From: Nitrospiraceae bacterium
GTDB taxonomy: Bacteria; Nitrospirota; Nitrospiria; Nitrospirales; Nitrospiraceae
Length of the DNA: 57,366 nucleotides
Assembly: GCA_037442105.1 (NCBI GenBank)
Contig: JBBIQV010000015.1
Span: 1 to 57,366 of the forward strand
Direction of reading: 5' to 3'
Each line of letters begins with the position of its first letter. Position 1 is the stretch's first letter. The notes beneath the pieces are model-generated. The model was given only the letters and a program-made list of their open reading frames with translations. It was not told where the DNA came from and did not search any database. This document shows, piece after piece, positions 1-57,366 of the stretch. The position numbers and the translations under genes are program-made.

Positions 1-139
1 CCGCGCCCCAGACGGCCGCCGGCAGGTGAGCCCATGCGACGCGCGGCCACTTGAGGATCAGCAGCGCGCCGAGTAGCACAAAGAGCACGAAGCCCACATG
101 GAGGATGACAACAAGGTCGGCCAAGATGTGAAAAAGCAT
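1..139 (-). CDS. DUF2784-family membrane protein (5' part; runs off window)
   Basis: Manual translation from ATG at 139: MLFHILADLVVILHVGFVLFVLLGALLILKWPRVAWAHLPAAVWGA, a typical DUF2784 N-terminus. Not in the ORF track. Confidence 0.75.
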   Translation of the reverse strand, partial: MLFHILADLVVILHVGFVLFVLLGALLILKWPRVAWAHLPAAVWGA

Positions 140-149
140 GGGGGCCCAA

Positions 150-737
150 TCAAAACAGCGAAGCGGTTTCTGGCATTTTAGGATAGAACAACAGCCCCTT
201 CTCGATCTTGGCGAAGGAGGTGAGGCGATGAAGGGTTGCCTGTTGAGTCGTCATGATATGCCGGACCTCCGACCCGTGCATCACCAACGCATCGGCAATC
301 AGCGACCGATGGCAGCGCCAGGGCACGGCCTCGGCGCACATGATCGCCACGCGGAAGGGGCGCGTCTCGGCGCGCCCGGGGTGGGCGGGTGAGAAAGATA
401 GCTTTCGGCTGTCAGCTATCAGCTCATCCAACGATTTCCGGAATTCATGAGTCTGCATATAGTCCGCATAGCCGCGGAAGCTCTCGTTCCGCCAGCCGGT
501 GTTCATCGAGTCTTTACTCGTTTTTCGCAAGCCACCGAGTCTGGCTGAATGCTGATAGCTGATGGCTGCATCAGCCAGGCTTCTGGCCAGCGCTTCCGTA
601 TTGAACTGCGGATTGTGCCGCGAACGGGGGATCGTGCGCACGTCCACAAGCTGCCGAATTCCGTGCGCGCGCAAGAGCGCAAGGAATTCCTCGATGGGAT
701 GAGTCGAATGGCCGATGGTCCAGAGAATGTGCGCCAT
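150..737 (-). CDS. DUF488-family protein
   Basis: Motifs TIGHSTH, LVDVRTIPRSRHNPQFN, LGGLR, AIMCAEAVPWRCHRSLIADAL. Start placed at MAHILWT (737). Carries a roughly 16-aa extra segment (see findings). Confidence 0.9.
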   Translation of the reverse strand: MAHILWTIGHSTHPIEEFLALLRAHGIRQLVDVRTIPRSRHNPQFNTEALARSLADAAISYQHSARLGGLRKTSKDSMNTGWRNESFRGYADYMQTHEFRKSLDELIADSRKLSFSPAHPGRAETRPFRVAIMCAEAVPWRCHRSLIADALVMHGSEVRHIMTTQQATLHRLTSFAKIEKGLLFYPKMPETASLF

Positions 738-808
738 CGCGTGGATATTCTGGCACAAGGCGAGAGGGGTTCGCTAATCGTTGACGGACGACCGGACGCA
801 AATAGCCC

Positions 809-841
809 TTGACATTATCACTGCCTACTAGTAGGTAGGTT
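809..841 (+). promoter_or_regulatory. Promoter of tetR with overlapping palindromic operator CCTACTAGTAGG (824-835)
   Basis: TTGACA at 809-814. Perfect 12-bp palindrome immediately upstream of the tetR ATG (847), the usual layout for TetR autoregulation. Confidence 0.65.
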
Positions 842-846
842 GCACA

Positions 847-1422
847 ATGACACAACCGGACACGAAGACGGCGATCCTTGACGCGGCCCAAGACCTCATC
901 CAGCGGGTCGGCGCGAATGCGATGAGCTATCAGCACATCAGCGAGGTCGTGGGGATTCGGAAGGCCAGCATCCATCACCACTTTCCCAGCAAGGAGACGC
1001 TCCTCAAAGAACTCATCGATCGCTATAGCCGGCAGTTTCTCGGTCTGGTCGATGACATTATCGCTTCGGATGTGGGGCCGGCGACCAAGCTGCGGCGGTA
1101 TGCGTCGTTGTTTGAGGCCACGCTCTCGGAAGGACGACAGAACAAGGCCTGTCTTTGCGGGATGTTGAGCGCCGAGGTGGAAGCTTTGGGGAGGGGCGCT
1201 GCCGCGGGCCTGCGCCGGTTCTATCGCGAGAACGAGCGACGATTGACCCTGATATTGGAGGAAGGCCAGCGCCGGAGGGAGTTCAGGTTCGAGGGCGAGC
1301 CTCGAACGATAGCCGCGCTGATCTTTCAACTACTGGAGGGCAGCATGTTGATTGCGCGGGCGGATGGAGGGGTGAAACGCTTTCGCGCCGTCACCGAACA
1401 GATGATGAAGTTGCTTCGCTGA
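847..1422 (+). CDS. TetR/AcrR family regulator (NemR/AcuR-like)
   Basis: N-terminal HTH (ILDAAQDLIQRVGANAMSYQHISEVVGIRKASIHHHFPSKE) and C-terminal CLCGML motif. Confidence 0.92.
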   Translation: MTQPDTKTAILDAAQDLIQRVGANAMSYQHISEVVGIRKASIHHHFPSKETLLKELIDRYSRQFLGLVDDIIASDVGPATKLRRYASLFEATLSEGRQNKACLCGMLSAEVEALGRGAAAGLRRFYRENERRLTLILEEGQRRREFRFEGEPRTIAALIFQLLEGSMLIARADGGVKRFRAVTEQMMKLLR

Positions 1423-1530
1423 TCCGCCGTCCGTCAAACCGGTTCATGTGTCGAGAGAAGGCAGCGAGTACTCGCGAGAAAGGCAACGGAGAGTTCACGT
1501 CAGGTCGAAGAGCCTGGAAAGGAGGCGGTT

Positions 1531-2142
1531 ATGAGACAGTTCATGTATTGCATGTTGGCAGCGGTCCTCTGTCTTAGCATGGCGACTGTGGCGATGGCGG
1601 GAGAGAAGGGACACAAGAAAGGTGGAGGCGGGAAAGATCTCAAATCCATGTCTCAAGAGGAACAGATCAAGGTGGCGTTGAGCGCCGCGCCTGCCTCTAT
1701 CGCCAAGGACGCCGGCGTCATGCTGCCGGGCGAAGACGGAAAATTGGTCGAGGTGAAGAAAGGGACCAACGGCTTCACCTGCATCCCCACCGTCAACAAC
1801 CGGCCCGATCCGGACCCCATGTGCTTCGATGCGGCGGTGGGTCAGTGGGTGGACGCGCTGGTCAATAAGAAGGACAAACCGGGCAACACCGTTCCCGGCA
1901 TTTCCTACATGGCTCGTGGAGGCTATCACTGGGAGAAAGACGGCAAAGTGCTGATGGACGAAGAGCCTGGCGCCAAGCTGGTGAAGGAGCCGCCCCATTG
2001 GATGATGATGTGGCCGTTCACTTCCCAGGAGACCAAATTACCGACTGTGCCCAATCCGTCCGGCGTGTGGATCATGTTTGACGGTACCCCGTTTGCGCAT
2101 CTGATGGTCCATCAAGATCCGAACAAGATGAAGGAGAAATAA
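1531..2142 (+). CDS. Secreted/periplasmic conserved hypothetical protein (Cys/His/Met motifs)
   Basis: Strong SD AAGGAGG, signal peptide ending AMA, motifs SAAP, GTNGFTC, PMC, GISYM, PPHWMM, AHLM. Confidence 0.8.
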   Translation: MRQFMYCMLAAVLCLSMATVAMAGEKGHKKGGGGKDLKSMSQEEQIKVALSAAPASIAKDAGVMLPGEDGKLVEVKKGTNGFTCIPTVNNRPDPDPMCFDAAVGQWVDALVNKKDKPGNTVPGISYMARGGYHWEKDGKVLMDEEPGAKLVKEPPHWMMMWPFTSQETKLPTVPNPSGVWIMFDGTPFAHLMVHQDPNKMKEK

Positions 2143-2151
2143 ACCGGTCGA

Positions 2152-2179
2152 GGGGCCGGGCGGTGTCTTGCCCGGCCTC
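2152..2179 (+). terminator. GC-rich hairpin after the 1531-2142 gene
   Basis: GGCCGGGC-N8-GCCCGGCC with a weak U-tail. Confidence 0.45.
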
Positions 2180-2204
2180 TTCCGCACAGAAGGGGTTTGA
2201 TGGA

Positions 2205-2270
2205 GGCGCCGCGCAGATCGGCGAGCTGGTCCAAAACGAAATACTTGAAACCGTTCTGCTCGGTGGGCAT
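2205..2270 (-). pseudogene. 5' fragment of a TfoX/Sxy-family gene
   Basis: ATG at 2270 gives MPTEQNGFKYFVLDQLADLRG, resembling TfoX N-termini. Similarity stops where the plus-strand cassette begins. Confidence 0.55.
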
Positions 2271-2278
2271 CGCGGGCC

Positions 2279-3139
2279 TCAGACCGGTTTTCTGGCCGAC
2301 ACGAACCGGACGGCGATGGGCAGGGCGACGGTCTTGCCCGATCTGTAGGTCTCAGCGGCCTGAACGATGCGCGTCTTGGCCTCAGTTTTCTGCTAGTCGG
2401 AGAGTTTCGCGAAGAGATTCTGAATCGGCGCGGCGATGTCCATCAGGCTTGCATAGTACTCCTCTCCGGAGGGAAACCGCACGTCGGCAATAAACTCTTC
2501 CTCGGCGATATTCGCCAATCCCGCCTGCCGCATCATGCCTGCCAGATCGCCCGACTTTGCCAGCCGAAAAATCCCCGGTGCTGCCGGATCGGGCGGCGGC
2601 AAGTCGATCAACGTTTTGATGACGTCCAAGGGAATACGGATATAGGGATTGTGGTCAGGCGATGACCACACGGCGGTTGCACAATACCCGCCTGGTTTCA
2701 GCACGCGTGTGATCTCTCGTGAGGCCGCGGGGATCTCCGGCAGAAACATCAGGCAGAAGCGACTGGTGACCGCCTCGAATGAGGCGGCCTCAAACGGGAA
2801 CGTGGTCACGTCACCGGTGCGAAAGATCACATTGGTGAGGCCCAGTCGTTGCGCTTTCCGCTCCGCTGCAGCGAGCATCGCTTCGGCGAGGTCGATCCCG
2901 ATGACGCTTCCCGATGAGCCGACCGTCTGTGCTGCGAGCAGCGCAGGATAGCCGGTGCCGGAGCCCAGATCCAGGACCCGGTGTCCCGAGCGCAACCGCG
3001 CGTCGGCGACAAGTCGATGATTGAGAAAGGCCATCTGCTCGTCGAAGAACCGGTCCCACTTCTCCCACCCGGCGGCGACGCGGTTCCAGTCCTGACGTTG
3101 GCCTTCGATGATCTGTTCCGCCATCTGCTGTTGTGTCAT
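2279..3139 (-). pseudogene. Class I SAM methyltransferase (UbiE/Methyltransf_11-like) with an internal in-frame TAG at 2393-2395
   Basis: VLDLGSGTG motif I. Reading through the TAG gives QKTEAKTRIVQAAETYRSGKTVALPIAVRFVSARKPV and a stop at 2279-2281, a typical methyltransferase C-terminal strand. Confidence 0.8.
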
Positions 3140-3191
3140 ACGTGTCCTTCTTACGAATGACGAATGACCAATGGCGGTTGACGTAATTCCC

Positions 3192-3373
3192 TTATCCGCC
3201 GCTCAACGCACAGACAATGTGCACATGATCGTTCTTCTGGAGTGGTGTCGTGAGCGGAAACGTCTGTTCGTCGTTGACAAAAATCCTGATGTGCGGCCTG
3301 ATGCGGTCCTGCTCCGTGATAATCCGAAACCGGATCGCGGGAAAGCGGTAGTCCAAGCCGTCCAGCACCTCGC
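3192..3373 (-). pseudogene. 3' fragment of MoaD/ThiS ubiquitin-like sulfur carrier
   Basis: Manual translation REVLDGLDYRFPAIRFRIITEQDRIRPHIRIFVNDEQ...VHIVCALSGG* with a C-terminal di-Gly. No in-frame start; the 5' end is replaced by an IS remnant. Confidence 0.8.
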
Positions 3374-3460
3374 GCTCGAAGCTTGGTCTGCCGCTTGTAA
3401 AGCTGATTGCGGGCGATACCGAGTTCGCGGGCGATCTCCGAGGCGGGCCGCCTCACCCTG
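3374..3460 (-). mobile_element. IS3-family OrfA (HTH) transposase remnant
   Basis: RPASEIARELGIARNQLYKRQTKL resembles HTH_Tnp_1. No OrfB or terminal repeats seen. Confidence 0.6.
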
Positions 3461-3670
3461 CCCCCCCCGATGTATGCCCCCCATTGAGGTGCGATGCCTC
3501 GGGGTGAGCCTGTGCTGAGGTGTTGTCGGTGGCTCGTCTCATTCGTGAAGGTTCGTGACCCCGCCACAACCTGGTCCGGCTGGAGCCATACATCCGTTTC
3601 GGCGAACCGGTCGTAGTGCAGGTGAAGGAAACGTCACAGGTCCCCATTCATTCACAGAAAGGAGTCATCC

Positions 3671-3952
3671 ATGAAATTCATGCTCACCTTCAGGCTGCCG
3701 TCGGATAAGGACAAACGAAACGAGGCTATTGCGCGATTCCAGAAGACGGGCGGGCAGCCGCCTCACGGAGCCAAACTGTTGGGACGTTGGACGCGGCTGG
3801 ATATGAGTCAGGTGTATGTGCTGGCAGAATCCGATGATCCGAAAGCGTTGGCCGGGTTTGCCATCGATTGGAGCGATCTCCTTGAAGTGGAGACGGCGCC
3901 GGTCATGGAAGACCAGGACTTGTCCGACGTGTTGAAGCGCGTCGCCAAGTAG
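3671..3952 (+). CDS. DUF3303-family protein
   Basis: MKFMLTF...ARFQKTGGQPPHGAKLLGRW...ESDDPKAL...WSDLLE..PV pattern; SD AAGGAG. Confidence 0.85.
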   Translation: MKFMLTFRLPSDKDKRNEAIARFQKTGGQPPHGAKLLGRWTRLDMSQVYVLAESDDPKALAGFAIDWSDLLEVETAPVMEDQDLSDVLKRVAK

Positions 3953-4048
3953 GTCCGGCTCGAGACGGGCGGCCCCAGGTGGAAAGGGGGCCGCCCTCCA
4001 GAACCCAGTCGGCCACCAGAATCACGAGAATGAGAGGGAGGAACGAGC

Positions 4049-5080
4049 ATGCGCATTCAGGCAATGGCCGCCAAAAGCCAAGGGGACGAATTGGCGCCCT
4101 GGACCTATGAGCCGCCTGCCCTTGGTCCCTTCGACTGTCTGCTGCGTGTTCTGGCTTGTGGTCTGTGCAGCAGCGACCTGCATATGATCGATAACCACTG
4201 GGCCATGTCCCGCTACCCGCTCGTGCCGGGACACGAAGTGGTCGGGGAGGTGGCGGACATCGGCTCGCGTGTCAGTCAGCTATCCGTCGGTGATCGGGTC
4301 GGCGTCGGGTGGCAGCGGTCAGCCTGCTTCCAGTGCCGCGATTGTACGAGAGGAACCGAGCACCTCTGTAACAAGGGCTACCAAGCCTTGCTCGCAGACG
4401 GCTATGGCGGCTTTGCGGAATATATGGTTGCGGACAGCCGGTTTTGTTTTCCCATCCCCGGCGGGCTTTCGGCCGACGTGGCCGGTCCGCTGCTCTGCGG
4501 GGGGATCACGGTCTACTCGGCCCTGCATGCCGCCGGCATGACCTCGGGTCAAGAGCCTCAAGAAATTGGGGTGATCGGGCTCGGCGGCCTCGGGCACCTG
4601 GCGATCCAGTTCGCAGCCAAGTCGGGGCATCGCGTGACCGTGTTCACGTCAAGCGAGGAGAAGGCCGCCGCCGCGACTCAGTTGGGCGCCCACCACACGA
4701 TCCTCACCCGACCGGACGGCCGTCCCGCCGCGCACTCGACTCGGCCTCTCGATCTCCTGATCAGCACGGTGCCGAGTCAGCTCCCGTGGGAGGCGTACGT
4801 CGAGAGAGTCCGGCCCGGCGGCGCGCTGACCTTCGTGGGCGTCCCCCCAGGGCTGGCCGCCCTTCCCCTGGCCGCCATGATCCTGCAGCGTCGTCGGTTG
4901 CTCACGAGCTCCATCGCCGGCCGCCCGATGATCCGGGAGACGCTGGAAACCGCCGCGCGCCTCGGGGTGAAGCCCACCATCGAGACCTTCCCGTTAGCCG
5001 AGGTCAACCGCGCCATCCGGCGGTTACGCGACAACCGGGTCCGCTACCGCGCGGTGCTGACGATCGAACAGCGACCATGA
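4049..5080 (+). CDS. Zn-dependent NAD(P)H alcohol dehydrogenase/aldehyde reductase (CAD/Ahr-like)
   Basis: CSSD, GHEVVG, structural Zn cysteines, PLLCGGITVY, GLGGLGH, RYRAVL. Confidence 0.92.
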   Translation: MRIQAMAAKSQGDELAPWTYEPPALGPFDCLLRVLACGLCSSDLHMIDNHWAMSRYPLVPGHEVVGEVADIGSRVSQLSVGDRVGVGWQRSACFQCRDCTRGTEHLCNKGYQALLADGYGGFAEYMVADSRFCFPIPGGLSADVAGPLLCGGITVYSALHAAGMTSGQEPQEIGVIGLGGLGHLAIQFAAKSGHRVTVFTSSEEKAAAATQLGAHHTILTRPDGRPAAHSTRPLDLLISTVPSQLPWEAYVERVRPGGALTFVGVPPGLAALPLAAMILQRRRLLTSSIAGRPMIRETLETAARLGVKPTIETFPLAEVNRAIRRLRDNRVRYRAVLTIEQRP

Positions 5081-5622
5081 GGCGCGTCGTGTCATCTTCT
5101 TCTCTGCGTCACCTGCTGTCGATCCTCACGGCTCTCCTTGTCATCGTCGTGGCCGGCGGGCTTGGGTATGGATACTCCCGCACCCTCTTGTCGGAAGGCA
5201 GTCCCAAACAGGATGCATTCGTGAAAGGCACGTTGCCGTCTCCCGTGCCGGACGGCTTTCTGCATGGATCCGTCGATGGCGTCCAGGTGTCATGGAAAGG
5301 CAAGAAGATGCAGGCCAAGGATCGCACCGGCATCAACGTCTTCGCCGGAGAGAACGGCGACGAAGAGCGCTATCCGTTCAAGACCGCCCCCGCCAAGGGC
5401 CTCCATGACCAGGATCTCGATGTGCTTCGAATCGATTATGATCTTCCGGGCAATCCCTTCTGGCTTCGACGCATCACCGATGAGATCGTCCAAGTGGAGC
5501 GAGGACACTACTTGGGCAAAGTGCACGTTCGTATTGTGCCCGGCTATCCGTTTACCATGGGATACTTCCGGCTTGACCAGTCGATCGACGCGTCGCCGGA
5601 ACGGGGGGAGCGGTTGGCGTAA
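5077..5622 (+). CDS. Membrane-anchored hypothetical protein
   Basis: Start MRRVVSS overlaps the ADH stop (ATGA). N-terminal TM helix; conserved-looking WKGK...LRIDYDLPGNPFWLRRITDEIVQV..GHYLGK. Confidence 0.7.
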   Translation: MRRVVSSSSLRHLLSILTALLVIVVAGGLGYGYSRTLLSEGSPKQDAFVKGTLPSPVPDGFLHGSVDGVQVSWKGKKMQAKDRTGINVFAGENGDEERYPFKTAPAKGLHDQDLDVLRIDYDLPGNPFWLRRITDEIVQVERGHYLGKVHVRIVPGYPFTMGYFRLDQSIDASPERGERLA

Positions 5623-5728
5623 TTCCCTCGTCCCAACAGTTCTGGCCTGACCTGGCTAGGTCCTCGACCGGAGCCGAAGCGGGCTCACCTGTGATGACTC
5701 GAACCACCCCTAGCATGGAGGAGCGACA

Positions 5729-6121
5729 ATGATGACAAGCGATATCCGAACTCACATCGCCACGGCGAACAGCAAACTGATGGGGGCGTTCAAGCGCGGT
5801 GACGCGCTGGCGATCGCTCACCTGTATATGTCCGAGGCCCACCTGCTTCCGGCCCACAGCGACGTCGTCCGTGGCACGGCGGCTATTCGGACGTTCTGGC
5901 AGGCGCTGATCGACATGGGTCTCAAGGAGGCGACCGTGGAAACGGTGGAGCTAGAGGCGCACGGCGAAACGGCCATCGAAGTGGGGCGCTACCGGCTCTT
6001 CGCGGACGGGGGTGCCGTGGCCGACCAGGGCAAGTACCTCGTGGTGTGGAAGCACGACGGGGGCACGTGGAAGCTCCATCGTGACATCTGGACGACCAGC
6101 CAGCCGGCCGCCGCCTCGTGA
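5729..6121 (+). CDS. DUF4440/YybH SnoaL/NTF2-like protein
   Basis: GDALAIAHLY, VRGTAAIRTFW, AIEVGRY, GKYLVVWK...WKLHRDIW; SD GGAGGA. Confidence 0.9.
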   Translation: MMTSDIRTHIATANSKLMGAFKRGDALAIAHLYMSEAHLLPAHSDVVRGTAAIRTFWQALIDMGLKEATVETVELEAHGETAIEVGRYRLFADGGAVADQGKYLVVWKHDGGTWKLHRDIWTTSQPAAAS

Positions 6122-6159
6122 CGCTGCTGAACCAGCGGCTGCGCCTGACGGCGGCCGAT

Positions 6160-6596
6160 CGAGCGTGCGATCTCCGGCGGCAGCTCTCGGAATTTCGGGA
6201 AGGAACATGAGGCAGAAGCGGCTGGTGATCGCGTCGAACGAGGCCGCGTCGAAGGGCAGCGTCGTGGCGTCACCGGTCCGAAAGGTCACTTGGGCGAGCC
6301 CCAGCCGCTTCGCCTTGCGCGTCGCGACGGCCAGCATATCGGCCGCAAGGTCGAGACCGGTCACGCGGCCGGTCGGGCCGACCGTCTGGCGCAGCCAGCA
6401 AAGCCGGGTAGCCGGTACCGGAGCCGAGATCGAACACCCGCAGGCCCGATCGGAGGCGCGCGTCGGCGACCAGCCGGTGATTGAGGAAGGCCATCTGCTC
6501 GTCTAGGAAACGATCCCATTTTTCCCATGAGCCAGCGACCCGGTTCCAATCCTGTCGCTGTGTCTCGATGACTTGTTCTGGAGTCTGCTGAGCCAA
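6160..6596 (-). pseudogene. Second copy of the SAM methyltransferase, frameshifted and truncated
   Basis: Near-identical N-terminus (QRQDWNRVAGSWEKWDRFLDEQMAFLNHRLVADARLRSG). Frameshift near 6390; similarity ends after CLMFLPEIP near 6160. Confidence 0.85.
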
Positions 6597-6652
6597 GACA
6601 GGCGTTCCTATTGACCGATGACCAATGACCAATGACCAATGACTTCTCAATG

Positions 6653-7087
6653 TCACTTCAAGGCCTGAAGCGTCTCTCGCAACTCTTTGACCTCCGCCGC
6701 GAGAAGATCCAGATGCTGGTCGCGTTGCGGCTGGTCGTCCTTGTATTTCCACAATCGCTTAAAGATGGCCCAGAGCTCTTTATCGTGGGTCACGGCCAAC
6801 GCATAGGCGGGCTGTTCCCGCTTGGCCTTATCGACACAACAGAGCGAGTTATGGAGCGCGTGAAATTGATTGTGAAGGTCGTCGAAGGCTTGATCAACGC
6901 CTCTTCCTCCCTTCGCCGCCTTCGCGCTGGTTTCTATCATGTTGGTCAGGTTGATTAGGGTCTCGATACTGTTCGAGCCCTTGGCCTTTTCCGCGAAGTC
7001 CTTGGCATTCGGATAGAACAGATAGCTGCAGCCGCTGAGCCCCAGGAACACGAGCGCCATCGTGAAGAGCCCGATACCTCGTTGCAT
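6653..7087 (-). CDS. Helical lipoprotein, hypothetical
   Basis: SD GGAGG then MQRGIG; lipobox LSGC. Confidence 0.8.
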   Translation of the reverse strand: MQRGIGLFTMALVFLGLSGCSYLFYPNAKDFAEKAKGSNSIETLINLTNMIETSAKAAKGGRGVDQAFDDLHNQFHALHNSLCCVDKAKREQPAYALAVTHDKELWAIFKRLWKYKDDQPQRDQHLDLLAAEVKELRETLQALK

Positions 7088-7147
7088 AAAAACCTCCTTG
7101 TAGTGAACAGATTGACCAAATATCCGCATCGTTCCTTGCTTCTTTGG

Positions 7148-7498
7148 CTATCGCCGTGGTGCTCTCCGGTTCACCGGCTGCAGGCTGGCGGCGAAGTCCA
7201 ACCCTTTCGTGAGCCACTTGCGGAGTTGGGCCGTACTTTTGGTGCCGTCAGGACCGACATAGACATAGCCCTTCATCGGCTTTCCGGTGAAGTCCATGGG
7301 TCTCGTGTGCGGCTCCTTCAATGCTAGGTCGTTGGCCTCGGGCCCTACGCGCACGACCAAATCGTCTTTCAAGATGCCCGCGAACATCTTCCCGTAGGAC
7401 AGATAGGCCAGACCGCCGAACATCTTTTTCTCTACTATCACACGCTGCCCTTTGAGGAGCGCTCGAACACGCACCGCCAGCTGCTCATCGTAGGCCAT
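7148..7498 (-). CDS. TfoX/Sxy N-terminal domain protein
   Basis: MAYDEQLA.RVR, EKKMFGG, LVVRVGP, MDFTGKPMKGYVYV. Confidence 0.88.
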   Translation of the reverse strand: MAYDEQLAVRVRALLKGQRVIVEKKMFGGLAYLSYGKMFAGILKDDLVVRVGPEANDLALKEPHTRPMDFTGKPMKGYVYVGPDGTKSTAQLRKWLTKGLDFAASLQPVNRRAPRR

Positions 7499-7585
7499 GG
7501 GCGGGTGCTCCTTTCGCATAAATCGCACCCATGACGGTTCCTCCTCGGGAACTTGTACGGTGCAAATCTCTATGAACGGACAGTC

Positions 7586-8482
7586 TTACTGTGTGCGAAG
7601 GTGCCGCAACACCTTTCGAATGGCCTCGATAATTCGATCCGGCCGATCTTCTTGCAGATAGTGCGACGCATCATCCAAGGTTTCCACCTGAGCCTGCGGG
7701 AACATTGTCCGCCAGCGGTCCAGGTAATGCTCCTTGCCGAACGCGGGGTCCTTCATGGCCCACACCAGCGCCAGCGGCTTGTTCCGGAGAACGGACAGCT
7801 TGGACTCAATCGCCGCCAGCCAATCGGCGGATCGACGGATCTCGCCGGGAAACACCCATGTGCCGATCCGTGAGGCTTCGGTTGGAAACGGGTCTGTGTA
7901 GGCTCGGCGGAGCGCAGGCGTGACTTTGTCTTTGTGAAAGATGCAGCCCGGCACCACCATGGAGGCGAAGAAGTTCTTCTTGAGCTGGAGATACCGGCCG
8001 GGAAACCACCCGCCCATCACCACGGAGAAAACCTTGCTTGGCCAATCCGGCCGCCAGCACCATGTGTTGAGGATGACCAGACCGCTGAAATCCCGTGGCC
8101 GTCTCGTGGCGAGTGAGAGACCGATCGGCCCGCCCCAGTCCTGGCACACGAGAATGATGTGCTTCAGCCCAAGGTGATCGATCAGCGCGTCCACCCACTG
8201 GGCATGCTCAAACGGCGTATAGCCGTACCCAGGCGGATGGTCCGAGAATCCAAAACCGGGATAGTCCGGCGCGACGCAACGAGCCTCGGTCCGAAGCTCC
8301 TTGATGACGTGGCGATAGAGGTACGACCAGGTCGGGTTGCCGTGCAGCAACAGCACCGGCGTGCCGCTTCCTTCGTCTACGTAGTGCATGACGCTGCCGT
8401 CGCGCTGCAGCCAATGGTCGGCAAACGGGTACTCCTGAGGATCAACCGGAAATGTCCGTGAACCCGATGGCGGTGTCTCCAT
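7586..8482 (-). CDS. Haloalkane dehalogenase-like alpha/beta hydrolase
   Basis: MHYVDEG, LHGNPTWSYLYR, QDWGGP nucleophile, catalytic His in SHYLQED. Start at METPP is uncertain. Confidence 0.88.
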   Translation of the reverse strand: METPPSGSRTFPVDPQEYPFADHWLQRDGSVMHYVDEGSGTPVLLLHGNPTWSYLYRHVIKELRTEARCVAPDYPGFGFSDHPPGYGYTPFEHAQWVDALIDHLGLKHIILVCQDWGGPIGLSLATRRPRDFSGLVILNTWCWRPDWPSKVFSVVMGGWFPGRYLQLKKNFFASMVVPGCIFHKDKVTPALRRAYTDPFPTEASRIGTWVFPGEIRRSADWLAAIESKLSVLRNKPLALVWAMKDPAFGKEHYLDRWRTMFPQAQVETLDDASHYLQEDRPDRIIEAIRKVLRHLRTQ

Positions 8483-8563
8483 TGGCGAACCGTCCTTCCT
8501 GCGCTTGCGCTCATGGTTGCCGGCTTGAGCCCACGTGTTCATCCCCAAAACGGTGCGTCGTTG

Positions 8564-8989
8564 TTACTTCTGCGTGAAAGCCCGTGTGGCGCGTAAACAT
8601 GGCCGGCAGAGTCCATAGAACTGCAGCAGCGCGAATGTGGCCACGATGTCCGCGACAATCCCCACGGTCCACTTGCCGGCAAGCGTCAACGGGATCGGGC
8701 CGGCAATCAACCATACGGCACTTCCGATCACCCAAGCCGTGTCGAGGCCGATGGCGGCCCAGACTTCGCGGCGATCCGGCGTCGGGCGGCGCGCGATCAT
8801 CACCAGCCAGAAGGCATAAAGAATCAGGCCTGGACCGATAGCCCTCAGCATCCAGGTCTGTCCTATGCCGAGAAACATCGCGATCGGTTGAGCGGCCACG
8901 AGGAACAGCATTCCGGATAGGCCGGAAAACAGCGCGTTGCCTCGGAGCGACGTGCGAAGCCATGTGGCGTGGTCTGCGGTGACGTTCAT
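8564..8989 (-). CDS. Four-TM membrane protein, hypothetical
   Basis: SD GGAGG before MNVTAD; four hydrophobic segments; LRGNALFSGLSG and DIVATFALLQ motifs. Confidence 0.75.
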   Translation of the reverse strand: MNVTADHATWLRTSLRGNALFSGLSGMLFLVAAQPIAMFLGIGQTWMLRAIGPGLILYAFWLVMIARRPTPDRREVWAAIGLDTAWVIGSAVWLIAGPIPLTLAGKWTVGIVADIVATFALLQFYGLCRPCLRATRAFTQK

Positions 8990-9013
8990 GGCAGTCCTCC
9001 CGGCTTGAGAGAA

Positions 9014-9028
9014 TTGGAACGATCGGTC
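9014..9028. promoter_or_regulatory. Putative TetR operator TTGGAACGATCGGTC
   Basis: Imperfect palindrome; 14/15 identical to the site at 9708-9722. Confidence 0.65.
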
Positions 9029-9062
9029 TGATACAGGGCAAACAATATCTTGCTTCCACACA

Positions 9063-9644
9063 TCACTCAAGAACCGAGAGCCCGGTCTCGACAATGTCTC
9101 GCATGGCTTCGGCCGGAGTCCCGGCTTTGTACATCACGATCACCCCTTGCATCATACCGGTGAGAAACCGGGCCAGCGCTCGCGGGTCTTGCCCCTTCTT
9201 CAACTCTGCTTGTTTCTTCGCGCGGACCAGCACCTTGTAATAGGCTTCTTCGATTCCCCCGAGCGCCCGCACCACCTTCTTCCCGATCTCCTTCTCGTGC
9301 GGCGAAAGTTCCATCGCGCTGTTGGCAATCAAGCAGCCTCTGCGCGTCCGGTCCGACAGCGCAAGCTCCAACATGCTGCGAATGGAGTGGCGAATGGCGT
9401 CAAGCGCGGGACCGGGACGATCCAGCAGCGACAAATGGTCGGTCATCATGCCCTGGCAATAGCGATCCAGGCAGGCGAGGAACAACTTCTGTTTGTCGCC
9501 GAACGTGTCGTAGAGCGAGCCGCGATTGATGTCCATCGCGGTCAGTAGGTCGTCGATGGAGGCGGCCTCATAGCCCTTGTGCCAGAAGACCTGCATGGCC
9601 TTGTCGAGCGCGTCGTCCGGATTGAATTCCTTGGGTCTCGCCAT
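9063..9644 (-). CDS. TetR family regulator (ComR/NemR-like)
   Basis: MARPKEF, FWHKGYEAAS, GSLYDTFGDK, GCLIANSAMEL. Confidence 0.93.
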   Translation of the reverse strand: MARPKEFNPDDALDKAMQVFWHKGYEAASIDDLLTAMDINRGSLYDTFGDKQKLFLACLDRYCQGMMTDHLSLLDRPGPALDAIRHSIRSMLELALSDRTRRGCLIANSAMELSPHEKEIGKKVVRALGGIEEAYYKVLVRAKKQAELKKGQDPRALARFLTGMMQGVIVMYKAGTPAEAMRDIVETGLSVLE

Positions 9645-9705
9645 CCCGGATTCCTCTCAACTCCTGCGTAACGCTTCACGTTTTACGGACTGATTATGTA
9701 ACACA

Positions 9706-9726
9706 TATTGGAACGAGCGGTCAATA
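9706..9726. promoter_or_regulatory. Putative TetR operator overlapping the tetR -35 (TTGACC, minus strand)
   Basis: TATTG-GAACGAGCGGT-CAATA dyad. Confidence 0.65.
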
Positions 9727-9848
9727 ATGAAAACGAGGGTGGCCTAATGAGGAGGGTTCTGCGTTCACGCAACGCACGGTCCCGGTGAGCCCTCGATGCG
9801 GTTTTTCCTGTGTAGCAAAGGAAAGAGCCGAGCTTGTAACCGAGGCCA

Positions 9849-11966
9849 TCACCGCAGGTGATCCACGTCGAAGGTAATGGGCGCTGAGAAGCCATTGCGG
9901 GTTGCGCCGAGAACAATTCTTACGGAAGTAGCATCCGATGGTGTCGTGTATTGAAACGGGAACGTTTGAAACCCGGGGGCAGAATGCTCTTGGCAGAGAG
10001 GGAACAGGTCTTGGTCGCGGATTCCGGAAGGGAGGCCATCACTTTTGAGGTAGCGTATGGTCACGAACACATGAGGACGCGTGGCTGAACAGGATCCGGA
10101 TGTCGAGTCGCCAGACCAGGCGAACCGCAGATTGGCGGTTGTGGTGTAAGCCGTGTTCGGGGACGCCTCAAGGATGGCGCTTGAGGCGATGATTCTAGCG
10201 TCCGCTCCGTTCCCCGTCGTCAGCCGCAGTACGTTCTGTCCTCGCGACGGGACCACTGGTTGGCCAGCTTCGCCGGCCAGGAAGTAACGGTTCGCCGTGC
10301 CGCTTCCATCGATCGTCCACTCGTCGGGCACTGTATCCAGATTGGCGTCACTCTCGAACGAGCCGTTTGGAATGGCAACAAGGTGGAATCCGCCCATGTC
10401 CATGACTTCTTTTTGAACGGGGTTGTAGACGAACTGCGTGCCTCGCCGTTTGACAGCATCGGCCTTGCCGGGGTCCAGATCTTCCGCGTTATCGATGTTG
10501 ACCCAATGCCAATATCCCCCACCGTCCACACCGTGTTTCTCCATGAGCGCAACGAGGCTCTCCAGCGCCCGTTCGGCCGGCCATGCTGATGTGACAGGCG
10601 GGAGAACTCCCATCTCCCCAGCCACTATTCGTGCGCCGTTGCCTTTTCCAACTGTTGCGAGCACTGCTTGCAATGTTTGGTCGGCCCACGTATGCGGTTC
10701 CACATCGGGCCCACAAGGGAGATTGCGGGCCGTAGAGCACTTAAAATGTTCGTAAAATGACAAAGCATAGGTACGTTCGCGATCGGGGATGCCCAGATCG
10801 TCAAAAATTTTCTTCAGCACGACGATCGGGCTCCATAGGTGGCGATCGGTCGCGTCCGGCCCCGCCGCCGGCTGACTGTCCAGGAAGAAGTCTCCGACAA
10901 CGGCTTCGGCGGACAATTTGCGCGAGGGAATTCCCAGCGAGAGAGCATAGCCGATAGCCCACCGAACATAATTGGCCGGCGCAGAGGCGGGGCCAAGCCA
11001 AAGAGGTGGTTCCGCTGGGACTCCACAAGCATCCCCTGTCCCATTGCCATCGGTATCTACCAGATGCGTCGTGCCGTTAAAAAGCACCAGATTGACTGCG
11101 GGGTGGTTCTTCACGATGTTGAGGATCGCTCCGAGCCATGCCTGCGAATTGGTCGGAGGCTGTTCCTCCATATGAGTATCCGTAAAGCCCAGGATGACCC
11201 GCATCCCTTTTTGCCGCACAAGATCCAAAAACACCGGGAGGTTGGCGAGTTCCGTCTGAGTGGGCTGGGGCCATCGGAACCCTAAAACCGGTGGGATGTT
11301 GCAACCGGGCGGCACGAATCCTCCCGAAATAAAGACTGGATCAGCAGTGCGAAGCTCAATTGTAATTGCATTGACACCCATCTCACGCATCTTGTCGAGC
11401 TGGAGAGCTACCTCATCTTTCACGGTTCCTCCAACAACTGAGTCGAAAGTAGAGAAATCCTGGATGACCTGACCGGGCCAATATTCGGAAGCCCAACCGC
11501 GCCGTTCGAACTGGGTCCAGAGGCCCCGGAAAGGCACGAGGAACCTGCCGATTTCTACCGGTTTCCCGACCGGGGTGAACATGGCAGTGACGGAGGCATC
11601 AGTCTTCATCGTCATGGTGCAGGAACCTGCCCCGCTACATGCTCCTCTCCATCCACTAAACACCGAATCAGAGGCCGGGAGTGGTGTCAATGAGACGACC
11701 GTGTTCTCACGATACGTCTGCTGGCAAGTGCTTGGGCAGTATGTTGATCCGGCATCGCTCGTGATTGTTCCACTGCCAGATCCGATTCTGGCGAGAGTCA
11801 GCGTGAATGTCGGGGATGGAGGAGGGGATGTTCCGCCGCTCGATCCTCCGTCGCTGCTGCCTCCGGCAGTACAGGCTTGAGCAATCGAAACCCACAGAAG
11901 AGCAACGAGGAGAGAGATGTATCGACGGCGGAAAGCCATTTGCTGCATCCTCGCGTAAAGGGGCAC
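9849..11966 (-). CDS. Secreted multidomain protein: signal + Gly/Ser/Pro linker + divergent InlB B-repeat + GH-A-like TIM barrel + CBM4/9-like domain
   Basis: GSGSGTITS..C...C...FSGWRGAC repeat; MREMGVNAITI, IVAGEMG, GGGYWHW barrel motifs; NGSFE...FDVD CBM pattern. The start may be 11939. Confidence 0.7.
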   Translation of the reverse strand: MPLYARMQQMAFRRRYISLLVALLWVSIAQACTAGGSSDGGSSGGTSPPPSPTFTLTLARIGSGSGTITSDAGSTYCPSTCQQTYRENTVVSLTPLPASDSVFSGWRGACSGAGSCTMTMKTDASVTAMFTPVGKPVEIGRFLVPFRGLWTQFERRGWASEYWPGQVIQDFSTFDSVVGGTVKDEVALQLDKMREMGVNAITIELRTADPVFISGGFVPPGCNIPPVLGFRWPQPTQTELANLPVFLDLVRQKGMRVILGFTDTHMEEQPPTNSQAWLGAILNIVKNHPAVNLVLFNGTTHLVDTDGNGTGDACGVPAEPPLWLGPASAPANYVRWAIGYALSLGIPSRKLSAEAVVGDFFLDSQPAAGPDATDRHLWSPIVVLKKIFDDLGIPDRERTYALSFYEHFKCSTARNLPCGPDVEPHTWADQTLQAVLATVGKGNGARIVAGEMGVLPPVTSAWPAERALESLVALMEKHGVDGGGYWHWVNIDNAEDLDPGKADAVKRRGTQFVYNPVQKEVMDMGGFHLVAIPNGSFESDANLDTVPDEWTIDGSGTANRYFLAGEAGQPVVPSRGQNVLRLTTGNGADARIIASSAILEASPNTAYTTTANLRFAWSGDSTSGSCSATRPHVFVTIRYLKSDGLPSGIRDQDLFPLCQEHSAPGFQTFPFQYTTPSDATSVRIVLGATRNGFSAPITFDVDHLR

Positions 11967-12075
11967 CTAGGGGACTAATTATAAGCATTGTGAAACGGAA
12001 AAATCAGCCTGCATTGGCGGGCATGATTCTCTGCGGGCGATGGGGCGGACGATGGGAACGAGCAGAGGTGAGTGC

Positions 12076-12519
12076 TCAGGGGCGGGGAGTCGGGAGGGGG
12101 CTATAGGTTTTCAGCAGGTCTCTCCAACTGAGAATGCCCTCAACCGTTCCGTCTTCCGTGACGACCGGGAGGCAGGATACTTTTTTCTCGATCAGTAGTT
12201 GGGTGGCGCTCTCGACGGTAGTGTTGATTCTCACCGTGATGGGATTTCGGCTCATGATCTGGTGGGCGCGTTTGTTCAGCGTCGCGCGGTCTCGGTCTGT
12301 CTCGGAGAGTGTGCCGATATAGGGGCTGATCGCTTTGAGCAGGTCTCGGTCGGAGATGATTCCAACCAGTCGTCTCTGCTCCACGACCAGGAGATGGTGA
12401 AAGCGGAGTTGAGTAAACAGCTCTCGCGCCTTGGCAAGGGTATCGTCCATCGTGACCGTCACCACTCGCCGGGACATGATTGCTCCCACGGTCGGACTTC
12501 GGGGGACTGGATTCGTCAT
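12076..12519 (-). CDS. Tandem CBS-domain protein
   Basis: Two CBS repeats: VGAIMS..LVGIISDRD and IMSRNP..LPVV..GILSWRD. Confidence 0.92.
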   Translation of the reverse strand: MTNPVPRSPTVGAIMSRRVVTVTMDDTLAKARELFTQLRFHHLLVVEQRRLVGIISDRDLLKAISPYIGTLSETDRDRATLNKRAHQIMSRNPITVRINTTVESATQLLIEKKVSCLPVVTEDGTVEGILSWRDLLKTYSPLPTPRP

Positions 12520-12786
12520 TCGCTTCCAACGATTCCGCTACGTTATCGAGATATCCGGGAGCGACGCCGCTCGTGCATGCTGTCACCGATTCAACATTGT
12601 CATTATCGGCGACATTCGGCAGGTTCTTAACCCGTTTGCCTGTGCTATTGTATGGTGACTGATTAAGGCGGGGCCTGGTTATAACCGGCCGCAATTCGCG
12701 CGACAGTTTTTCTCCGCCGGTCTCTGAGTTTGATGCGAAGATGAAAAAGCCGGCGGATCACACGAGGTTTGTTATGGAGGATCATC

Positions 12787-13737
12787 ATGGCTGACAAGAA
12801 GATCATCGCGGTTGTAGGGGCCACCGGTGCGCAGGGTGGCGGATTAGTCCGCGCGATCATGAACGGTACGGGCAGCGGCTTCACGGCGCGCGCGCTTACA
12901 CGCGACGTGAATTCGGACAAAGCCAAGGCGCTCGCCAAGCTGGGGGCTGAGATAGTCGCGGCCAATTTGGACGACGCCGAAAGCGTGAAACGAGCATTCG
13001 CTGGTGCGTACGGGGCCTTCTGCCTGACGAATTTTTGGGAACACTTCTCGCCGGAGAAAGAATTTGCTCAGGCGAAGACCATGGCAGAGGCGGCGAAACG
13101 GACCGATCTCCGGCACGTCGTCTGGTCTACCCTCGAAGATACGCGCCAATGGATTCCACTCAGCGACAACCGCATGCCCACCCTCATGGGCAAGTACAAA
13201 GTGCCGCACTTCGACGCCAAAGGCGAGGCCAACAAGGTGTTCACCGAGCTGGGTGTGCCTACCACGTTCCTGCTCACATCATTTTACTGGGACAACATGA
13301 TTCACTTCGGCATGGGGCCGAAGAAAGGCCCGGACGGCAAGCTGGCGTTTACCCTGCCTATGGGCGACAAAAAGCTCCCGGGCATTGCGGCCGAGGACAT
13401 CGGCAAGTGCGCCCTCGGCATCTTCAAGAAGGGCCGCGAGTTCATCGGCAAGACTGTGGGCATCGCCGGCGAACACTTGACCGGCGCGCAGATGGCGGCT
13501 GCGCTCGCCAGAGCGATCGGGCAAGAGGTGCGCTATAACGATGTGCCGCCGGAGGTCTATCGAGGTTTTGGATTCCCCGGGGCTGAGGATCTCGGCAACA
13601 TGTTTCAGTTCAAGCGCGACTTCGAGCAGGTCTTCTGCGGGGCGCGGAACCTGGCCGTGGCGCGTTCTCTCAACCCATCGCTCCAAACGTTTGAGGCGTG
13701 GTTGGCCCGGAACAAGCACCGCATCCCGCTTGACTAG
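12787..13737 (+). CDS. NmrA/HSCARG family protein
   Basis: VVGATGAQGG, VPHFDAKGE, EDIG; SD GGAGG. Confidence 0.93.
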   Translation: MADKKIIAVVGATGAQGGGLVRAIMNGTGSGFTARALTRDVNSDKAKALAKLGAEIVAANLDDAESVKRAFAGAYGAFCLTNFWEHFSPEKEFAQAKTMAEAAKRTDLRHVVWSTLEDTRQWIPLSDNRMPTLMGKYKVPHFDAKGEANKVFTELGVPTTFLLTSFYWDNMIHFGMGPKKGPDGKLAFTLPMGDKKLPGIAAEDIGKCALGIFKKGREFIGKTVGIAGEHLTGAQMAAALARAIGQEVRYNDVPPEVYRGFGFPGAEDLGNMFQFKRDFEQVFCGARNLAVARSLNPSLQTFEAWLARNKHRIPLD

Positions 13738-13903
13738 CGCGCATTATTCATGAGCACTTCTGCTGCAAACACCAAGGAGCGAGTAGCCGGTAACGAACAG
13801 CGAGCAGCGAGCAGCTTGTCGATCAACATTTCTGAGCTATGTGCTATGAGCTATTCGCTGCCGGCTTCGGCCGCGACGAACCGTCATGAATAATGCGCGC
13901 TAG
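13734..13903. mobile_element. 170-bp MITE-like element with 20-bp perfect terminal inverted repeats
   Basis: CTAGCGCGCATTATTCATGA (13734-13753) and its reverse complement (13884-13903); non-coding interior with inverted heptamer arrays. Confidence 0.8.
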
Positions 13904-14010
13904 CGGCAGGGCGAATAAAGGCTTAAGGCCCACTTCGAGACCGCCTATCCCATGCAGTTCCTCCCGAACGTGTTAGAATCCGATCCAACTGCCACGAGCG
14001 AGCTGCGCCC

Positions 14011-15474
14011 ATGATCCTCTCATTCGTCATTCTCTATCTGCTCGTATCGGTGGGAATCGGGCTCTATGCCGCGACGAGAGTCCACACTACGAAGGACTTC
14101 GCGGTCGCCGGCCGCTGCTTGCCGCTGCCGGTAGTCACGGCGACGGTGTTCGCCACCTGGTTCGGTGCCGAGACCGTGCTCGGCATCTCCGCGACTTTCG
14201 TCAAGGACGGGTTGCGTGCGGTGGTGGCCGACCCATTCGGTTCCAGCCTGTGCTTGATCCTCGCAGGGCTTTTCTTCGCCCGGCGCTTCTACCGCCTGAA
14301 CCTACTCACCATCGGCGACTACTATCGGATTCGCTACAACCGCACGGTGGAGGTGCTATGCACCCTCTGTATCGTTGCCTCCTACCTTGGCTGGGTTTCG
14401 GCGCAGATTAAGGCCATCGGGTTGGTCTTCAATGTGGTCACGGACGGTTCGGTGAGCCAGCACGTGGGCATGATCATTGGCGTGGCGATCGTGCTCACCT
14501 ACACGACCTTCGGTGGCATGTTTTCGGTGGCGATTCTCGACTTCGTCCAGATCACGGTGATCATGGGAGGGATGCTCTACATAGGCTCCGTGATCAGCGG
14601 CCTTACGGGCGGCGTCGGGGTGGTGATCGATCACGCCGCTTCGGCCGGCAAGCTGGCGTTCTTCCCCACCGCGACACTCGACGCCTGGATTCCCTTCATC
14701 GGCGCATGGATCACCATGATGCTCGGCTCGATCCCGCAGCAGGACGTGTTCCAGCGCATCACGTCGGCAAAGGACGAGCAGACCGCTGTACGGGGGTCGG
14801 TGCTGGGCGGTTCGCTTTATTTCCTGTTCGCCTTCGTGCCCATGTTCCTCGCCTATTCGGCGACGCTGGTGGAACCGGCGAAGTTCAACGCCTTGTTGGG
14901 ACGGGACTCGCAACTGGTGCTGCCGACTTTGATTCTCCAGCACACGCCGATGTTCGCCCAGATCATTTTCTTCGGCGCCGTGCTCTCCGCCATCATGAGT
15001 TGCTCGAGTGCCACGCTGCTGGCGCCGTCGGTGGCTTTCAGCGAGAACGTCGTCAAGGGGATGTTCTCGGGCATGAGCGACCGTACGTTCCTGCGGATCA
15101 TGCGCACGGTGCTGGCCTGCTTCGCCGCCGTGGTGCTCGCGTTCGCGCTCAATTCCGAGGCGAGCATCTTCAAGATGGTGGAGAACGCTTACAAAGTCAC
15201 GTTGGTGGCCGCCTTCATCCCGCTGTTCGCCGGCCTCTACTGGTCACGGGCCAATACGCAGGGAGCGTTGCTCGCCATCGTCGCCGGCCTTACCACGTGG
15301 GTCGGGCTGGAGTTGTTTGGGCTGCCGGGCGCCGTGTGGCCGCCGCAAGTGGTGGGATTCCTCATGGCCGGGGCCGGCATGCTCGCCGGCTCGTTCCTGC
15401 CTCAGTGGGTGGGCCGGCCCGCGCTTCAAGCCGGCGCCCAGGTGTCCGGTGATGAAGTGAGAGGACAAGCCTGA
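14011..15474 (+). CDS. Sodium:solute symporter family protein
   Basis: DFAVAGR, ATWFGAET, YTTFGGMFSVAILDFVQ, QQDVFQR, SAIMS; many TM segments. Confidence 0.93.
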   Translation: MILSFVILYLLVSVGIGLYAATRVHTTKDFAVAGRCLPLPVVTATVFATWFGAETVLGISATFVKDGLRAVVADPFGSSLCLILAGLFFARRFYRLNLLTIGDYYRIRYNRTVEVLCTLCIVASYLGWVSAQIKAIGLVFNVVTDGSVSQHVGMIIGVAIVLTYTTFGGMFSVAILDFVQITVIMGGMLYIGSVISGLTGGVGVVIDHAASAGKLAFFPTATLDAWIPFIGAWITMMLGSIPQQDVFQRITSAKDEQTAVRGSVLGGSLYFLFAFVPMFLAYSATLVEPAKFNALLGRDSQLVLPTLILQHTPMFAQIIFFGAVLSAIMSCSSATLLAPSVAFSENVVKGMFSGMSDRTFLRIMRTVLACFAAVVLAFALNSEASIFKMVENAYKVTLVAAFIPLFAGLYWSRANTQGALLAIVAGLTTWVGLELFGLPGAVWPPQVVGFLMAGAGMLAGSFLPQWVGRPALQAGAQVSGDEVRGQA

Positions 15475-15533
15475 CGGTTGACTTGTGGCCAAGCGGCGCG
15501 ACGGTGATCGGGGTGACGCGGTTGCGACGGTGG

Positions 15534-17807
15534 ATGAAACAGAGTCTGCTTGTCGTATTGGGGGTTATGGCCGTGGTCGCGCTCGGCCTTGGTCTCTACG
15601 GGGTGGTCCTGTCTGCAACATTGGCCTTGCCAAAGAGCGAGGTCCATCCGCCGCTGCTGGTGTATGGCGGCCCCTTTCTGCTCCAACCCAACCTGCAGAT
15701 TCAGGAAGCACATCTACTCGAACGGCTGGATCGCCTGGGCTATCGGCCGGTAGCGCACGGCATCGCGCATCCCGGTGAGTTCCGGCAGACAGATGAGGCG
15801 GTCGACATCTACCTGCACGAATTTCCCGATCTCCAGATGAAGGCCGCCCCGATCAGACTGTGGTTGGAGCAGGGAAAGGTGACGGCTATCACTTCGCTCG
15901 AATCCGGCGACGAACTGTTTCCCGTGTCGCTCGAGCCCCAACTCATCAGCGGGCTGCGCGGAGAATCTCGGCAGATCCGCGAGTGGATTCCCTTGACCGA
16001 GATTCCCCCCCAGGTCGTGGACACGCTGCTCCTCATCGAAGACCGGCGCTTTTATTCGCATCCCGGCATCGATCCCTTCGCCGTTGGGCGCGCCCTCTGG
16101 GCGAATTTCACGAAGGGGGGCGTCCTGCAAGGGGGCAGTACGATTACCCAGCAACTGGCGAAGAATCTCTTTTACTCTCCCCAGCGAACCTGGACCCGGA
16201 AGCTCAAAGAGTCCGTCGCCGCCTTCGTGCTTGAAGCAAAGTACCGAAAGCGGGACATCCTCGAAAGCTACCTCAACGAGATCTACCTGGGGCAAGTCGG
16301 CTCCGTGTCCGTATATGGGGTGGGAGAGGCCGCGCGCCGCTATTTCGGGAAGGGGCTACAAGAACTGACGATCGAAGAAACGGCGTTGATCGTCGGGATG
16401 ATCAAGGGTCCTAATGCCTATTCGCCGATCCGGAACCCGATGCTGTCCAAAGAACGACGGGACGTGGTCCTGCGCCGCCTGCACGACGAAGGGTTGCTGA
16501 CCGACGACCAGTGGCAGGTGGCGGTGAACAAGCCGGTGCAAGTCGCTCGGACATACACCGGCTTGGCGGATGCGTCCTACTTCGTCGATTACCTGATGGG
16601 TCTGTCGGAGGAGACAACGGGTATGGCGCTCCCCGACGGCACCCGGGTCTACACCACTTTGGATCCGGTGCTGCAGCGATTGGCGGTCGAGGCGCTGACG
16701 AAGGGGCTCGCAAAGCTGGAAGACGCCTATTCTTACTTGAAGCGGCCCAACGAATCTCTGCAGGGCGCGCTGATCGCGTTGGACCCGAAGACCGGCAGGA
16801 TACTGGCGATGGTCGGTGGGCGGGACTATCGCGCCAGTCAATTCAACCGCGCGGTACAGGCTAAACGGCAACCAGGCTCGCTCTTTAAGCCGCTGGTCTA
16901 TCTTACGGCTTTTGAATCAGGACGCGAGGCGAGCGGCCGCGCTTTCACACCGGCAAGTCTGGTGGCGGATGAGCCGGTGACCTTCGAGGCGAAAGCCGGG
17001 AACTGGTCGCCCCAAAATTACGACCGCCGGTTTCGCGGCAGCGTCACGCTCCGCACGGCGCTGGAGCAATCACTCAACGTGCCGGTTGTCCGCCTGGCGC
17101 AGGAGGTCGGCGCCAAGCGCATTATCCGTCTGGCGCACGGTCTCGGGATTCAGAGTCCCTTAGCGGAGAATCTGTCCATCGCGCTCGGCAGCACGGCGGT
17201 ATCGCTGCTGGAAGTCACGTCGGCCTACGGTGCGTTAGCCAACGGCGGGGTGGCCATCGCGCCGACACCGATTCGCGAAGTCGTTTCGGCGGCGGGTGCT
17301 CCGCTCTGGCACGCAGTCACGCAACGGCATCAAGCCGTGTCTCCGCAAGCTGCGTATCTGGTGACGTCTCTGCTCAAGGGCGTCGTCGAACGGGGCACGG
17401 CGGCCAAGACCAGGGTTATGGGGTTGCGGGCGATTATGGCAGGCAAGACGGGTACGACCGATGCCTACCGCGATGCCTGGTTTGTCGGATATACGCCGGA
17501 TGTGGTGGTCGGCGTCTGGGTCGGCTTCGATGACGAGCAACCGGTGCGTCTCAGCGGGGCGCAAGCAGCGCTTCCGATCTGGGCGGAATTTGTACGCCAG
17601 GTCATCCCGGCCGATTCACCCGATTTCGTGGCACCGCCGGGCGTGGTGGTGCGAGAGATCGATCCCATCACCGGTCAACTCGCCACCTCGAAGTGTCCCG
17701 AACGTCTGCCGGAAGTGTTCATCGAGGGGACCGAACCGACCGTCTACTGCGAGGTACATGGGGAAGGATTCTGGGAGCGGCTCAAGCACGCTTTCGGTTT
17801 CTCCTAG
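15534..17807 (+). CDS. mrcB: Class A penicillin-binding protein (PBP1b-like)
   Basis: UB2H-like LDRLGYR; transglycosylase EDRRFYSH and GGSTITQQLAKN; transpeptidase SLFK, SLN, KTGT. Confidence 0.9.
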   Translation: MKQSLLVVLGVMAVVALGLGLYGVVLSATLALPKSEVHPPLLVYGGPFLLQPNLQIQEAHLLERLDRLGYRPVAHGIAHPGEFRQTDEAVDIYLHEFPDLQMKAAPIRLWLEQGKVTAITSLESGDELFPVSLEPQLISGLRGESRQIREWIPLTEIPPQVVDTLLLIEDRRFYSHPGIDPFAVGRALWANFTKGGVLQGGSTITQQLAKNLFYSPQRTWTRKLKESVAAFVLEAKYRKRDILESYLNEIYLGQVGSVSVYGVGEAARRYFGKGLQELTIEETALIVGMIKGPNAYSPIRNPMLSKERRDVVLRRLHDEGLLTDDQWQVAVNKPVQVARTYTGLADASYFVDYLMGLSEETTGMALPDGTRVYTTLDPVLQRLAVEALTKGLAKLEDAYSYLKRPNESLQGALIALDPKTGRILAMVGGRDYRASQFNRAVQAKRQPGSLFKPLVYLTAFESGREASGRAFTPASLVADEPVTFEAKAGNWSPQNYDRRFRGSVTLRTALEQSLNVPVVRLAQEVGAKRIIRLAHGLGIQSPLAENLSIALGSTAVSLLEVTSAYGALANGGVAIAPTPIREVVSAAGAPLWHAVTQRHQAVSPQAAYLVTSLLKGVVERGTAAKTRVMGLRAIMAGKTGTTDAYRDAWFVGYTPDVVVGVWVGFDDEQPVRLSGAQAALPIWAEFVRQVIPADSPDFVAPPGVVVREIDPITGQLATSKCPERLPEVFIEGTEPTVYCEVHGEGFWERLKHAFGFS

Positions 17808-17898
17808 GTCAAGCAACCGGCCTGGTGTACCCTGAAACGGTCCGCTCAGGCCGCCATCTGCCTGATCGTCGAGGACCATTTGCCGGGGGGAAGGGGCG

Positions 17899-18342
17899 AT
17901 GAAAAAAAACGGGTACCTGGAAGACGGAAATATCACGCTGCTGGCTAAGGGAGTGGAACTCAAGGGAGAAATCCGCGTCGAAGGGACTGTACGCATCGAT
18001 GGCCGACTCGACGGCATCATTCAGACCAAAGGGACCGTCGTGGTCGGCGAAGAAGGTGTGGTCAAAGGCACCGTCAACGCCGGGACACTGATCAGCAGCG
18101 GAAAAATCCAGGCGACCATCACGGCGAGCGACAAGGTCCAGCTCTTGAAAACCAGCATCCTCATGGGAGAAGTCCATGCACCGGTGTTCTCGATGGAAGA
18201 GGGCGCCAAATTCCAGGGACAATCCGATATGGGCGTCTCCTCGTGGGTTGAGGAACCGCCCAAACTGCCCGGCAACGTGCGCGAACTCCCCCACCATCGT
18301 AATCGCGGCGTCCCGCTGCTGGACAAAGAACCAGATCTGTAG
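17899..18342 (+). CDS. Bactofilin (polymer-forming cytoskeletal protein)
   Basis: KGVELKGEI, RIDGRLDG, EEGAKFQG beta-helix pattern. Confidence 0.9.
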   Translation: MKKNGYLEDGNITLLAKGVELKGEIRVEGTVRIDGRLDGIIQTKGTVVVGEEGVVKGTVNAGTLISSGKIQATITASDKVQLLKTSILMGEVHAPVFSMEEGAKFQGQSDMGVSSWVEEPPKLPGNVRELPHHRNRGVPLLDKEPDL

Positions 18343-18431
18343 ACGCATTATTCTACCCTGAGTTTTTTGCTATTGGCTGTTCGCTATTCGCTCAGCTCAC
18401 AGCTCCGCGCGACGAACCGTCATGAATAATG
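18340..18431. mobile_element. Second, degenerate copy of the MITE-like element
   Basis: Left end TAGACGCATTATTC; 18408-18431 is identical over 24 nt to 13872-13895. Confidence 0.7.
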
Positions 18432-18500
18432 TGGAGCGTGACAACCTGTGGTCTTTCTGTTATGTACGCCCCGTGCACGCACTGGTGCTTGCCTTCTTCT

Positions 18501-19574
18501 ATGAATCGCCAACAACTCTTCTCCATCGGTTTTTTTGCGGTTCTTGCCCTGCTGCTCTATCAGATCGGGCTGATGTTCCTGCCGTTTCTGTTCCCGGTGC
18601 TCTGGGCGGTGATCCTTGCGCATCTGGCATTCCCCGCCTACGTGAAGTTGGCGGCCTGGCTGCGCGGGCGCGAGACCATGGCGGCGGCTACCTTGACGAT
18701 CGGGGTGATGGCGCTCGTTGTGGTGCCGTTGATTCTGGTTGGTGTGCTGCTTGTGCGGGAAGCGAGTTCAGCGGAACAGGCGATCCGGCACTGGGTGGCG
18801 GCGGGCGGGGTTCAGCAGGTCTCGGACTATCTAGCTCGTATGCCGGGGGCGACAGGCCTTCTGCAGGAACTGACCGGCCGGGCGGTCATGAAACAAGTCA
18901 ACCTCGAACAGTTCGTGCTGTCCAGCGCCAAGACGTTGAGCGAGTTTCTGGTGAACGAGTTGAGCGCTCTGGTGCGCAACGTGTTTCTTCTGATGGCCGA
19001 TTTTCTCGTGATGATCTTCACGCTGTTTTTCTTGTTCCGGGACGGGCGGCGCTGGCTGGACTCGTTGTACGACCTGCTTCCGTTGGAAGCATCCCACAAG
19101 GAGAAGATCTTTGTGCGCCTGGATCGTACGATCCGCGCGGTGGTGAAAGGCCTGTTACTTACGGCCGTTGTCCAAGGATTGTTGGCCGGTGCGGCCTATG
19201 CGTTGCTGGGTGTCCCCTTCCCCGTTGTGCTGACGGCTCTCACGATGCTGCTTGCGCCGCTGCCGTTCGGCGGAACGGCGCTGGTGTGGGGGCCGGCAGC
19301 GGTGTACTTGTTTCTGGTGGGACCGGCGGGGAAAGGCCTTGTGCTGTTGGCGTGGGGCGCCGGCGTGGTGTCGATGGTCGATCAGATTCTGAAACCCCTC
19401 TTCATCGGGCAAGGGGCGCAAATCAATGTGCTGCTCTTGACCTTCAGTGTGCTGGGAGGACTGGCCCTCTATGGCATCATCGGACTCTTTCTCGGGCCGG
19501 TCCTCATCGGCCTCTTCTTGACAGCGATCCAGATCTATCGCGAAGAGTACCACGCGCCAGAGAACGGCAAATAG
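18501..19574 (+). CDS. AI-2E family transporter
   Basis: Multi-TM; LFFLFRDG, DQILKPLFIG, GIIGLFLGP. Confidence 0.92.
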   Translation: MNRQQLFSIGFFAVLALLLYQIGLMFLPFLFPVLWAVILAHLAFPAYVKLAAWLRGRETMAAATLTIGVMALVVVPLILVGVLLVREASSAEQAIRHWVAAGGVQQVSDYLARMPGATGLLQELTGRAVMKQVNLEQFVLSSAKTLSEFLVNELSALVRNVFLLMADFLVMIFTLFFLFRDGRRWLDSLYDLLPLEASHKEKIFVRLDRTIRAVVKGLLLTAVVQGLLAGAAYALLGVPFPVVLTALTMLLAPLPFGGTALVWGPAAVYLFLVGPAGKGLVLLAWGAGVVSMVDQILKPLFIGQGAQINVLLLTFSVLGGLALYGIIGLFLGPVLIGLFLTAIQIYREEYHAPENGK

Positions 19575-19657
19575 CGAATAGCTCATAGCTACATCAGCTA
19601 GTAGCGAGTAGCTAATAGCCATTAGCTCAGAGCTACCCGCTGCTCGCTATTGGCTAT
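19571..19657. repeat. Inverted degenerate heptamer arrays between convergent genes
   Basis: ATAGCGA ATAGCTC ... TAGCGAG TAGCTAA TAGCCAT TAGCTCA / GAGCTAC CCGCTGC TCGCTAT TGGCTAT. Confidence 0.8.
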
Positions 19658-19667
19658 TTTCTGGCTG

Positions 19668-20258
19668 CTACTCCAGCGGGATGGTGATGGCGATGCCGCC
19701 CATGACGTCATTCAACTTGAAGTCGCGCTTTGGGCTCAGCGGGTGGCTGTTGTGGCAACGGACGCAGGCGTTGGAGACGGCTAGATCGGGATAGACGGCC
19801 TGGAAGAACTGCTTGCGGCCGCTCGACACAATGCCGGTGAAGGGGCGGTCCGGTTGGCGGCTGAGGGTTTCGAGGGCCTTGCGCTCGAAGTCGGTGGCGG
19901 GTGCGTTTCGCCGGTAGATCGGCGACAGGCTGATGAGCCGGTAGCGGATACCGCTGCCGCGTTCGGCAACGAGCCGACCGGAGTGTTGGAGGAGTTGCGC
20001 GGGAAGGGGCAACGCATTCTCCTGTTCCCAATGTTCCGCTGCCGCGACGATCTTCTTCTCCTGCATGCGGTCGACGACTAATGTTATGTAGCTCGTGCGG
20101 TCGGCTTCGATCACCGCGTGCACATAGTCGGCGACTCGTTCGGGGGCAATCGTGCCGGCATCCTTGGCGTCCAGCGAACGAAAGCCGTACCAGAAGAAGG
20201 CAAGGGTCGACGCTCCCCACAGGACGAGGCTCCATCGTGTTTTCCTCAGGTCGCACAT
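19668..20258 (-). CDS. DUF3365/Tll0287-like c-type haem protein
   Basis: YRLISLSPI, CVRCH haem motif, FKLNDVMGG; N-terminal TM. Confidence 0.88.
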   Translation of the reverse strand: MCDLRKTRWSLVLWGASTLAFFWYGFRSLDAKDAGTIAPERVADYVHAVIEADRTSYITLVVDRMQEKKIVAAAEHWEQENALPLPAQLLQHSGRLVAERGSGIRYRLISLSPIYRRNAPATDFERKALETLSRQPDRPFTGIVSSGRKQFFQAVYPDLAVSNACVRCHNSHPLSPKRDFKLNDVMGGIAITIPLE

Positions 20259-22732
20259 GGCTCCTCCTTCGATACTGTTGTGTCCGTTGTCGGTAATGTG
20301 ATCAGACAGGTCGTGCCATGCCCTTCCTGGCTCTCGATCCTGACATCGCCGCCGAACTTGCGTGCGATGCGACGCGCAATCGTCAACCCCAGGCCTGAAC
20401 CCTCACCCGGCCCCTTCGTGGTGAAGAAGGGATCGAAGATTTTGGTCATGTGCTGTTGGGGAATGCCGGGGCCCGAATCCTGAATCGCCACCGTCGCCGT
20501 GCCAGCCTGCGCGGCCGTCCGCAGCGTCAAGGTGCCTCCGCCGCCCATTGCCTGCACGGCGTTCAGGATGACGTTCATGAATACTTGGCGGAGTTCCTCC
20601 GGCTGGGCGTTAACTTTTGGTATGGCCTCGTATTCCTTACGAATCTCCGTGTGCAGATTGTCGTGGGAGGCCTGAACGATCATCAGGGCCTGATCGAGCT
20701 GCACATTGAGATCGATGAGCACCCGCTGGTCTTGCGCCTCGCGCGCGGCCGTGCCGGTAAAGTCCCGGATCACGGCAGCCATGCGCCGGCCGTGCTCGAC
20801 GATGTCCCGTGCATAGGATTTCACCCGGCTGAGGTCTCCTTCCTCCTGAATCGCTTCGCCCAGACCGAGAATGCCGAAGAGCGGGTTATTCAGCTCATGC
20901 CCGATCCCGGCGGTCAGGACGCCCAGGCTGCCGGACTTCTCCGCTTGGATCAGTTGCTCCTGGGCGCGGGCCTCGTCGGTGGCGTCGCGTAATATAATCC
21001 CGATGCGCTCGGCTTCTCCTGGCCGCCCGCTGAGCCGGAACCACTCGTACCGGTAGGTTTTGGGACCGATCTGCAACTCACGGCGATCGAGTTGGGAGGC
21101 GTGCTCCGACTTCGGCGTCAGCGGATCGCGGGGTTCCGCTTCGGCAGAGCCCCCGGCGTCTTTTGCGGAGCGTTTCGACGTCCGGCCGGATCCGTTGCCG
21201 TGCGTGCCGACCTCGCGGCGGAGTTTGTCTCGGAAGGACTGTCCGACCGGCAACAGGTCAAACAACGTGGAGGGAAGCGCATTCTGCTCGGTGAGGCGAA
21301 ACGTTTCCTTGGTGGCGCGATTCACGTACTGCACCTGTTCGGTCTGATCGACCATGATGACCGGGGTCGGAACCGCGTCGAGTATCTGGCTCGTTGATTG
21401 CTGCAAGTACCGTACTTCCTGGGTTTTCAGGTTGACCTGGTCGCTCAACCCCGCGAACGCCGCTTCCAGTTGGCTGTTCATCCGATTGAATTCCTCGGCC
21501 AGGTCTTCCAATTCGTCGCCGGTTTTAATGCGGATCGGTTCCCGCAGATCGCCTCGTCCAATGGAGCGCGCTGCGGTCTGGAGCTGGCGGACGGGCGTCA
21601 CGATGCGACTGGCGGCCAGATACCCGAGCGTAATCAGCAGCCCGACCGCGACGAGCCCGAAGACGGACAGCCACGTGAACAGGTGCTGCACCGGGGCGAA
21701 CAACTCGCTGGAGGACTGCCAGACGAACGTATGCCAGGATCCGCCTTCCAGCGCCCCGTTGGTGGCGCGGCTGGTTTCCGGGAGAGAGGCGAACCCAATA
21801 ATCGAAGCGGACTGCCCGCCATGTCCGTCGCTCGGAGCGTTCACCCAACCAGGTTGGAGAGGAGTGACTAACGGGATCAACTTCTCATCGGAAAGGCGCA
21901 CACCGGTCGGCAGAATTGGGCAGCTCATAACGACCCCCCGGCTGTCGATCAGCATGACGTGGCCGGTCTTGCCGAAACGGATCGGATGAGTCGAAGGCGA
22001 GAAGAACTCCTTGGCGTCGATGACGCGGTGGAGGACACCGATGGCCTCGTAACGGAGGTTGTCCATGATCGGCAGGGAAATGCTGAAGACATACGTTCCG
22101 GCCTTCTCATCGAAATACACATCCTCGATATAGAGTTGTCCCAGGCCCTTGTTGAAGGTCCCCTTCCACCAGGCGCTGTTCCCGTTGGCGAAGGACGGTT
22201 TTGTGGTCAGGGCGGCAACCAAGTTGCCTTGGATGTCGGTGATAAACAGCATCTTGGTCGCAGCTCGGACCACTTGGGGCAGCAGTTGATCCGGTTCGCT
22301 GTGGGAGCCGGCGTAATAATCCCGGAGGAGGCCGGCCAACTTATTTTCCGTGATCGCTTTGATGAGAACGGGATCCTTGGCCTCCCAACGGGCGGCGCGC
22401 TCGTCTTGATCGGCGCGAGTCTGTTGTTCCGGAAGATCTTGCAAGGCGTCGCGCCGTTTTTCCAGTTCACGGACAATGGCCAGATCGGTCGCGATCCGCG
22501 AGGTTCGAGCGACCTCTTCGGCGACCAGGAGATCCAGTTTTCTAGCTGCCTCCGTCGCCAGCGCTTGGAAACTTTCTCCGCTGACCTCGCGGATCTCGCT
22601 CGACCCCTGGAGAAAAGCCGTGACGAGGCCGACCAGTAGAGGAATGACTCCCACCAGCAGCATGGACAGAATCAGCTTGCCTTTCAGTCCCCATCGGGAG
22701 GAGGCGGACTTGAGAGAACGTGGGGCGTTCAT
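20246..22732 (-). CDS. Membrane sensor histidine kinase (Cache-like, HAMP, PAS-like, HisKA, HATPase)
   Basis: Two TMs; HAMP DELEDLAEEFNRM; H-box [27 protein letters not shown]. Confidence 0.93.
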   Translation of the reverse strand: MNAPRSLKSASSRWGLKGKLILSMLLVGVIPLLVGLVTAFLQGSSEIREVSGESFQALATEAARKLDLLVAEEVARTSRIATDLAIVRELEKRRDALQDLPEQQTRADQDERAARWEAKDPVLIKAITENKLAGLLRDYYAGSHSEPDQLLPQVVRAATKMLFITDIQGNLVAALTTKPSFANGNSAWWKGTFNKGLGQLYIEDVYFDEKAGTYVFSISLPIMDNLRYEAIGVLHRVIDAKEFFSPSTHPIRFGKTGHVMLIDSRGVVMSCPILPTGVRLSDEKLIPLVTPLQPGWVNAPSDGHGGQSASIIGFASLPETSRATNGALEGGSWHTFVWQSSSELFAPVQHLFTWLSVFGLVAVGLLITLGYLAASRIVTPVRQLQTAARSIGRGDLREPIRIKTGDELEDLAEEFNRMNSQLEAAFAGLSDQVNLKTQEVRYLQQSTSQILDAVPTPVIMVDQTEQVQYVNRATKETFRLTEQNALPSTLFDLLPVGQSFRDKLRREVGTHGNGSGRTSKRSAKDAGGSAEAEPRDPLTPKSEHASQLDRRELQIGPKTYRYEWFRLSGRPGEAERIGIILRDATDEARAQEQLIQAEKSGSLGVLTAGIGHELNNPLFGILGLGEAIQEEGDLSRVKSYARDIVEHGRRMAAVIRDFTGTAAREAQDQRVLIDLNVQLDQALMIVQASHDNLHTEIRKEYEAIPKVNAQPEELRQVFMNVILNAVQAMGGGGTLTLRTAAQAGTATVAIQDSGPGIPQQHMTKIFDPFFTTKGPGEGSGLGLTIARRIARKFGGDVRIESQEGHGTTCLITLPTTDTTVSKEEPCAT

Positions 22733-23778
22733 TGAGCGGCCTTATCCTTTGGTAGAGCTGTCGATTGGAACTCGATGCAGAAGGTCGTACCCTGGCCGAC
22801 CCGGCTGTCCACATGAATCGTGCCGTGCATTTTTGTGATGACCGCTCGGACATTATAGAGGCCCAGCCCCGTGCCTTTGCCCGGCGGCTTGGTTGTGAAG
22901 AAGGGATCAAAGATATGCAACAACGACTCCGGCGGGATACCGCATCCTGTGTCGCTTATGCGCACACTCACCAGGCCGTTTTGACATTGAGTCTCCAACG
23001 TAAGCGTGCCGCCTTTTGCCATGGCATGAACCGCGTTCGTAATCAGGTTGACGAACACATGCAGCACCTCATCGGGGTTGCCTAACACGGTGGCGCCGGC
23101 GCCGTAGTGCTTGTGGACAATCACATCCTGCAGGCCCACGGCATACCGGGCGATCTTCAGCGCCTCGTCGAGTTTGACGTTAAGCTCGACGAGGGCTGCC
23201 TCGTCACCCGACGACCACCTGGCATAGCGAGTCAGGTCCTTACAGATCCCGCTTGTCCGTTGGACCGCGTCAATGATCTCCTTGGCTTGCTCGCGCACCA
23301 CCGACAAGTCTTGCTCATCTACGAGGTTCTCCGCCAATCCGAGGATGAGTTGAAGCGGATTGTTGATGTCGTGGGCGATCCCGGCGGCGAAGGACCCGAT
23401 GCCGGCCAGCTTTTCAGCATGGAAGAGTTCGGCCTGGAGCTTTGCTTCGTGCTGCACGAGCGTCCACAGGAGGCGCGAACTCGATCCGCTGAGAAGTTCG
23501 GCGCTGAGCCGTTTATTGGCGCGGACGTACCGTTCCAATTCGGGATCGCCGGTTACGTCCATGATGAGGTTAACGCCGTGGTTGGCGATTAGCTCGGTAA
23601 TCCGGCTCGTGGTGGGGATGTTCAGCGCACGAGCGCGCGCAAGGCCGGGCGCATCGGGGTCCTTGTCAGCGATTCCGATGATTTCAACGTCAGGCATTTG
23701 GTAGAGCAGGTCAAGCAGGGCTGTACCCCCCTTCCCCGCTCCGAGAATCGCCACCTTGGTGGTCTGCGGGCGCGTCAT
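22729..23778 (-). CDS. Cytoplasmic histidine kinase with N-terminal Rossmann-like domain
   Basis: [10 protein letters not shown]...[27 protein letters not shown]. Confidence 0.88.
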
Positions 23779-23808
23779 GTGGGTTGAACCGTTGCGGACG
23801 TTTGCCCT

Positions 23809-23838
23809 TCGAGGAGAGGCGCCGGCGCCTCTCCTCGA
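23809..23838. repeat. Perfect 30-bp palindrome between the response regulator and kinase genes
   Basis: TCGAGGAGAGGCGCCGGCGCCTCTCCTCGA equals its own reverse complement. Confidence 0.8.
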
Positions 23839-23850
23839 TCAGGAGATAAT

Positions 23851-24291
23851 CTACCCTCCCAGATGGGCCAATTCACGTTGACCCATCGCGCGCTCCACCG
23901 CCGCCCGGAGTTTTTCACCCTCGACCGGCTTGACGAGATAGTCTACCACCCCTTCGCGAAGAAGGGTGGTGGCCATGTCGGTATCGGGGAAGCCCGTCAA
24001 CACGATTAATGGCACGCGAGGATACTCTTTACGGAAGTAGGCAATGGCTTCGATGCCGTTGATCTTCGGCATCCGGATATCACAGATCACTACGTCCAAC
24101 ATCAGTCGGTTCTCGCCGGTGTTGATGATCTCGATGGCTTTCTCGCCGTTCTCCGCTTCGAGCACGTCATAGTTGGCCTTCTGGAGGGTCATCCGCACGA
24201 CCTTCCGGATATCCGGCTCGTCGTCCACCACGAGCACGCGGCCATTGCCGGTTGCTGCGCCGAAGAGCAAGTCCGATTTGTACTCTGTCAT
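23851..24291 (-). CDS. Single-domain response regulator
   Basis: VLVVDDE, DIRMP, LTG, YLVKP; SD GGAGG before MTEYKS. Confidence 0.93.
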   Translation of the reverse strand: MTEYKSDLLFGAATGNGRVLVVDDEPDIRKVVRMTLQKANYDVLEAENGEKAIEIINTGENRLMLDVVICDIRMPKINGIEAIAYFRKEYPRVPLIVLTGFPDTDMATTLLREGVVDYLVKPVEGEKLRAAVERAMGQRELAHLGG

Positions 24292-24360
24292 GGCATCCTC
24301 CTTGTGGGTTGGAATGGCTCGACCCGAGTTCCCTTTCAAGTCGATGATGCCACTTTCTTC

Positions 24361-24376
24361 AGCAAGCCTGATGCCG
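24361..24376 (-). promoter_or_regulatory. Putative sigma-54 promoter of the response regulator operon
   Basis: Minus strand CGGCATCAGGCTTGCT (GG-N10-GC); IHF-like TCAATGACTTA at about 24407-24417. Confidence 0.65.
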
Positions 24377-24552
24377 ACGGCCTCGCGCGAACGAGATTGA
24401 GAAGTCTCAATGACTTACCGTGCGGTGACGTGAGTGAGTCATCACGCGCTGATAGAGATGAACCACCAGGTGTTGAAAACCACCACCATGCGGCTTATTC
24501 ATTTGGAGTTGGCGGCTCGTGTGCGTATCGACGCAACGATCGGGGTGCGCAG

Positions 24553-24627
24553 TTACCAGATACGTCGAATGAGCAGGAGCGTTCCGAACGTGATCAGCGT
24601 GGCGGAAACGAGGAGTGTAAGCAACAT
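24553..24627 (-). CDS. Small hydrophobic peptide MLLTLLVSATLITFGTLLLIRRIW (24 aa)
   Basis: SD AGGAGGT 6 nt before ATG; one TM-like helix with basic C-terminus; below the ORF-track size cut-off. Confidence 0.55.
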   Translation of the reverse strand: MLLTLLVSATLITFGTLLLIRRIW

Positions 24628-24928
24628 GGTGGCACCTCCTACTATTGCTATTTGAGAAATGAAAAAATGTGCCCCCACAGATAGAACTCACAAGAACCGT
24701 ACCGACGAAACTCTCATCGGCGTTTTTCTTGCGCAGAGTGATAAGTCATTGTTTTATCTGATCGCATCGTGGTCAGACCCATGGCACGGTTGTCGCTCGA
24801 GTCTCTCAAAAACGGAAAGTGCTTGTATTAGATGCAATACGATGACGTATACAAACCGATACTGTCCCGCGTTGCCTTTTCTTCGACGACTACGGTAGTC
24901 TCACCTATCTCCTACGGCCTGGAATGCG

Positions 24929-25168
24929 ATGATCACGGCTGATGCGCTCACGAATTATATCCGGCAAGCGATGCCTGACGCTGTGGTGTGCGTCACAGAT
25001 CGGACTGGGACCATGGACCATTTGAAAGTCACTGTCGTGTCCGATCATTTCAAAGGAAAGAACTTGCTTGACCGGCACCGCCTGGTCTATCAGGCGCTGG
25101 ACGCGCCGATGAAGGACGGCCGCATCCATGCCCTTGAAATCACGGCATGGGCAAAGGATGAAAGTTAA
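24929..25168 (+). CDS. bolA: BolA/IbaG family protein
   Basis: DHLKVTVVSDHFKG..LLDRHRLVYQAL..IHALEI. Confidence 0.92.
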   Translation: MITADALTNYIRQAMPDAVVCVTDRTGTMDHLKVTVVSDHFKGKNLLDRHRLVYQALDAPMKDGRIHALEITAWAKDES

Positions 25169-25234
25169 GCGTCAGCAATGGGTTAGTGGCGAGAGGCTAG
25201 GGTTCAGCAGGTTCATACAGAGGAGGCTGGAGCC

Positions 25235-25558
25235 ATGGCAGATCCGATGGAAGAGGAAATCCAAAGGGAAATTCAAGCCCACAAGATACTCATCTATGGC
25301 AAGGGTACCAAGGCGATGCCGATGTGCGGGTTCACCAGAGAGACGATGCAGTTTTTCGACAAGTACGGCTATCCGTACGAAGTCATTGATGTACTCACTC
25401 AGCCGGTGAAGCGGGAAACTTTGACGAAGATGACCAACTGGCCGACGCTGCCGAAGGTGTTTATCGACGGACAGTTTTACGGAGATACCGACATCCTCGA
25501 CCCGATGGAAAGGAAGGGCGAGGTCGAGCCGCTGCTGAAAAAGGCGTTTGGAAAATAA
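25235..25558 (+). CDS. grxD: Monothiol glutaredoxin (Grx4/GrxD-like)
   Basis: KGT..PMCGFT, NWPTLPKVFIDG. Confidence 0.9.
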   Translation: MADPMEEEIQREIQAHKILIYGKGTKAMPMCGFTRETMQFFDKYGYPYEVIDVLTQPVKRETLTKMTNWPTLPKVFIDGQFYGDTDILDPMERKGEVEPLLKKAFGK

Positions 25559-25575
25559 ACAGGGTACACCTGTTA

Positions 25576-25612
25576 GTCCCGTGCTCCCGGGGCCCGCACT
25601 GTGGAAAGGGCG
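25576..25612. repeat. Partial copy of the palindromic element at 35232-35323
   Basis: Shared core TGCTCCCGG(G/A)GCCCGCAC. Confidence 0.55.
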
Positions 25613-25714
25613 ACTGCCATGCGCTGGCCGCACTTCGTGATAGTCTAGACCGACGCTGGGAATCCGAACTACGCCGAGTCTTCTCGCGGTAGCTCTAGGA
25701 GCCCGTCCGACATT

Positions 25715-26154
25715 GCCTTCAAGGACATCGACCTGCTCATCCTTCTGAACGAAGACAGTCAGGGCGAGCTATTGAAAGCGCTCGGGTCACGAGGGTTTCT
25801 CAAGGATGAGGCGCGGAGTGAACACAATCCCATGCTACAAGGTACGATGGTGCGATTGTACTCTGGTGACGTGCCGGTTGATTTACTCGCTCCCCGCGAT
25901 GCTCAAGAGGAAGAGGCCCTGACTCGTCGCCGGATGATCGAAGTGGAGGGGCTCTCGCTCCGGACGATCAGCCCTGAGGATCTGGTACTGATGAAACTGA
26001 AGACTGGCGGCCGTACGATTTCGGGGATGTCACGACGGTCATTGTGCGTCAGGGCGACGCGTTGGACCTTGAATATCTGTTCCGTTGGGCGAAGCGACTC
26101 AGTGTGGTCGATGAACTGGCCTACGTGCTCGATCGATCTTCTGGATTGAGGTGA
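25715..26154 (+). pseudogene. Degraded nucleotidyltransferase (DUF6036/AbiEii-like)
   Basis: KDIDLL, VDLL, SPEDLVLMKL motifs; N-terminus missing with upstream stops; frameshift near 26010 restores RPYDFGDV...LDLEYLFRWAKRL. Confidence 0.7.
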
Positions 26155-26178
26155 GCTGACTTCAAGGTCTCGCTTTCG

Positions 26179-26208
26179 TTGACAGTCATTTCCAACCTGT
26201 GGTACCGT
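26179..26208 (+). promoter_or_regulatory. sigma70 promoter of rpsF-ssb-rpsR
   Basis: TTGACA-18-TACCGT with extended TG. Confidence 0.6.
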
Positions 26209-26240
26209 CCACCGTTCGTTGCGCCAAGTAGGCGCCCTAC

Positions 26241-26281
26241 ACCTCGCTCCCACCCGTGAGTGGGGGCCTTTGGCCAGGAGG
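26241..26281 (+). promoter_or_regulatory. Structured rpsF leader (candidate S6:S18 autoregulatory RNA)
   Basis: Hairpin GCTCCCAC-CCGTGA-GTGGGGGC followed by GGCC-TTT-GGCC and the SD, at the position expected for S6:S18 leaders. Confidence 0.45.
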
Positions 26282-26289
26282 ATTGCTGC

Positions 26290-26637
26290 ATGGAGCTCTA
26301 CGAGTCTCTATTTATTATTCGTCCGTCCTTGTCCGACGAAGACACCACCGCGTTGATCGACAAGATGAAGGGTGTCGCGGAGAAGGCCGGGGCATCGTTC
26401 ATGAAGGCCGAGAACTGGGGCCGCAAGAAGCTGGCTTACGAAATCAAGCGCGAGCGGAAGGGCACCTATGTCTACTTCTATTTCAAAGGCCCAGGCCCGG
26501 TGATCGGCGAATTGGAACGGTCCTACCGGCTGGAAGACTCGATCATCAAGTTTCTGACAGTCCGGCTTGAAGAGGATCTCACCCCGCGGCGCGCCGCATC
26601 CGAGGCGCAGGAGTCGGACGGTGGCCGGTTACAATAA
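26290..26637 (+). CDS. rpsF: 30S ribosomal protein S6
   Basis: YESLFIIRP, WGRKKLAYEI. Confidence 0.97.
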   Translation: MELYESLFIIRPSLSDEDTTALIDKMKGVAEKAGASFMKAENWGRKKLAYEIKRERKGTYVYFYFKGPGPVIGELERSYRLEDSIIKFLTVRLEEDLTPRRAASEAQESDGGRLQ

Positions 26638-27013
26638 GGTCATCCTGATGGGGAACCTGACGCGGAATCCGGAGTTGCGCTATACCCCTAATGGCACGCC
26701 GGTCGCGAGTTTCGGGTTGGCGACGAGCCGGCGGTACAAGCAGGGAGAGGAACTGAAAGAGGAAGTCTGTTTCGTCGATATCGTGGTGTTCGGCAAGCAG
26801 GCCGAGCATTGCGGGCAATATCTCAGCAAAGGCAATGGCGTGATCGTGGACGGACGATTGCAGCAGCGCCGCTGGGAGACGGAGGACGGACAGAAGCGAA
26901 GCAAGCATGAAGTGGTGGCGCAAACGGTGACTTTTCTCCCAAAACGCGGCGAGGCCGGCGGCGAGGCGGCGGCGCCGGACGATTCACATTACGAAGTCGA
27001 GGAACAATCGTAA
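26621..27013 (+). CDS. ssb: Single-stranded DNA-binding protein
   Basis: NKVILMGNLTRNPELRYTP; GTG start at 26621. Confidence 0.96.
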   Translation: MAGYNKVILMGNLTRNPELRYTPNGTPVASFGLATSRRYKQGEELKEEVCFVDIVVFGKQAEHCGQYLSKGNGVIVDGRLQQRRWETEDGQKRSKHEVVAQTVTFLPKRGEAGGEAAAPDDSHYEVEEQS

Positions 27014-27028
27014 GGGACGGAGGCGGAT

Positions 27029-27277
27029 ATGGAGCGAGGGAGTGGCGGAGGTGGCGGGGGGCGATTATTTCAACGGCGGCGGCCCTGCCGGTTCTGCATG
27101 GACAAAGCGCCGATCGATTTCAAGGATGTAGGGCTGCTGAGAAACTTTCTGACGGAACGGGGGCGGATCGTTCCGCGCCGAATTTCCGGTAACTGCATGC
27201 GGCATCAGCGCGACCTGACCATCGCCGTCAAGCGGGCCCGTCACATTGCACTGGTGAGTTTCGCTGAAGAGCGGTAA
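27029..27277 (+). CDS. rpsR: 30S ribosomal protein S18 (Zn-binding form)
   Basis: [27 protein letters not shown]. Confidence 0.97.
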
Positions 27278-27310
27278 CGACGGAGGCCCGCGTTCGTCCA
27301 TGCAGTCGGT

Positions 27311-27339
27311 TTGACATGGGGGCCTGGTCCGGTTATACG
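27311..27339 (+). promoter_or_regulatory. sigma70-like promoter of the yceD-rpmF-plsX operon
   Basis: TTGACA-17-TATACG. Confidence 0.5.
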
Positions 27340-27372
27340 AGGAGCGCGGTGGGCCGAAACGCCGGTGCGACG

Positions 27373-27963
27373 ATGGGGTTGCTCAATCCCTCCATCTTGG
27401 AGATCCTTCCGCAGGGCCTCAACGTGTGCGGCGAGATAACAGGGGAGGAGATCGGTCTTAGCGTGACTGATGCCGCAGTTCAAGGGCCGCTGGTCGTCGA
27501 TCTGGAGCTGACGAGAGCGGACAGCACCGTGTATGCCACCGGCTCCTTGCGTGGAAGTATCCGGCGGCAATGTGTGCGGTGTCTCAAGGAGTATGAAGAT
27601 CCGCTGGATCTCTGGATTACCGCGAGCTACGTTCGCCAGACTGCTGCTGCGGGACGTCCTCCCAAGTCCTCGGCTTCTGATAAGAGGCAGAAAGAACCAG
27701 AGGTCGAACAGGGAGGCGAGGACTCTGAAGAGGAGAGCTACCAGTACCAGGGCGATCAGCTCGATTTAGCTCCGATGTTGCGCGAGCAGGTGATTTTGGC
27801 GGCCCCGATGCAGCCCTTGTGCAGGGAGGACTGTCGAGGCCTCTGCGTCACGTGCGGACAGGATCTGAATGTGCGCCGGTGCCGCTGTGCGACGGAGCCC
27901 GCGAACCAGCCGTTTCGGGTGCTCCAGGATCGGAAGAAGCCGTCTGGCGGGGCTGCTTCCTAA
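27373..27963 (+). CDS. DUF177/YceD family protein
   Basis: CVRCL, LDLAPMLRE, PMQPLCREDCRGLC..CG; lies upstream of rpmF. Confidence 0.9.
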   Translation: MGLLNPSILEILPQGLNVCGEITGEEIGLSVTDAAVQGPLVVDLELTRADSTVYATGSLRGSIRRQCVRCLKEYEDPLDLWITASYVRQTAAAGRPPKSSASDKRQKEPEVEQGGEDSEEESYQYQGDQLDLAPMLREQVILAAPMQPLCREDCRGLCVTCGQDLNVRRCRCATEPANQPFRVLQDRKKPSGGAAS

Positions 27964-28000
27964 AATGACGCCTATCCGCCACGGCTAGTGAGGAGTTGCC

Positions 28001-28186
28001 ATGCCAAATCCGAAACATAAACATTCCCGCGCGCGCAGAGACAAGCGGCGGACAGCCAAGACCAGGCTTGCCCCGCCGGGGATGTCCGTGTGTCCCCAGT
28101 GTCATGAAGTGAAGCTCCCGCATTACACCTGCTTGAATTGCGGTACGTACAAAGGCAAGCCGGTGATTGCGGTTGAAGAAACATAG
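28001..28186 (+). CDS. rpmF: 50S ribosomal protein L32
   Basis: [28 protein letters not shown]. Confidence 0.96.
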
Positions 28187-28291
28187 TCTCGTGACCTCCC
28201 CCTGTCGCTGGTGTGCCGTGAGTCGGCCGGGGAGGTCGTCCTGCATCGTGTCGTCTCCGACGTTTCAATCCGAGTCACCGCTTCCGTTCAC

Positions 28292-29341
28292 GTGAACACC
28301 CAGACACGCACGAAAATTGCGCTTGATGCGATGGGCGGGGACCATGGGCCGGCCCCCGTGATCGAAGGCGCCATGCAGGCCGTGCAGGAGTGGGATGTCG
28401 AGATCCTGCTTGTCGGCCAGGAAGAGCTGCTGAAGGAAGAGTGCCGGCGCCTGCGCTGTTCTGATTCCCGCATCACCATCCGCCACGCTCCGCAGGTCGT
28501 TGAAATGGACGAATCGCCGGCCTCCGTCGCGCGTAAAAAGCGAGATTCCTCCATCTGGGTGGCGACTGAACTGGTGAAGAGCGGCGACGCGAGCGCGGTG
28601 ATCAGTCCCGGCAATACAGGCGCCAGTATGGTGGCGGCCTTCTTCGTGCTGGGCGCCATCAAAGGCGTTGAGCGTCCTGCCATCGCGACGATGTTGCCGA
28701 CCTTGACCGGCAGCGCCGTGATGCTGGATGTAGGTGCCAACGTGGACTGCCTCGCCAAACATCTTGAGCAATTCGCCCTGATGGGCAACGAGTACGCCAA
28801 GCATCTCTACGGCAAGCCTAATCCACGTATCGGGCTGCTCAGCATCGGGGAAGAGGATACCAAGGGCAACGAGGTGACCAAGGAAGCCTTTAAGCTGCTG
28901 AAGGCCTCGCCGCTCAATTTCATCGGCAACGTCGAGGGGCGCGATGTCTATAGCGGTGCGGCAGACGTCGTCGTCTGCGACGGCTTTATCGGCAACGTGG
29001 CGCTCAAGATTTCGGAGGGCGTCGCGGACACGATCAAGAAACTTCTGTTGAAGGAAATTTCCGGTTCCTGGCTGGGCCGGCTGGCCTATCCGCTGATAGC
29101 GGCTCCGCTGCTCAACCTGAAGCGCAAGATTGATTACGCCGAGTTCGGCGGGGCGCCGCTCCTGGGGGTGAACGGGATCACGATGATCTGCCACGGCCGT
29201 TCTTCCGCTAAGGCGATCAAGAACGCCGTCAAGCGCGCGAAAGGACTGGCCGAAAGCCGGTTGAACGAGCTGATCCTGCGCGACATCGAAGAAAGCTTGG
29301 CCCGACAGCAATCTACAAATGAACAGGGGGCGCCGGCGTGA
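28292..29341 (+). CDS. plsX: Phosphate acyltransferase
   Basis: IALDAMGGD, GNTGA, LDVGAN, GGAPLLG. Start uncertain. Confidence 0.95.
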   Translation: MNTQTRTKIALDAMGGDHGPAPVIEGAMQAVQEWDVEILLVGQEELLKEECRRLRCSDSRITIRHAPQVVEMDESPASVARKKRDSSIWVATELVKSGDASAVISPGNTGASMVAAFFVLGAIKGVERPAIATMLPTLTGSAVMLDVGANVDCLAKHLEQFALMGNEYAKHLYGKPNPRIGLLSIGEEDTKGNEVTKEAFKLLKASPLNFIGNVEGRDVYSGAADVVVCDGFIGNVALKISEGVADTIKKLLLKEISGSWLGRLAYPLIAAPLLNLKRKIDYAEFGGAPLLGVNGITMICHGRSSAKAIKNAVKRAKGLAESRLNELILRDIEESLARQQSTNEQGAPA

Positions 29342-30312
29342 GAGCGAGAATCAGTGGGACCGGCTCACACGCTCCAGCGCGTGTGCTCACCAACGCGGAG
29401 CTGGAGCGCATGGTAGCTACGTCGGACGACTGGATCGTCGAGCGGACCGGCATCCGCGAGCGGCATGTGGCGGCGACGGGTGAGGCTTGTTCGGATCTTG
29501 GGTTCATCGCGGCCGAACGGGCGCTCAAGGCCGCCGGTATATTGGCGGCCGATCTGGACTTCATCCTGGTCGCCACCTGCACGGGCGATATGCCGCTGCC
29601 GGCTACCGCTTGCGTGCTCCAGCACCGGTTGGGTGCGGTGCGCGCCGCCGCCTGCGATCTCTCGGCAGCCTGCTGCGGGTTCGTCTATGCGTTGTCGGTG
29701 GCCGACGCTTACGTCCAAACCGGAATGCGCCATGTGCTGGTAGTGGGATCGGAAGTGATGTCCGCCATCACGGATTGGACCGACCGGAATACGTGCATCC
29801 TCTTTGGGGATGGGGCCGGTGCGACCGTCATCAGCGCCTCGGACGGCAACCGAGGGATTCTCTCGACCCATCTGCATTCCGATGGAAGCCTCTGGGACCT
29901 CATCGCGGTGCCTGGCGGTGGGGCACGCATGCCTCCGTCTGAAAAAGTGATCAATGAACGGCTCCAGTACATCAAAATGAAGGGGAACGAGACTTTCAAG
30001 GTCGCGGTGAGAACCTTGGAAGAAGTCGCCCGCGAGACGCTGGCGGCGAATCAGTTCTCGGTCGAGGATATCGATCTGTATGTGCCGCATCAGGCCAACG
30101 CGCGAATTATTAAGGCGGTGGCGGAACGGTTAGGGCTTCCGCTTGAGAAAGTGATGTTGAACATGGATCGCTATGGGAACACCTCGGCGGCATCGATTCC
30201 GATCGCGCTGGATGAAGCCGTCCGCGAAGGGCGATTGAAAGAAGGGGATATCGTGATGCTCGGCGCGTTCGGAGCCGGGCTTACGTGGGCATCGGCGCTG
30301 ATCAGGTGGTAG
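29338..30312 (+). CDS. fabH: 3-oxoacyl-ACP synthase III
   Basis: AACCGF, HQAN, GNTSAASIP. Confidence 0.97.
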   Translation: MRARISGTGSHAPARVLTNAELERMVATSDDWIVERTGIRERHVAATGEACSDLGFIAAERALKAAGILAADLDFILVATCTGDMPLPATACVLQHRLGAVRAAACDLSAACCGFVYALSVADAYVQTGMRHVLVVGSEVMSAITDWTDRNTCILFGDGAGATVISASDGNRGILSTHLHSDGSLWDLIAVPGGGARMPPSEKVINERLQYIKMKGNETFKVAVRTLEEVARETLAANQFSVEDIDLYVPHQANARIIKAVAERLGLPLEKVMLNMDRYGNTSAASIPIALDEAVREGRLKEGDIVMLGAFGAGLTWASALIRW

Positions 30313-30319
30313 GGAAAGA

Positions 30320-30386
30320 AGCGATCAGCGGTCAGCTATCAGCTCAGGAATAGGTTGCCGTAACTGATCGCTGACGGCTGACAGCT
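30320..30386. repeat. Inverted heptamer arrays in the fabH-fabD spacer
   Basis: AGCGATC AGCGGTC AGCTATC AGCT ... ACTGATC GCTGACG GCTGACA GCT. Confidence 0.8.
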
Positions 30387-30443
30387 CCCCGAAACTTTTT
30401 CCCGTTGACATTCAAAACAATTTCTACGATATCTAACTCCGCT

Positions 30444-31382
30444 ATGGCTGCTGGAATCGGTTTAGTGTTTCCCGGCCAGGGCTCGCAATCGGTCGGAATG
30501 GGGCAGGCGTTGTATGAGGCTTTCCCCTCCCTCCGCAGTTTTTATGAAGAAGCGTCCTCAGTCTTGGGGTACGAGGCAACCGCCCTCTGTTTCGAGGGAC
30601 CGGCCGATCGGCTCAACCGGACCGAGTACACACAGCCGGCATTGTTGGTGTCGAGCATCGCGGCGTTTCGAATGTTGGAACCGGCCGGGCTCATTCCCGT
30701 CGCGGTTGCCGGGCACAGTTTGGGAGAATACTCGGCGCTCGTGGCCGCCGGCGGGGTTTCGTTTCGCGATGCGGTCGCGCTTGTACAAAAGCGCGGGCGG
30801 TACATGGCGGAAGCCGTCGCGCCGGGAACCGGCCTCGTTGCCGCGTTGTTAGGATTGGCGCCGGAGGTGGTCAAGGGCATATGCCGAGATGCCTCGTCCG
30901 AGGGGATAGTGGCGGCGGCGAATTTCAACTGTCCGGGCCAGGTGGTGATCGCCGGCGAAAAGGCAGCGGTGGAATGTGCGCTGGAACTGGCCAAGACCAA
31001 AGGCTGCCGGAAAGCAATCCCGCTGCCGGTCAGCGTGCCGGTACATACGCCGCTGATGCAGAAGGCGGCGGATCGATTGGCGCCGGAGGTTGCCGCGGTG
31101 ACATGGGCCGACCTCAAGACGCCGCTGGTGAATAATGCAGAGGCCCGGCCGCTGCGCGCTGCGGCGGACGTTCAGGCCTCGTTAATTCGCCAGCTCCCGT
31201 CATCGGTCTTGTGGGAAGACTCGATCAGGACGATGGCGAGGATGGGCGTGACAACGTTCATCGAAGTGGGGCCCGGCACTGTCCTGACCGGACTGGTGAA
31301 GCGGATATTGCCGGAGGCGGTGACGCTGAACGTGAACGATCCGAAGTCGTTGGATGCGACGTTAGTAAGTCTCAAAGTGTGA
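30444..31382 (+). CDS. fabD: Malonyl-CoA:ACP transacylase
   Basis: FPGQGSQ, TQPAL, GHSLGEY. Confidence 0.97.
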   Translation: MAAGIGLVFPGQGSQSVGMGQALYEAFPSLRSFYEEASSVLGYEATALCFEGPADRLNRTEYTQPALLVSSIAAFRMLEPAGLIPVAVAGHSLGEYSALVAAGGVSFRDAVALVQKRGRYMAEAVAPGTGLVAALLGLAPEVVKGICRDASSEGIVAAANFNCPGQVVIAGEKAAVECALELAKTKGCRKAIPLPVSVPVHTPLMQKAADRLAPEVAAVTWADLKTPLVNNAEARPLRAAADVQASLIRQLPSSVLWEDSIRTMARMGVTTFIEVGPGTVLTGLVKRILPEAVTLNVNDPKSLDATLVSLKV

Positions 31383-31435
31383 AAGTTAAAAAGTCGAAGG
31401 TCCGAAGACTTGACGACCTTCGACGGGGGTTGTGG

Positions 31436-32179
31436 ATGTCGTTGCAAGGCAGAGTCGCAATCGTTACCGGAGCTGCCCAAGGCATCGGGCGGGCCGTTGC
31501 GGAAGCGTTGGCTCGCGATGGCGCGGATATCGTGGTGGCCGACCTCGATCCTGGCCGGTCCCAAGAGGCGGTTGCTGCCATTCAGCAACTGGGCCGGCGG
31601 GTTTTGAACGTGAAAGTGAACGTCGCCGATTTCAACGACGTGAAGGCGATGGTTGATCAAGTCCTCAAGGAGTGGGGCAGGATCGACATTTTGGTGAACA
31701 ACGCCGGCATCACGCGAGACGGGCTGCTCCTTCGTATGAAGGAGGACGATTGGAACCTGGTGCTGCAAGTGAATCTGAACGGGACGTTCCACTGCACCAA
31801 AGCCGTGCTGCTGCCGATGACGAAAGCGCGATATGGGCGCATCGTCAACATTGCCTCCATCGTCGGGGCGATGGGCAATGCGGGGCAGGCGAACTATGCG
31901 GCGTCGAAAGCGGCGGTGATCGGCTTTACCAAAACGGTGGCTCGGGAATATGCTGGTCGATCCGTGACGGTGAATGCAGTCGCGCCCGGGTTCATCGATA
32001 CGGCGATGACGCAGGGCCTCCCGCCGGAGGTGAAAGAGACCTTGCAGAAGCAGATTCCGTTGGGGAGATTGGGCCAGCCGAGCGATATCGCGGCGGCGGT
32101 CCGGTTCTTGGTGTCGGACGAGGCATCGTACATTACGGGGCACGTACTGCACGTCAATGGTGGAATGTTGATGGCGTAA
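31436..32179 (+). CDS. fabG: 3-oxoacyl-ACP reductase
   Basis: TGAAQGIG, NNAGITRD, YAASK. Confidence 0.97.
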   Translation: MSLQGRVAIVTGAAQGIGRAVAEALARDGADIVVADLDPGRSQEAVAAIQQLGRRVLNVKVNVADFNDVKAMVDQVLKEWGRIDILVNNAGITRDGLLLRMKEDDWNLVLQVNLNGTFHCTKAVLLPMTKARYGRIVNIASIVGAMGNAGQANYAASKAAVIGFTKTVAREYAGRSVTVNAVAPGFIDTAMTQGLPPEVKETLQKQIPLGRLGQPSDIAAAVRFLVSDEASYITGHVLHVNGGMLMA

Positions 32180-32187
32180 CCAAAACT

Positions 32188-32275
32188 TAGGCAAGGGGCG
32201 AATGGGCAAGGGGCAATAGGTTGAGGATAGGGCTCGGCGAAGCCCTCTCGCCCCTCGCCCCATGCCTCTAGCCTA
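32188..32275. repeat. Inverted heptamer arrays in the fabG-acpP spacer
   Basis: GGCAAGG GGCGAATG GGCAAGG GGCAATA ... TCTCGCC CCTCGCC CCATGCC TCTAGCC, around an inner AGGGCT/AGCCCT hairpin. Confidence 0.8.
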
Positions 32276-32315
32276 CAAAAGGAGGTTTCGTATGGGGAAG
32301 GAGGTGGGCAAGTCA

Positions 32316-32549
32316 ATGGCAACAGTCGATGAACGCGTCAAGAAGATCATTGCAGAACAACTAGGGGTTGAAGAAGATGAGGTGACGCCCGAAGCCCACT
32401 TTGTCGAAGACCTCGGCGCAGACTCGCTCGATACGGTCGAGCTGGTGATGGCGCTCGAAGAAGAATTTGAGATCGAGATTCCGGACGAAGATGCTGAGAA
32501 GATCCTCACCGTAGGCAAAGCGCTCGATTATATTAAGGAGAAGGTCTAA
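32316..32549 (+). CDS. acpP: Acyl carrier protein
   Basis: [14 protein letters not shown]. Confidence 0.98.
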
Positions 32550-32565
32550 GCAGGGTTACAAGGCC

Positions 32566-33816
32566 ATGACGGAGCGAACGACACGACGAGTCGTGGTAAC
32601 CGGGCTGGGAGCGGTTACGCCGCTTGGGACGGGTGTCGAGAAAACCTGGAAAGCTCTGTGCGCCGGGGAATCCGGCATCGGCCGGATTACCCGCTTCGAT
32701 CCCGCCAAGTACGCAGCCCAGATTGCGGGCGAAGTCAAAGATTTCGATCCTGCTCAGTTTATCGAGAAAAAAGAAATCAAAAAGATGGACACGTTCATCC
32801 ACTACGCCGTTGGCGCAAGCCAACTCGCGGTGGATGATGCCGGGCTGAAAGTGCCGACCGAGGAATCCGATCGATTCGGTGTGTATATCGGGTCCGGCAT
32901 CGGCGGGCTCGGCTCGATCGAGCATTATCACACGATCCTGCAGGAGCGGGGGCCGGACCGTGTGTCTCCTTTCTTCATCCCGATGACCATCATCAATCTG
33001 GCATCCGGGCAGGTGGCCATCCGGTTTGGCGCACGTGGACCCAACTCCTGCGCCGTCACCGCCTGTGCGACGGGCAATCACTGTATTGGGGATGCGTTCC
33101 GGCTCATTCAGCGAGGTGAGGCCGACGTGATGTTGGCCGGTGGCGCCGAAGCGGCGGTTACGCCGCTGGGGGTCGCCGGTTTTGCGGCAGCGCGTGCCTT
33201 GTCGTTCCGCAACGACGATCCGCCGCGGGCGAGTCGTCCGTTCGACCGCGATCGGGATGGATTTGTCTTGGGGGAAGGAGCCGGGGTTGTCGTTCTGGAA
33301 GAACTGGAACGGGCGCGCCGTCGCGGCGTCCGCATCTATGCCGAGCTGGTCGGCTATGCCATGAACGGGGACGCCTATCACATTACCGCTCCGCCTGAGG
33401 AAGGGGAAGGCGCGGTTCGGTGTATGGAACTGGCGATCAAGGATGCCGGTATCACGAAGGATCAGATCGGGTATATCAACGCACATGGTACCTCGACCAT
33501 GGCCGATGCCATCGAGACGAAGGCGATTAAGCAGGTCTTCGGCGAGCAGGCCTATCGCATTCCCGTGAGCTCCACCAAGTCGATGACGGGACATCTGCTC
33601 GGCGCAGCCGGCGGGGTCGAGGCAATCTTCAGCGCCTTGGCTCTGTATCATGGGATCTTGCCGCCCACGATCAACTTGGATAACCCCGATCCGGCGTGCG
33701 ACTTAGACTACATCCCCCACCGGGCGCGTCCGGCTAAGCCCATAGCGGTGCTGTCCAACTCGTTCGGGTTCGGTGGTGTCAACGCCTGTCTCCTCTTCAA
33801 GCGTCACAATGGCTAG
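32566..33816 (+). CDS. fabF: 3-oxoacyl-ACP synthase II
   Basis: TACATG, HGTST, GHLLGAAG, SFGFGG. Confidence 0.97.
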   Translation: MTERTTRRVVVTGLGAVTPLGTGVEKTWKALCAGESGIGRITRFDPAKYAAQIAGEVKDFDPAQFIEKKEIKKMDTFIHYAVGASQLAVDDAGLKVPTEESDRFGVYIGSGIGGLGSIEHYHTILQERGPDRVSPFFIPMTIINLASGQVAIRFGARGPNSCAVTACATGNHCIGDAFRLIQRGEADVMLAGGAEAAVTPLGVAGFAAARALSFRNDDPPRASRPFDRDRDGFVLGEGAGVVVLEELERARRRGVRIYAELVGYAMNGDAYHITAPPEEGEGAVRCMELAIKDAGITKDQIGYINAHGTSTMADAIETKAIKQVFGEQAYRIPVSSTKSMTGHLLGAAGGVEAIFSALALYHGILPPTINLDNPDPACDLDYIPHRARPAKPIAVLSNSFGFGGVNACLLFKRHNG

Positions 33817-34576
33817 CTCCCGGTCCTCTCCGAGTGGCCGTGCGAAGAACATGACGGTGGCAGCCTCCACAGATGCGGTCCAACGTACCATCGGATACCG
33901 CTTCCGAGATCCTCGCCTGCTCGCCCAAGCTCTCACGCACAAGTCCTACGTCAACGAACGTAAAACGAGCGAAGATCGGGACAACGAGCGACTGGAGTTT
34001 CTCGGCGATGCCGTGCTCTCCTTGATCGTCAGCGAACATCTGTCAGTGGCCTGGCCGGAACTGAGCGAAGGCGCGCTGTCCAAGCTCAAAGCGCGGCTCG
34101 TCAGCGAATCGTGCTTGGCTGCGGCCGCCAGCCGGCTGGATCTTGGGCGCCGTCTGCGCTTGGGGAAAGGGGAAGAACAGTCGAAGGGGCGGGAGAAACA
34201 CTCCTTGCTCGCCGATGCGCTGGAAGCCCTCATTGGCGCGGTTTATCTGGATGGGGGGTTGGACGCCAGCCGCGTGTTCACGGAGCGAGTGCTGGCTCCC
34301 GAGCTGAAGGACGTCGAAGAACAACACGTGCGGCCGGGCACGGGTGATTACAAGACGCAACTCCAAGAGCTCTGTCAGAAACGATTCGGCACTCTGCCGC
34401 AGTATACGACCGTGCGAGAATCCGGGCCGGACCATCAAAAACAATTTGAAGTCGAGCTGACGCTCAGTGGCGAAGTTGTCGGCGTTGGGCGCGGTCGTAC
34501 CAAGAAGGAAGCCGAGCAGATGGCGGCAAAACAGGCGCTGGAATACGGAGGCGTTCAGTGGCGAAGCGGAGGGTGA
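33809..34576 (+). CDS. rnc: Ribonuclease III
   Basis: NERLEFLGDAVL signature plus dsRBD. Start is 33809 or 33851. Confidence 0.96.
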   Translation: MASSRSSPSGRAKNMTVAASTDAVQRTIGYRFRDPRLLAQALTHKSYVNERKTSEDRDNERLEFLGDAVLSLIVSEHLSVAWPELSEGALSKLKARLVSESCLAAAASRLDLGRRLRLGKGEEQSKGREKHSLLADALEALIGAVYLDGGLDASRVFTERVLAPELKDVEEQHVRPGTGDYKTQLQELCQKRFGTLPQYTTVRESGPDHQKQFEVELTLSGEVVGVGRGRTKKEAEQMAAKQALEYGGVQWRSGG

Positions 34577-34611
34577 AGGGGCTCTGAGATTTCGATCAAG
34601 GGAGGCAGACT

Positions 34612-35223
34612 ATGCGAGCGTATCGTCGGGTGCGGCTATGGATGGTTATCGTGGGGGTGGTCGTGAGCTTCTCGTTGGGAATGGAACCGGCGCTCTTTGC
34701 TGCGGACAAGGCGCCGGCCGGCAAGCAGGCGGCCGCGCCCAAAGGGCCGAAGGCCGTCATCAAGACGAAGTTCGGCGAAATCGAGCTGAGGTTGTGGCCC
34801 GATGTGGCGCCGAAGCATGTGGAGAATTTCATCAAGCTGGCCAAGTCCGGGTTCTACAACGGGACCATCTTCCACCGCGTGATTCCCGGCTTCATGATTC
34901 AGGGCGGCGATCCGAACACCAAAGATTCCTTGAAGAAGGAGACGTACGGACAGGGTGGTCCAGGCTATACCGTGCCGGCCGAGTTCAACGATACGCCCCA
35001 CAAACGCGGCATTCTCTCGATGGCGCGGGCGCAGGACCCGGACAGCGCCGGCTCACAGTTTTTCATCGTCGTCGAGGACTCACGATTCCTGGATCGCAAG
35101 TACACGGCCTTCGGTGAGGTAACGAAGGGGATCGGCGTGGCCGACAAGATCGTGAACCTGCCGCGCAATGCACAAGATCTGCCGAATGAGCGGGTAGAGA
35201 TGACGGTGACGATCGTGGAGTAA
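34612..35223 (+). CDS. Periplasmic cyclophilin-type peptidyl-prolyl isomerase
   Basis: Signal peptide; FHRVIPGFMIQGGDP, SAGSQFFI. Confidence 0.95.
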   Translation: MRAYRRVRLWMVIVGVVVSFSLGMEPALFAADKAPAGKQAAAPKGPKAVIKTKFGEIELRLWPDVAPKHVENFIKLAKSGFYNGTIFHRVIPGFMIQGGDPNTKDSLKKETYGQGGPGYTVPAEFNDTPHKRGILSMARAQDPDSAGSQFFIVVEDSRFLDRKYTAFGEVTKGIGVADKIVNLPRNAQDLPNERVEMTVTIVE

Positions 35224-35231
35224 AAGAGAAC

Positions 35232-35323
35232 GGGGGCAGCCGAGGCGTCCCCATGCTCCCGGAGCCCGCACCTCAGAAGGTGCTCGCTCGACGGGCGCAG
35301 TCAGGGACACCTCGGCTGCCCCC
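35232..35323. repeat. Palindromic (REP/MITE-like) element of about 92 bp
   Basis: GGGGGCAGCCGAGGCGTCCC ... GGGACACCTCGGCTGCCCCC, 20-bp arms with one mismatch. Confidence 0.75.
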
Positions 35324-35405
35324 CTTGGGAGGGTGGATGCATGGCAATTTCCGGAAGATGCGTGGGACCATAGCCGAACAGGTCGCTCCGGAGTTTGTGT
35401 AATCC

Positions 35406-35777
35406 TTATTTGATCTTCTCCAGCAGGGCTCGGAGTCGTTCTCGCTGGGATGGATACAGGAAGACGAAATGCAGACCGAAGGCGTCTCCAGAGACCCAGC
35501 GGACGACGGCCCGCTCTACTGCTACCGGCTCCATTTCATTGGGTAAGTGGATGAGCACTCGTAATTCCAGCCCCGCTGCCACATTGGTGGCGGACTCGGC
35601 TCGGCATCCCGTTGTTGAAAGATTCGTTACTTTGGCTCCTGCTTCAATTTCGTCGACGGAGAAGGTCAGGGTGCATCCGAATTCTACGCGACGCGCTTTG
35701 CGGATTTTCTTCTTTTGCCCTGTTTCCTGACTCGGTGGTTGCGCGCGATTCCCCTGGTCCGTCACGTGGTCACACAC
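35406..35777 (-). CDS. PilZ domain protein
   Basis: RKARR (RxxxR), NLSTTG, VVRW, FGLHF. Confidence 0.88.
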   Translation of the reverse strand: MCDHVTDQGNRAQPPSQETGQKKKIRKARRVEFGCTLTFSVDEIEAGAKVTNLSTTGCRAESATNVAAGLELRVLIHLPNEMEPVAVERAVVRWVSGDAFGLHFVFLYPSQRERLRALLEKIK

Positions 35778-35781
35778 TCTC

Positions 35782-36483
35782 TCAGTGGTGGTGATGATGC
35801 CGGCATTCGGGGGAATGGACGTGCTGTTCGGCCGGCGGCGGCATGAAGGATTGACCCGGCAGGACGATATGGCCGCGCTCCTGTTGCGTCGTGAGGTGCT
35901 CGGCGATCTCCGGATGGTAGGTGCGGATGTACCCGATCAGGCCGCCGAGGAATCGCTGCGATTGAAAGGCGGTTCCTGAGAACTCCGTGACAAACTTAAG
36001 CGCGCGGTCCAGCACCTCGGGCGCGATCTGGGATTCAACTATCTGTTGCGGTTCTTGCTTCTTGAAGGCCTCATATTCTTTCTTCAGATGTTCGGCAAAG
36101 ACCGGCATCGGGGCAGAGGGGATATGCAACGGGCTGAGCGTGCGACGGAGGGCTTGAATCCCGGCGAGGACCTCCGCATCCTGCCCATCACGGCGTCCTT
36201 GGAAATAGCTGAACGTGACCACCTCGATGAGATTGAACAGCGCCGCAGCCTTTTCACCGCCCAGTTCGGTCAGCTCCTTGTAGATCTCCCGCCGTGCGGG
36301 CGCGAACTGTTGGCCCAGCCGCCTCTGTTGGTAGTCGCTGCCGGTATCCAGAAACCCACAGTCTGCCGGGCAGGCGATGCGGGCTATCCTGTGCTCGCCG
36401 CAGCACTGGCTGCAGATCATGCCGCTCAGCGCGGGACAGGATCGTTTCCCCTTCCGCTGATGACAATAGACGCACTTGCTCAT
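35782..36483 (-). CDS. Conserved hypothetical protein with Cys-rich N-terminus and His-rich tail
   Basis: CVYC..RSCPAL..ICSQCCG..CPADC; ends HVHSPECRHHHHH. Confidence 0.8.
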   Translation of the reverse strand: MSKCVYCHQRKGKRSCPALSGMICSQCCGEHRIARIACPADCGFLDTGSDYQQRRLGQQFAPARREIYKELTELGGEKAAALFNLIEVVTFSYFQGRRDGQDAEVLAGIQALRRTLSPLHIPSAPMPVFAEHLKKEYEAFKKQEPQQIVESQIAPEVLDRALKFVTEFSGTAFQSQRFLGGLIGYIRTYHPEIAEHLTTQQERGHIVLPGQSFMPPPAEQHVHSPECRHHHHH

Positions 36484-37520
36484 CGTTTCGCCGGGGTCTC
36501 ATGTTCGGGTTTGGGCGGCGGAGGTACGAATCCATAATCGGCCAGCGTCCGTTTCTGGCCTTTGGCTCTGCCCTCCGTGGGAGTTTCCAATCCGTTCATC
36601 TCGGCTGCATGGGCGAACTGATACGGTACAAGGATCAAGTTGTTCCCACGATCCACACTGATATCGGCCGGCGCCAGCAGGTATTCCGCAATGACCTGAA
36701 ACCGCTTGTCCGGGGTCATGCGCCAGATCTTGCCCCTCGTCTGATCAGAGACGTACATATTGTTCCATCGGTCGAAATCCACGCCGCTGAGGTTTTCGAA
36801 CCGGGAGGAGAAAAACCCGTTCGAGACGAGTTCCGTCAGCGCCCCCTCGGGGGTAATATCCAGAATCTTTCCTTTGTCCCAGCTCACCACGATGATGTGA
36901 CCGGTCTGGGGGTGTATAGCGACGCCGGATGGTCCGGCCAGCCGCTCATCGTGCACGAAAACAGAAACTGCATGCTGACGCGCTGCGTCCACACGATAAA
37001 TGCTGTTGCCGGCCGTATCTGAAAGGTACAGCAAACCCTGGCCGTTGGCGGCAACGTCGGTCAAGGTAATGCGTCGATGCGCGGCGCTCCCGTGGCCGGC
37101 CAGCGATATGGTGACCACCGGCTTCCCGGTGTTCTTGTCGAACCCGCGCAGCGTGTCTAAATCGACCACGTACAGGATCGGGTCTACGAGGGCCATGCCT
37201 TTGGGGGCATGGAGCTCGACTGAGCCATCGCCACCGGCGATGAACTTGAGGGTCACAATCCTGCCCGCGCTGTCCAGTTTGGTGATAAAGCCATTGTTGT
37301 CCCGCGCGTCCGGCTCTCCGTTCACGTTGGAAATGAAATAGGCCTTGCCGGACGGATCGGCCAGAAAACTATGCGGGGACTGCAGGCCCATCACCTGCGC
37401 CGCATAAGCTGGTCGGCTCAGCAGCTCGATCAGCAACAGACAGGTGAGCGCCAAGCATGCAAGGGCCCAAAGCACTCTTTCAGAGCCTCGATGATCGGCG
37501 CCTGGGAGCCTGTCCGACAT
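36480..37520 (-). CDS. SMP-30/gluconolactonase-like beta-propeller periplasmic protein
   Basis: YFISNVNG..DNNGFITKL, LHAPKGMA, PADI. Start uncertain. Confidence 0.8.
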   Translation of the reverse strand: MSDRLPGADHRGSERVLWALACLALTCLLLIELLSRPAYAAQVMGLQSPHSFLADPSGKAYFISNVNGEPDARDNNGFITKLDSAGRIVTLKFIAGGDGSVELHAPKGMALVDPILYVVDLDTLRGFDKNTGKPVVTISLAGHGSAAHRRITLTDVAANGQGLLYLSDTAGNSIYRVDAARQHAVSVFVHDERLAGPSGVAIHPQTGHIIVVSWDKGKILDITPEGALTELVSNGFFSSRFENLSGVDFDRWNNMYVSDQTRGKIWRMTPDKRFQVIAEYLLAPADISVDRGNNLILVPYQFAHAAEMNGLETPTEGRAKGQKRTLADYGFVPPPPKPEHETPAKR

Positions 37521-37707
37521 TGCCGTTCGCTGCAGTAGAAAGGTCAATGTCGGCAGGCTCCTAACAAGGGGGTATTCAAGGTTGGAGTAGAGAACCGTGA
37601 AATGACGAGAGGCATCGTAGCCAACGGGAGAAGGGTCTGTCAAGAAAGCCGGCTTCTTGGCTGCTCGCCTTACCCCTCACGCCTAACCCCTTACCGATTT
37701 CCAGGCG

Positions 37708-37737
37708 TTGACTTGAGTAAAAAACCCCTGCTATCGT
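37708..37737 (+). promoter_or_regulatory. sigma70 promoter of folD-metF-panB
   Basis: TTGACT-18-TATCGT with extended TG. Confidence 0.55.
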
Positions 37738-37754
37738 GCACTGCTTTTGCAGGA

Positions 37755-37828
37755 AGCTGTCAGCCTTCAGCTTTCAGCAAATTCTCTGCGTCGCTCGGCT
37801 GAATGCTGACTGCTGAGAGCAGAGAGCT
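37755..37828. repeat. Inverted heptamer arrays in the folD 5' UTR
   Basis: AGCTGTC AGCCTTC AGCTTTC AGC ... GCTGAAT GCTGACT GCTGAGA GCAGAGA GCT. Confidence 0.8.
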
Positions 37829-37847
37829 TCTTTTATGGAGGGACAAC

Positions 37848-38708
37848 GTGGCGGCGAAATTGATCGATGGCAAGGCACTGGCCCAGCAGATTCGCGAGCG
37901 AATCGCCAAGGATGTTGTAGAGCTCCACGCCCAGACCGGGGTGCGGCCTGGGCTGGCTGCCATACTGGTAGGGGACGATCCCGCCTCCCATATTTATGTG
38001 CGGAATAAGCAGAAAGCATGCGAAGTGGCTGGGATCTATGTCGATGAACACAAGTTGCCTGCGACGACCAGCCAAGCTGAACTCTTGAGCTTGATTGAGA
38101 AAAAGAATGCGGACCCGAAGGTCCATGGGATTCTCGTGCAACTCCCTCTTCCTAAGCAGATCGACAGCAAAGTGATTCTCGATGCGGTGTCTCTGGCGAA
38201 AGACGCCGATGGCTTCCACCCCTATAATTTCGGGCGGTTGGTCGAAGGCAATCCGGTCTTTGAGGCCTGCACACCGAAGGGGGTCATCAAGATGATCGAG
38301 TCCACCGGTGTTCCGATTGAAGGGAAGCGAGTGGTGGTGTTGGGACGGAGCAACATCGTGGGGAAGCCGGCGGCTCTGATGTTGCTCCATCGGAATGCCA
38401 CCGTCACCATTTGCCATTCCAAAACGCGCGATCTGCCTGCAGTGTGCCGAGAGGCGGAGATCCTGGTGGTGGCGATCGGCAAAGCGAAGTTCGTGACTGC
38501 CGACATGGTGCGGGATGGCGCGATAGTCATCGATGTGGGAACCAATCGGCTGCCCGATGGGAAAGTCGTCGGCGATGTGGATTTTGGGCCGGTGAGCGAG
38601 AAGGCGGGATGGATCAGCCCCGTGCCGGGTGGCGTCGGTCCGATGACCATTGCGATGTTGCTGGATAACACGCTCGAATCTGCCAAGCGGGCAGCGGGTA
38701 GACGGTGA
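37848..38708 (+). CDS. folD: Bifunctional methylene-THF dehydrogenase/cyclohydrolase
   Basis: LIDGK, VQLPLP, KDADG, GRSNIVGKP, PGGVGPMT. Confidence 0.97.
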   Translation: MAAKLIDGKALAQQIRERIAKDVVELHAQTGVRPGLAAILVGDDPASHIYVRNKQKACEVAGIYVDEHKLPATTSQAELLSLIEKKNADPKVHGILVQLPLPKQIDSKVILDAVSLAKDADGFHPYNFGRLVEGNPVFEACTPKGVIKMIESTGVPIEGKRVVVLGRSNIVGKPAALMLLHRNATVTICHSKTRDLPAVCREAEILVVAIGKAKFVTADMVRDGAIVIDVGTNRLPDGKVVGDVDFGPVSEKAGWISPVPGGVGPMTIAMLLDNTLESAKRAAGRR

Positions 38709-38719
38709 GGATTGGAATC

Positions 38720-39607
38720 ATGCGGGAACCACGGCGCCTCAAAGAAGTTCTCGACCAAGGCCAGTTCGCGGTGACGGTGGAGTACAACCCGCCGAAAGGG
38801 ACCAATCTTACATCGCTTGTGGAGAGTGCAAAGGGGCTGGTGGGCCGTGTGCACGGAGTCAATGTAACGGACAATACGGCCGCGGTTGTCCGTGCCGGGT
38901 CGTTACCGGTCTGCCGGGTGCTGTATGAGATGGGACACGATCCGGTCATGCAGTTGACGTGCCGGGACCGGAATCGGATCGCCATGCAATCCGACCTAAT
39001 GGGGGCGCACATTCTGGGCATCCGCAACATCCTCTGTCTCACGGGCGACTACCCGACAGTGGGCGATCATAAGGAAGCCAAGCCGGTATTCGACCTCGAC
39101 TCTGTCCAGGTTATGCAGATGGTAGGTGGGCTCAATAATGGAAGGGACTATGCAGGGAACAAACTCGACGGGGCCACCGATTTCATGATCGGTGCGGCAG
39201 TGACGCCGGAATCCGATCCTGTCGGACCGATGCTCGTGAAGTTTGAGACGAAGGTTCGAGCGGGGGCACAGTTTTTCCAGACCCAGGCGGTGTACCATAC
39301 GGAACAATTCGCGTCGTTCATGCGGGCGGTGCGTTCATTCAAGGTGAAGGTCCTGGCGGGAGTCCTGCTGCTCCGCAATGCGAAGATGGCCGAATTTATG
39401 AATGCCAACATCCCGGGCATGTCGGTGCCGCAGGAGATGATCGACGAGTTGCGCAGCGTGGGCGACAAACACGCGTTGGATGTCGGCGTCGAGATCGCCG
39501 TCCGCACCATCAAAGCCGTGCGGCCTCACTGTGACGGCGTGCACATCATGGCGATCAAGGCGATCGACCGAATCCCGGAAATCTTGACTAAGGCCGAACT
39601 GGCATGA
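38720..39607 (+). CDS. metF: Methylenetetrahydrofolate reductase (MetV-associated clade)
   Basis: NVTDN, MQLTCRDRNR, LTGD, AGAQFFQTQ. Confidence 0.93.
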   Translation: MREPRRLKEVLDQGQFAVTVEYNPPKGTNLTSLVESAKGLVGRVHGVNVTDNTAAVVRAGSLPVCRVLYEMGHDPVMQLTCRDRNRIAMQSDLMGAHILGIRNILCLTGDYPTVGDHKEAKPVFDLDSVQVMQMVGGLNNGRDYAGNKLDGATDFMIGAAVTPESDPVGPMLVKFETKVRAGAQFFQTQAVYHTEQFASFMRAVRSFKVKVLAGVLLLRNAKMAEFMNANIPGMSVPQEMIDELRSVGDKHALDVGVEIAVRTIKAVRPHCDGVHIMAIKAIDRIPEILTKAELA

Positions 39608-40395
39608 TGACCGTTCCCGAATTCCAGAGGCACAAGCGCGAGGGCAAGAAGCTCATCGTCGTGACGGCGTACGATGCGTTGTTCACGCGGATCATCGAGG
39701 ATGCCGGCATCGAAGCGGTTCTGGTCGGGGACTCGTTAGGCGTGGTGGTGCAAGGAAAACCAAACACGCTCTCGGTCACGATGGACGAGATGCTTTACCA
39801 CACGAAGTTGGTGGCCGGCGCTGCGGAACATGCGCTCGTGATCGGCGATATGCCGTTCATGTCTTACCAGGCGAGCGTGGAAGAGGCGGTCAGGAATGCC
39901 GGACGGTTCCTTCAGGCTGGCGCCGCGGCCGTGAAGATCGAAGGCGGCTCAGTCATGGTGGACCGCGTCGAAGCAATGACGCGCATCGGTATTCCGGTGA
40001 TGGGCCACCTCGGGATGACGCCGCAGTCGGTGCATCGGTATGGCGGTTATAAGGTGCAGGGAAAGGGGAAGGATCAGGCGCAGGAGTTACTTGAAGATGC
40101 GAAGGCGATTGAGGAGGCCGGCGCGTTCGCCATCGTGTTGGAAGCGATACCCGCCGCTCTCGCGAAAACGATCACGGACACCCTCACAATTCCGACGATC
40201 GGCATCGGCGCCGGCCCGCATTGCGACGGACAGGTACTGGTGCTGTACGACCTGCTCGGGCTCTTTGACGACTTCGTGCCCAAGTTCGTCAAGCCTTACG
40301 CTCACCTCAAAGCCGACGCGCTCCAAGCCCTGCGCTGCTACAAAGAAGAAGTGGAGCAGGGGAAGTTTCCGTCCGATTCTGAGAGCTATCACTGA
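39604..40395 (+). CDS. panB: Ketopantoate hydroxymethyltransferase
   Basis: TAYD, LVGDSLG, VKIEGG, PTIGIGAG. Confidence 0.97.
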   Translation: MMTVPEFQRHKREGKKLIVVTAYDALFTRIIEDAGIEAVLVGDSLGVVVQGKPNTLSVTMDEMLYHTKLVAGAAEHALVIGDMPFMSYQASVEEAVRNAGRFLQAGAAAVKIEGGSVMVDRVEAMTRIGIPVMGHLGMTPQSVHRYGGYKVQGKGKDQAQELLEDAKAIEEAGAFAIVLEAIPAALAKTITDTLTIPTIGIGAGPHCDGQVLVLYDLLGLFDDFVPKFVKPYAHLKADALQALRCYKEEVEQGKFPSDSESYH

Positions 40396-40419
40396 ATGGA
40401 CTTTTCGGTTCCGAGTCTC

Positions 40420-41253
40420 TCATGTTTTCCCCGCTCGTCTCCGGTCCTGGTGCTCCTGGCAGGAGACCTGGAATAATAGGCGATCTTCGAGTCTCACGGC
40501 AGTCAGATCTCTTCCCCAGACACAGCCGCTGTCCAACGCGAGGACCTTCTCCTCTATATGCAGGCCCAAGGCGGCCCAGTGGCCGCAGATGATGGTGGCC
40601 TCGCCATGGCGCCTGTTGGGAACGGTGAACCAGGGGTGATAGCCGGCCGGCGCCATGTCCGGTGGCCCGGTAAAGGCTGAGTCCATGGTGCCGTCGTCTT
40701 TGCAGACTCGCAGCCGTGTGAGTACCTTGATCGCTGCAACAGCCCGAGGAATCCCCGTCAGATTGTCCGACCATTGGATTCCCTTCGTTTCGAACACAGC
40801 TCGTAGGAACGTTGTAGCCTCTGATCCTTGCAAGTGTCCCTCCACTTCCCGAGCAAGGGTCTCCGCCTCGGCCACAGTCCATTGCGGTAAGAGACCGGCG
40901 TGGACCAGGACCTGCCTTCCTTCCCGATGAAGCAGCGGCTGGCGCCGCAGCCACTCCAGCAGGTCTTTGCAATCCGGGGCGTCCAGTATGCCTTGAATTG
41001 TGTCTGTGGGGCGAAGAGTCGCAACGCCGGCCCAGGCTGCCAGGAGAAAGAGGTCATGGTTTCCGAGGACGGTCATGGCTACCGGCCCCAGTCCCTTGAT
41101 GTAGCGTAAAACGCGTAACGAGTCGGGACCACGATTGACGAGGTCCCCCACGAACCAGAGCCGATCCTTGCCGGGATCAAACTGGATTTGGTTGATGAGG
41201 CGCTGCAAGGCTGAGAAGCAGCCCTGGATGTCGCCGATTGCATAGGTTGCCAT
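40420..41253 (-). CDS. apaH: Symmetrical bis(5'-nucleosyl)-tetraphosphatase
   Basis: IGDIQGC, GDLVNRGPDS, LGNHD, GHWAALG, LDSGCVWG. Confidence 0.96.
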   Translation of the reverse strand: MATYAIGDIQGCFSALQRLINQIQFDPGKDRLWFVGDLVNRGPDSLRVLRYIKGLGPVAMTVLGNHDLFLLAAWAGVATLRPTDTIQGILDAPDCKDLLEWLRRQPLLHREGRQVLVHAGLLPQWTVAEAETLAREVEGHLQGSEATTFLRAVFETKGIQWSDNLTGIPRAVAAIKVLTRLRVCKDDGTMDSAFTGPPDMAPAGYHPWFTVPNRRHGEATIICGHWAALGLHIEEKVLALDSGCVWGRDLTAVRLEDRLLFQVSCQEHQDRRRAGKT

Positions 41254-41350
41254 GCGAGCTCAGCCTAGCCTGGTCGCGCGACACGCGCAAGATGATGTAT
41301 TCGAGGCATCTTCGGAAAGGCGAGAGGTACGGGAAAGAGCGTGACAGTGT

Positions 41351-41722
41351 TTAAAAACGAAACTCTTCGATGACCCAATGGTCACCCTCTTTCACGACGA
41401 CGAAGGTGGCAGGTGTGGTTTCAGCGCCGAGAGCGCGAACTGTTCCCTTGAAGGTGGCCACGTTGTCCTCGATTTTTCGGTCGAAGAATTCGCTGGTGTA
41501 GTTGCCGGCCACCACCTTGTTTTTCTGTACGACTTCCTGGAACTGTTTTAAGGAGACCTTTTCCTTCGCGTTGGAGGAAAGATAGTCGTAGGCCTTCTGG
41601 TAATCATGGTGGCTGATGGCTTCCAGTTGAGCCTGCACCACGCGCGCAGGCTCCAGTGTCCTGCCCCAGAACCACCAGATGAGTGAGCCGATGATGATGG
41701 ACGTGAGGATGAGCTTATTCAT
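41351..41722 (-). CDS. DUF4864-like NTF2-fold membrane-anchored protein
   Basis: VVQAQLEA, DYQKAYDYLS, F..VV; N-terminal TM. Confidence 0.7.
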   Translation of the reverse strand: MNKLILTSIIIGSLIWWFWGRTLEPARVVQAQLEAISHHDYQKAYDYLSSNAKEKVSLKQFQEVVQKNKVVAGNYTSEFFDRKIEDNVATFKGTVRALGAETTPATFVVVKEGDHWVIEEFRF

Positions 41723-41831
41723 AGGAACCCCTCCCTTGCTTTAGTCATTCCTTATGGAAGTCTAGAAGCAGGAGGGAAGTCTGTCAAAATCTTGTTCCGA
41801 GACCATTCTTGGCAGCAGTCCGGCTGATCAA

Positions 41832-42248
41832 TTAAGGGTATTTGGCTTCGATGATGCTGCGAAGCCCACCCCGGGCGGTGAACTCACCGGTGACGATTGC
41901 CCATACAGGGTGGCAGGCGTTGATCACGTCCTGCAGAATGCGGTTGACCGCGTTCTCGTAAAAGATGCCGAGGTTCCGGTAGGCATGGATATACATTTTT
42001 AGCGATTTGAGTTCGAGGCAGGTCTGATCCGGCATGTATCGCAGCGTGATCGTGCCAAAGTCCGGGAGGCCGGTTTTGGGACAGATGGCTGTGTATTCGG
42101 GGATCTCGATGGTGATCTGGTACCCCTTGTACTGGTTCGGCCAGGTTTCGATTGCTGGAAGCTCGGCGGTGATCCCGCTTACGGCATGTTGTTCGTTGTA
42201 GCCCAGCTTGGTACGCTGCTGTTTCTTGGTCTCCCCCCTATCCCTCAC
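41832..42248 (-). CDS. queF: preQ0 reductase (type I, unimodular)
   Basis: EYTAICPKTGLPDF, ELKSLKMY, ARGG. Confidence 0.95.
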   Translation of the reverse strand: MRDRGETKKQQRTKLGYNEQHAVSGITAELPAIETWPNQYKGYQITIEIPEYTAICPKTGLPDFGTITLRYMPDQTCLELKSLKMYIHAYRNLGIFYENAVNRILQDVINACHPVWAIVTGEFTARGGLRSIIEAKYP

Positions 42249-42268
42249 CCTTCACCCCTCACGGTTTA

Positions 42269-42517
42269 TTAGACTTGTTTCATCCATTCGAGTTGACCGA
42301 TCTTTTCCAACTCGTAATACAGCGTCACCCACGGGCAAGTCATCTCTGGATACACCTCGCAGAAGCCCCCTTTGCGTACGCCTCCGCAGGGGCCGTGGCT
42401 CATAAACTTGGGGCACTCCGACTTGGGGGCGCCATCGGGAATCGGGGGGCGCTTGTGCACACCGCCGGTATTCTCCGCTCCTTGATCCTCTCCCGGGATG
42501 ATGACACGCAACTGCAT
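42269..42517 (-). CDS. Small MetV/MTHFR_C-like Cys-rich protein
   Basis: CPKFMSHGPCGG....CEVYPEMTCPW. Start 42517 is supported by a leaderless-type promoter. Confidence 0.8.
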   Translation of the reverse strand: MQLRVIIPGEDQGAENTGGVHKRPPIPDGAPKSECPKFMSHGPCGGVRKGGFCEVYPEMTCPWVTLYYELEKIGQLEWMKQV

Positions 42518-42523
42518 GGCGCC

Positions 42524-42552
42524 AGTGTAGACACATTTCATCAATTCGGCAA
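42524..42552 (-). promoter_or_regulatory. Promoter giving a probably leaderless metV-like/queF transcript
   Basis: TTGCCG-17-TACACT-6-ATG. Confidence 0.55.
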
Positions 42553-42825
42553 TGGCCTGGATCCTGCTCGTCATGTTGCTGCCCGATCATGGAGAATGGA
42601 GAGCAGTGACCGCGCCGATCACCCGACCGACGATGGAAGTGGCAAGAAGCCACGGACCTCGGCGTTTCGGGGTTAGGGCGAAGGGCCTACCAGATGCAGC
42701 CGGGGTAGGCCTTCTTTCGTTTGTTGTGGGCCTTCTGAAAAGTTGCTTTGAATGGTGGGACCTTATAGACTGCTATCGATAGTGGATGATTGCGGCGTTT
42801 CTCACGGTTTCCTCATGGTTTCCGA

Positions 42826-42855
42826 TTGACAGTTTTTTTTGCCCTTTGTTACACT
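42826..42855 (+). promoter_or_regulatory. sigma70 promoter of the for operon
   Basis: TTGACA-18-TACACT with extended TG. Confidence 0.65.
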
Positions 42856-43005
42856 CAGACCCCGTCTGATTTTGGCCTTGAATAAGCATTCTTGCCGGCA
42901 TAAGTTCATGACGGTTAGCGGGTTTTTAGCATTTCATCATAGGTAGCAAGGCCGGCCCTGGCGGTGCTCTAGCGAGGGCCTACGCTATATAGAGGAGGAA
43001 CTCCA

Positions 43006-43914
43006 ATGAGCCTTGATTACGTCAAGTTTTCATCAGGCTTTGAGAGGTTCATGCCTAAAGAATATAGGGACATGGTTGAGCACGGTCCCTTCGGCAAGAA
43101 GGTGTCGGTCTCGCAAATGGGAAGCTTCAAGGAAATCCTCGAAGAGCATCCCATGTGTGCCGGATGTGCGATGACCCTGTTTATCCGGCTCGCCATGATC
43201 GCCTTTCCCAATCCCGAAGACACGATCACAGTTGGGACCGCCGGCTGTGGTAGACTCTCGATTTCTCAGGCCGCCATCCCCTTCGTGTACGGCAACTACG
43301 GGGACCAGAATGGTGTGGCCAGCGGTTTGTCCAGAGGTTTGCGCCTCCGGTTCGGAGATAAACCGAAAGATGTGGTTGTGATGGCCGGAGATGGCGGAAC
43401 TGCCGATATCGGGTTCGCTCAGGTTCTTCACTCCTGGTTCCGCAAGGAGAAGTTCACGACGATCATGTTGGATAACGAAGTATACGGCAATACCGGTGGT
43501 CAGGAGAGCGGTATGACCAATCGGGGCGCGGTGTTGAAGATGGCTCCGCTCGGCAAGAAGTTCGACAAGATGGACATGGTGACTATGGCCAAGGTGGCTG
43601 GTTGTGCCTATGTCGCGACGGTGGTGCCGAACAATCCGCGTCGAGTGGAAAGCGTGATCAAGAAGGCTGTGTTGATCGCCCGTGAGATCGGGTCGAGCTA
43701 TATTCAGGCGTACACCTCCTGCAATATCGAGTACGCCATTCCTACGGACAAGGTCATGGAAGACGCCAAGAACGTGGAGAGCGATCGCTACCAGTTTTCT
43801 GAGTACATCACCGAGGAGGCGAAGCAGTACTTGACCGAACGGTACGGGTACAAGGAATTCCTCCCAAAGCCGGCGGCAAAGGCAGAAATTCCCCAAGCCT
43901 CACACGCCTCATGA
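43006..43914 (+). CDS. forB: 2-oxoglutarate:ferredoxin oxidoreductase beta subunit (TPP-binding)
   Basis: CAGC, GDGG, DNEVYGNTGGQES; five-gene order as recalled for Nitrospira OGOR. POR is not strictly excluded. Confidence 0.85.
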   Translation: MSLDYVKFSSGFERFMPKEYRDMVEHGPFGKKVSVSQMGSFKEILEEHPMCAGCAMTLFIRLAMIAFPNPEDTITVGTAGCGRLSISQAAIPFVYGNYGDQNGVASGLSRGLRLRFGDKPKDVVVMAGDGGTADIGFAQVLHSWFRKEKFTTIMLDNEVYGNTGGQESGMTNRGAVLKMAPLGKKFDKMDMVTMAKVAGCAYVATVVPNNPRRVESVIKKAVLIAREIGSSYIQAYTSCNIEYAIPTDKVMEDAKNVESDRYQFSEYITEEAKQYLTERYGYKEFLPKPAAKAEIPQASHAS

Positions 43915-43950
43915 GCGCCCATGATCGGCAAGGCATAAGGAGAGTCAGCA

Positions 43951-44670
43951 ATGGCGAAGAGATTTAACATTCGAATGGCGGGTGTCGGTGGGCAGGGCGT
44001 GGTGACGGGGTCGCACATTCTCAGTACGGCCGTGATCAACGCCGGAGGCGAGAGCACGATCGTTCCTTTTTACGGGTCTGAGAAACGCATGGCGCCGGTC
44101 GAGAGCTATGTACGGGTGTCGGATGAGCCGATTTACGAGATCGGCGAGATCACCTTCCCGCACATCATCATCATCTTCCACCCGCAAGTCATTACCCACG
44201 GAAAGTCTTATACGATGCCGTTCTATTTCGGCTTGAAGGAAGACGGGGTGGCGCTGATCAACAACGATGGGCCCATGAAGTTACATCGCGATCAGGCGCG
44301 TGAGCTGGAGGAGCGCCGGGCGAAGTTGTACTATCTGCCTGCTACCAAGATCTCGTTAGAAGTTTCAGGAATGGATCTCGCGACCAATATGGCGCTGATG
44401 GGCGCTATCGGGTGCATCACGGGCCTGACGACAATCGATGCGTTGGCCCAAGCAGTCAAGGACCGGTTCCTCGGCAAAGGCTTCGTCGTATCAGGTGGTA
44501 CTGCCGCGCTCGACAGCGTCGTGGAACGGAAGTTCAAGAAGAAGCAAGAACTGATCGAGAAGAACGTGGCGGTGATCAAGGCTGGTTGGGACTATGCCGC
44601 TCGGAACGGCTGGGATCAAGCTGTCAAAGCCGCCAAGAAGGCGGAAGCTGCCGCTGCGGCCAGAGTCTAA
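43951..44670 (+). CDS. forC: 2-oxoacid:ferredoxin oxidoreductase gamma subunit
   Basis: IRMAGVGGQGVVT, FYGSEKRMAPV. Confidence 0.85.
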   Translation: MAKRFNIRMAGVGGQGVVTGSHILSTAVINAGGESTIVPFYGSEKRMAPVESYVRVSDEPIYEIGEITFPHIIIIFHPQVITHGKSYTMPFYFGLKEDGVALINNDGPMKLHRDQARELEERRAKLYYLPATKISLEVSGMDLATNMALMGAIGCITGLTTIDALAQAVKDRFLGKGFVVSGGTAALDSVVERKFKKKQELIEKNVAVIKAGWDYAARNGWDQAVKAAKKAEAAAAARV

Positions 44671-44691
44671 TCATGAGAAAAAGAGGATTCA

Positions 44692-45015
44692 ATGTATCTT
44701 GTCGCTGATATTAACGTTGACATTTGCGCTCAGACAAGCTGCAAACTCTGCACGCAATATTGTCCTGAAGCCAACACCATCCTCTACAACGATCAAGCGG
44801 GGAAAGAAAAAGGATACAAGTACGGGGCGGCCTATGTGGCGGTGGATCGCTGTAAGGGTTGTGCTCAGTGCGTCTGGGTTTGCGACAATATGGCGAAGCA
44901 TCATGCCATTAAAATGGTGATGATCGACCAACTGCCGAACGCCGCGATCACCGATAACGTGACGTACGGCGAAAAGGGGACGACCGCGGTTCTGACCAGT
45001 CCACTCGTCGGGTAA
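44692..45015 (+). CDS. forE: Ferredoxin-like epsilon subunit
   Basis: CKLCTQYCP and CKGCAQCVWVC. Confidence 0.82.
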   Translation: MYLVADINVDICAQTSCKLCTQYCPEANTILYNDQAGKEKGYKYGAAYVAVDRCKGCAQCVWVCDNMAKHHAIKMVMIDQLPNAAITDNVTYGEKGTTAVLTSPLVG

Positions 45016-45029
45016 GAAGGGGGAAGCCA

Positions 45030-45794
45030 GTGGCAGCGCATCAAGACACACGAGAAAAAATCATCGTTCCTGGGCCGGCCGGATTTCATCCTCCATCTGC
45101 CGCGCAGTTGGGTGTGATGCTTCCCGAGCCTGGTCAGGGACTCTATTATGGCCTCTTGGAGCCCAATGAAGAGAAGGTCATTGAAGAAATGGCGCGGAAG
45201 ATGTTGACCAGTCCGAACGCCACCATCTTCCCTGGGCCGCTGGTCCTGTGGGCCTGGAATCGGCATGCGGTAGAGAAAGCGCACGCGGTTCTCGAAATCG
45301 CGGCGCAGATTCCGGACGTCATGATTATTCCTATGCCGGATTACCGGCCGAAATATCCGAAGATCGACCACGAGGAAGTCATCAACCCCAATCATCCGAA
45401 TCTCACGATTTGGGGGAACAAGATCGAAGCCTGTATCTTCGTCGGGGTCCATTGTCACTATGCGAACCTGACGCTCAAGATGATCCGGGCGGGAACGAAT
45501 TGCTGTACGATGGCGATCTGCGCCGAGCAGGGGCACGAGGACGCCATGCTGACGATCCGCGATTCGGATACGGCGAAGCTCAAGCGAGTGGCGCAGATTT
45601 TTAAGCGGGTGCGTGAGGAAATGGGCATCAAGTTGCCGTCGAACGGAGAAAACGTCCGGTTCACCGGGCTGCAGTCAAAGGTTCACGGCGGACAGACGCA
45701 CACGAATCCGCTCGCGTTTTCGCCCGCGCCAACCACGCTCGGCAGCGCGGCGATGTTCGGCCATAAGCCGGAACACATGAAGAGCGAAGCCTGA
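45030..45794 (+). CDS. forD: Delta subunit of five-subunit oxidoreductase
   Basis: MPDYRPKYPKID..INPNHPNLTIW; position in the operon. Confidence 0.82.
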   Translation: MAAHQDTREKIIVPGPAGFHPPSAAQLGVMLPEPGQGLYYGLLEPNEEKVIEEMARKMLTSPNATIFPGPLVLWAWNRHAVEKAHAVLEIAAQIPDVMIIPMPDYRPKYPKIDHEEVINPNHPNLTIWGNKIEACIFVGVHCHYANLTLKMIRAGTNCCTMAICAEQGHEDAMLTIRDSDTAKLKRVAQIFKRVREEMGIKLPSNGENVRFTGLQSKVHGGQTHTNPLAFSPAPTTLGSAAMFGHKPEHMKSEA

Positions 45795-45800
45795 GTACGA

Positions 45801-45879
45801 GCGAACAGCCGGTAGCGGGCAGCCGATACAGAGGAATCCGGAGATATCGCTTTCAGCTGTTAGCTGCCAGCTATTAGCT
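45801..45879. repeat. Inverted heptamer arrays in the forD-forA spacer
   Basis: GCGAACA GCCGGTA GCGGGCA GCCGATA ... GCTTTCA GCTGTTA GCTGCCA GCTATTA GCT. Confidence 0.8.
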
Positions 45880-45897
45880 TAAAAGCCAAGAGGTGCA

Positions 45898-47244
45898 ATG
45901 ATGAGCGAAGCGGTGGAGTCCCAAGTCAAAACCAATCCGCAAGGCGATCCCGTGACCAGCGTCGCATCGCCGAAAGTCGAGACCAAAAAAGATCCCCACG
46001 CCGAGGCCAAGAAACAGAAGGTCGTGACGCCGGAGTATCTGTTCCTTGAAGCGCCAAGGACCCGTGAATTTATCACGGGGAGTGAAGCTGCGAAGGAGGC
46101 TATCCGCCGGTCCAACGTTGACTTGGCGATTGCCTATCCCATCACCCCGCAGAGCGAGACGATGCAGTTGGTCGGAGTCCTTTACGGCGAGGGCTATGTC
46201 AAAGAATACTACCGCGGCGAAGAGGAAATCGGTGTCATGGCCGCAATAGCAGGAGGCTCACGGGCTGGTGTGCGGTGTTTTACGGCCACCGCTGGGCCCG
46301 GAACGCTGCGTGGGCTTGAAGGAATTTCATCCTGGCCCGGCCATCGGTTGCCGGCCGTTGCGTTTTTCACGTGCCGGGTTGTCAATGCTCCGCTGGCGAT
46401 CCAGCCTGACAATATCGAAATTGCTTATTTGCTGAACTCCGGGATGATTGTCTTCCACGCCGAGAACCAGCAGGATGTCTTTGATTTCATCATGAAGGGA
46501 TTCATCATCAGCGAAAAGAATGATGTGACTCTTCCGGTCGGTGTCTGCTGCGACGGCTTCTTCGTGACTCACGCCCGCGGATATGTGCATATGCAGGAGA
46601 AGGGGATCAAGCTGCCGCCGAGAGAGCCCTGGCGGGGTGCGGTGCCGGTGCTCGACGCAGAAAATCCGCCTGCCCGCCTGTCCCGCGATGCGCCCGTGCA
46701 GAAGTCGAACTTCATGGCCTACAACATCCACGCCGTCTGGCAGCAGGAGGTGTGGGCGGCGGTCGAGCGTTCGAGGAAATACATCAATAAGTACATGGGC
46801 GGTCTCTGTACAGCCGAAAATGTTGAAGGGGCCGATGCCATCCTGGTTGCCTCAGGCAGCGCGGTGGCTCAGTCGCGTGAGGCGATCCGCCTGTGCGCCG
46901 AGAAAGGGATTCGCGTCGGACTGATCAAGATCAGGTCGCTACGGCCGTTCCCGACGACGGAACTGCGGCAACTGTGCGCGACGGCGAAACTGATTGTCGT
47001 GCCGGAGTTCAATTATGTGGGATGGTTGGCGAAAGAGGTAGCCACGGCTATCTACGGGTATTCCAAGGCCAAGATTATCGGTGGTCCACGTGTGTATGGC
47101 GGCCAGTCCATGCCGGTCGAGTTGATTGTAGATGAAGTGGAGTCGGGGCTGACCGGCAAAAAGTCGACCAATGTTCCCCTCTCTGCCATTATGGGGACCG
47201 ATGTCGATCAGTCTGCGGTTGCTCACTTCATGCAGAATATCTGA
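45898..47244 (+). CDS. forA: 2-oxoglutarate:ferredoxin oxidoreductase alpha subunit
   Basis: YPITPQSE, TATAGPG, RSLRPFP. Confidence 0.87.
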   Translation: MMSEAVESQVKTNPQGDPVTSVASPKVETKKDPHAEAKKQKVVTPEYLFLEAPRTREFITGSEAAKEAIRRSNVDLAIAYPITPQSETMQLVGVLYGEGYVKEYYRGEEEIGVMAAIAGGSRAGVRCFTATAGPGTLRGLEGISSWPGHRLPAVAFFTCRVVNAPLAIQPDNIEIAYLLNSGMIVFHAENQQDVFDFIMKGFIISEKNDVTLPVGVCCDGFFVTHARGYVHMQEKGIKLPPREPWRGAVPVLDAENPPARLSRDAPVQKSNFMAYNIHAVWQQEVWAAVERSRKYINKYMGGLCTAENVEGADAILVASGSAVAQSREAIRLCAEKGIRVGLIKIRSLRPFPTTELRQLCATAKLIVVPEFNYVGWLAKEVATAIYGYSKAKIIGGPRVYGGQSMPVELIVDEVESGLTGKKSTNVPLSAIMGTDVDQSAVAHFMQNI

Positions 47245-47258
47245 ACGAGAGCATGGCG

Positions 47259-47305
47259 AAAGCACAAGAGCCCGTCCGGTTTACCCGGACGGGCTCTTGT
47301 GCTTT
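47259..47305. terminator. Bidirectional terminator
   Basis: AAAGCACAAGAGCCCGTCCGG-TTTAC-CCGGACGGGCTCTTGTGCTTT between convergent genes. Confidence 0.85.
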
Positions 47306-47310
47306 GCGCT

Positions 47311-47559
47311 TCACCCCTGGAGGTCGTCCTGAATCAGTTCTTCGTTCTCCGGCATACCGTGGGCGATGAACTTCGCGTAGGAGAGGTAGATCGCGCTGCT
47401 GTCTCGCATGGCTCTGGCGCCGAGCGTCATGCGATCGAGCAGTTTCGCGTCACTCGATTCCGACGCACGGAGGGACAACACGTGGTCTTCCAGCACCTTA
47501 GTATATTGTGCCATTGCCTGCTCGACTTGCAGGTAGGCTTGCATAATGGGGTCCGTCAT
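47311..47559 (-). CDS. Small helical hypothetical protein
   Basis: SD GAGGAG before MTDPIMQAY; amphipathic helices. Confidence 0.75.
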   Translation of the reverse strand: MTDPIMQAYLQVEQAMAQYTKVLEDHVLSLRASESSDAKLLDRMTLGARAMRDSSAIYLSYAKFIAHGMPENEELIQDDLQG

Positions 47560-47620
47560 GGCGGTTACTCCTCTTGAGGCGTAACATACAGCACGGCATT
47601 CGTAAGGGTCAACCGCACAC

Positions 47621-48835
47621 GTGCGACGCATCCACGCCCTCTCCGAGACAGTGACGCAGATTCTTTCCGAGAAGCTTGGGCTTCAGTCGGTGTCCACACC
47701 CACGTCTCTTCCGTCGGCAATCTGTCAAGGTGTCGAGGCGCTCTCCAGATTATTTACGCGAGAGCGGGCCGGATTAGCTTCATCCTATCTGGAGGAGGCC
47801 TCCCTGCGCCGTGCTTACCTCAGCTACTATCTGCCTGTGAATGTGGCAAAGGTACAGGCCTTACTCGACGAAATTCGGCCGGAATTATTCGATGTTGATC
47901 CATCGCGGCCGCTCAACGTGTTGGACTTGGGAAGCGGGCCAGGCACGGCTGCACTGGGCCTACGCGATTGGGTGTGTAGGACGCCGGCTATGTCAACCAG
48001 ATCCGTGCACTGCGTCGTCGTGGATCGGTCGCCACAGGCTTTGCGAGAAGGTGAATGGCTCTGGAACGCTTACACCAGGCTGGTGAGTCTGAGAGCTGAT
48101 CGATTGGTCTTGTCCGACGGCGATCTTGAGCGAGTGGCACCATCGACGCTCGTCCGGGCCAGCGGAGGCGGCTCGTATGATGTCATTATCGCGGCCAATG
48201 TGTTGAGTGAACTCTTCCTCTCATCACGAGACCCAATTCAGCAACGCGCGGCGCTCGTTCGGGATTGTCTTGGAATCTTACGGGAGAATGGCTCGTTGAT
48301 CCTGATCGAACCGGCCCTTCGCGATGCGTCACGCGATCTGCACCGGGTGCGGGATTGGCTCCTCAAGGAGAAGATCTGCACCGTCTACAGCCCCTGTCTG
48401 CACGAACGGCCCTGTCCAGCCCTGGTGAAGGACGATGATTGGTGCCATGAAGACCGTCCCTGGTGTGCCCCTGTGCTGGTGCGAGCGATCGACGAACAAG
48501 TCGGATTCGTGAAAGACGCGCTCAAGTTCTCCTATCTCATTCTCCGAAAGGACGAGCGCACGATTATAGCGAGAGAGCCAAGCCTGTATCGCGTCGTGAG
48601 CGAGCTGCGTGAGATGAAGGGAGAAAAACGAGCGTGGTTGTGTCATGAGCAGGGTAGATCGGAAGTGGGCCGGCTCGACCGCCTGCGGTCCCCAGCGAAT
48701 GCCGCATTGGACCAATGGCACCGGGGCGCGATCGTGAGAGTCGAAGACATCGTCCGCAAAGACATTAAAGGTCGGCTCGCGATGGTTGGGAGGATTCCCG
48801 CCTCGGCGGCGGTCGAGGTCGTCAGGCCGGTGTGA
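47621..48835 (+). CDS. Rsm22-family SAM methyltransferase
   Basis: AYLSYYLP, VLDLGSGPGT, LILIEP, SPCLHERPCP..WCH, KFSYL. Confidence 0.88.
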   Translation: MRRIHALSETVTQILSEKLGLQSVSTPTSLPSAICQGVEALSRLFTRERAGLASSYLEEASLRRAYLSYYLPVNVAKVQALLDEIRPELFDVDPSRPLNVLDLGSGPGTAALGLRDWVCRTPAMSTRSVHCVVVDRSPQALREGEWLWNAYTRLVSLRADRLVLSDGDLERVAPSTLVRASGGGSYDVIIAANVLSELFLSSRDPIQQRAALVRDCLGILRENGSLILIEPALRDASRDLHRVRDWLLKEKICTVYSPCLHERPCPALVKDDDWCHEDRPWCAPVLVRAIDEQVGFVKDALKFSYLILRKDERTIIAREPSLYRVVSELREMKGEKRAWLCHEQGRSEVGRLDRLRSPANAALDQWHRGAIVRVEDIVRKDIKGRLAMVGRIPASAAVEVVRPV

Positions 48836-48841
48836 AGGGAC

Positions 48842-49036
48842 TTAATCCGCTTCCGGCTCGGAATTGCCGTGCCGGTGCGTGACCTTGTCTTCGTCGAACA
48901 GCTCGGCCATTTCGTCCGCAATCATGTCCCGGTCGTCGGGCACGGAGACAAGCGGGATTTCCTTCCGAGCCTTCGAGGCTGGTTTAGCCGGCGGGGGCGC
49001 CGATTCTTTGGACTGAGGATGTTCAGGAGCGACCAT
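48842..49036 (-). CDS. Small acidic hypothetical protein (64 aa)
   Basis: MVAPEH...; extended -10 TG-TATAGT lies 6 nt before the ATG. Confidence 0.55.
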   Translation of the reverse strand: MVAPEHPQSKESAPPPAKPASKARKEIPLVSVPDDRDMIADEMAELFDEDKVTHRHGNSEPEAD

Positions 49037-49069
49037 GCGGTGACTATACCATACAAGCGGAGGCATCGT

Positions 49070-49270
49070 CTTTGCCTCTTCGATCACGATGTCCACTTCG
49101 GCCCTGGAAGCCAGCCGCCAGTAGAGCATGTCCGGCCTGGGGCGAAGGCCTTCCCGCCAGGCCAGGAGATCGCTGACCACGAGGGTTTCTGGAAAGGGGC
49201 CGACCAGTCCACTTTTCTCCAAGATCCGTAGCGGTGTCGATGCCGGCTAGGTTTGCAAGAAGGCGTCTGA
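49070..49270 (-). pseudogene. Fragment of an AAA ATPase/DUF4143 gene
   Basis: LLANLAGID, then a frameshift, then ETLVVSDLLAW...LYWRLASRAEVDIVIE, matching the DUF4143 YWR...EVD motif. Confidence 0.65.
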
Positions 49271-49348
49271 CTTCTCGCTTCCTTGTTCCACTCAAGTTTG
49301 CCAGTGGCAGGATCATCTCAGTTGCGGTATTGTTACTCCCCTATGGCC

Positions 49349-49435
49349 AGGCTATGGGTATGAGGCGTGGGCGATAGGCATAAGTGGTATCAGGAATCTT
49401 CCCTCTGGCTACCAGCCTCGCGCCGCTCGCCTCCA
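49349..49435. repeat. Inverted heptamer arrays upstream of hisH
   Basis: GGCTATG GGTATGA GGCGTG GGCGATA GGCATA ... CCCTCTG GCTACCA GCCTCGC GCCGCTC GCCTCCA. Confidence 0.7.
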
Positions 49436-49445
49436 CGAAGCGGAT

Positions 49446-50078
49446 ATGATTGCGATTATCGACTACGGCATGGGCAACCTCTGTAGTGTGTTCAAGGCCT
49501 TCGAGGCGGTAGGGCACCAGGCGGTGGTGACGCGCGACCCGTGTGTGATCGGGAATGCGAGTCACGTCGTGTTGCCCGGCGTCGGAGCCTTTGGCGATTG
49601 CATGGCCAACTTGGACCGTTATGGGTTGATTGATTCTATCCGGCAAGCAATCGAGTCAGGGAAGCCATTCCTTGGCATCTGTCTGGGGCTCCAGCTTTTG
49701 TTCACCGAGAGCGAAGAGTTCGGGGTCCATGAGGGACTCGGCGTGATTCCGGGAAAAGTTCGGCGGTTTGCCTTCGAAATATCTGGGCGGAACGGGCAAA
49801 CCACGCTGAAGATTCCACATATGGGCTGGAATGAAATCGAAATCCTTCGGCCTGCTCCGATCTTCGAGGGAGTCAAGACCGGCACGCACTGCTATTTCGT
49901 ACACTCGTATTACGTCGAGCCGGTCGATCAGGACATTGTCGCCAGTGTGACCGACTACGGCGGGCGATTTGTGTCGAGCGTGTGGCGGGATAACGTTGTG
50001 GCCTGCCAGTTTCACCCGGAGAAAAGCCAGGCGGTGGGCTTGCGGCTGGTGAAGAATTTCGGGGATTGGCGTGTGTAA
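49446..50078 (+). CDS. hisH: Imidazole glycerol phosphate synthase glutaminase subunit
   Basis: DYGMGN, LPGVGAF, GICLG, PHMGWN, QFHPEKS. Confidence 0.97.
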   Translation: MIAIIDYGMGNLCSVFKAFEAVGHQAVVTRDPCVIGNASHVVLPGVGAFGDCMANLDRYGLIDSIRQAIESGKPFLGICLGLQLLFTESEEFGVHEGLGVIPGKVRRFAFEISGRNGQTTLKIPHMGWNEIEILRPAPIFEGVKTGTHCYFVHSYYVEPVDQDIVASVTDYGGRFVSSVWRDNVVACQFHPEKSQAVGLRLVKNFGDWRV

Positions 50079-50811
50079 CCATACGCCTCGCGCACTCGTA
50101 ATGTGTGTCCTTATGCCGGTGCTGCTGGCTGGCTGTAGTGGTGCAAAAGTCACGACCAAGGCCTCGTCGCAGTTGCAGAAATATCGTGTGCAGCGGATTG
50201 CCCTCCTCCCCTTCGAAGCGCTGGCGACGCCGCAGGCCGTGGAGGTGACGGGCATTGGACTCCAGGTGCCGGAAGGTGCGCAGCGCTCGAATATTTCGAT
50301 TGCCGTGCCGCCTGTCCACGAACAGGCGATTCGATCAACTATGACGGTTCCATCATTCGCGGCGGAGAAGGTCATGCAACTGGTCTTGAAACGCCTGCAG
50401 CCGAAGGCCGGGCTCGTGGTGCTATCGCCGGAAGAAAGCAGCCGGGCGTTGCGGGAGGTGGAAGGGCAAACTGCCGGTGCGACGCGCGAGGTCGTGGCAT
50501 CCAAAGTTGCCGCGCGGCTTTCAGTTGATGCCACCCTAGTGGGGCGTGTGTTGGTCTATCAAGAGCGAGTCGGGAGTCGGTTGGGTGCGAGTCCGCCGGC
50601 GACGGTGGGATTCGAAGTCAAGCTGATCGCGGCGGACGGGTTCCTGCTATGGGAAGGTAATTACTACGAGAGGCAGCGGCCGATGACAGAGGATCTGATG
50701 GGATTCTTCGCGCATGGGTTCGGGTTCGTCACCGCGGACGCGTTAGCCGCGTATGGGGCCGAGCAACTGGCTAAGGAATTTCCGTTCGGGCAATCGGGCG
50801 GGAGCCAATGA
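50071..50811 (+). CDS. Lipoprotein, hypothetical (CsgG/LpoB-like fold possible)
   Basis: Lipobox LAGC; RIALLPFE. Confidence 0.75.
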   Translation: MCNHTPRALVMCVLMPVLLAGCSGAKVTTKASSQLQKYRVQRIALLPFEALATPQAVEVTGIGLQVPEGAQRSNISIAVPPVHEQAIRSTMTVPSFAAEKVMQLVLKRLQPKAGLVVLSPEESSRALREVEGQTAGATREVVASKVAARLSVDATLVGRVLVYQERVGSRLGASPPATVGFEVKLIAADGFLLWEGNYYERQRPMTEDLMGFFAHGFGFVTADALAAYGAEQLAKEFPFGQSGGSQ

Positions 50812-50815
50812 TCGC

Positions 50816-51562
50816 ATGCTTGTGATTCCAGCCATTGATCTCAAGGACGGTCGCTGCGTGCGTCTCCGCCAGGGGGACATGTCGGCTGAGACGGTTTATT
50901 CCGAGGACGTGCCCTCGGTCGCCGGCCGGTGGCTGCAGCAAGGCGCCAGCCTGATTCATGTCGTGGACCTCAATGGCGCAGTGGATGGGGAGCCTCGGAA
51001 TCTCCGCGAGATTCAGTCGATCATCAAGACCGTCAGCGTCAAGGTGCAGGTCGGCGGGGGGATTCGCAGCATCGACACGGTGCGTCGCTACCTGACCGCC
51101 GGCGTCTCGCGTGTCGTGCTCGGCACGGCAGCGCTGACGGATCGCAGGTTGCTGATACAGGCCTGCACGGAATTTCCTCGCCGCATTCTCCTCGGACTTG
51201 ATGCCCGCGAGGGCACAGTGGCGGTGAAAGGTTGGACAGCGGTCTCGGACACGAAGGCGATCGACCTGCTGAAGGAACTCGCCGGGTATGACTTGGGTGC
51301 GGTGATCTATACGGATATCGCTCGCGATGGCATGTTGGAGGGGCCCAACATCGGCGCGTTGCGCGAAGTGGTGGAGCGGTCGTCGTTCCCGGTGATTGCG
51401 TCTGGGGGGATCACGCGGATAGAAGACCTGCGCGCGATTCGATCTCTCGGCCCCCGCATCGAAGGAGCCATCGTCGGCAAGGCGCTCTACGACGGCAAAC
51501 TGAGCCTGCCAGATGCTATGAAGGCGGCGTCGGGGCAGCAGGCTATAGGCCATGGGCTATAG
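50816..51562 (+). CDS. hisA: ProFAR isomerase
   Basis: [39 protein letters not shown]. Confidence 0.97.
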
Positions 51563-51611
51563 GCGAGAGGAAACAGACAGCTTTCTTCCCTACTGCCTAC
51601 CTCGGGCCTAG
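51534..51611. repeat. Heptamer array overlapping the hisA 3' end, with a short inverted arm
   Basis: GGCAGCA GGCTATA GGCCATG GGCTATA GGCGAGA ... CCCTACT GCCTACC. Confidence 0.75.
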
Positions 51612-51627
51612 AGCGAGCGAAGCGAGC

Positions 51628-52421
<794 letters not shown>

Positions 52422-52422
<1 letters not shown>

Positions 52423-53105
52423 TGAGTCAGACGGGTGGTCAACTGGTCTTCAATGCAGACGGGCTGATTCCGGCAGTCGTGCAGGATTGGCGGGATGGGT
52501 CGGTGCTCATGTTGGGTTATATGAACGAGGAGGCCCTCGTGAAGACGATTGAGACCAAGTCCGTCCATTTCTGGAGCCGTTCCCGCAACAAACTGTGGGA
52601 AAAAGGGGAAACCTCCGGGCATAAGTTGCTCGTGAAGGATCTCTTTGTCGATTGCGATCGGGATACGATTCTGGTCAAAGCGGAACCAGTCGGACCGACG
52701 TGCCATACGGGAGCGCGCAGTTGCTTCTTTAGTCGACTAACGCCGTCGGGCACTGGTGATGCAGGGAAGACCGACGAGGCATTGGGAGGCATCCTGGAGC
52801 GGGTGTATCAGACCATCTTGAACCGGCGAGCCAACCCACAGCCCGGCTCATATGTGACCAAGCTCATGGAAGGGGGCGCCGATCGGATTCTGAAAAAAGT
52901 CGCGGAAGAAGCGGGGGAAGTACTCTTGGCGGCCAAAAACGGGAAGCGGGAAGAGATCGTTTACGAAGTAGCCGATTTGTTGTTCCACACCCTGGTTGTC
53001 TTGGGCTATCACGACATTTCCATTGCAGAGGTCTACCAGGAACTGGCCGGCCGCTTCGGAAAATCAGGGCTCCGTTCGGGTAAGTCCGAGGGAGGGACCA
53101 CGTGA
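52422..53105 (+). CDS. hisIE: Bifunctional PR-AMP cyclohydrolase/PR-ATP pyrophosphatase
   Basis: [37 protein letters not shown]. Confidence 0.96.
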
Positions 53106-53446
53106 GCAATTGCATCTTCTGCCGGATCGTGGAAGGGAAGATTCCTGCTAAAATCATCCATCAAGACCAGCAAACAGTCGCGTTTGAGGACATCAATCCC
53201 CAGGCGCCGGTGCATATTCTCGTCATTCCCAAGCGGCATATCGCGTCCATACAGGAATTAGGCGAGCAGGAGCGAGAGCTGCTCGGGCATGTGGTGTTGA
53301 CCTGTACCAAGATTGCAAAGGAGAAGGGGCTACCCGATACGGGATACCGCCTGGTCACCAACATCGGACGCGATGGGGGCCAAAGCGTCTTCCATCTCCA
53401 TTGGCACATCCTTGGGGGACGACCGATGGGGTGGCCGCCCGGCTGA
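53102..53446 (+). CDS. HIT (HinT-like) nucleotide-binding protein
   Basis: [20 protein letters not shown]. Confidence 0.95.
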
Positions 53447-53463
53447 CCGGCCAAGCCGCCACA

Positions 53464-53493
53464 TTGACAGAACTCCATACCGTTTGTTAATTT
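53464..53493 (+). promoter_or_regulatory. sigma70 promoter of dnaG-rpoD
   Basis: TTGACA-18-TAATTT. Confidence 0.55.
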
Positions 53494-53580
53494 GATCGAT
53501 CGATTTTCACAACCCTATACTCATTCCAGCTCCGCACCCGTGCGGGGGGATGGAGTGGAACGCCAGGAGCCAAGCCTGCC

Positions 53581-55419
53581 GTGGGCCGAGGCCTGATTTC
53601 CGACGAACTGATCAATCAGATCAGAGACCGGGTCGACATTGCTGAGATTGTCGGGCAACACGTCAGTTTGTCGAGGACGGGACAGAATTTGAAAGGACTG
53701 TGCCCCTTTCATCAGGAAAAAACCCCTTCCTTCACCGTCAGCCCCTCTCGCCAGATCTTTCACTGTTTCGGCTGTGGAGCCGGCGGCAACGTGTTTAGCT
53801 TTTTGATGAAAATAACCGGAGCTAGTTTTCCTGAAACTGTTCGCGATGTGGGGCGTCGAGTGGGCATCGAGGTGCCGGAAAGCAGCGGCGCGCCGGATCG
53901 CCAGGCAGGGGCGAGCGCCCGTCTTGAAGAAGTCAACGCTGCCGCTGCGGCATGGTACCGTCGCAATCTATTGGATCCGGTCACGGGGCAAGAGGCGCGG
54001 GACTATCTGATGCGGCGAGGCATCACTCAGGGCACGGCCGAAACCTATCGGCTCGGGTTCGCACCGGCAGAGTGGGAGGGATTGGTGAAGACGCTTGGAC
54101 GGGACGGCTATGGTGAAGCCGAGCTAGCTGCTGCCGGGCTCGTCGTAGCGCGTGATCAACACGTTCATGGCCGGCAGGGTTCGAGCGGTTCGTACGACCG
54201 GTTCCGTGGCCGGCTGATGTTTCCCATCGCCGATCTGCGGAAGCGCGTCGTAGGCTTCGGCGGGCGGGTGTTTGGAGACGAGCAGCCGAAGTATCTGAAT
54301 TCGCCCGATACCCCGCTCTTCAAGAAAGGTCAGACGTTGTTTGGCCTCGACCTGGCGCGCGAGACGACCACTCGGCTGAACCGGCTCATCGTGGTCGAGG
54401 GGTATTTCGATGTCATCGCGCTCCATCAAGCGGGCATCCTCAACGTGGCGGCGACGCTCGGCACGGCGTTGACCCCGGACCATGTTCAGGTGATACGGCG
54501 GTTTGCCTCGAAGGTGGTGCTGCTCTTCGACCCTGATCCGGCGGGTGTGCGCGCTGCGTTGCGTACGCTCGACCTTTTTGTGAACAGCGGTCTGGGGGTC
54601 GTGGTCGTGTCGCTTCCACAGGGCGACGATCCCGACACCTTCGTTCGCAAGCAGGGGGCTGAGGCGTTTGTGCGCTTGCAAGAAGCCGCTCCCAGCCTCC
54701 TTGACTTTGCGCTCGCGCAGAGTTTGAAAGAGGTGCAGGGGCAAACGGTCGAGGACAAGGTTCGCAGTGTGGACGAGGTGCTCCGTATTCTCCAAAAGAG
54801 TTCACATCCCATCGAGCGGGAAGAACGGATTCGGATTGTGGCGGAGCGGTTGGGCATCAGCCAGCAGCGACTGATCGATCGCTATCCCGCCCTGGTTTCG
54901 CAGGAACAGAAGCGGGGACCGAAACGCGAACCCGCTCCGGTGAACGACACGCGGTTGAAGGAAAGTCCGGAGGAGCGTGAACTGGTCCATTTGCTCTTGC
55001 ATGGCAAATTGTCTCCTGCCGATTTCCGCCGGCTGTCGCCGGCCACCTTCGTCCTTCCTGCCTGTCGGCGCATTGTGGAGGAGGCCGGCCGCCATCTCGA
55101 CCACGATGGGCGCGTGCAACTGCGGCCGTTGCTCGACGCAGTGGCCACGGATCCGGAGTGCGGTGCGCTGGTCACCGAACTGTCGCTGCTCGAACCGCAT
55201 TCTGATGACGTGCAGGAGCACATCCGCGGTTGTATCGAGACTTTGGATCGGAAACGGCGGGATCGCGTGTTGCGGGAGCTGATCGAAAAGCTGAAGGCGG
55301 CTGAACGGGAAGGGCGTGGCGAGGACGCCCGGCTGTTGAATATGCAAGTCAACGAACTACGGCAGAGAAAAGCTGGGGGCTTGGTGAGTCCCACGCTGGT
55401 CTCCGCGGCGAAGGAGTAG
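53581..55419 (+). CDS. dnaG: DNA primase
   Basis: [33 protein letters not shown]. Confidence 0.98.
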
Positions 55420-55421
55420 GC

Positions 55422-57227
55422 ATGCCGAAACAAGAGTTGCTCGGCGAGGTCAAGAAACTGATTTCTCTCGGGAAGGAAAAAGGGTTCCTGACTTACGACG
55501 AGTTGAACAATACCCTGCCGGCGGAAGTGGTGGCGTCCGATCAGTTCGGGACCATCATGAGCATGTTCGGCGAAATGGACATCGAAATCGTCGATTCGCA
55601 GGAGGGAGAGCGGTACCAGAAATCGAACGAGAACGAAGAGGCGGCCGAGGAGGGCGAGGAAGGGGAGGCGCTCGAAGAGAGTGAAAAAGAGATCGATCTG
55701 ACTCCCGGCGCATTGAGTCGCACGGACGATCCCGTCCGCCTGTATCTGAAAGAAATGGGAAGCGTCGCGCTCCTGAGCCGTGAAGGCGAGATCGAGATCG
55801 CCAAGCGTATCGAGGAGGGCAAGAAAGACATCGCGTCGGTGGTCTACGGCATGCCGATGACCATCGAGTTCGTCCTTTCCCTGCGAGATCAACTCAAGAA
55901 CGGAAAAATCGACGTCCGGGAAATCGTGCCGGTAGTGGAGACGGAAGAAGAGTTCGATGAGGAACCGGTTGAACGGGATTATGAGGAGTTACGGGTCAAG
56001 ACCCTCGACGCCCTCAATGCGGTTCGAAAAGTGTCCACAGCGCTCATGGATCTCTATGTGAAGGGCCGCCAGCAGGGGGATGATCCGGCCAAACAGAAAA
56101 AATTCAAGAAACAAATCGAGGTGATTCGCCAGCAGGTCGTGGAGAAGATGGAGTCGGTCAACCTTCACGCTGTGCTGAAAGACCGCATGGTGCAACGAGT
56201 GCGCGACCTGGCGTTCCAGATTCGAACGGCTGAGCGGGAGGTGAGTGCCTGCCAGCGACGCCTTGGCATCGGCGGGGAAGCAGGGGCGTTGCTCTTGAAA
56301 AGATTGGGGCGGACCAGGACGGATTTTCTGGCGGTCAAGCGGCGGAGCGGTCTCTCCGAGGATTCGCTGCAAGAGATCAAGAAGACCTATCAGGCGGCCA
56401 AGGCGAAGATCCGCCAGCTCGAGACGGAAGAAGCGCTGGTGTCGGCCGACGAGATCAAGGATGCCGTCCGCCATCTCGACATAGCCGAAGAGAAAGTCAA
56501 ACGCGGGAAGGCGGAGCTGGTGGAAGCGAATCTCCGGCTGGTCGTCAGCATCGCCAAGAAGTATACGAACCGGGGTCTTCAATTTCTGGACTTGATTCAG
56601 GAAGGCAATATCGGCCTGATGAAAGCGGTTGATAAGTTTGAATACAAGCGCGGGTACAAGTTCAGCACCTACGCCACCTGGTGGATTCGTCAGGCTATCA
56701 CAAGAGCGATCGCCGATCAGGCCAGAACGATCCGCATTCCGGTGCATATGATCGAAACGATCAACAAGCTGATCAGGACCTCGCGGCATCTCGTGCAAAA
56801 GCTGGGGCGCGAACCGACTCCGGAGGAGATCGCGGAACGGATGGACTTGCCGCTGGATAAGGTACGCAAGATTCTGAAGATCGCCCGTGAACCTATCTCG
56901 CTGGAGACGCCGATCGGCGAGGAAGAGGACAGCCATCTGGGCGATTTCATCGAGGACAAGAAGGCGGTTTCGCCGCTCGAGGCGGCGATCCGGTACGATC
57001 TCCAGCGACAAATCAACAGCGCGCTGGAAACGTTGACGCCGCGGGAGGAGAAAGTCCTGCGGAAGCGATTCGGCATCGGCGAGGCCACCGACCATACGCT
57101 GGAAGAAGTCGGACAGGATTTCGAAGTCACCCGCGAGCGTATCCGGCAGATCGAAGCCAAGGCGCTCCGGAAGTTGCGTCATCCCAGCCGGAGCAAGAAA
57201 CTGCGGAGCTTTGTCGAGAGCTTGTGA
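55422..57227 (+). CDS. rpoD: Primary sigma factor sigma70
   Basis: Region 1.1, [36 protein letters not shown]. Confidence 0.98.
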
Positions 57228-57246
57228 GGCCGAACCGGCACGGCAT

Positions 57247-57275
57247 TTGACTCCGTTCGGGTGGCATCCTAAAAT
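57247..57275 (+). promoter_or_regulatory. sigma70 promoter of the tRNA gene
   Basis: TTGACT-17-TAAAAT followed by a GC-rich discriminator. Confidence 0.75.
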
Positions 57276-57321
57276 CGGCCCGTGGCCGGCTGTTCGCGTT
57301 GCGTTTATCCAGCCACCGGCT

Positions 57322-57366
57322 GGGCCCATAGCTCAGGTGGTCAGAGCGGCTGACTCATAATCAGCT
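57322..57366 (+). tRNA. tRNA with CAU anticodon (probably Ile2/lysidine; elongator Met possible), truncated by the window end
   Basis: GGGCCCA TA GCTC..GAGC G GCTGA CTCATAA TCAGC. Lacks initiator features; position after rpoD parallels E. coli ileX. Confidence 0.88.

Follow-up and report, generated by a model that had tools for sequence, protein, structure and literature searches.

Why should short arrays with a seven-nucleotide period recur at gene junctions across the core operons of a Nitrospiraceae bacterium, when their fixed sequence changes from place to place? We addressed this question in a stretch of 57,366 nt (the window, meaning the whole stretch of DNA that was analysed) and in the genome to which it belongs, which is 87% complete. 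The window contains 20 loci that are periodic at a lag of seven, against 1.4 in locally shuffled DNA. The genome-wide number is 566, against 63–68 in shuffled DNA, and lags other than seven that are divisible by neither 3 nor 7 remain close to background. For 11 of the 15 loci listed in an earlier note on this DNA, Tandem Repeats Finder likewise gives a period of 7. The seven-nucleotide period described there for about 15 loci is thus confirmed, as is the statement that cores differ between loci while the geometry is kept: one geometry is common to at least eight families whose cores differ. In the window Rfam detects a tRNA and nothing else. The loci are the following.

401–424, no strand assigned: left arm of the TCAGC family, inside a DUF488 gene (150–737, minus strand), translated in frame
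544–569, no strand assigned: right arm of the TCAGC family, partner of 401–424, in frame in DUF488, no indel relative to 29 orthologues
3153–3174, minus strand: single arm, CGTCA/GGTCA family, just upstream of a methyltransferase gene (2393–3139)
6610–6643, minus strand: single arm, GGTCA family
9669–9687, minus strand: single arm, CGTGA family, upstream of a TetR gene (9063–9644)
13737–13900, no strand assigned: TA-flanked MITE with 14-bp inverted ends, carrying an AYAGC arm pair (13762–13815 and 13833–13861); contigs C8 and C10 carry near-identical copies
18343–18430, no strand assigned: decayed copy of the MITE at 13737–13900 with one AYAGC right arm (18362–18394)
19564–19664, no strand assigned: compound AYAGC arm pair at the convergent junction of an AI-2E transporter gene and a Tll0287-like gene
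25174–25205, plus strand: weak single arm, RGGC-like, between bolA and a glutaredoxin gene, under every detection threshold used
30318–30388, plus strand: TCAGC arm pair just past the fabH stop codon, upstream of a promoter-like sequence of fabD
31391–31422, plus strand: short AAGTC arm pair at the fabD-fabG junction, where the congener has a CGTGA pair
32188–32275, plus strand: RGGC arm pair at the fabG-acpP junction, where the congener has no pair
37668–37695, no strand assigned: single arm, GTGAG family, in the divergent region upstream of folD
37753–37827, plus strand: TCAGC arm pair immediately upstream of folD
42231–42263, minus strand: single arm, GTGAG family, at the junction upstream of queF, overlapping the predicted queF start
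45801–45878, plus strand: AYAGC arm pair where two 2-oxoacid:ferredoxin oxidoreductase genes meet (forD-forA in the earlier note)
49349–49433, plus strand: RGGC arm pair immediately upstream of hisH
51534–51611, plus strand: RGGC arm pair at the hisA-hisF junction, its left arm translated in frame and lengthening the C terminus of HisA

The claim that most loci are inverted pairs applies to nine of the 15 listed (401, 13779/13834, 19571, 30320, 32188, 37755, 45801, 49349 and 51534), the array at 401 having a partner at 544–569 that was absent from the list; the remaining six (3153, 6614, 18367, 25174, 37667 and 42235) are single arms. The locus at 25174 is weak and was picked up by none of the scans. 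The pair at 31391–31422 and the single arm at 9669–9687 had been missed. The proposed location at operon junctions fits sites such as fabH-fabD, fabG-acpP and hisA-hisF, but the arms at 401/544 lie in the DUF488 coding sequence, 19571 is convergent and 37667/37755 divergent. One weak match (10940–10965), probably due to chance, falls inside the 9849–11966 insert, one of three accessory inserts said to be free of arrays.

Anatomy and placement of the arm pairs

In the genome we detected 229 strict, polarised arm pairs. Each unit combines a family-specific core of five bases with two free bases, and arms are built of three to six heptamers, with four or five units in 318 of the 458 arms of these pairs (a minimum of three was demanded). 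Left-then-right arrangements within 150 nt outnumber right-then-left ones by 56:1 in the TCAGC family, 20:0 in TGATG, 12:0 in AAATG and 19:1 in CGTCA. Elements of two families also occur nested.

Ordinary MITEs or slippage repeats, moved by an IS transposase of the genome, could in principle produce such a population, and a subset of the AYAGC family conforms to this: 11 AYAGC pairs, some with shared spacers, are found within 29 inverted-end pairs of the TA-flanked MITE, and 13779/13834 and 18367 belong to this travelling subset. The earlier statement that the loci are not copies of one MITE is supported, the spacers being unique outside a subset of the AYAGC family. Unit numbers between congeners differ by multiples of 7, as slippage would predict. 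However, the MITE covers just 11 of 260 pairs. Among 136 spacers compared, cross-matches of internal sequence were nearly confined to AYAGC copies, several of which lie in the separate MITE, and no spacer is shared outside this family, so that recent copying is not visible there. Units next to each other do not resemble one another beyond chance; their identity does not exceed expectation in four of the six families compared and is about equal to it in the other two (adjacent TCAGC units are identical in 15 of 219 steps against 9% expected), in agreement with the earlier note that these are not slippage repeats. Short repeats that might be target duplications flank the 229 pairs, MITE-borne copies included, slightly more often than expected, in 80 cases against 60.5 for 5-mers and 23 against 14.7 for 6-mers, with neither a fixed length nor a fixed position. 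Given also the eight or more families with different cores in one geometry, MITEs or slippage are hardly credible as a general account.

Flanking genes are co-directional at 206 of 238 intergenic pairs (1272 of 1698 junctions overall), and in 134 of 182 cases the upstream arm overlaps a stop codon or begins at most 14 nt from it. Such placement would be expected of mRNA stem-loops that serve processing or stabilisation in operons, cut by RNase III like the intervening sequences of rRNA, with the four-helix-bundle gene described below as a passenger. In RNA folding the nine window loci give z from -0.57 to -4.09, and six of the nine, at or below -2.29, fold better than shuffles; the available portion of PMC4990558 describes a Coxiella heptamer element with a PF05635-family gene that is cut by RNase III. 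Tolerance alone would nevertheless suffice to explain the position behind stop codons, and the marks of a selected hairpin are missing: free positions in six families are no more complementary than those of swapped partners, G-U is not preferred on the transcribed strand (254 G-U against 315 A-C oppositions), and single arms have no strand bias (32 left and 33 right on the transcript). The selected RNA hairpin suggested in the earlier note is thus unsupported. Elements located in coding loops would expose the mRNA to cutting, and the match between protein clade and core, presented in the next section, would be left unexplained. We regard mRNA processing as a very unlikely origin of the pairs, although the elements may have a secondary effect on RNA.

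Four-helix-bundle genes bracketed by arms

The link to four-helix-bundle genes drawn in the earlier note holds. The genome encodes five PF05635 / TIGR02436 genes above both curated cut-offs, none of them in the window, and all five are flanked by arms, each by a different family. In relatives from the same family, matched inverted periodic arms are present at 102 of 134 loci, against 23 (maximum 33) with swapped flanks, and the upstream gene is co-directional with the four-helix-bundle gene at 114 of 114 loci with a match. In three clades of these genes pN is about 0.2 and pS about 0.78. The neighbours of the cassettes are ordinary genes, and both the five cassettes and the window loci are situated among or in protein-coding genes, not in 16S or 23S rRNA. 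GxxExxY cargo, also named in the earlier note, has no PF13366 match in the 87% complete genome, which likewise yielded no mobilising enzyme linked to arms: three Y1 transposase (PF01797) matches are not bracketed by arms, and the sole reverse transcriptase match lies on a different contig from the cassettes, also outside bracketing arms.

In a protein tree of 130 of the 134 proteins (a quick method on 119 columns, with 50 of the 134 loci lacking an automatic arm label), each clade goes with one arm family or with closely related cores, clade and insertion site being confounded for many clades. Several clades are spread over two to four junctions, and at one junction two distantly related clades are found, with arms that differ between them. 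The protein has the fold of 2GSC and 2RLD, both five-chain structures, and is similar to Avd (TM 0.8; 4DWL, TM 0.81); a pentamer is predicted.

The density of arms follows the cognate gene in five of seven gene-bearing families between this genome and its congener. Densities per Mb in these five are 69 versus 5.7 for AYAGC, 16 versus 2.4 for TGATG, 11 versus 0.8 for AAATK, 3.6 versus 35 for TGAGT and 0.7 versus 6.5 for the 8-mer CATTG. Across 121 genomes the association holds as a trend with clear exceptions. The 10 genomes that carry the cognate clade have a median of 51.5 TCAGC triple-unit matches and the 111 that lack it a median of 5, but four genomes (99–100% complete) have at least 80 matches without the clade, and three with an intact gene of the clade have just 11–12. 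In the congener both TCAGC and GTRAG are frequent despite the lack of a cognate gene, and the search found no cognate gene for SGTCA in this genome or GTTTC in the congener.

Turnover of sites and the origin of gene-less pairs

Among 482 junctions syntenic with the congener, 21 are occupied in both genomes, 38 and 18 in only one and 405 in neither (odds ratio of co-occupancy 12, p 3e-11). Presence thus differs at 56 of 77 occupied junctions. The families differ at 13 of the 21 doubly occupied junctions by script and at 18 by eye. Unrelated families, even of period 8, substitute for one another with no intermediate that can be aligned: at the junction of 45801–45878 the congener's pair has an 8-base period and belongs to a different family, and at least five arm families occupy the hisA-hisF junction in relatives. 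At one junction a cassette is swapped, the flanking proteins being 84% and 80% identical, the cargo proteins 39%, and the arms different in family and period. Occupied sites are often 50–90 nt longer than the empty orthologue (128 versus 50, 120 versus 60 and 139 versus 62 nt). At fabH-fabD (30318–30388), in turn, the TCAGC family is retained across many genera, with constant cores and drifting free bases and spacers, and other families are found there in some.

The idea that gene-less pairs are empty cassette sites receives partial support. Of 16 cases genome-wide in which relatives are filled, nine are clear; the empty pair, however, is usually of another family than the cassette of the relative, which does not fit a simple scar of excision, and the spacers of gene-less pairs are not demonstrable as remnants of the gene. 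For the window junctions, no PF05635-like match was found in 53 fab/fol/for/his loci, and the hisA-hisF junctions of 29 relatives and the 29 fabG-acpP junctions are all too short for a four-helix-bundle gene.

Elements are also accommodated within proteins. Several families are in frame in one protein loop: its length is 33–34 residues in 10 of 25 orthologues, and in 11 of the 25 it is extended in frame by arms, which represent at least five families. In one of 30 DUF488 orthologues the arms take the place of codons and no indel is seen, a case that insertion alone does not explain, and the orthologues already carry near-matches to the arms. Another possibility is that only the four-helix-bundle cassette moves, and that the gene-less pairs are binding sites evolving in place, selected for a post-transcriptional or chromosome-organising role and rewritten upon arrival of a new protein clade. 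MacGregor 2015 (PMC4679880) proposed this kind of role for a TAACTGA-binding protein that was left unnamed. Besides DUF488, the unique spacers, the reuse of sites, the dependence of density on the cognate gene and the conservation of cores at fabH-fabD agree with it. The longer occupied sites and the growth of loops by whole codons, however, indicate insertion; families interchange without intermediates and form nested elements; and the extent of presence/absence differences is poor for a conserved regulon. We therefore consider evolution in place unlikely.

We think it rather probable that the window loci are gene-less, non-autonomous members of a population of arm pairs whose full form brackets a PF05635 gene, the protein binding and spreading its own family. 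The protein likely binds its arms with about one heptamer unit per subunit, letting that family spread, probably with the help of an enzyme acting in trans. Movement might proceed through a single-stranded RNA or DNA hairpin that lands by short matches to the core, replacing a short native stretch or a resident element rather than pushing it aside. Elements would survive mainly where insertion is tolerated, just behind stop codons and in flexible loops. Families can outlast the loss of their cognate gene and hitch-hike in an unrelated MITE.

A more specific version is possible but doubtful: transposase-free mobile elements in which each clade of an Avd-like pentamer reads its own five-base core, each subunit taking one heptamer, along a single-stranded hairpin that is gapped at every seventh base pair. 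A reverse transcriptase, or an enzyme of host recombination, recruited in trans would then write the element over short matches and rival families. Such a code would account for the turnover of families at shared operon junctions and protein loops and for the excess of heptamer repeats in bacteria, and would offer a programmable system for inserting small cargo. More generally, the association joins two puzzles: why 7-base repeats are so abundant between bacterial genes, and what the widespread S23p/four-helix-bundle family does. The genome and its congener supply a test set of seven cognate protein-arm pairs, one swapped cassette, and junctions and loops with family replacement. If the protein reads and spreads the arms, repeats propagating without a transposase would shape operon junctions and add peptides to core proteins in nitrifiers.

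Comparison with known systems

The available text of PMC4990558 describes ORF-bearing intervening sequences of 23S rRNA that share with our cassettes the protein family (S23p / PF05635 / TIGR02436) and a gene within terminal inverted repeats; their distribution is sporadic, and in the Coxiella element tandem heptamers lie upstream of the gene. An S23p-family ORF within terminal inverted repeats characterises the filled cassettes (5/5 and 102/134) but not the gene-less loci of the window. Unlike rRNA intervening sequences, the cassettes here are located between or in protein-coding genes, are accompanied by hundreds of gene-less pairs, and have arm families each matching a protein clade.

Rickettsia palindromic elements insert in frame in genes and add peptides to protein loops, as the arms here do, but they are longer and non-periodic and are not known to have a cognate four-helix-bundle gene. 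In REPIN-RAYT systems the RAYT gene lies between copies of its own repeats. According to 10.1101/2022.05.22.493013 and PMC8049555, REPIN-RAYT systems are alike in their gene-less intergenic inverted repeats, a single-copy cognate gene for each family and long persistence. They differ in their cognate Y1 (HUH) transposase; the cognate genes here are PF05635, a four-helix bundle with no transposase domain, and the repeats are periodic heptamers with free positions and no shared spacer.

Arm anatomy is partly already in print. As excerpted, PMC4692102 reports Xanthomonas heptamer pairs with fixed and free positions, mostly of four units, in 70–75 inverted pairs that prefer co-directional junctions and stop codons; PMC2700814, in the part available, reports paired hepta-/octanucleotide sites at variable distance in Geobacter metallireducens; and the TAACTGA repeats of Beggiatoaceae overlap gene ends in the portion of PMC4679880 considered. 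These portions interpret the repeats, unlike here, as G-quadruplexes or as IHF/HU or regulator sites, and name no four-helix-bundle gene. The portion of PMC4679880 makes no mention of four helix, IVP or S23. In the literature searched we found no link between a four-helix-bundle gene and heptamer repeats.

Avd of diversity-generating retroelements has the same fold, with an NF033474 match of E 2e-5 that is below its cut-off. Identity is about 10%, and no reverse transcriptase, template or variable region lies beside the cassettes. In the part of bioRxiv 2023.10.23.563531 available, five Avd subunits grip one RNA stem-loop via flipped-out bases. Taken together, the best reading is a REPIN-RAYT-like system without a transposase, in which the four-helix-bundle protein would bind and move its own arms.

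Seven-base periodicity and anatomy of the arms

The genome holding the window comprises 2.81 Mb in 62 contigs and is 87% complete; the window FabD is 66-79% identical to FabDs of Nitrospira, Nitrospiraceae, Nitrospirales and Nitrospirae. Genes in the window were named by Pfam and NCBIfam scans. The 2718 genome-wide gene calls come from a simple model of our own, so gene start positions are approximate. Defining a lag-7 locus by at least 11 of 14 bases repeating at lag 7, we found 20 loci in the window against 1.4 in shuffled sequence, and 566 in the genome against 63 and 68. Lag 14 tracks lag 7, and the remaining lags, multiples of 3 excepted, are close to background. The observation made in the earlier note is confirmed, and the arm system is real. 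In an Rfam search the arms matched no family.

The 15 loci listed in that note resolve into nine inverted pairs and six single arms, one of the single arms, 25174, being too weak for every scan. Two loci, 31391 and 9669, are additional to that list. Weak three-unit matches at 53985-54003 (in dnaG) and 10940-10965 (in the 9849-11966 gene) are probably due to chance. Locus 401, described as lying at a gene junction, is in fact inside a coding sequence, and two other loci lie within copies of a MITE:
401: arm, with its partner at 544-569; both in frame within a DUF488 gene
13779/13834: within a separate TA-flanked MITE (13737-13900)
18367: likewise (18343-18430)
This MITE, of ∼100-370 nt with 14-bp inverted ends, is represented by ∼29 inverted-end pairs genome-wide, and two copies are cleanly missing from the congener.

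Each unit consists of a five-base family core and two free bases. Core positions of TCAGC units are 93-99% fixed (in part built into the scan), and the free positions show all 16 dinucleotides. Adenine-specific mutagenesis as the source of the free positions was ruled out by inspection, since A is present in cores on both strands. The pairs are polar, with the left-then-right order of arms outnumbering the reverse by 56:1 in TCAGC, 20:0 in TGATG, 12:0 in AAATG, 19:1 in CGTCA, 9:0 in RGGC and 82:10 in AYAGC. With spacers of up to 700 nt allowed there are 260 pairs, including some long chance RGGC pairs; the 229 strict pairs have a median spacer of 19 nt, and 318 of their 458 arms are 4 or 5 units long. 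Flanking genes are co-directional at 206 of 238 intergenic pairs compared with 1272 of 1698 junctions overall (p 4e-6), and in 134 of 182 cases the upstream arm starts over the stop codon or at most 14 nt behind it.

It is highly improbable that the pairs are ordinary MITEs or slippage repeats. AYAGC arm pairs do ride in 11 copies of the MITE, and AYAGC copies are the exception to the rule that each spacer is unique. However, neighbouring units are no more alike than expected by chance, which excludes slippage as their origin. In a check for target duplications, flanking 5-6-mers are in slight excess (80 vs 60.5, 23 vs 14.7 of 229, MITE-borne copies included) but keep to no one length or position.

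The earlier note also suggested that the arms act as RNA hairpins. RNA folding does give short helices, interrupted by small loops, but the checks for selection on an RNA stem are negative. Across six families, true partner arms are not complementary at their free bases beyond the level seen after partners are swapped. G-U is not enriched on the transcribed strand (254 G-U versus 315 A-C). A strand bias of single arms, hinted at by six window loci, fails genome-wide (32 versus 33), and a seeming avoidance of pairing in TCAGC disappears once partners are swapped within transcript orientation. Selection for RNA pairing at the arms is rejected, and we consider it quite unlikely that the pairs serve as RNA-processing stems.

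Four-helix-bundle genes between matching arms

The genome has five PF05635/TIGR02436 genes (C1:75646, C1:114200, C2:4582, C2:12013 and C2:17995), none of them in the window. Every one lies between inverted arms, each of a different family (GTGAG, TCAGC, AYAGC, TGATG and AAATG). A PF05635/TIGR02436 match is present in 98 of 121 genomes of the bacterial family. Among the best-scoring 134 of the 327 matches, 102 loci have matched inverted periodic arms, compared with 23 when flanks are swapped. These counts bear out the association of arms with four-helix-bundle genes named in the earlier note; the GxxExxY cargo also named there has no counterpart, as PF13366 finds no match in this 87% complete genome. 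The gene upstream of the cassette is co-directional in 114 of the 114 cases having a hit, and pN is ∼0.2 and pS ∼0.78 in three four-helix-bundle clades. The predicted fold corresponds to the five-chain structures 2GSC and 2RLD (the latter is BT_0352 of Bacteroides thetaiotaomicron), and it matches Avd at TM 0.8.

A quick tree was built from 130 proteins after four short ones were left out; 50 loci have no automatic arm label. In this tree each protein clade goes with a single core or with cores that are closely related. Three junctions harbour the TCAGC/TCAGT clade and at least four the GTGAG/GTGAA clade. At one junction two distant clades are found, one with TGATG/GTGAC arms and the other with RGGC arms. 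In other clades, clade and insertion site are confounded. The arms of some clades seem to have a period of 8 or 9 instead of 7 (L066, L068, L078, L178, L181, L186, L193, L197 and L427). At locus L092 of the relative G049, a filled cassette lies directly 3' of the orthologue of the window rpoD (55422-57227); in the window a tRNA gene starts at 57322.

Gain, loss and exchange of arms among relatives

The sole congener, G001, has proteins 85% identical to those of the window's genome, and 1.23 of its about 3.5 Mb were compared. There are 497 syntenic junctions, of which 15 were dropped as too long. At the other 482 (shuffling gives 0.1% false positives), arms occupy both genomes at 21, one genome only at 38 and 18, and neither at 405 (odds ratio 12, p 3e-11). 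The family differs at 13 of the 21 doubly occupied junctions by script and at 18 by eye. The congener has two cargo genes, one with TGAGT arms and one with 8-base CATTG arms; the latter cassette occupies the site of an AAATG cassette in the window's genome, with flanks 84% and 80% identical and cargo 39% identical.

Arm density goes with the cognate gene in five of seven families. Per Mb, the window's genome and the congener have respectively 69 and 5.7 AYAGC, 16 and 2.4 TGATG, 11 and 0.8 AAATK, 3.6 and 35 TGAGT (where a reversed-core control is uninformative), and 0.7 and 6.5 CATTG. Density does not follow the gene for TCAGC (49 and 27) and GTRAG (12 and 20, with a high reversed-core control). 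For the SGTCA and GTTTC families no cognate gene was found. Among 121 genomes, whose kin are not independent, the median number of TCAGC triple units is 51.5 in the ten that have the cognate clade (the gene is broken in one, and three have TCAGT arms), compared with 5 in the others. At least 60 such units occur in 5 of 10 genomes with the clade versus 6 of 111 without, and four of these six are 99-100% complete.

We compared 16 syntenic junctions that are filled in relatives and not here. The script flagged 11, and nine have clear gene-less arms by eye, against a background of 398 in 2092. The suggestion that gene-less arms mark empty sites is supported genome-wide, but in all nine cases the family differs from that of the relative's cassette. 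No filled version of any window junction was found in the relatives' loci checked. At hisA-hisF, arms are visible by eye in 9 of 19 family members, from at least five families and nested once; the others have short spacers. At fabH-fabD, a TCAGC pair is kept over many genera with its cores retained and spacers drifted, and elsewhere other families stand there. Between this pair and fabD lies a promoter-like stretch (30400-30435), conserved across genera far above the element spacer. Six relatives (L304, L315, L207, L212-L214) have an extra ∼0.9 kb gene between fabH and fabD; in three of these relatives an arm pair from a different family precedes the gene.

Several arm pairs are in-frame inserts in proteins. 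One loop of a phosphatidylglycerol-lysyltransferase-domain protein was compared in 25 orthologues: it has 33-34 residues in 10, is extended in 11 by arms belonging to at least five families, and is longer without clear arms in four. Because the protein gains less length than the element would add, native codons appear to have been replaced. GTGAG-type arms occupy a cobyrinate-diamide-synthase-type linker in 9 of 25. The linker draws other repeat classes too, since four genomes (L457, L458, L460, L462) have a different C/G-rich palindromic repeat there. Five more pairs lie in frame in predicted proteins (C9:84459, C11:74166, C2:140923, C2:143920 and C2:3245 of the window's genome), two of them in receiver-domain loops.

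The DUF488 arms, found in 1 of 30 sequences, are set apart from the orthologues solely by substitutions, and near-matches are already present in orthologues there. This single case favours rewriting in place. That the arms in general are binding sites evolving in place is nevertheless unlikely in our judgement. Adjoining the left arm is a GC-rich 15-codon in-frame insert (356-400), missing from 29 orthologues. A similar sequence occurs at fabD-fabG of the relative G079 (L045), so the insert may be a fragment of some other repeat family.

A candidate mechanism and comparison with known systems

The reading that we consider rather probable is that gene-less pairs are non-autonomous partners of the four-helix-bundle cassettes. 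The four-helix-bundle protein, predicted to be a pentamer, would read its own core at roughly one unit per subunit. An enzyme acting in trans would move the element, which may land via short matches, replacing a native stretch or a resident element. We propose that arms lie behind stop codons and in loops because insertion is tolerated there. The anatomy, the match of gene to arms and the turnover of arms by gain, loss and swap are observed; binding, the intermediate and the moving enzyme are inferred from them.

The idea that spacers are cargo-gene remnants was not borne out: a weight matrix gives p 0.66, 11 of 12 anchored comparisons are not significant, and the pattern in 10 of 35 spacers versus 1 of 35 mirrored was picked post hoc. 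None of the genome's three Y1-transposase matches or its one reverse-transcriptase match is bracketed by arms. The latter (C14:992-1852) appears truncated on the 5' side and has no link to arms, and a long DNA-methylase-like ORF (C38:23651-27295) contains an in-frame Y1-transposase-like segment. We identified no partner transposase for the TA-flanked MITE; an IS1380 fragment was rejected, its downstream end lacking the MITE's inverted repeat.

In the literature outside subscription journals and supplements, we found nothing linking the four-helix-bundle gene family to dispersed heptamer arms. Several papers describe related systems: an rRNA intervening sequence with an S23p gene, heptamers and RNase III (PMC4990558), Xanthomonas heptamer pairs with the anatomy of the pairs here (PMC4692102), paired multicopy sites in Geobacter (PMC2700814, PMC2996986), TAACTGA repeats (PMC4679880) and Avd-RNA contacts (bioRxiv 2023.10.23.563531). 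The arm system works like REPIN-RAYT and shares its construction with ORF-bearing intervening sequences, yet it lacks a defining feature of each.
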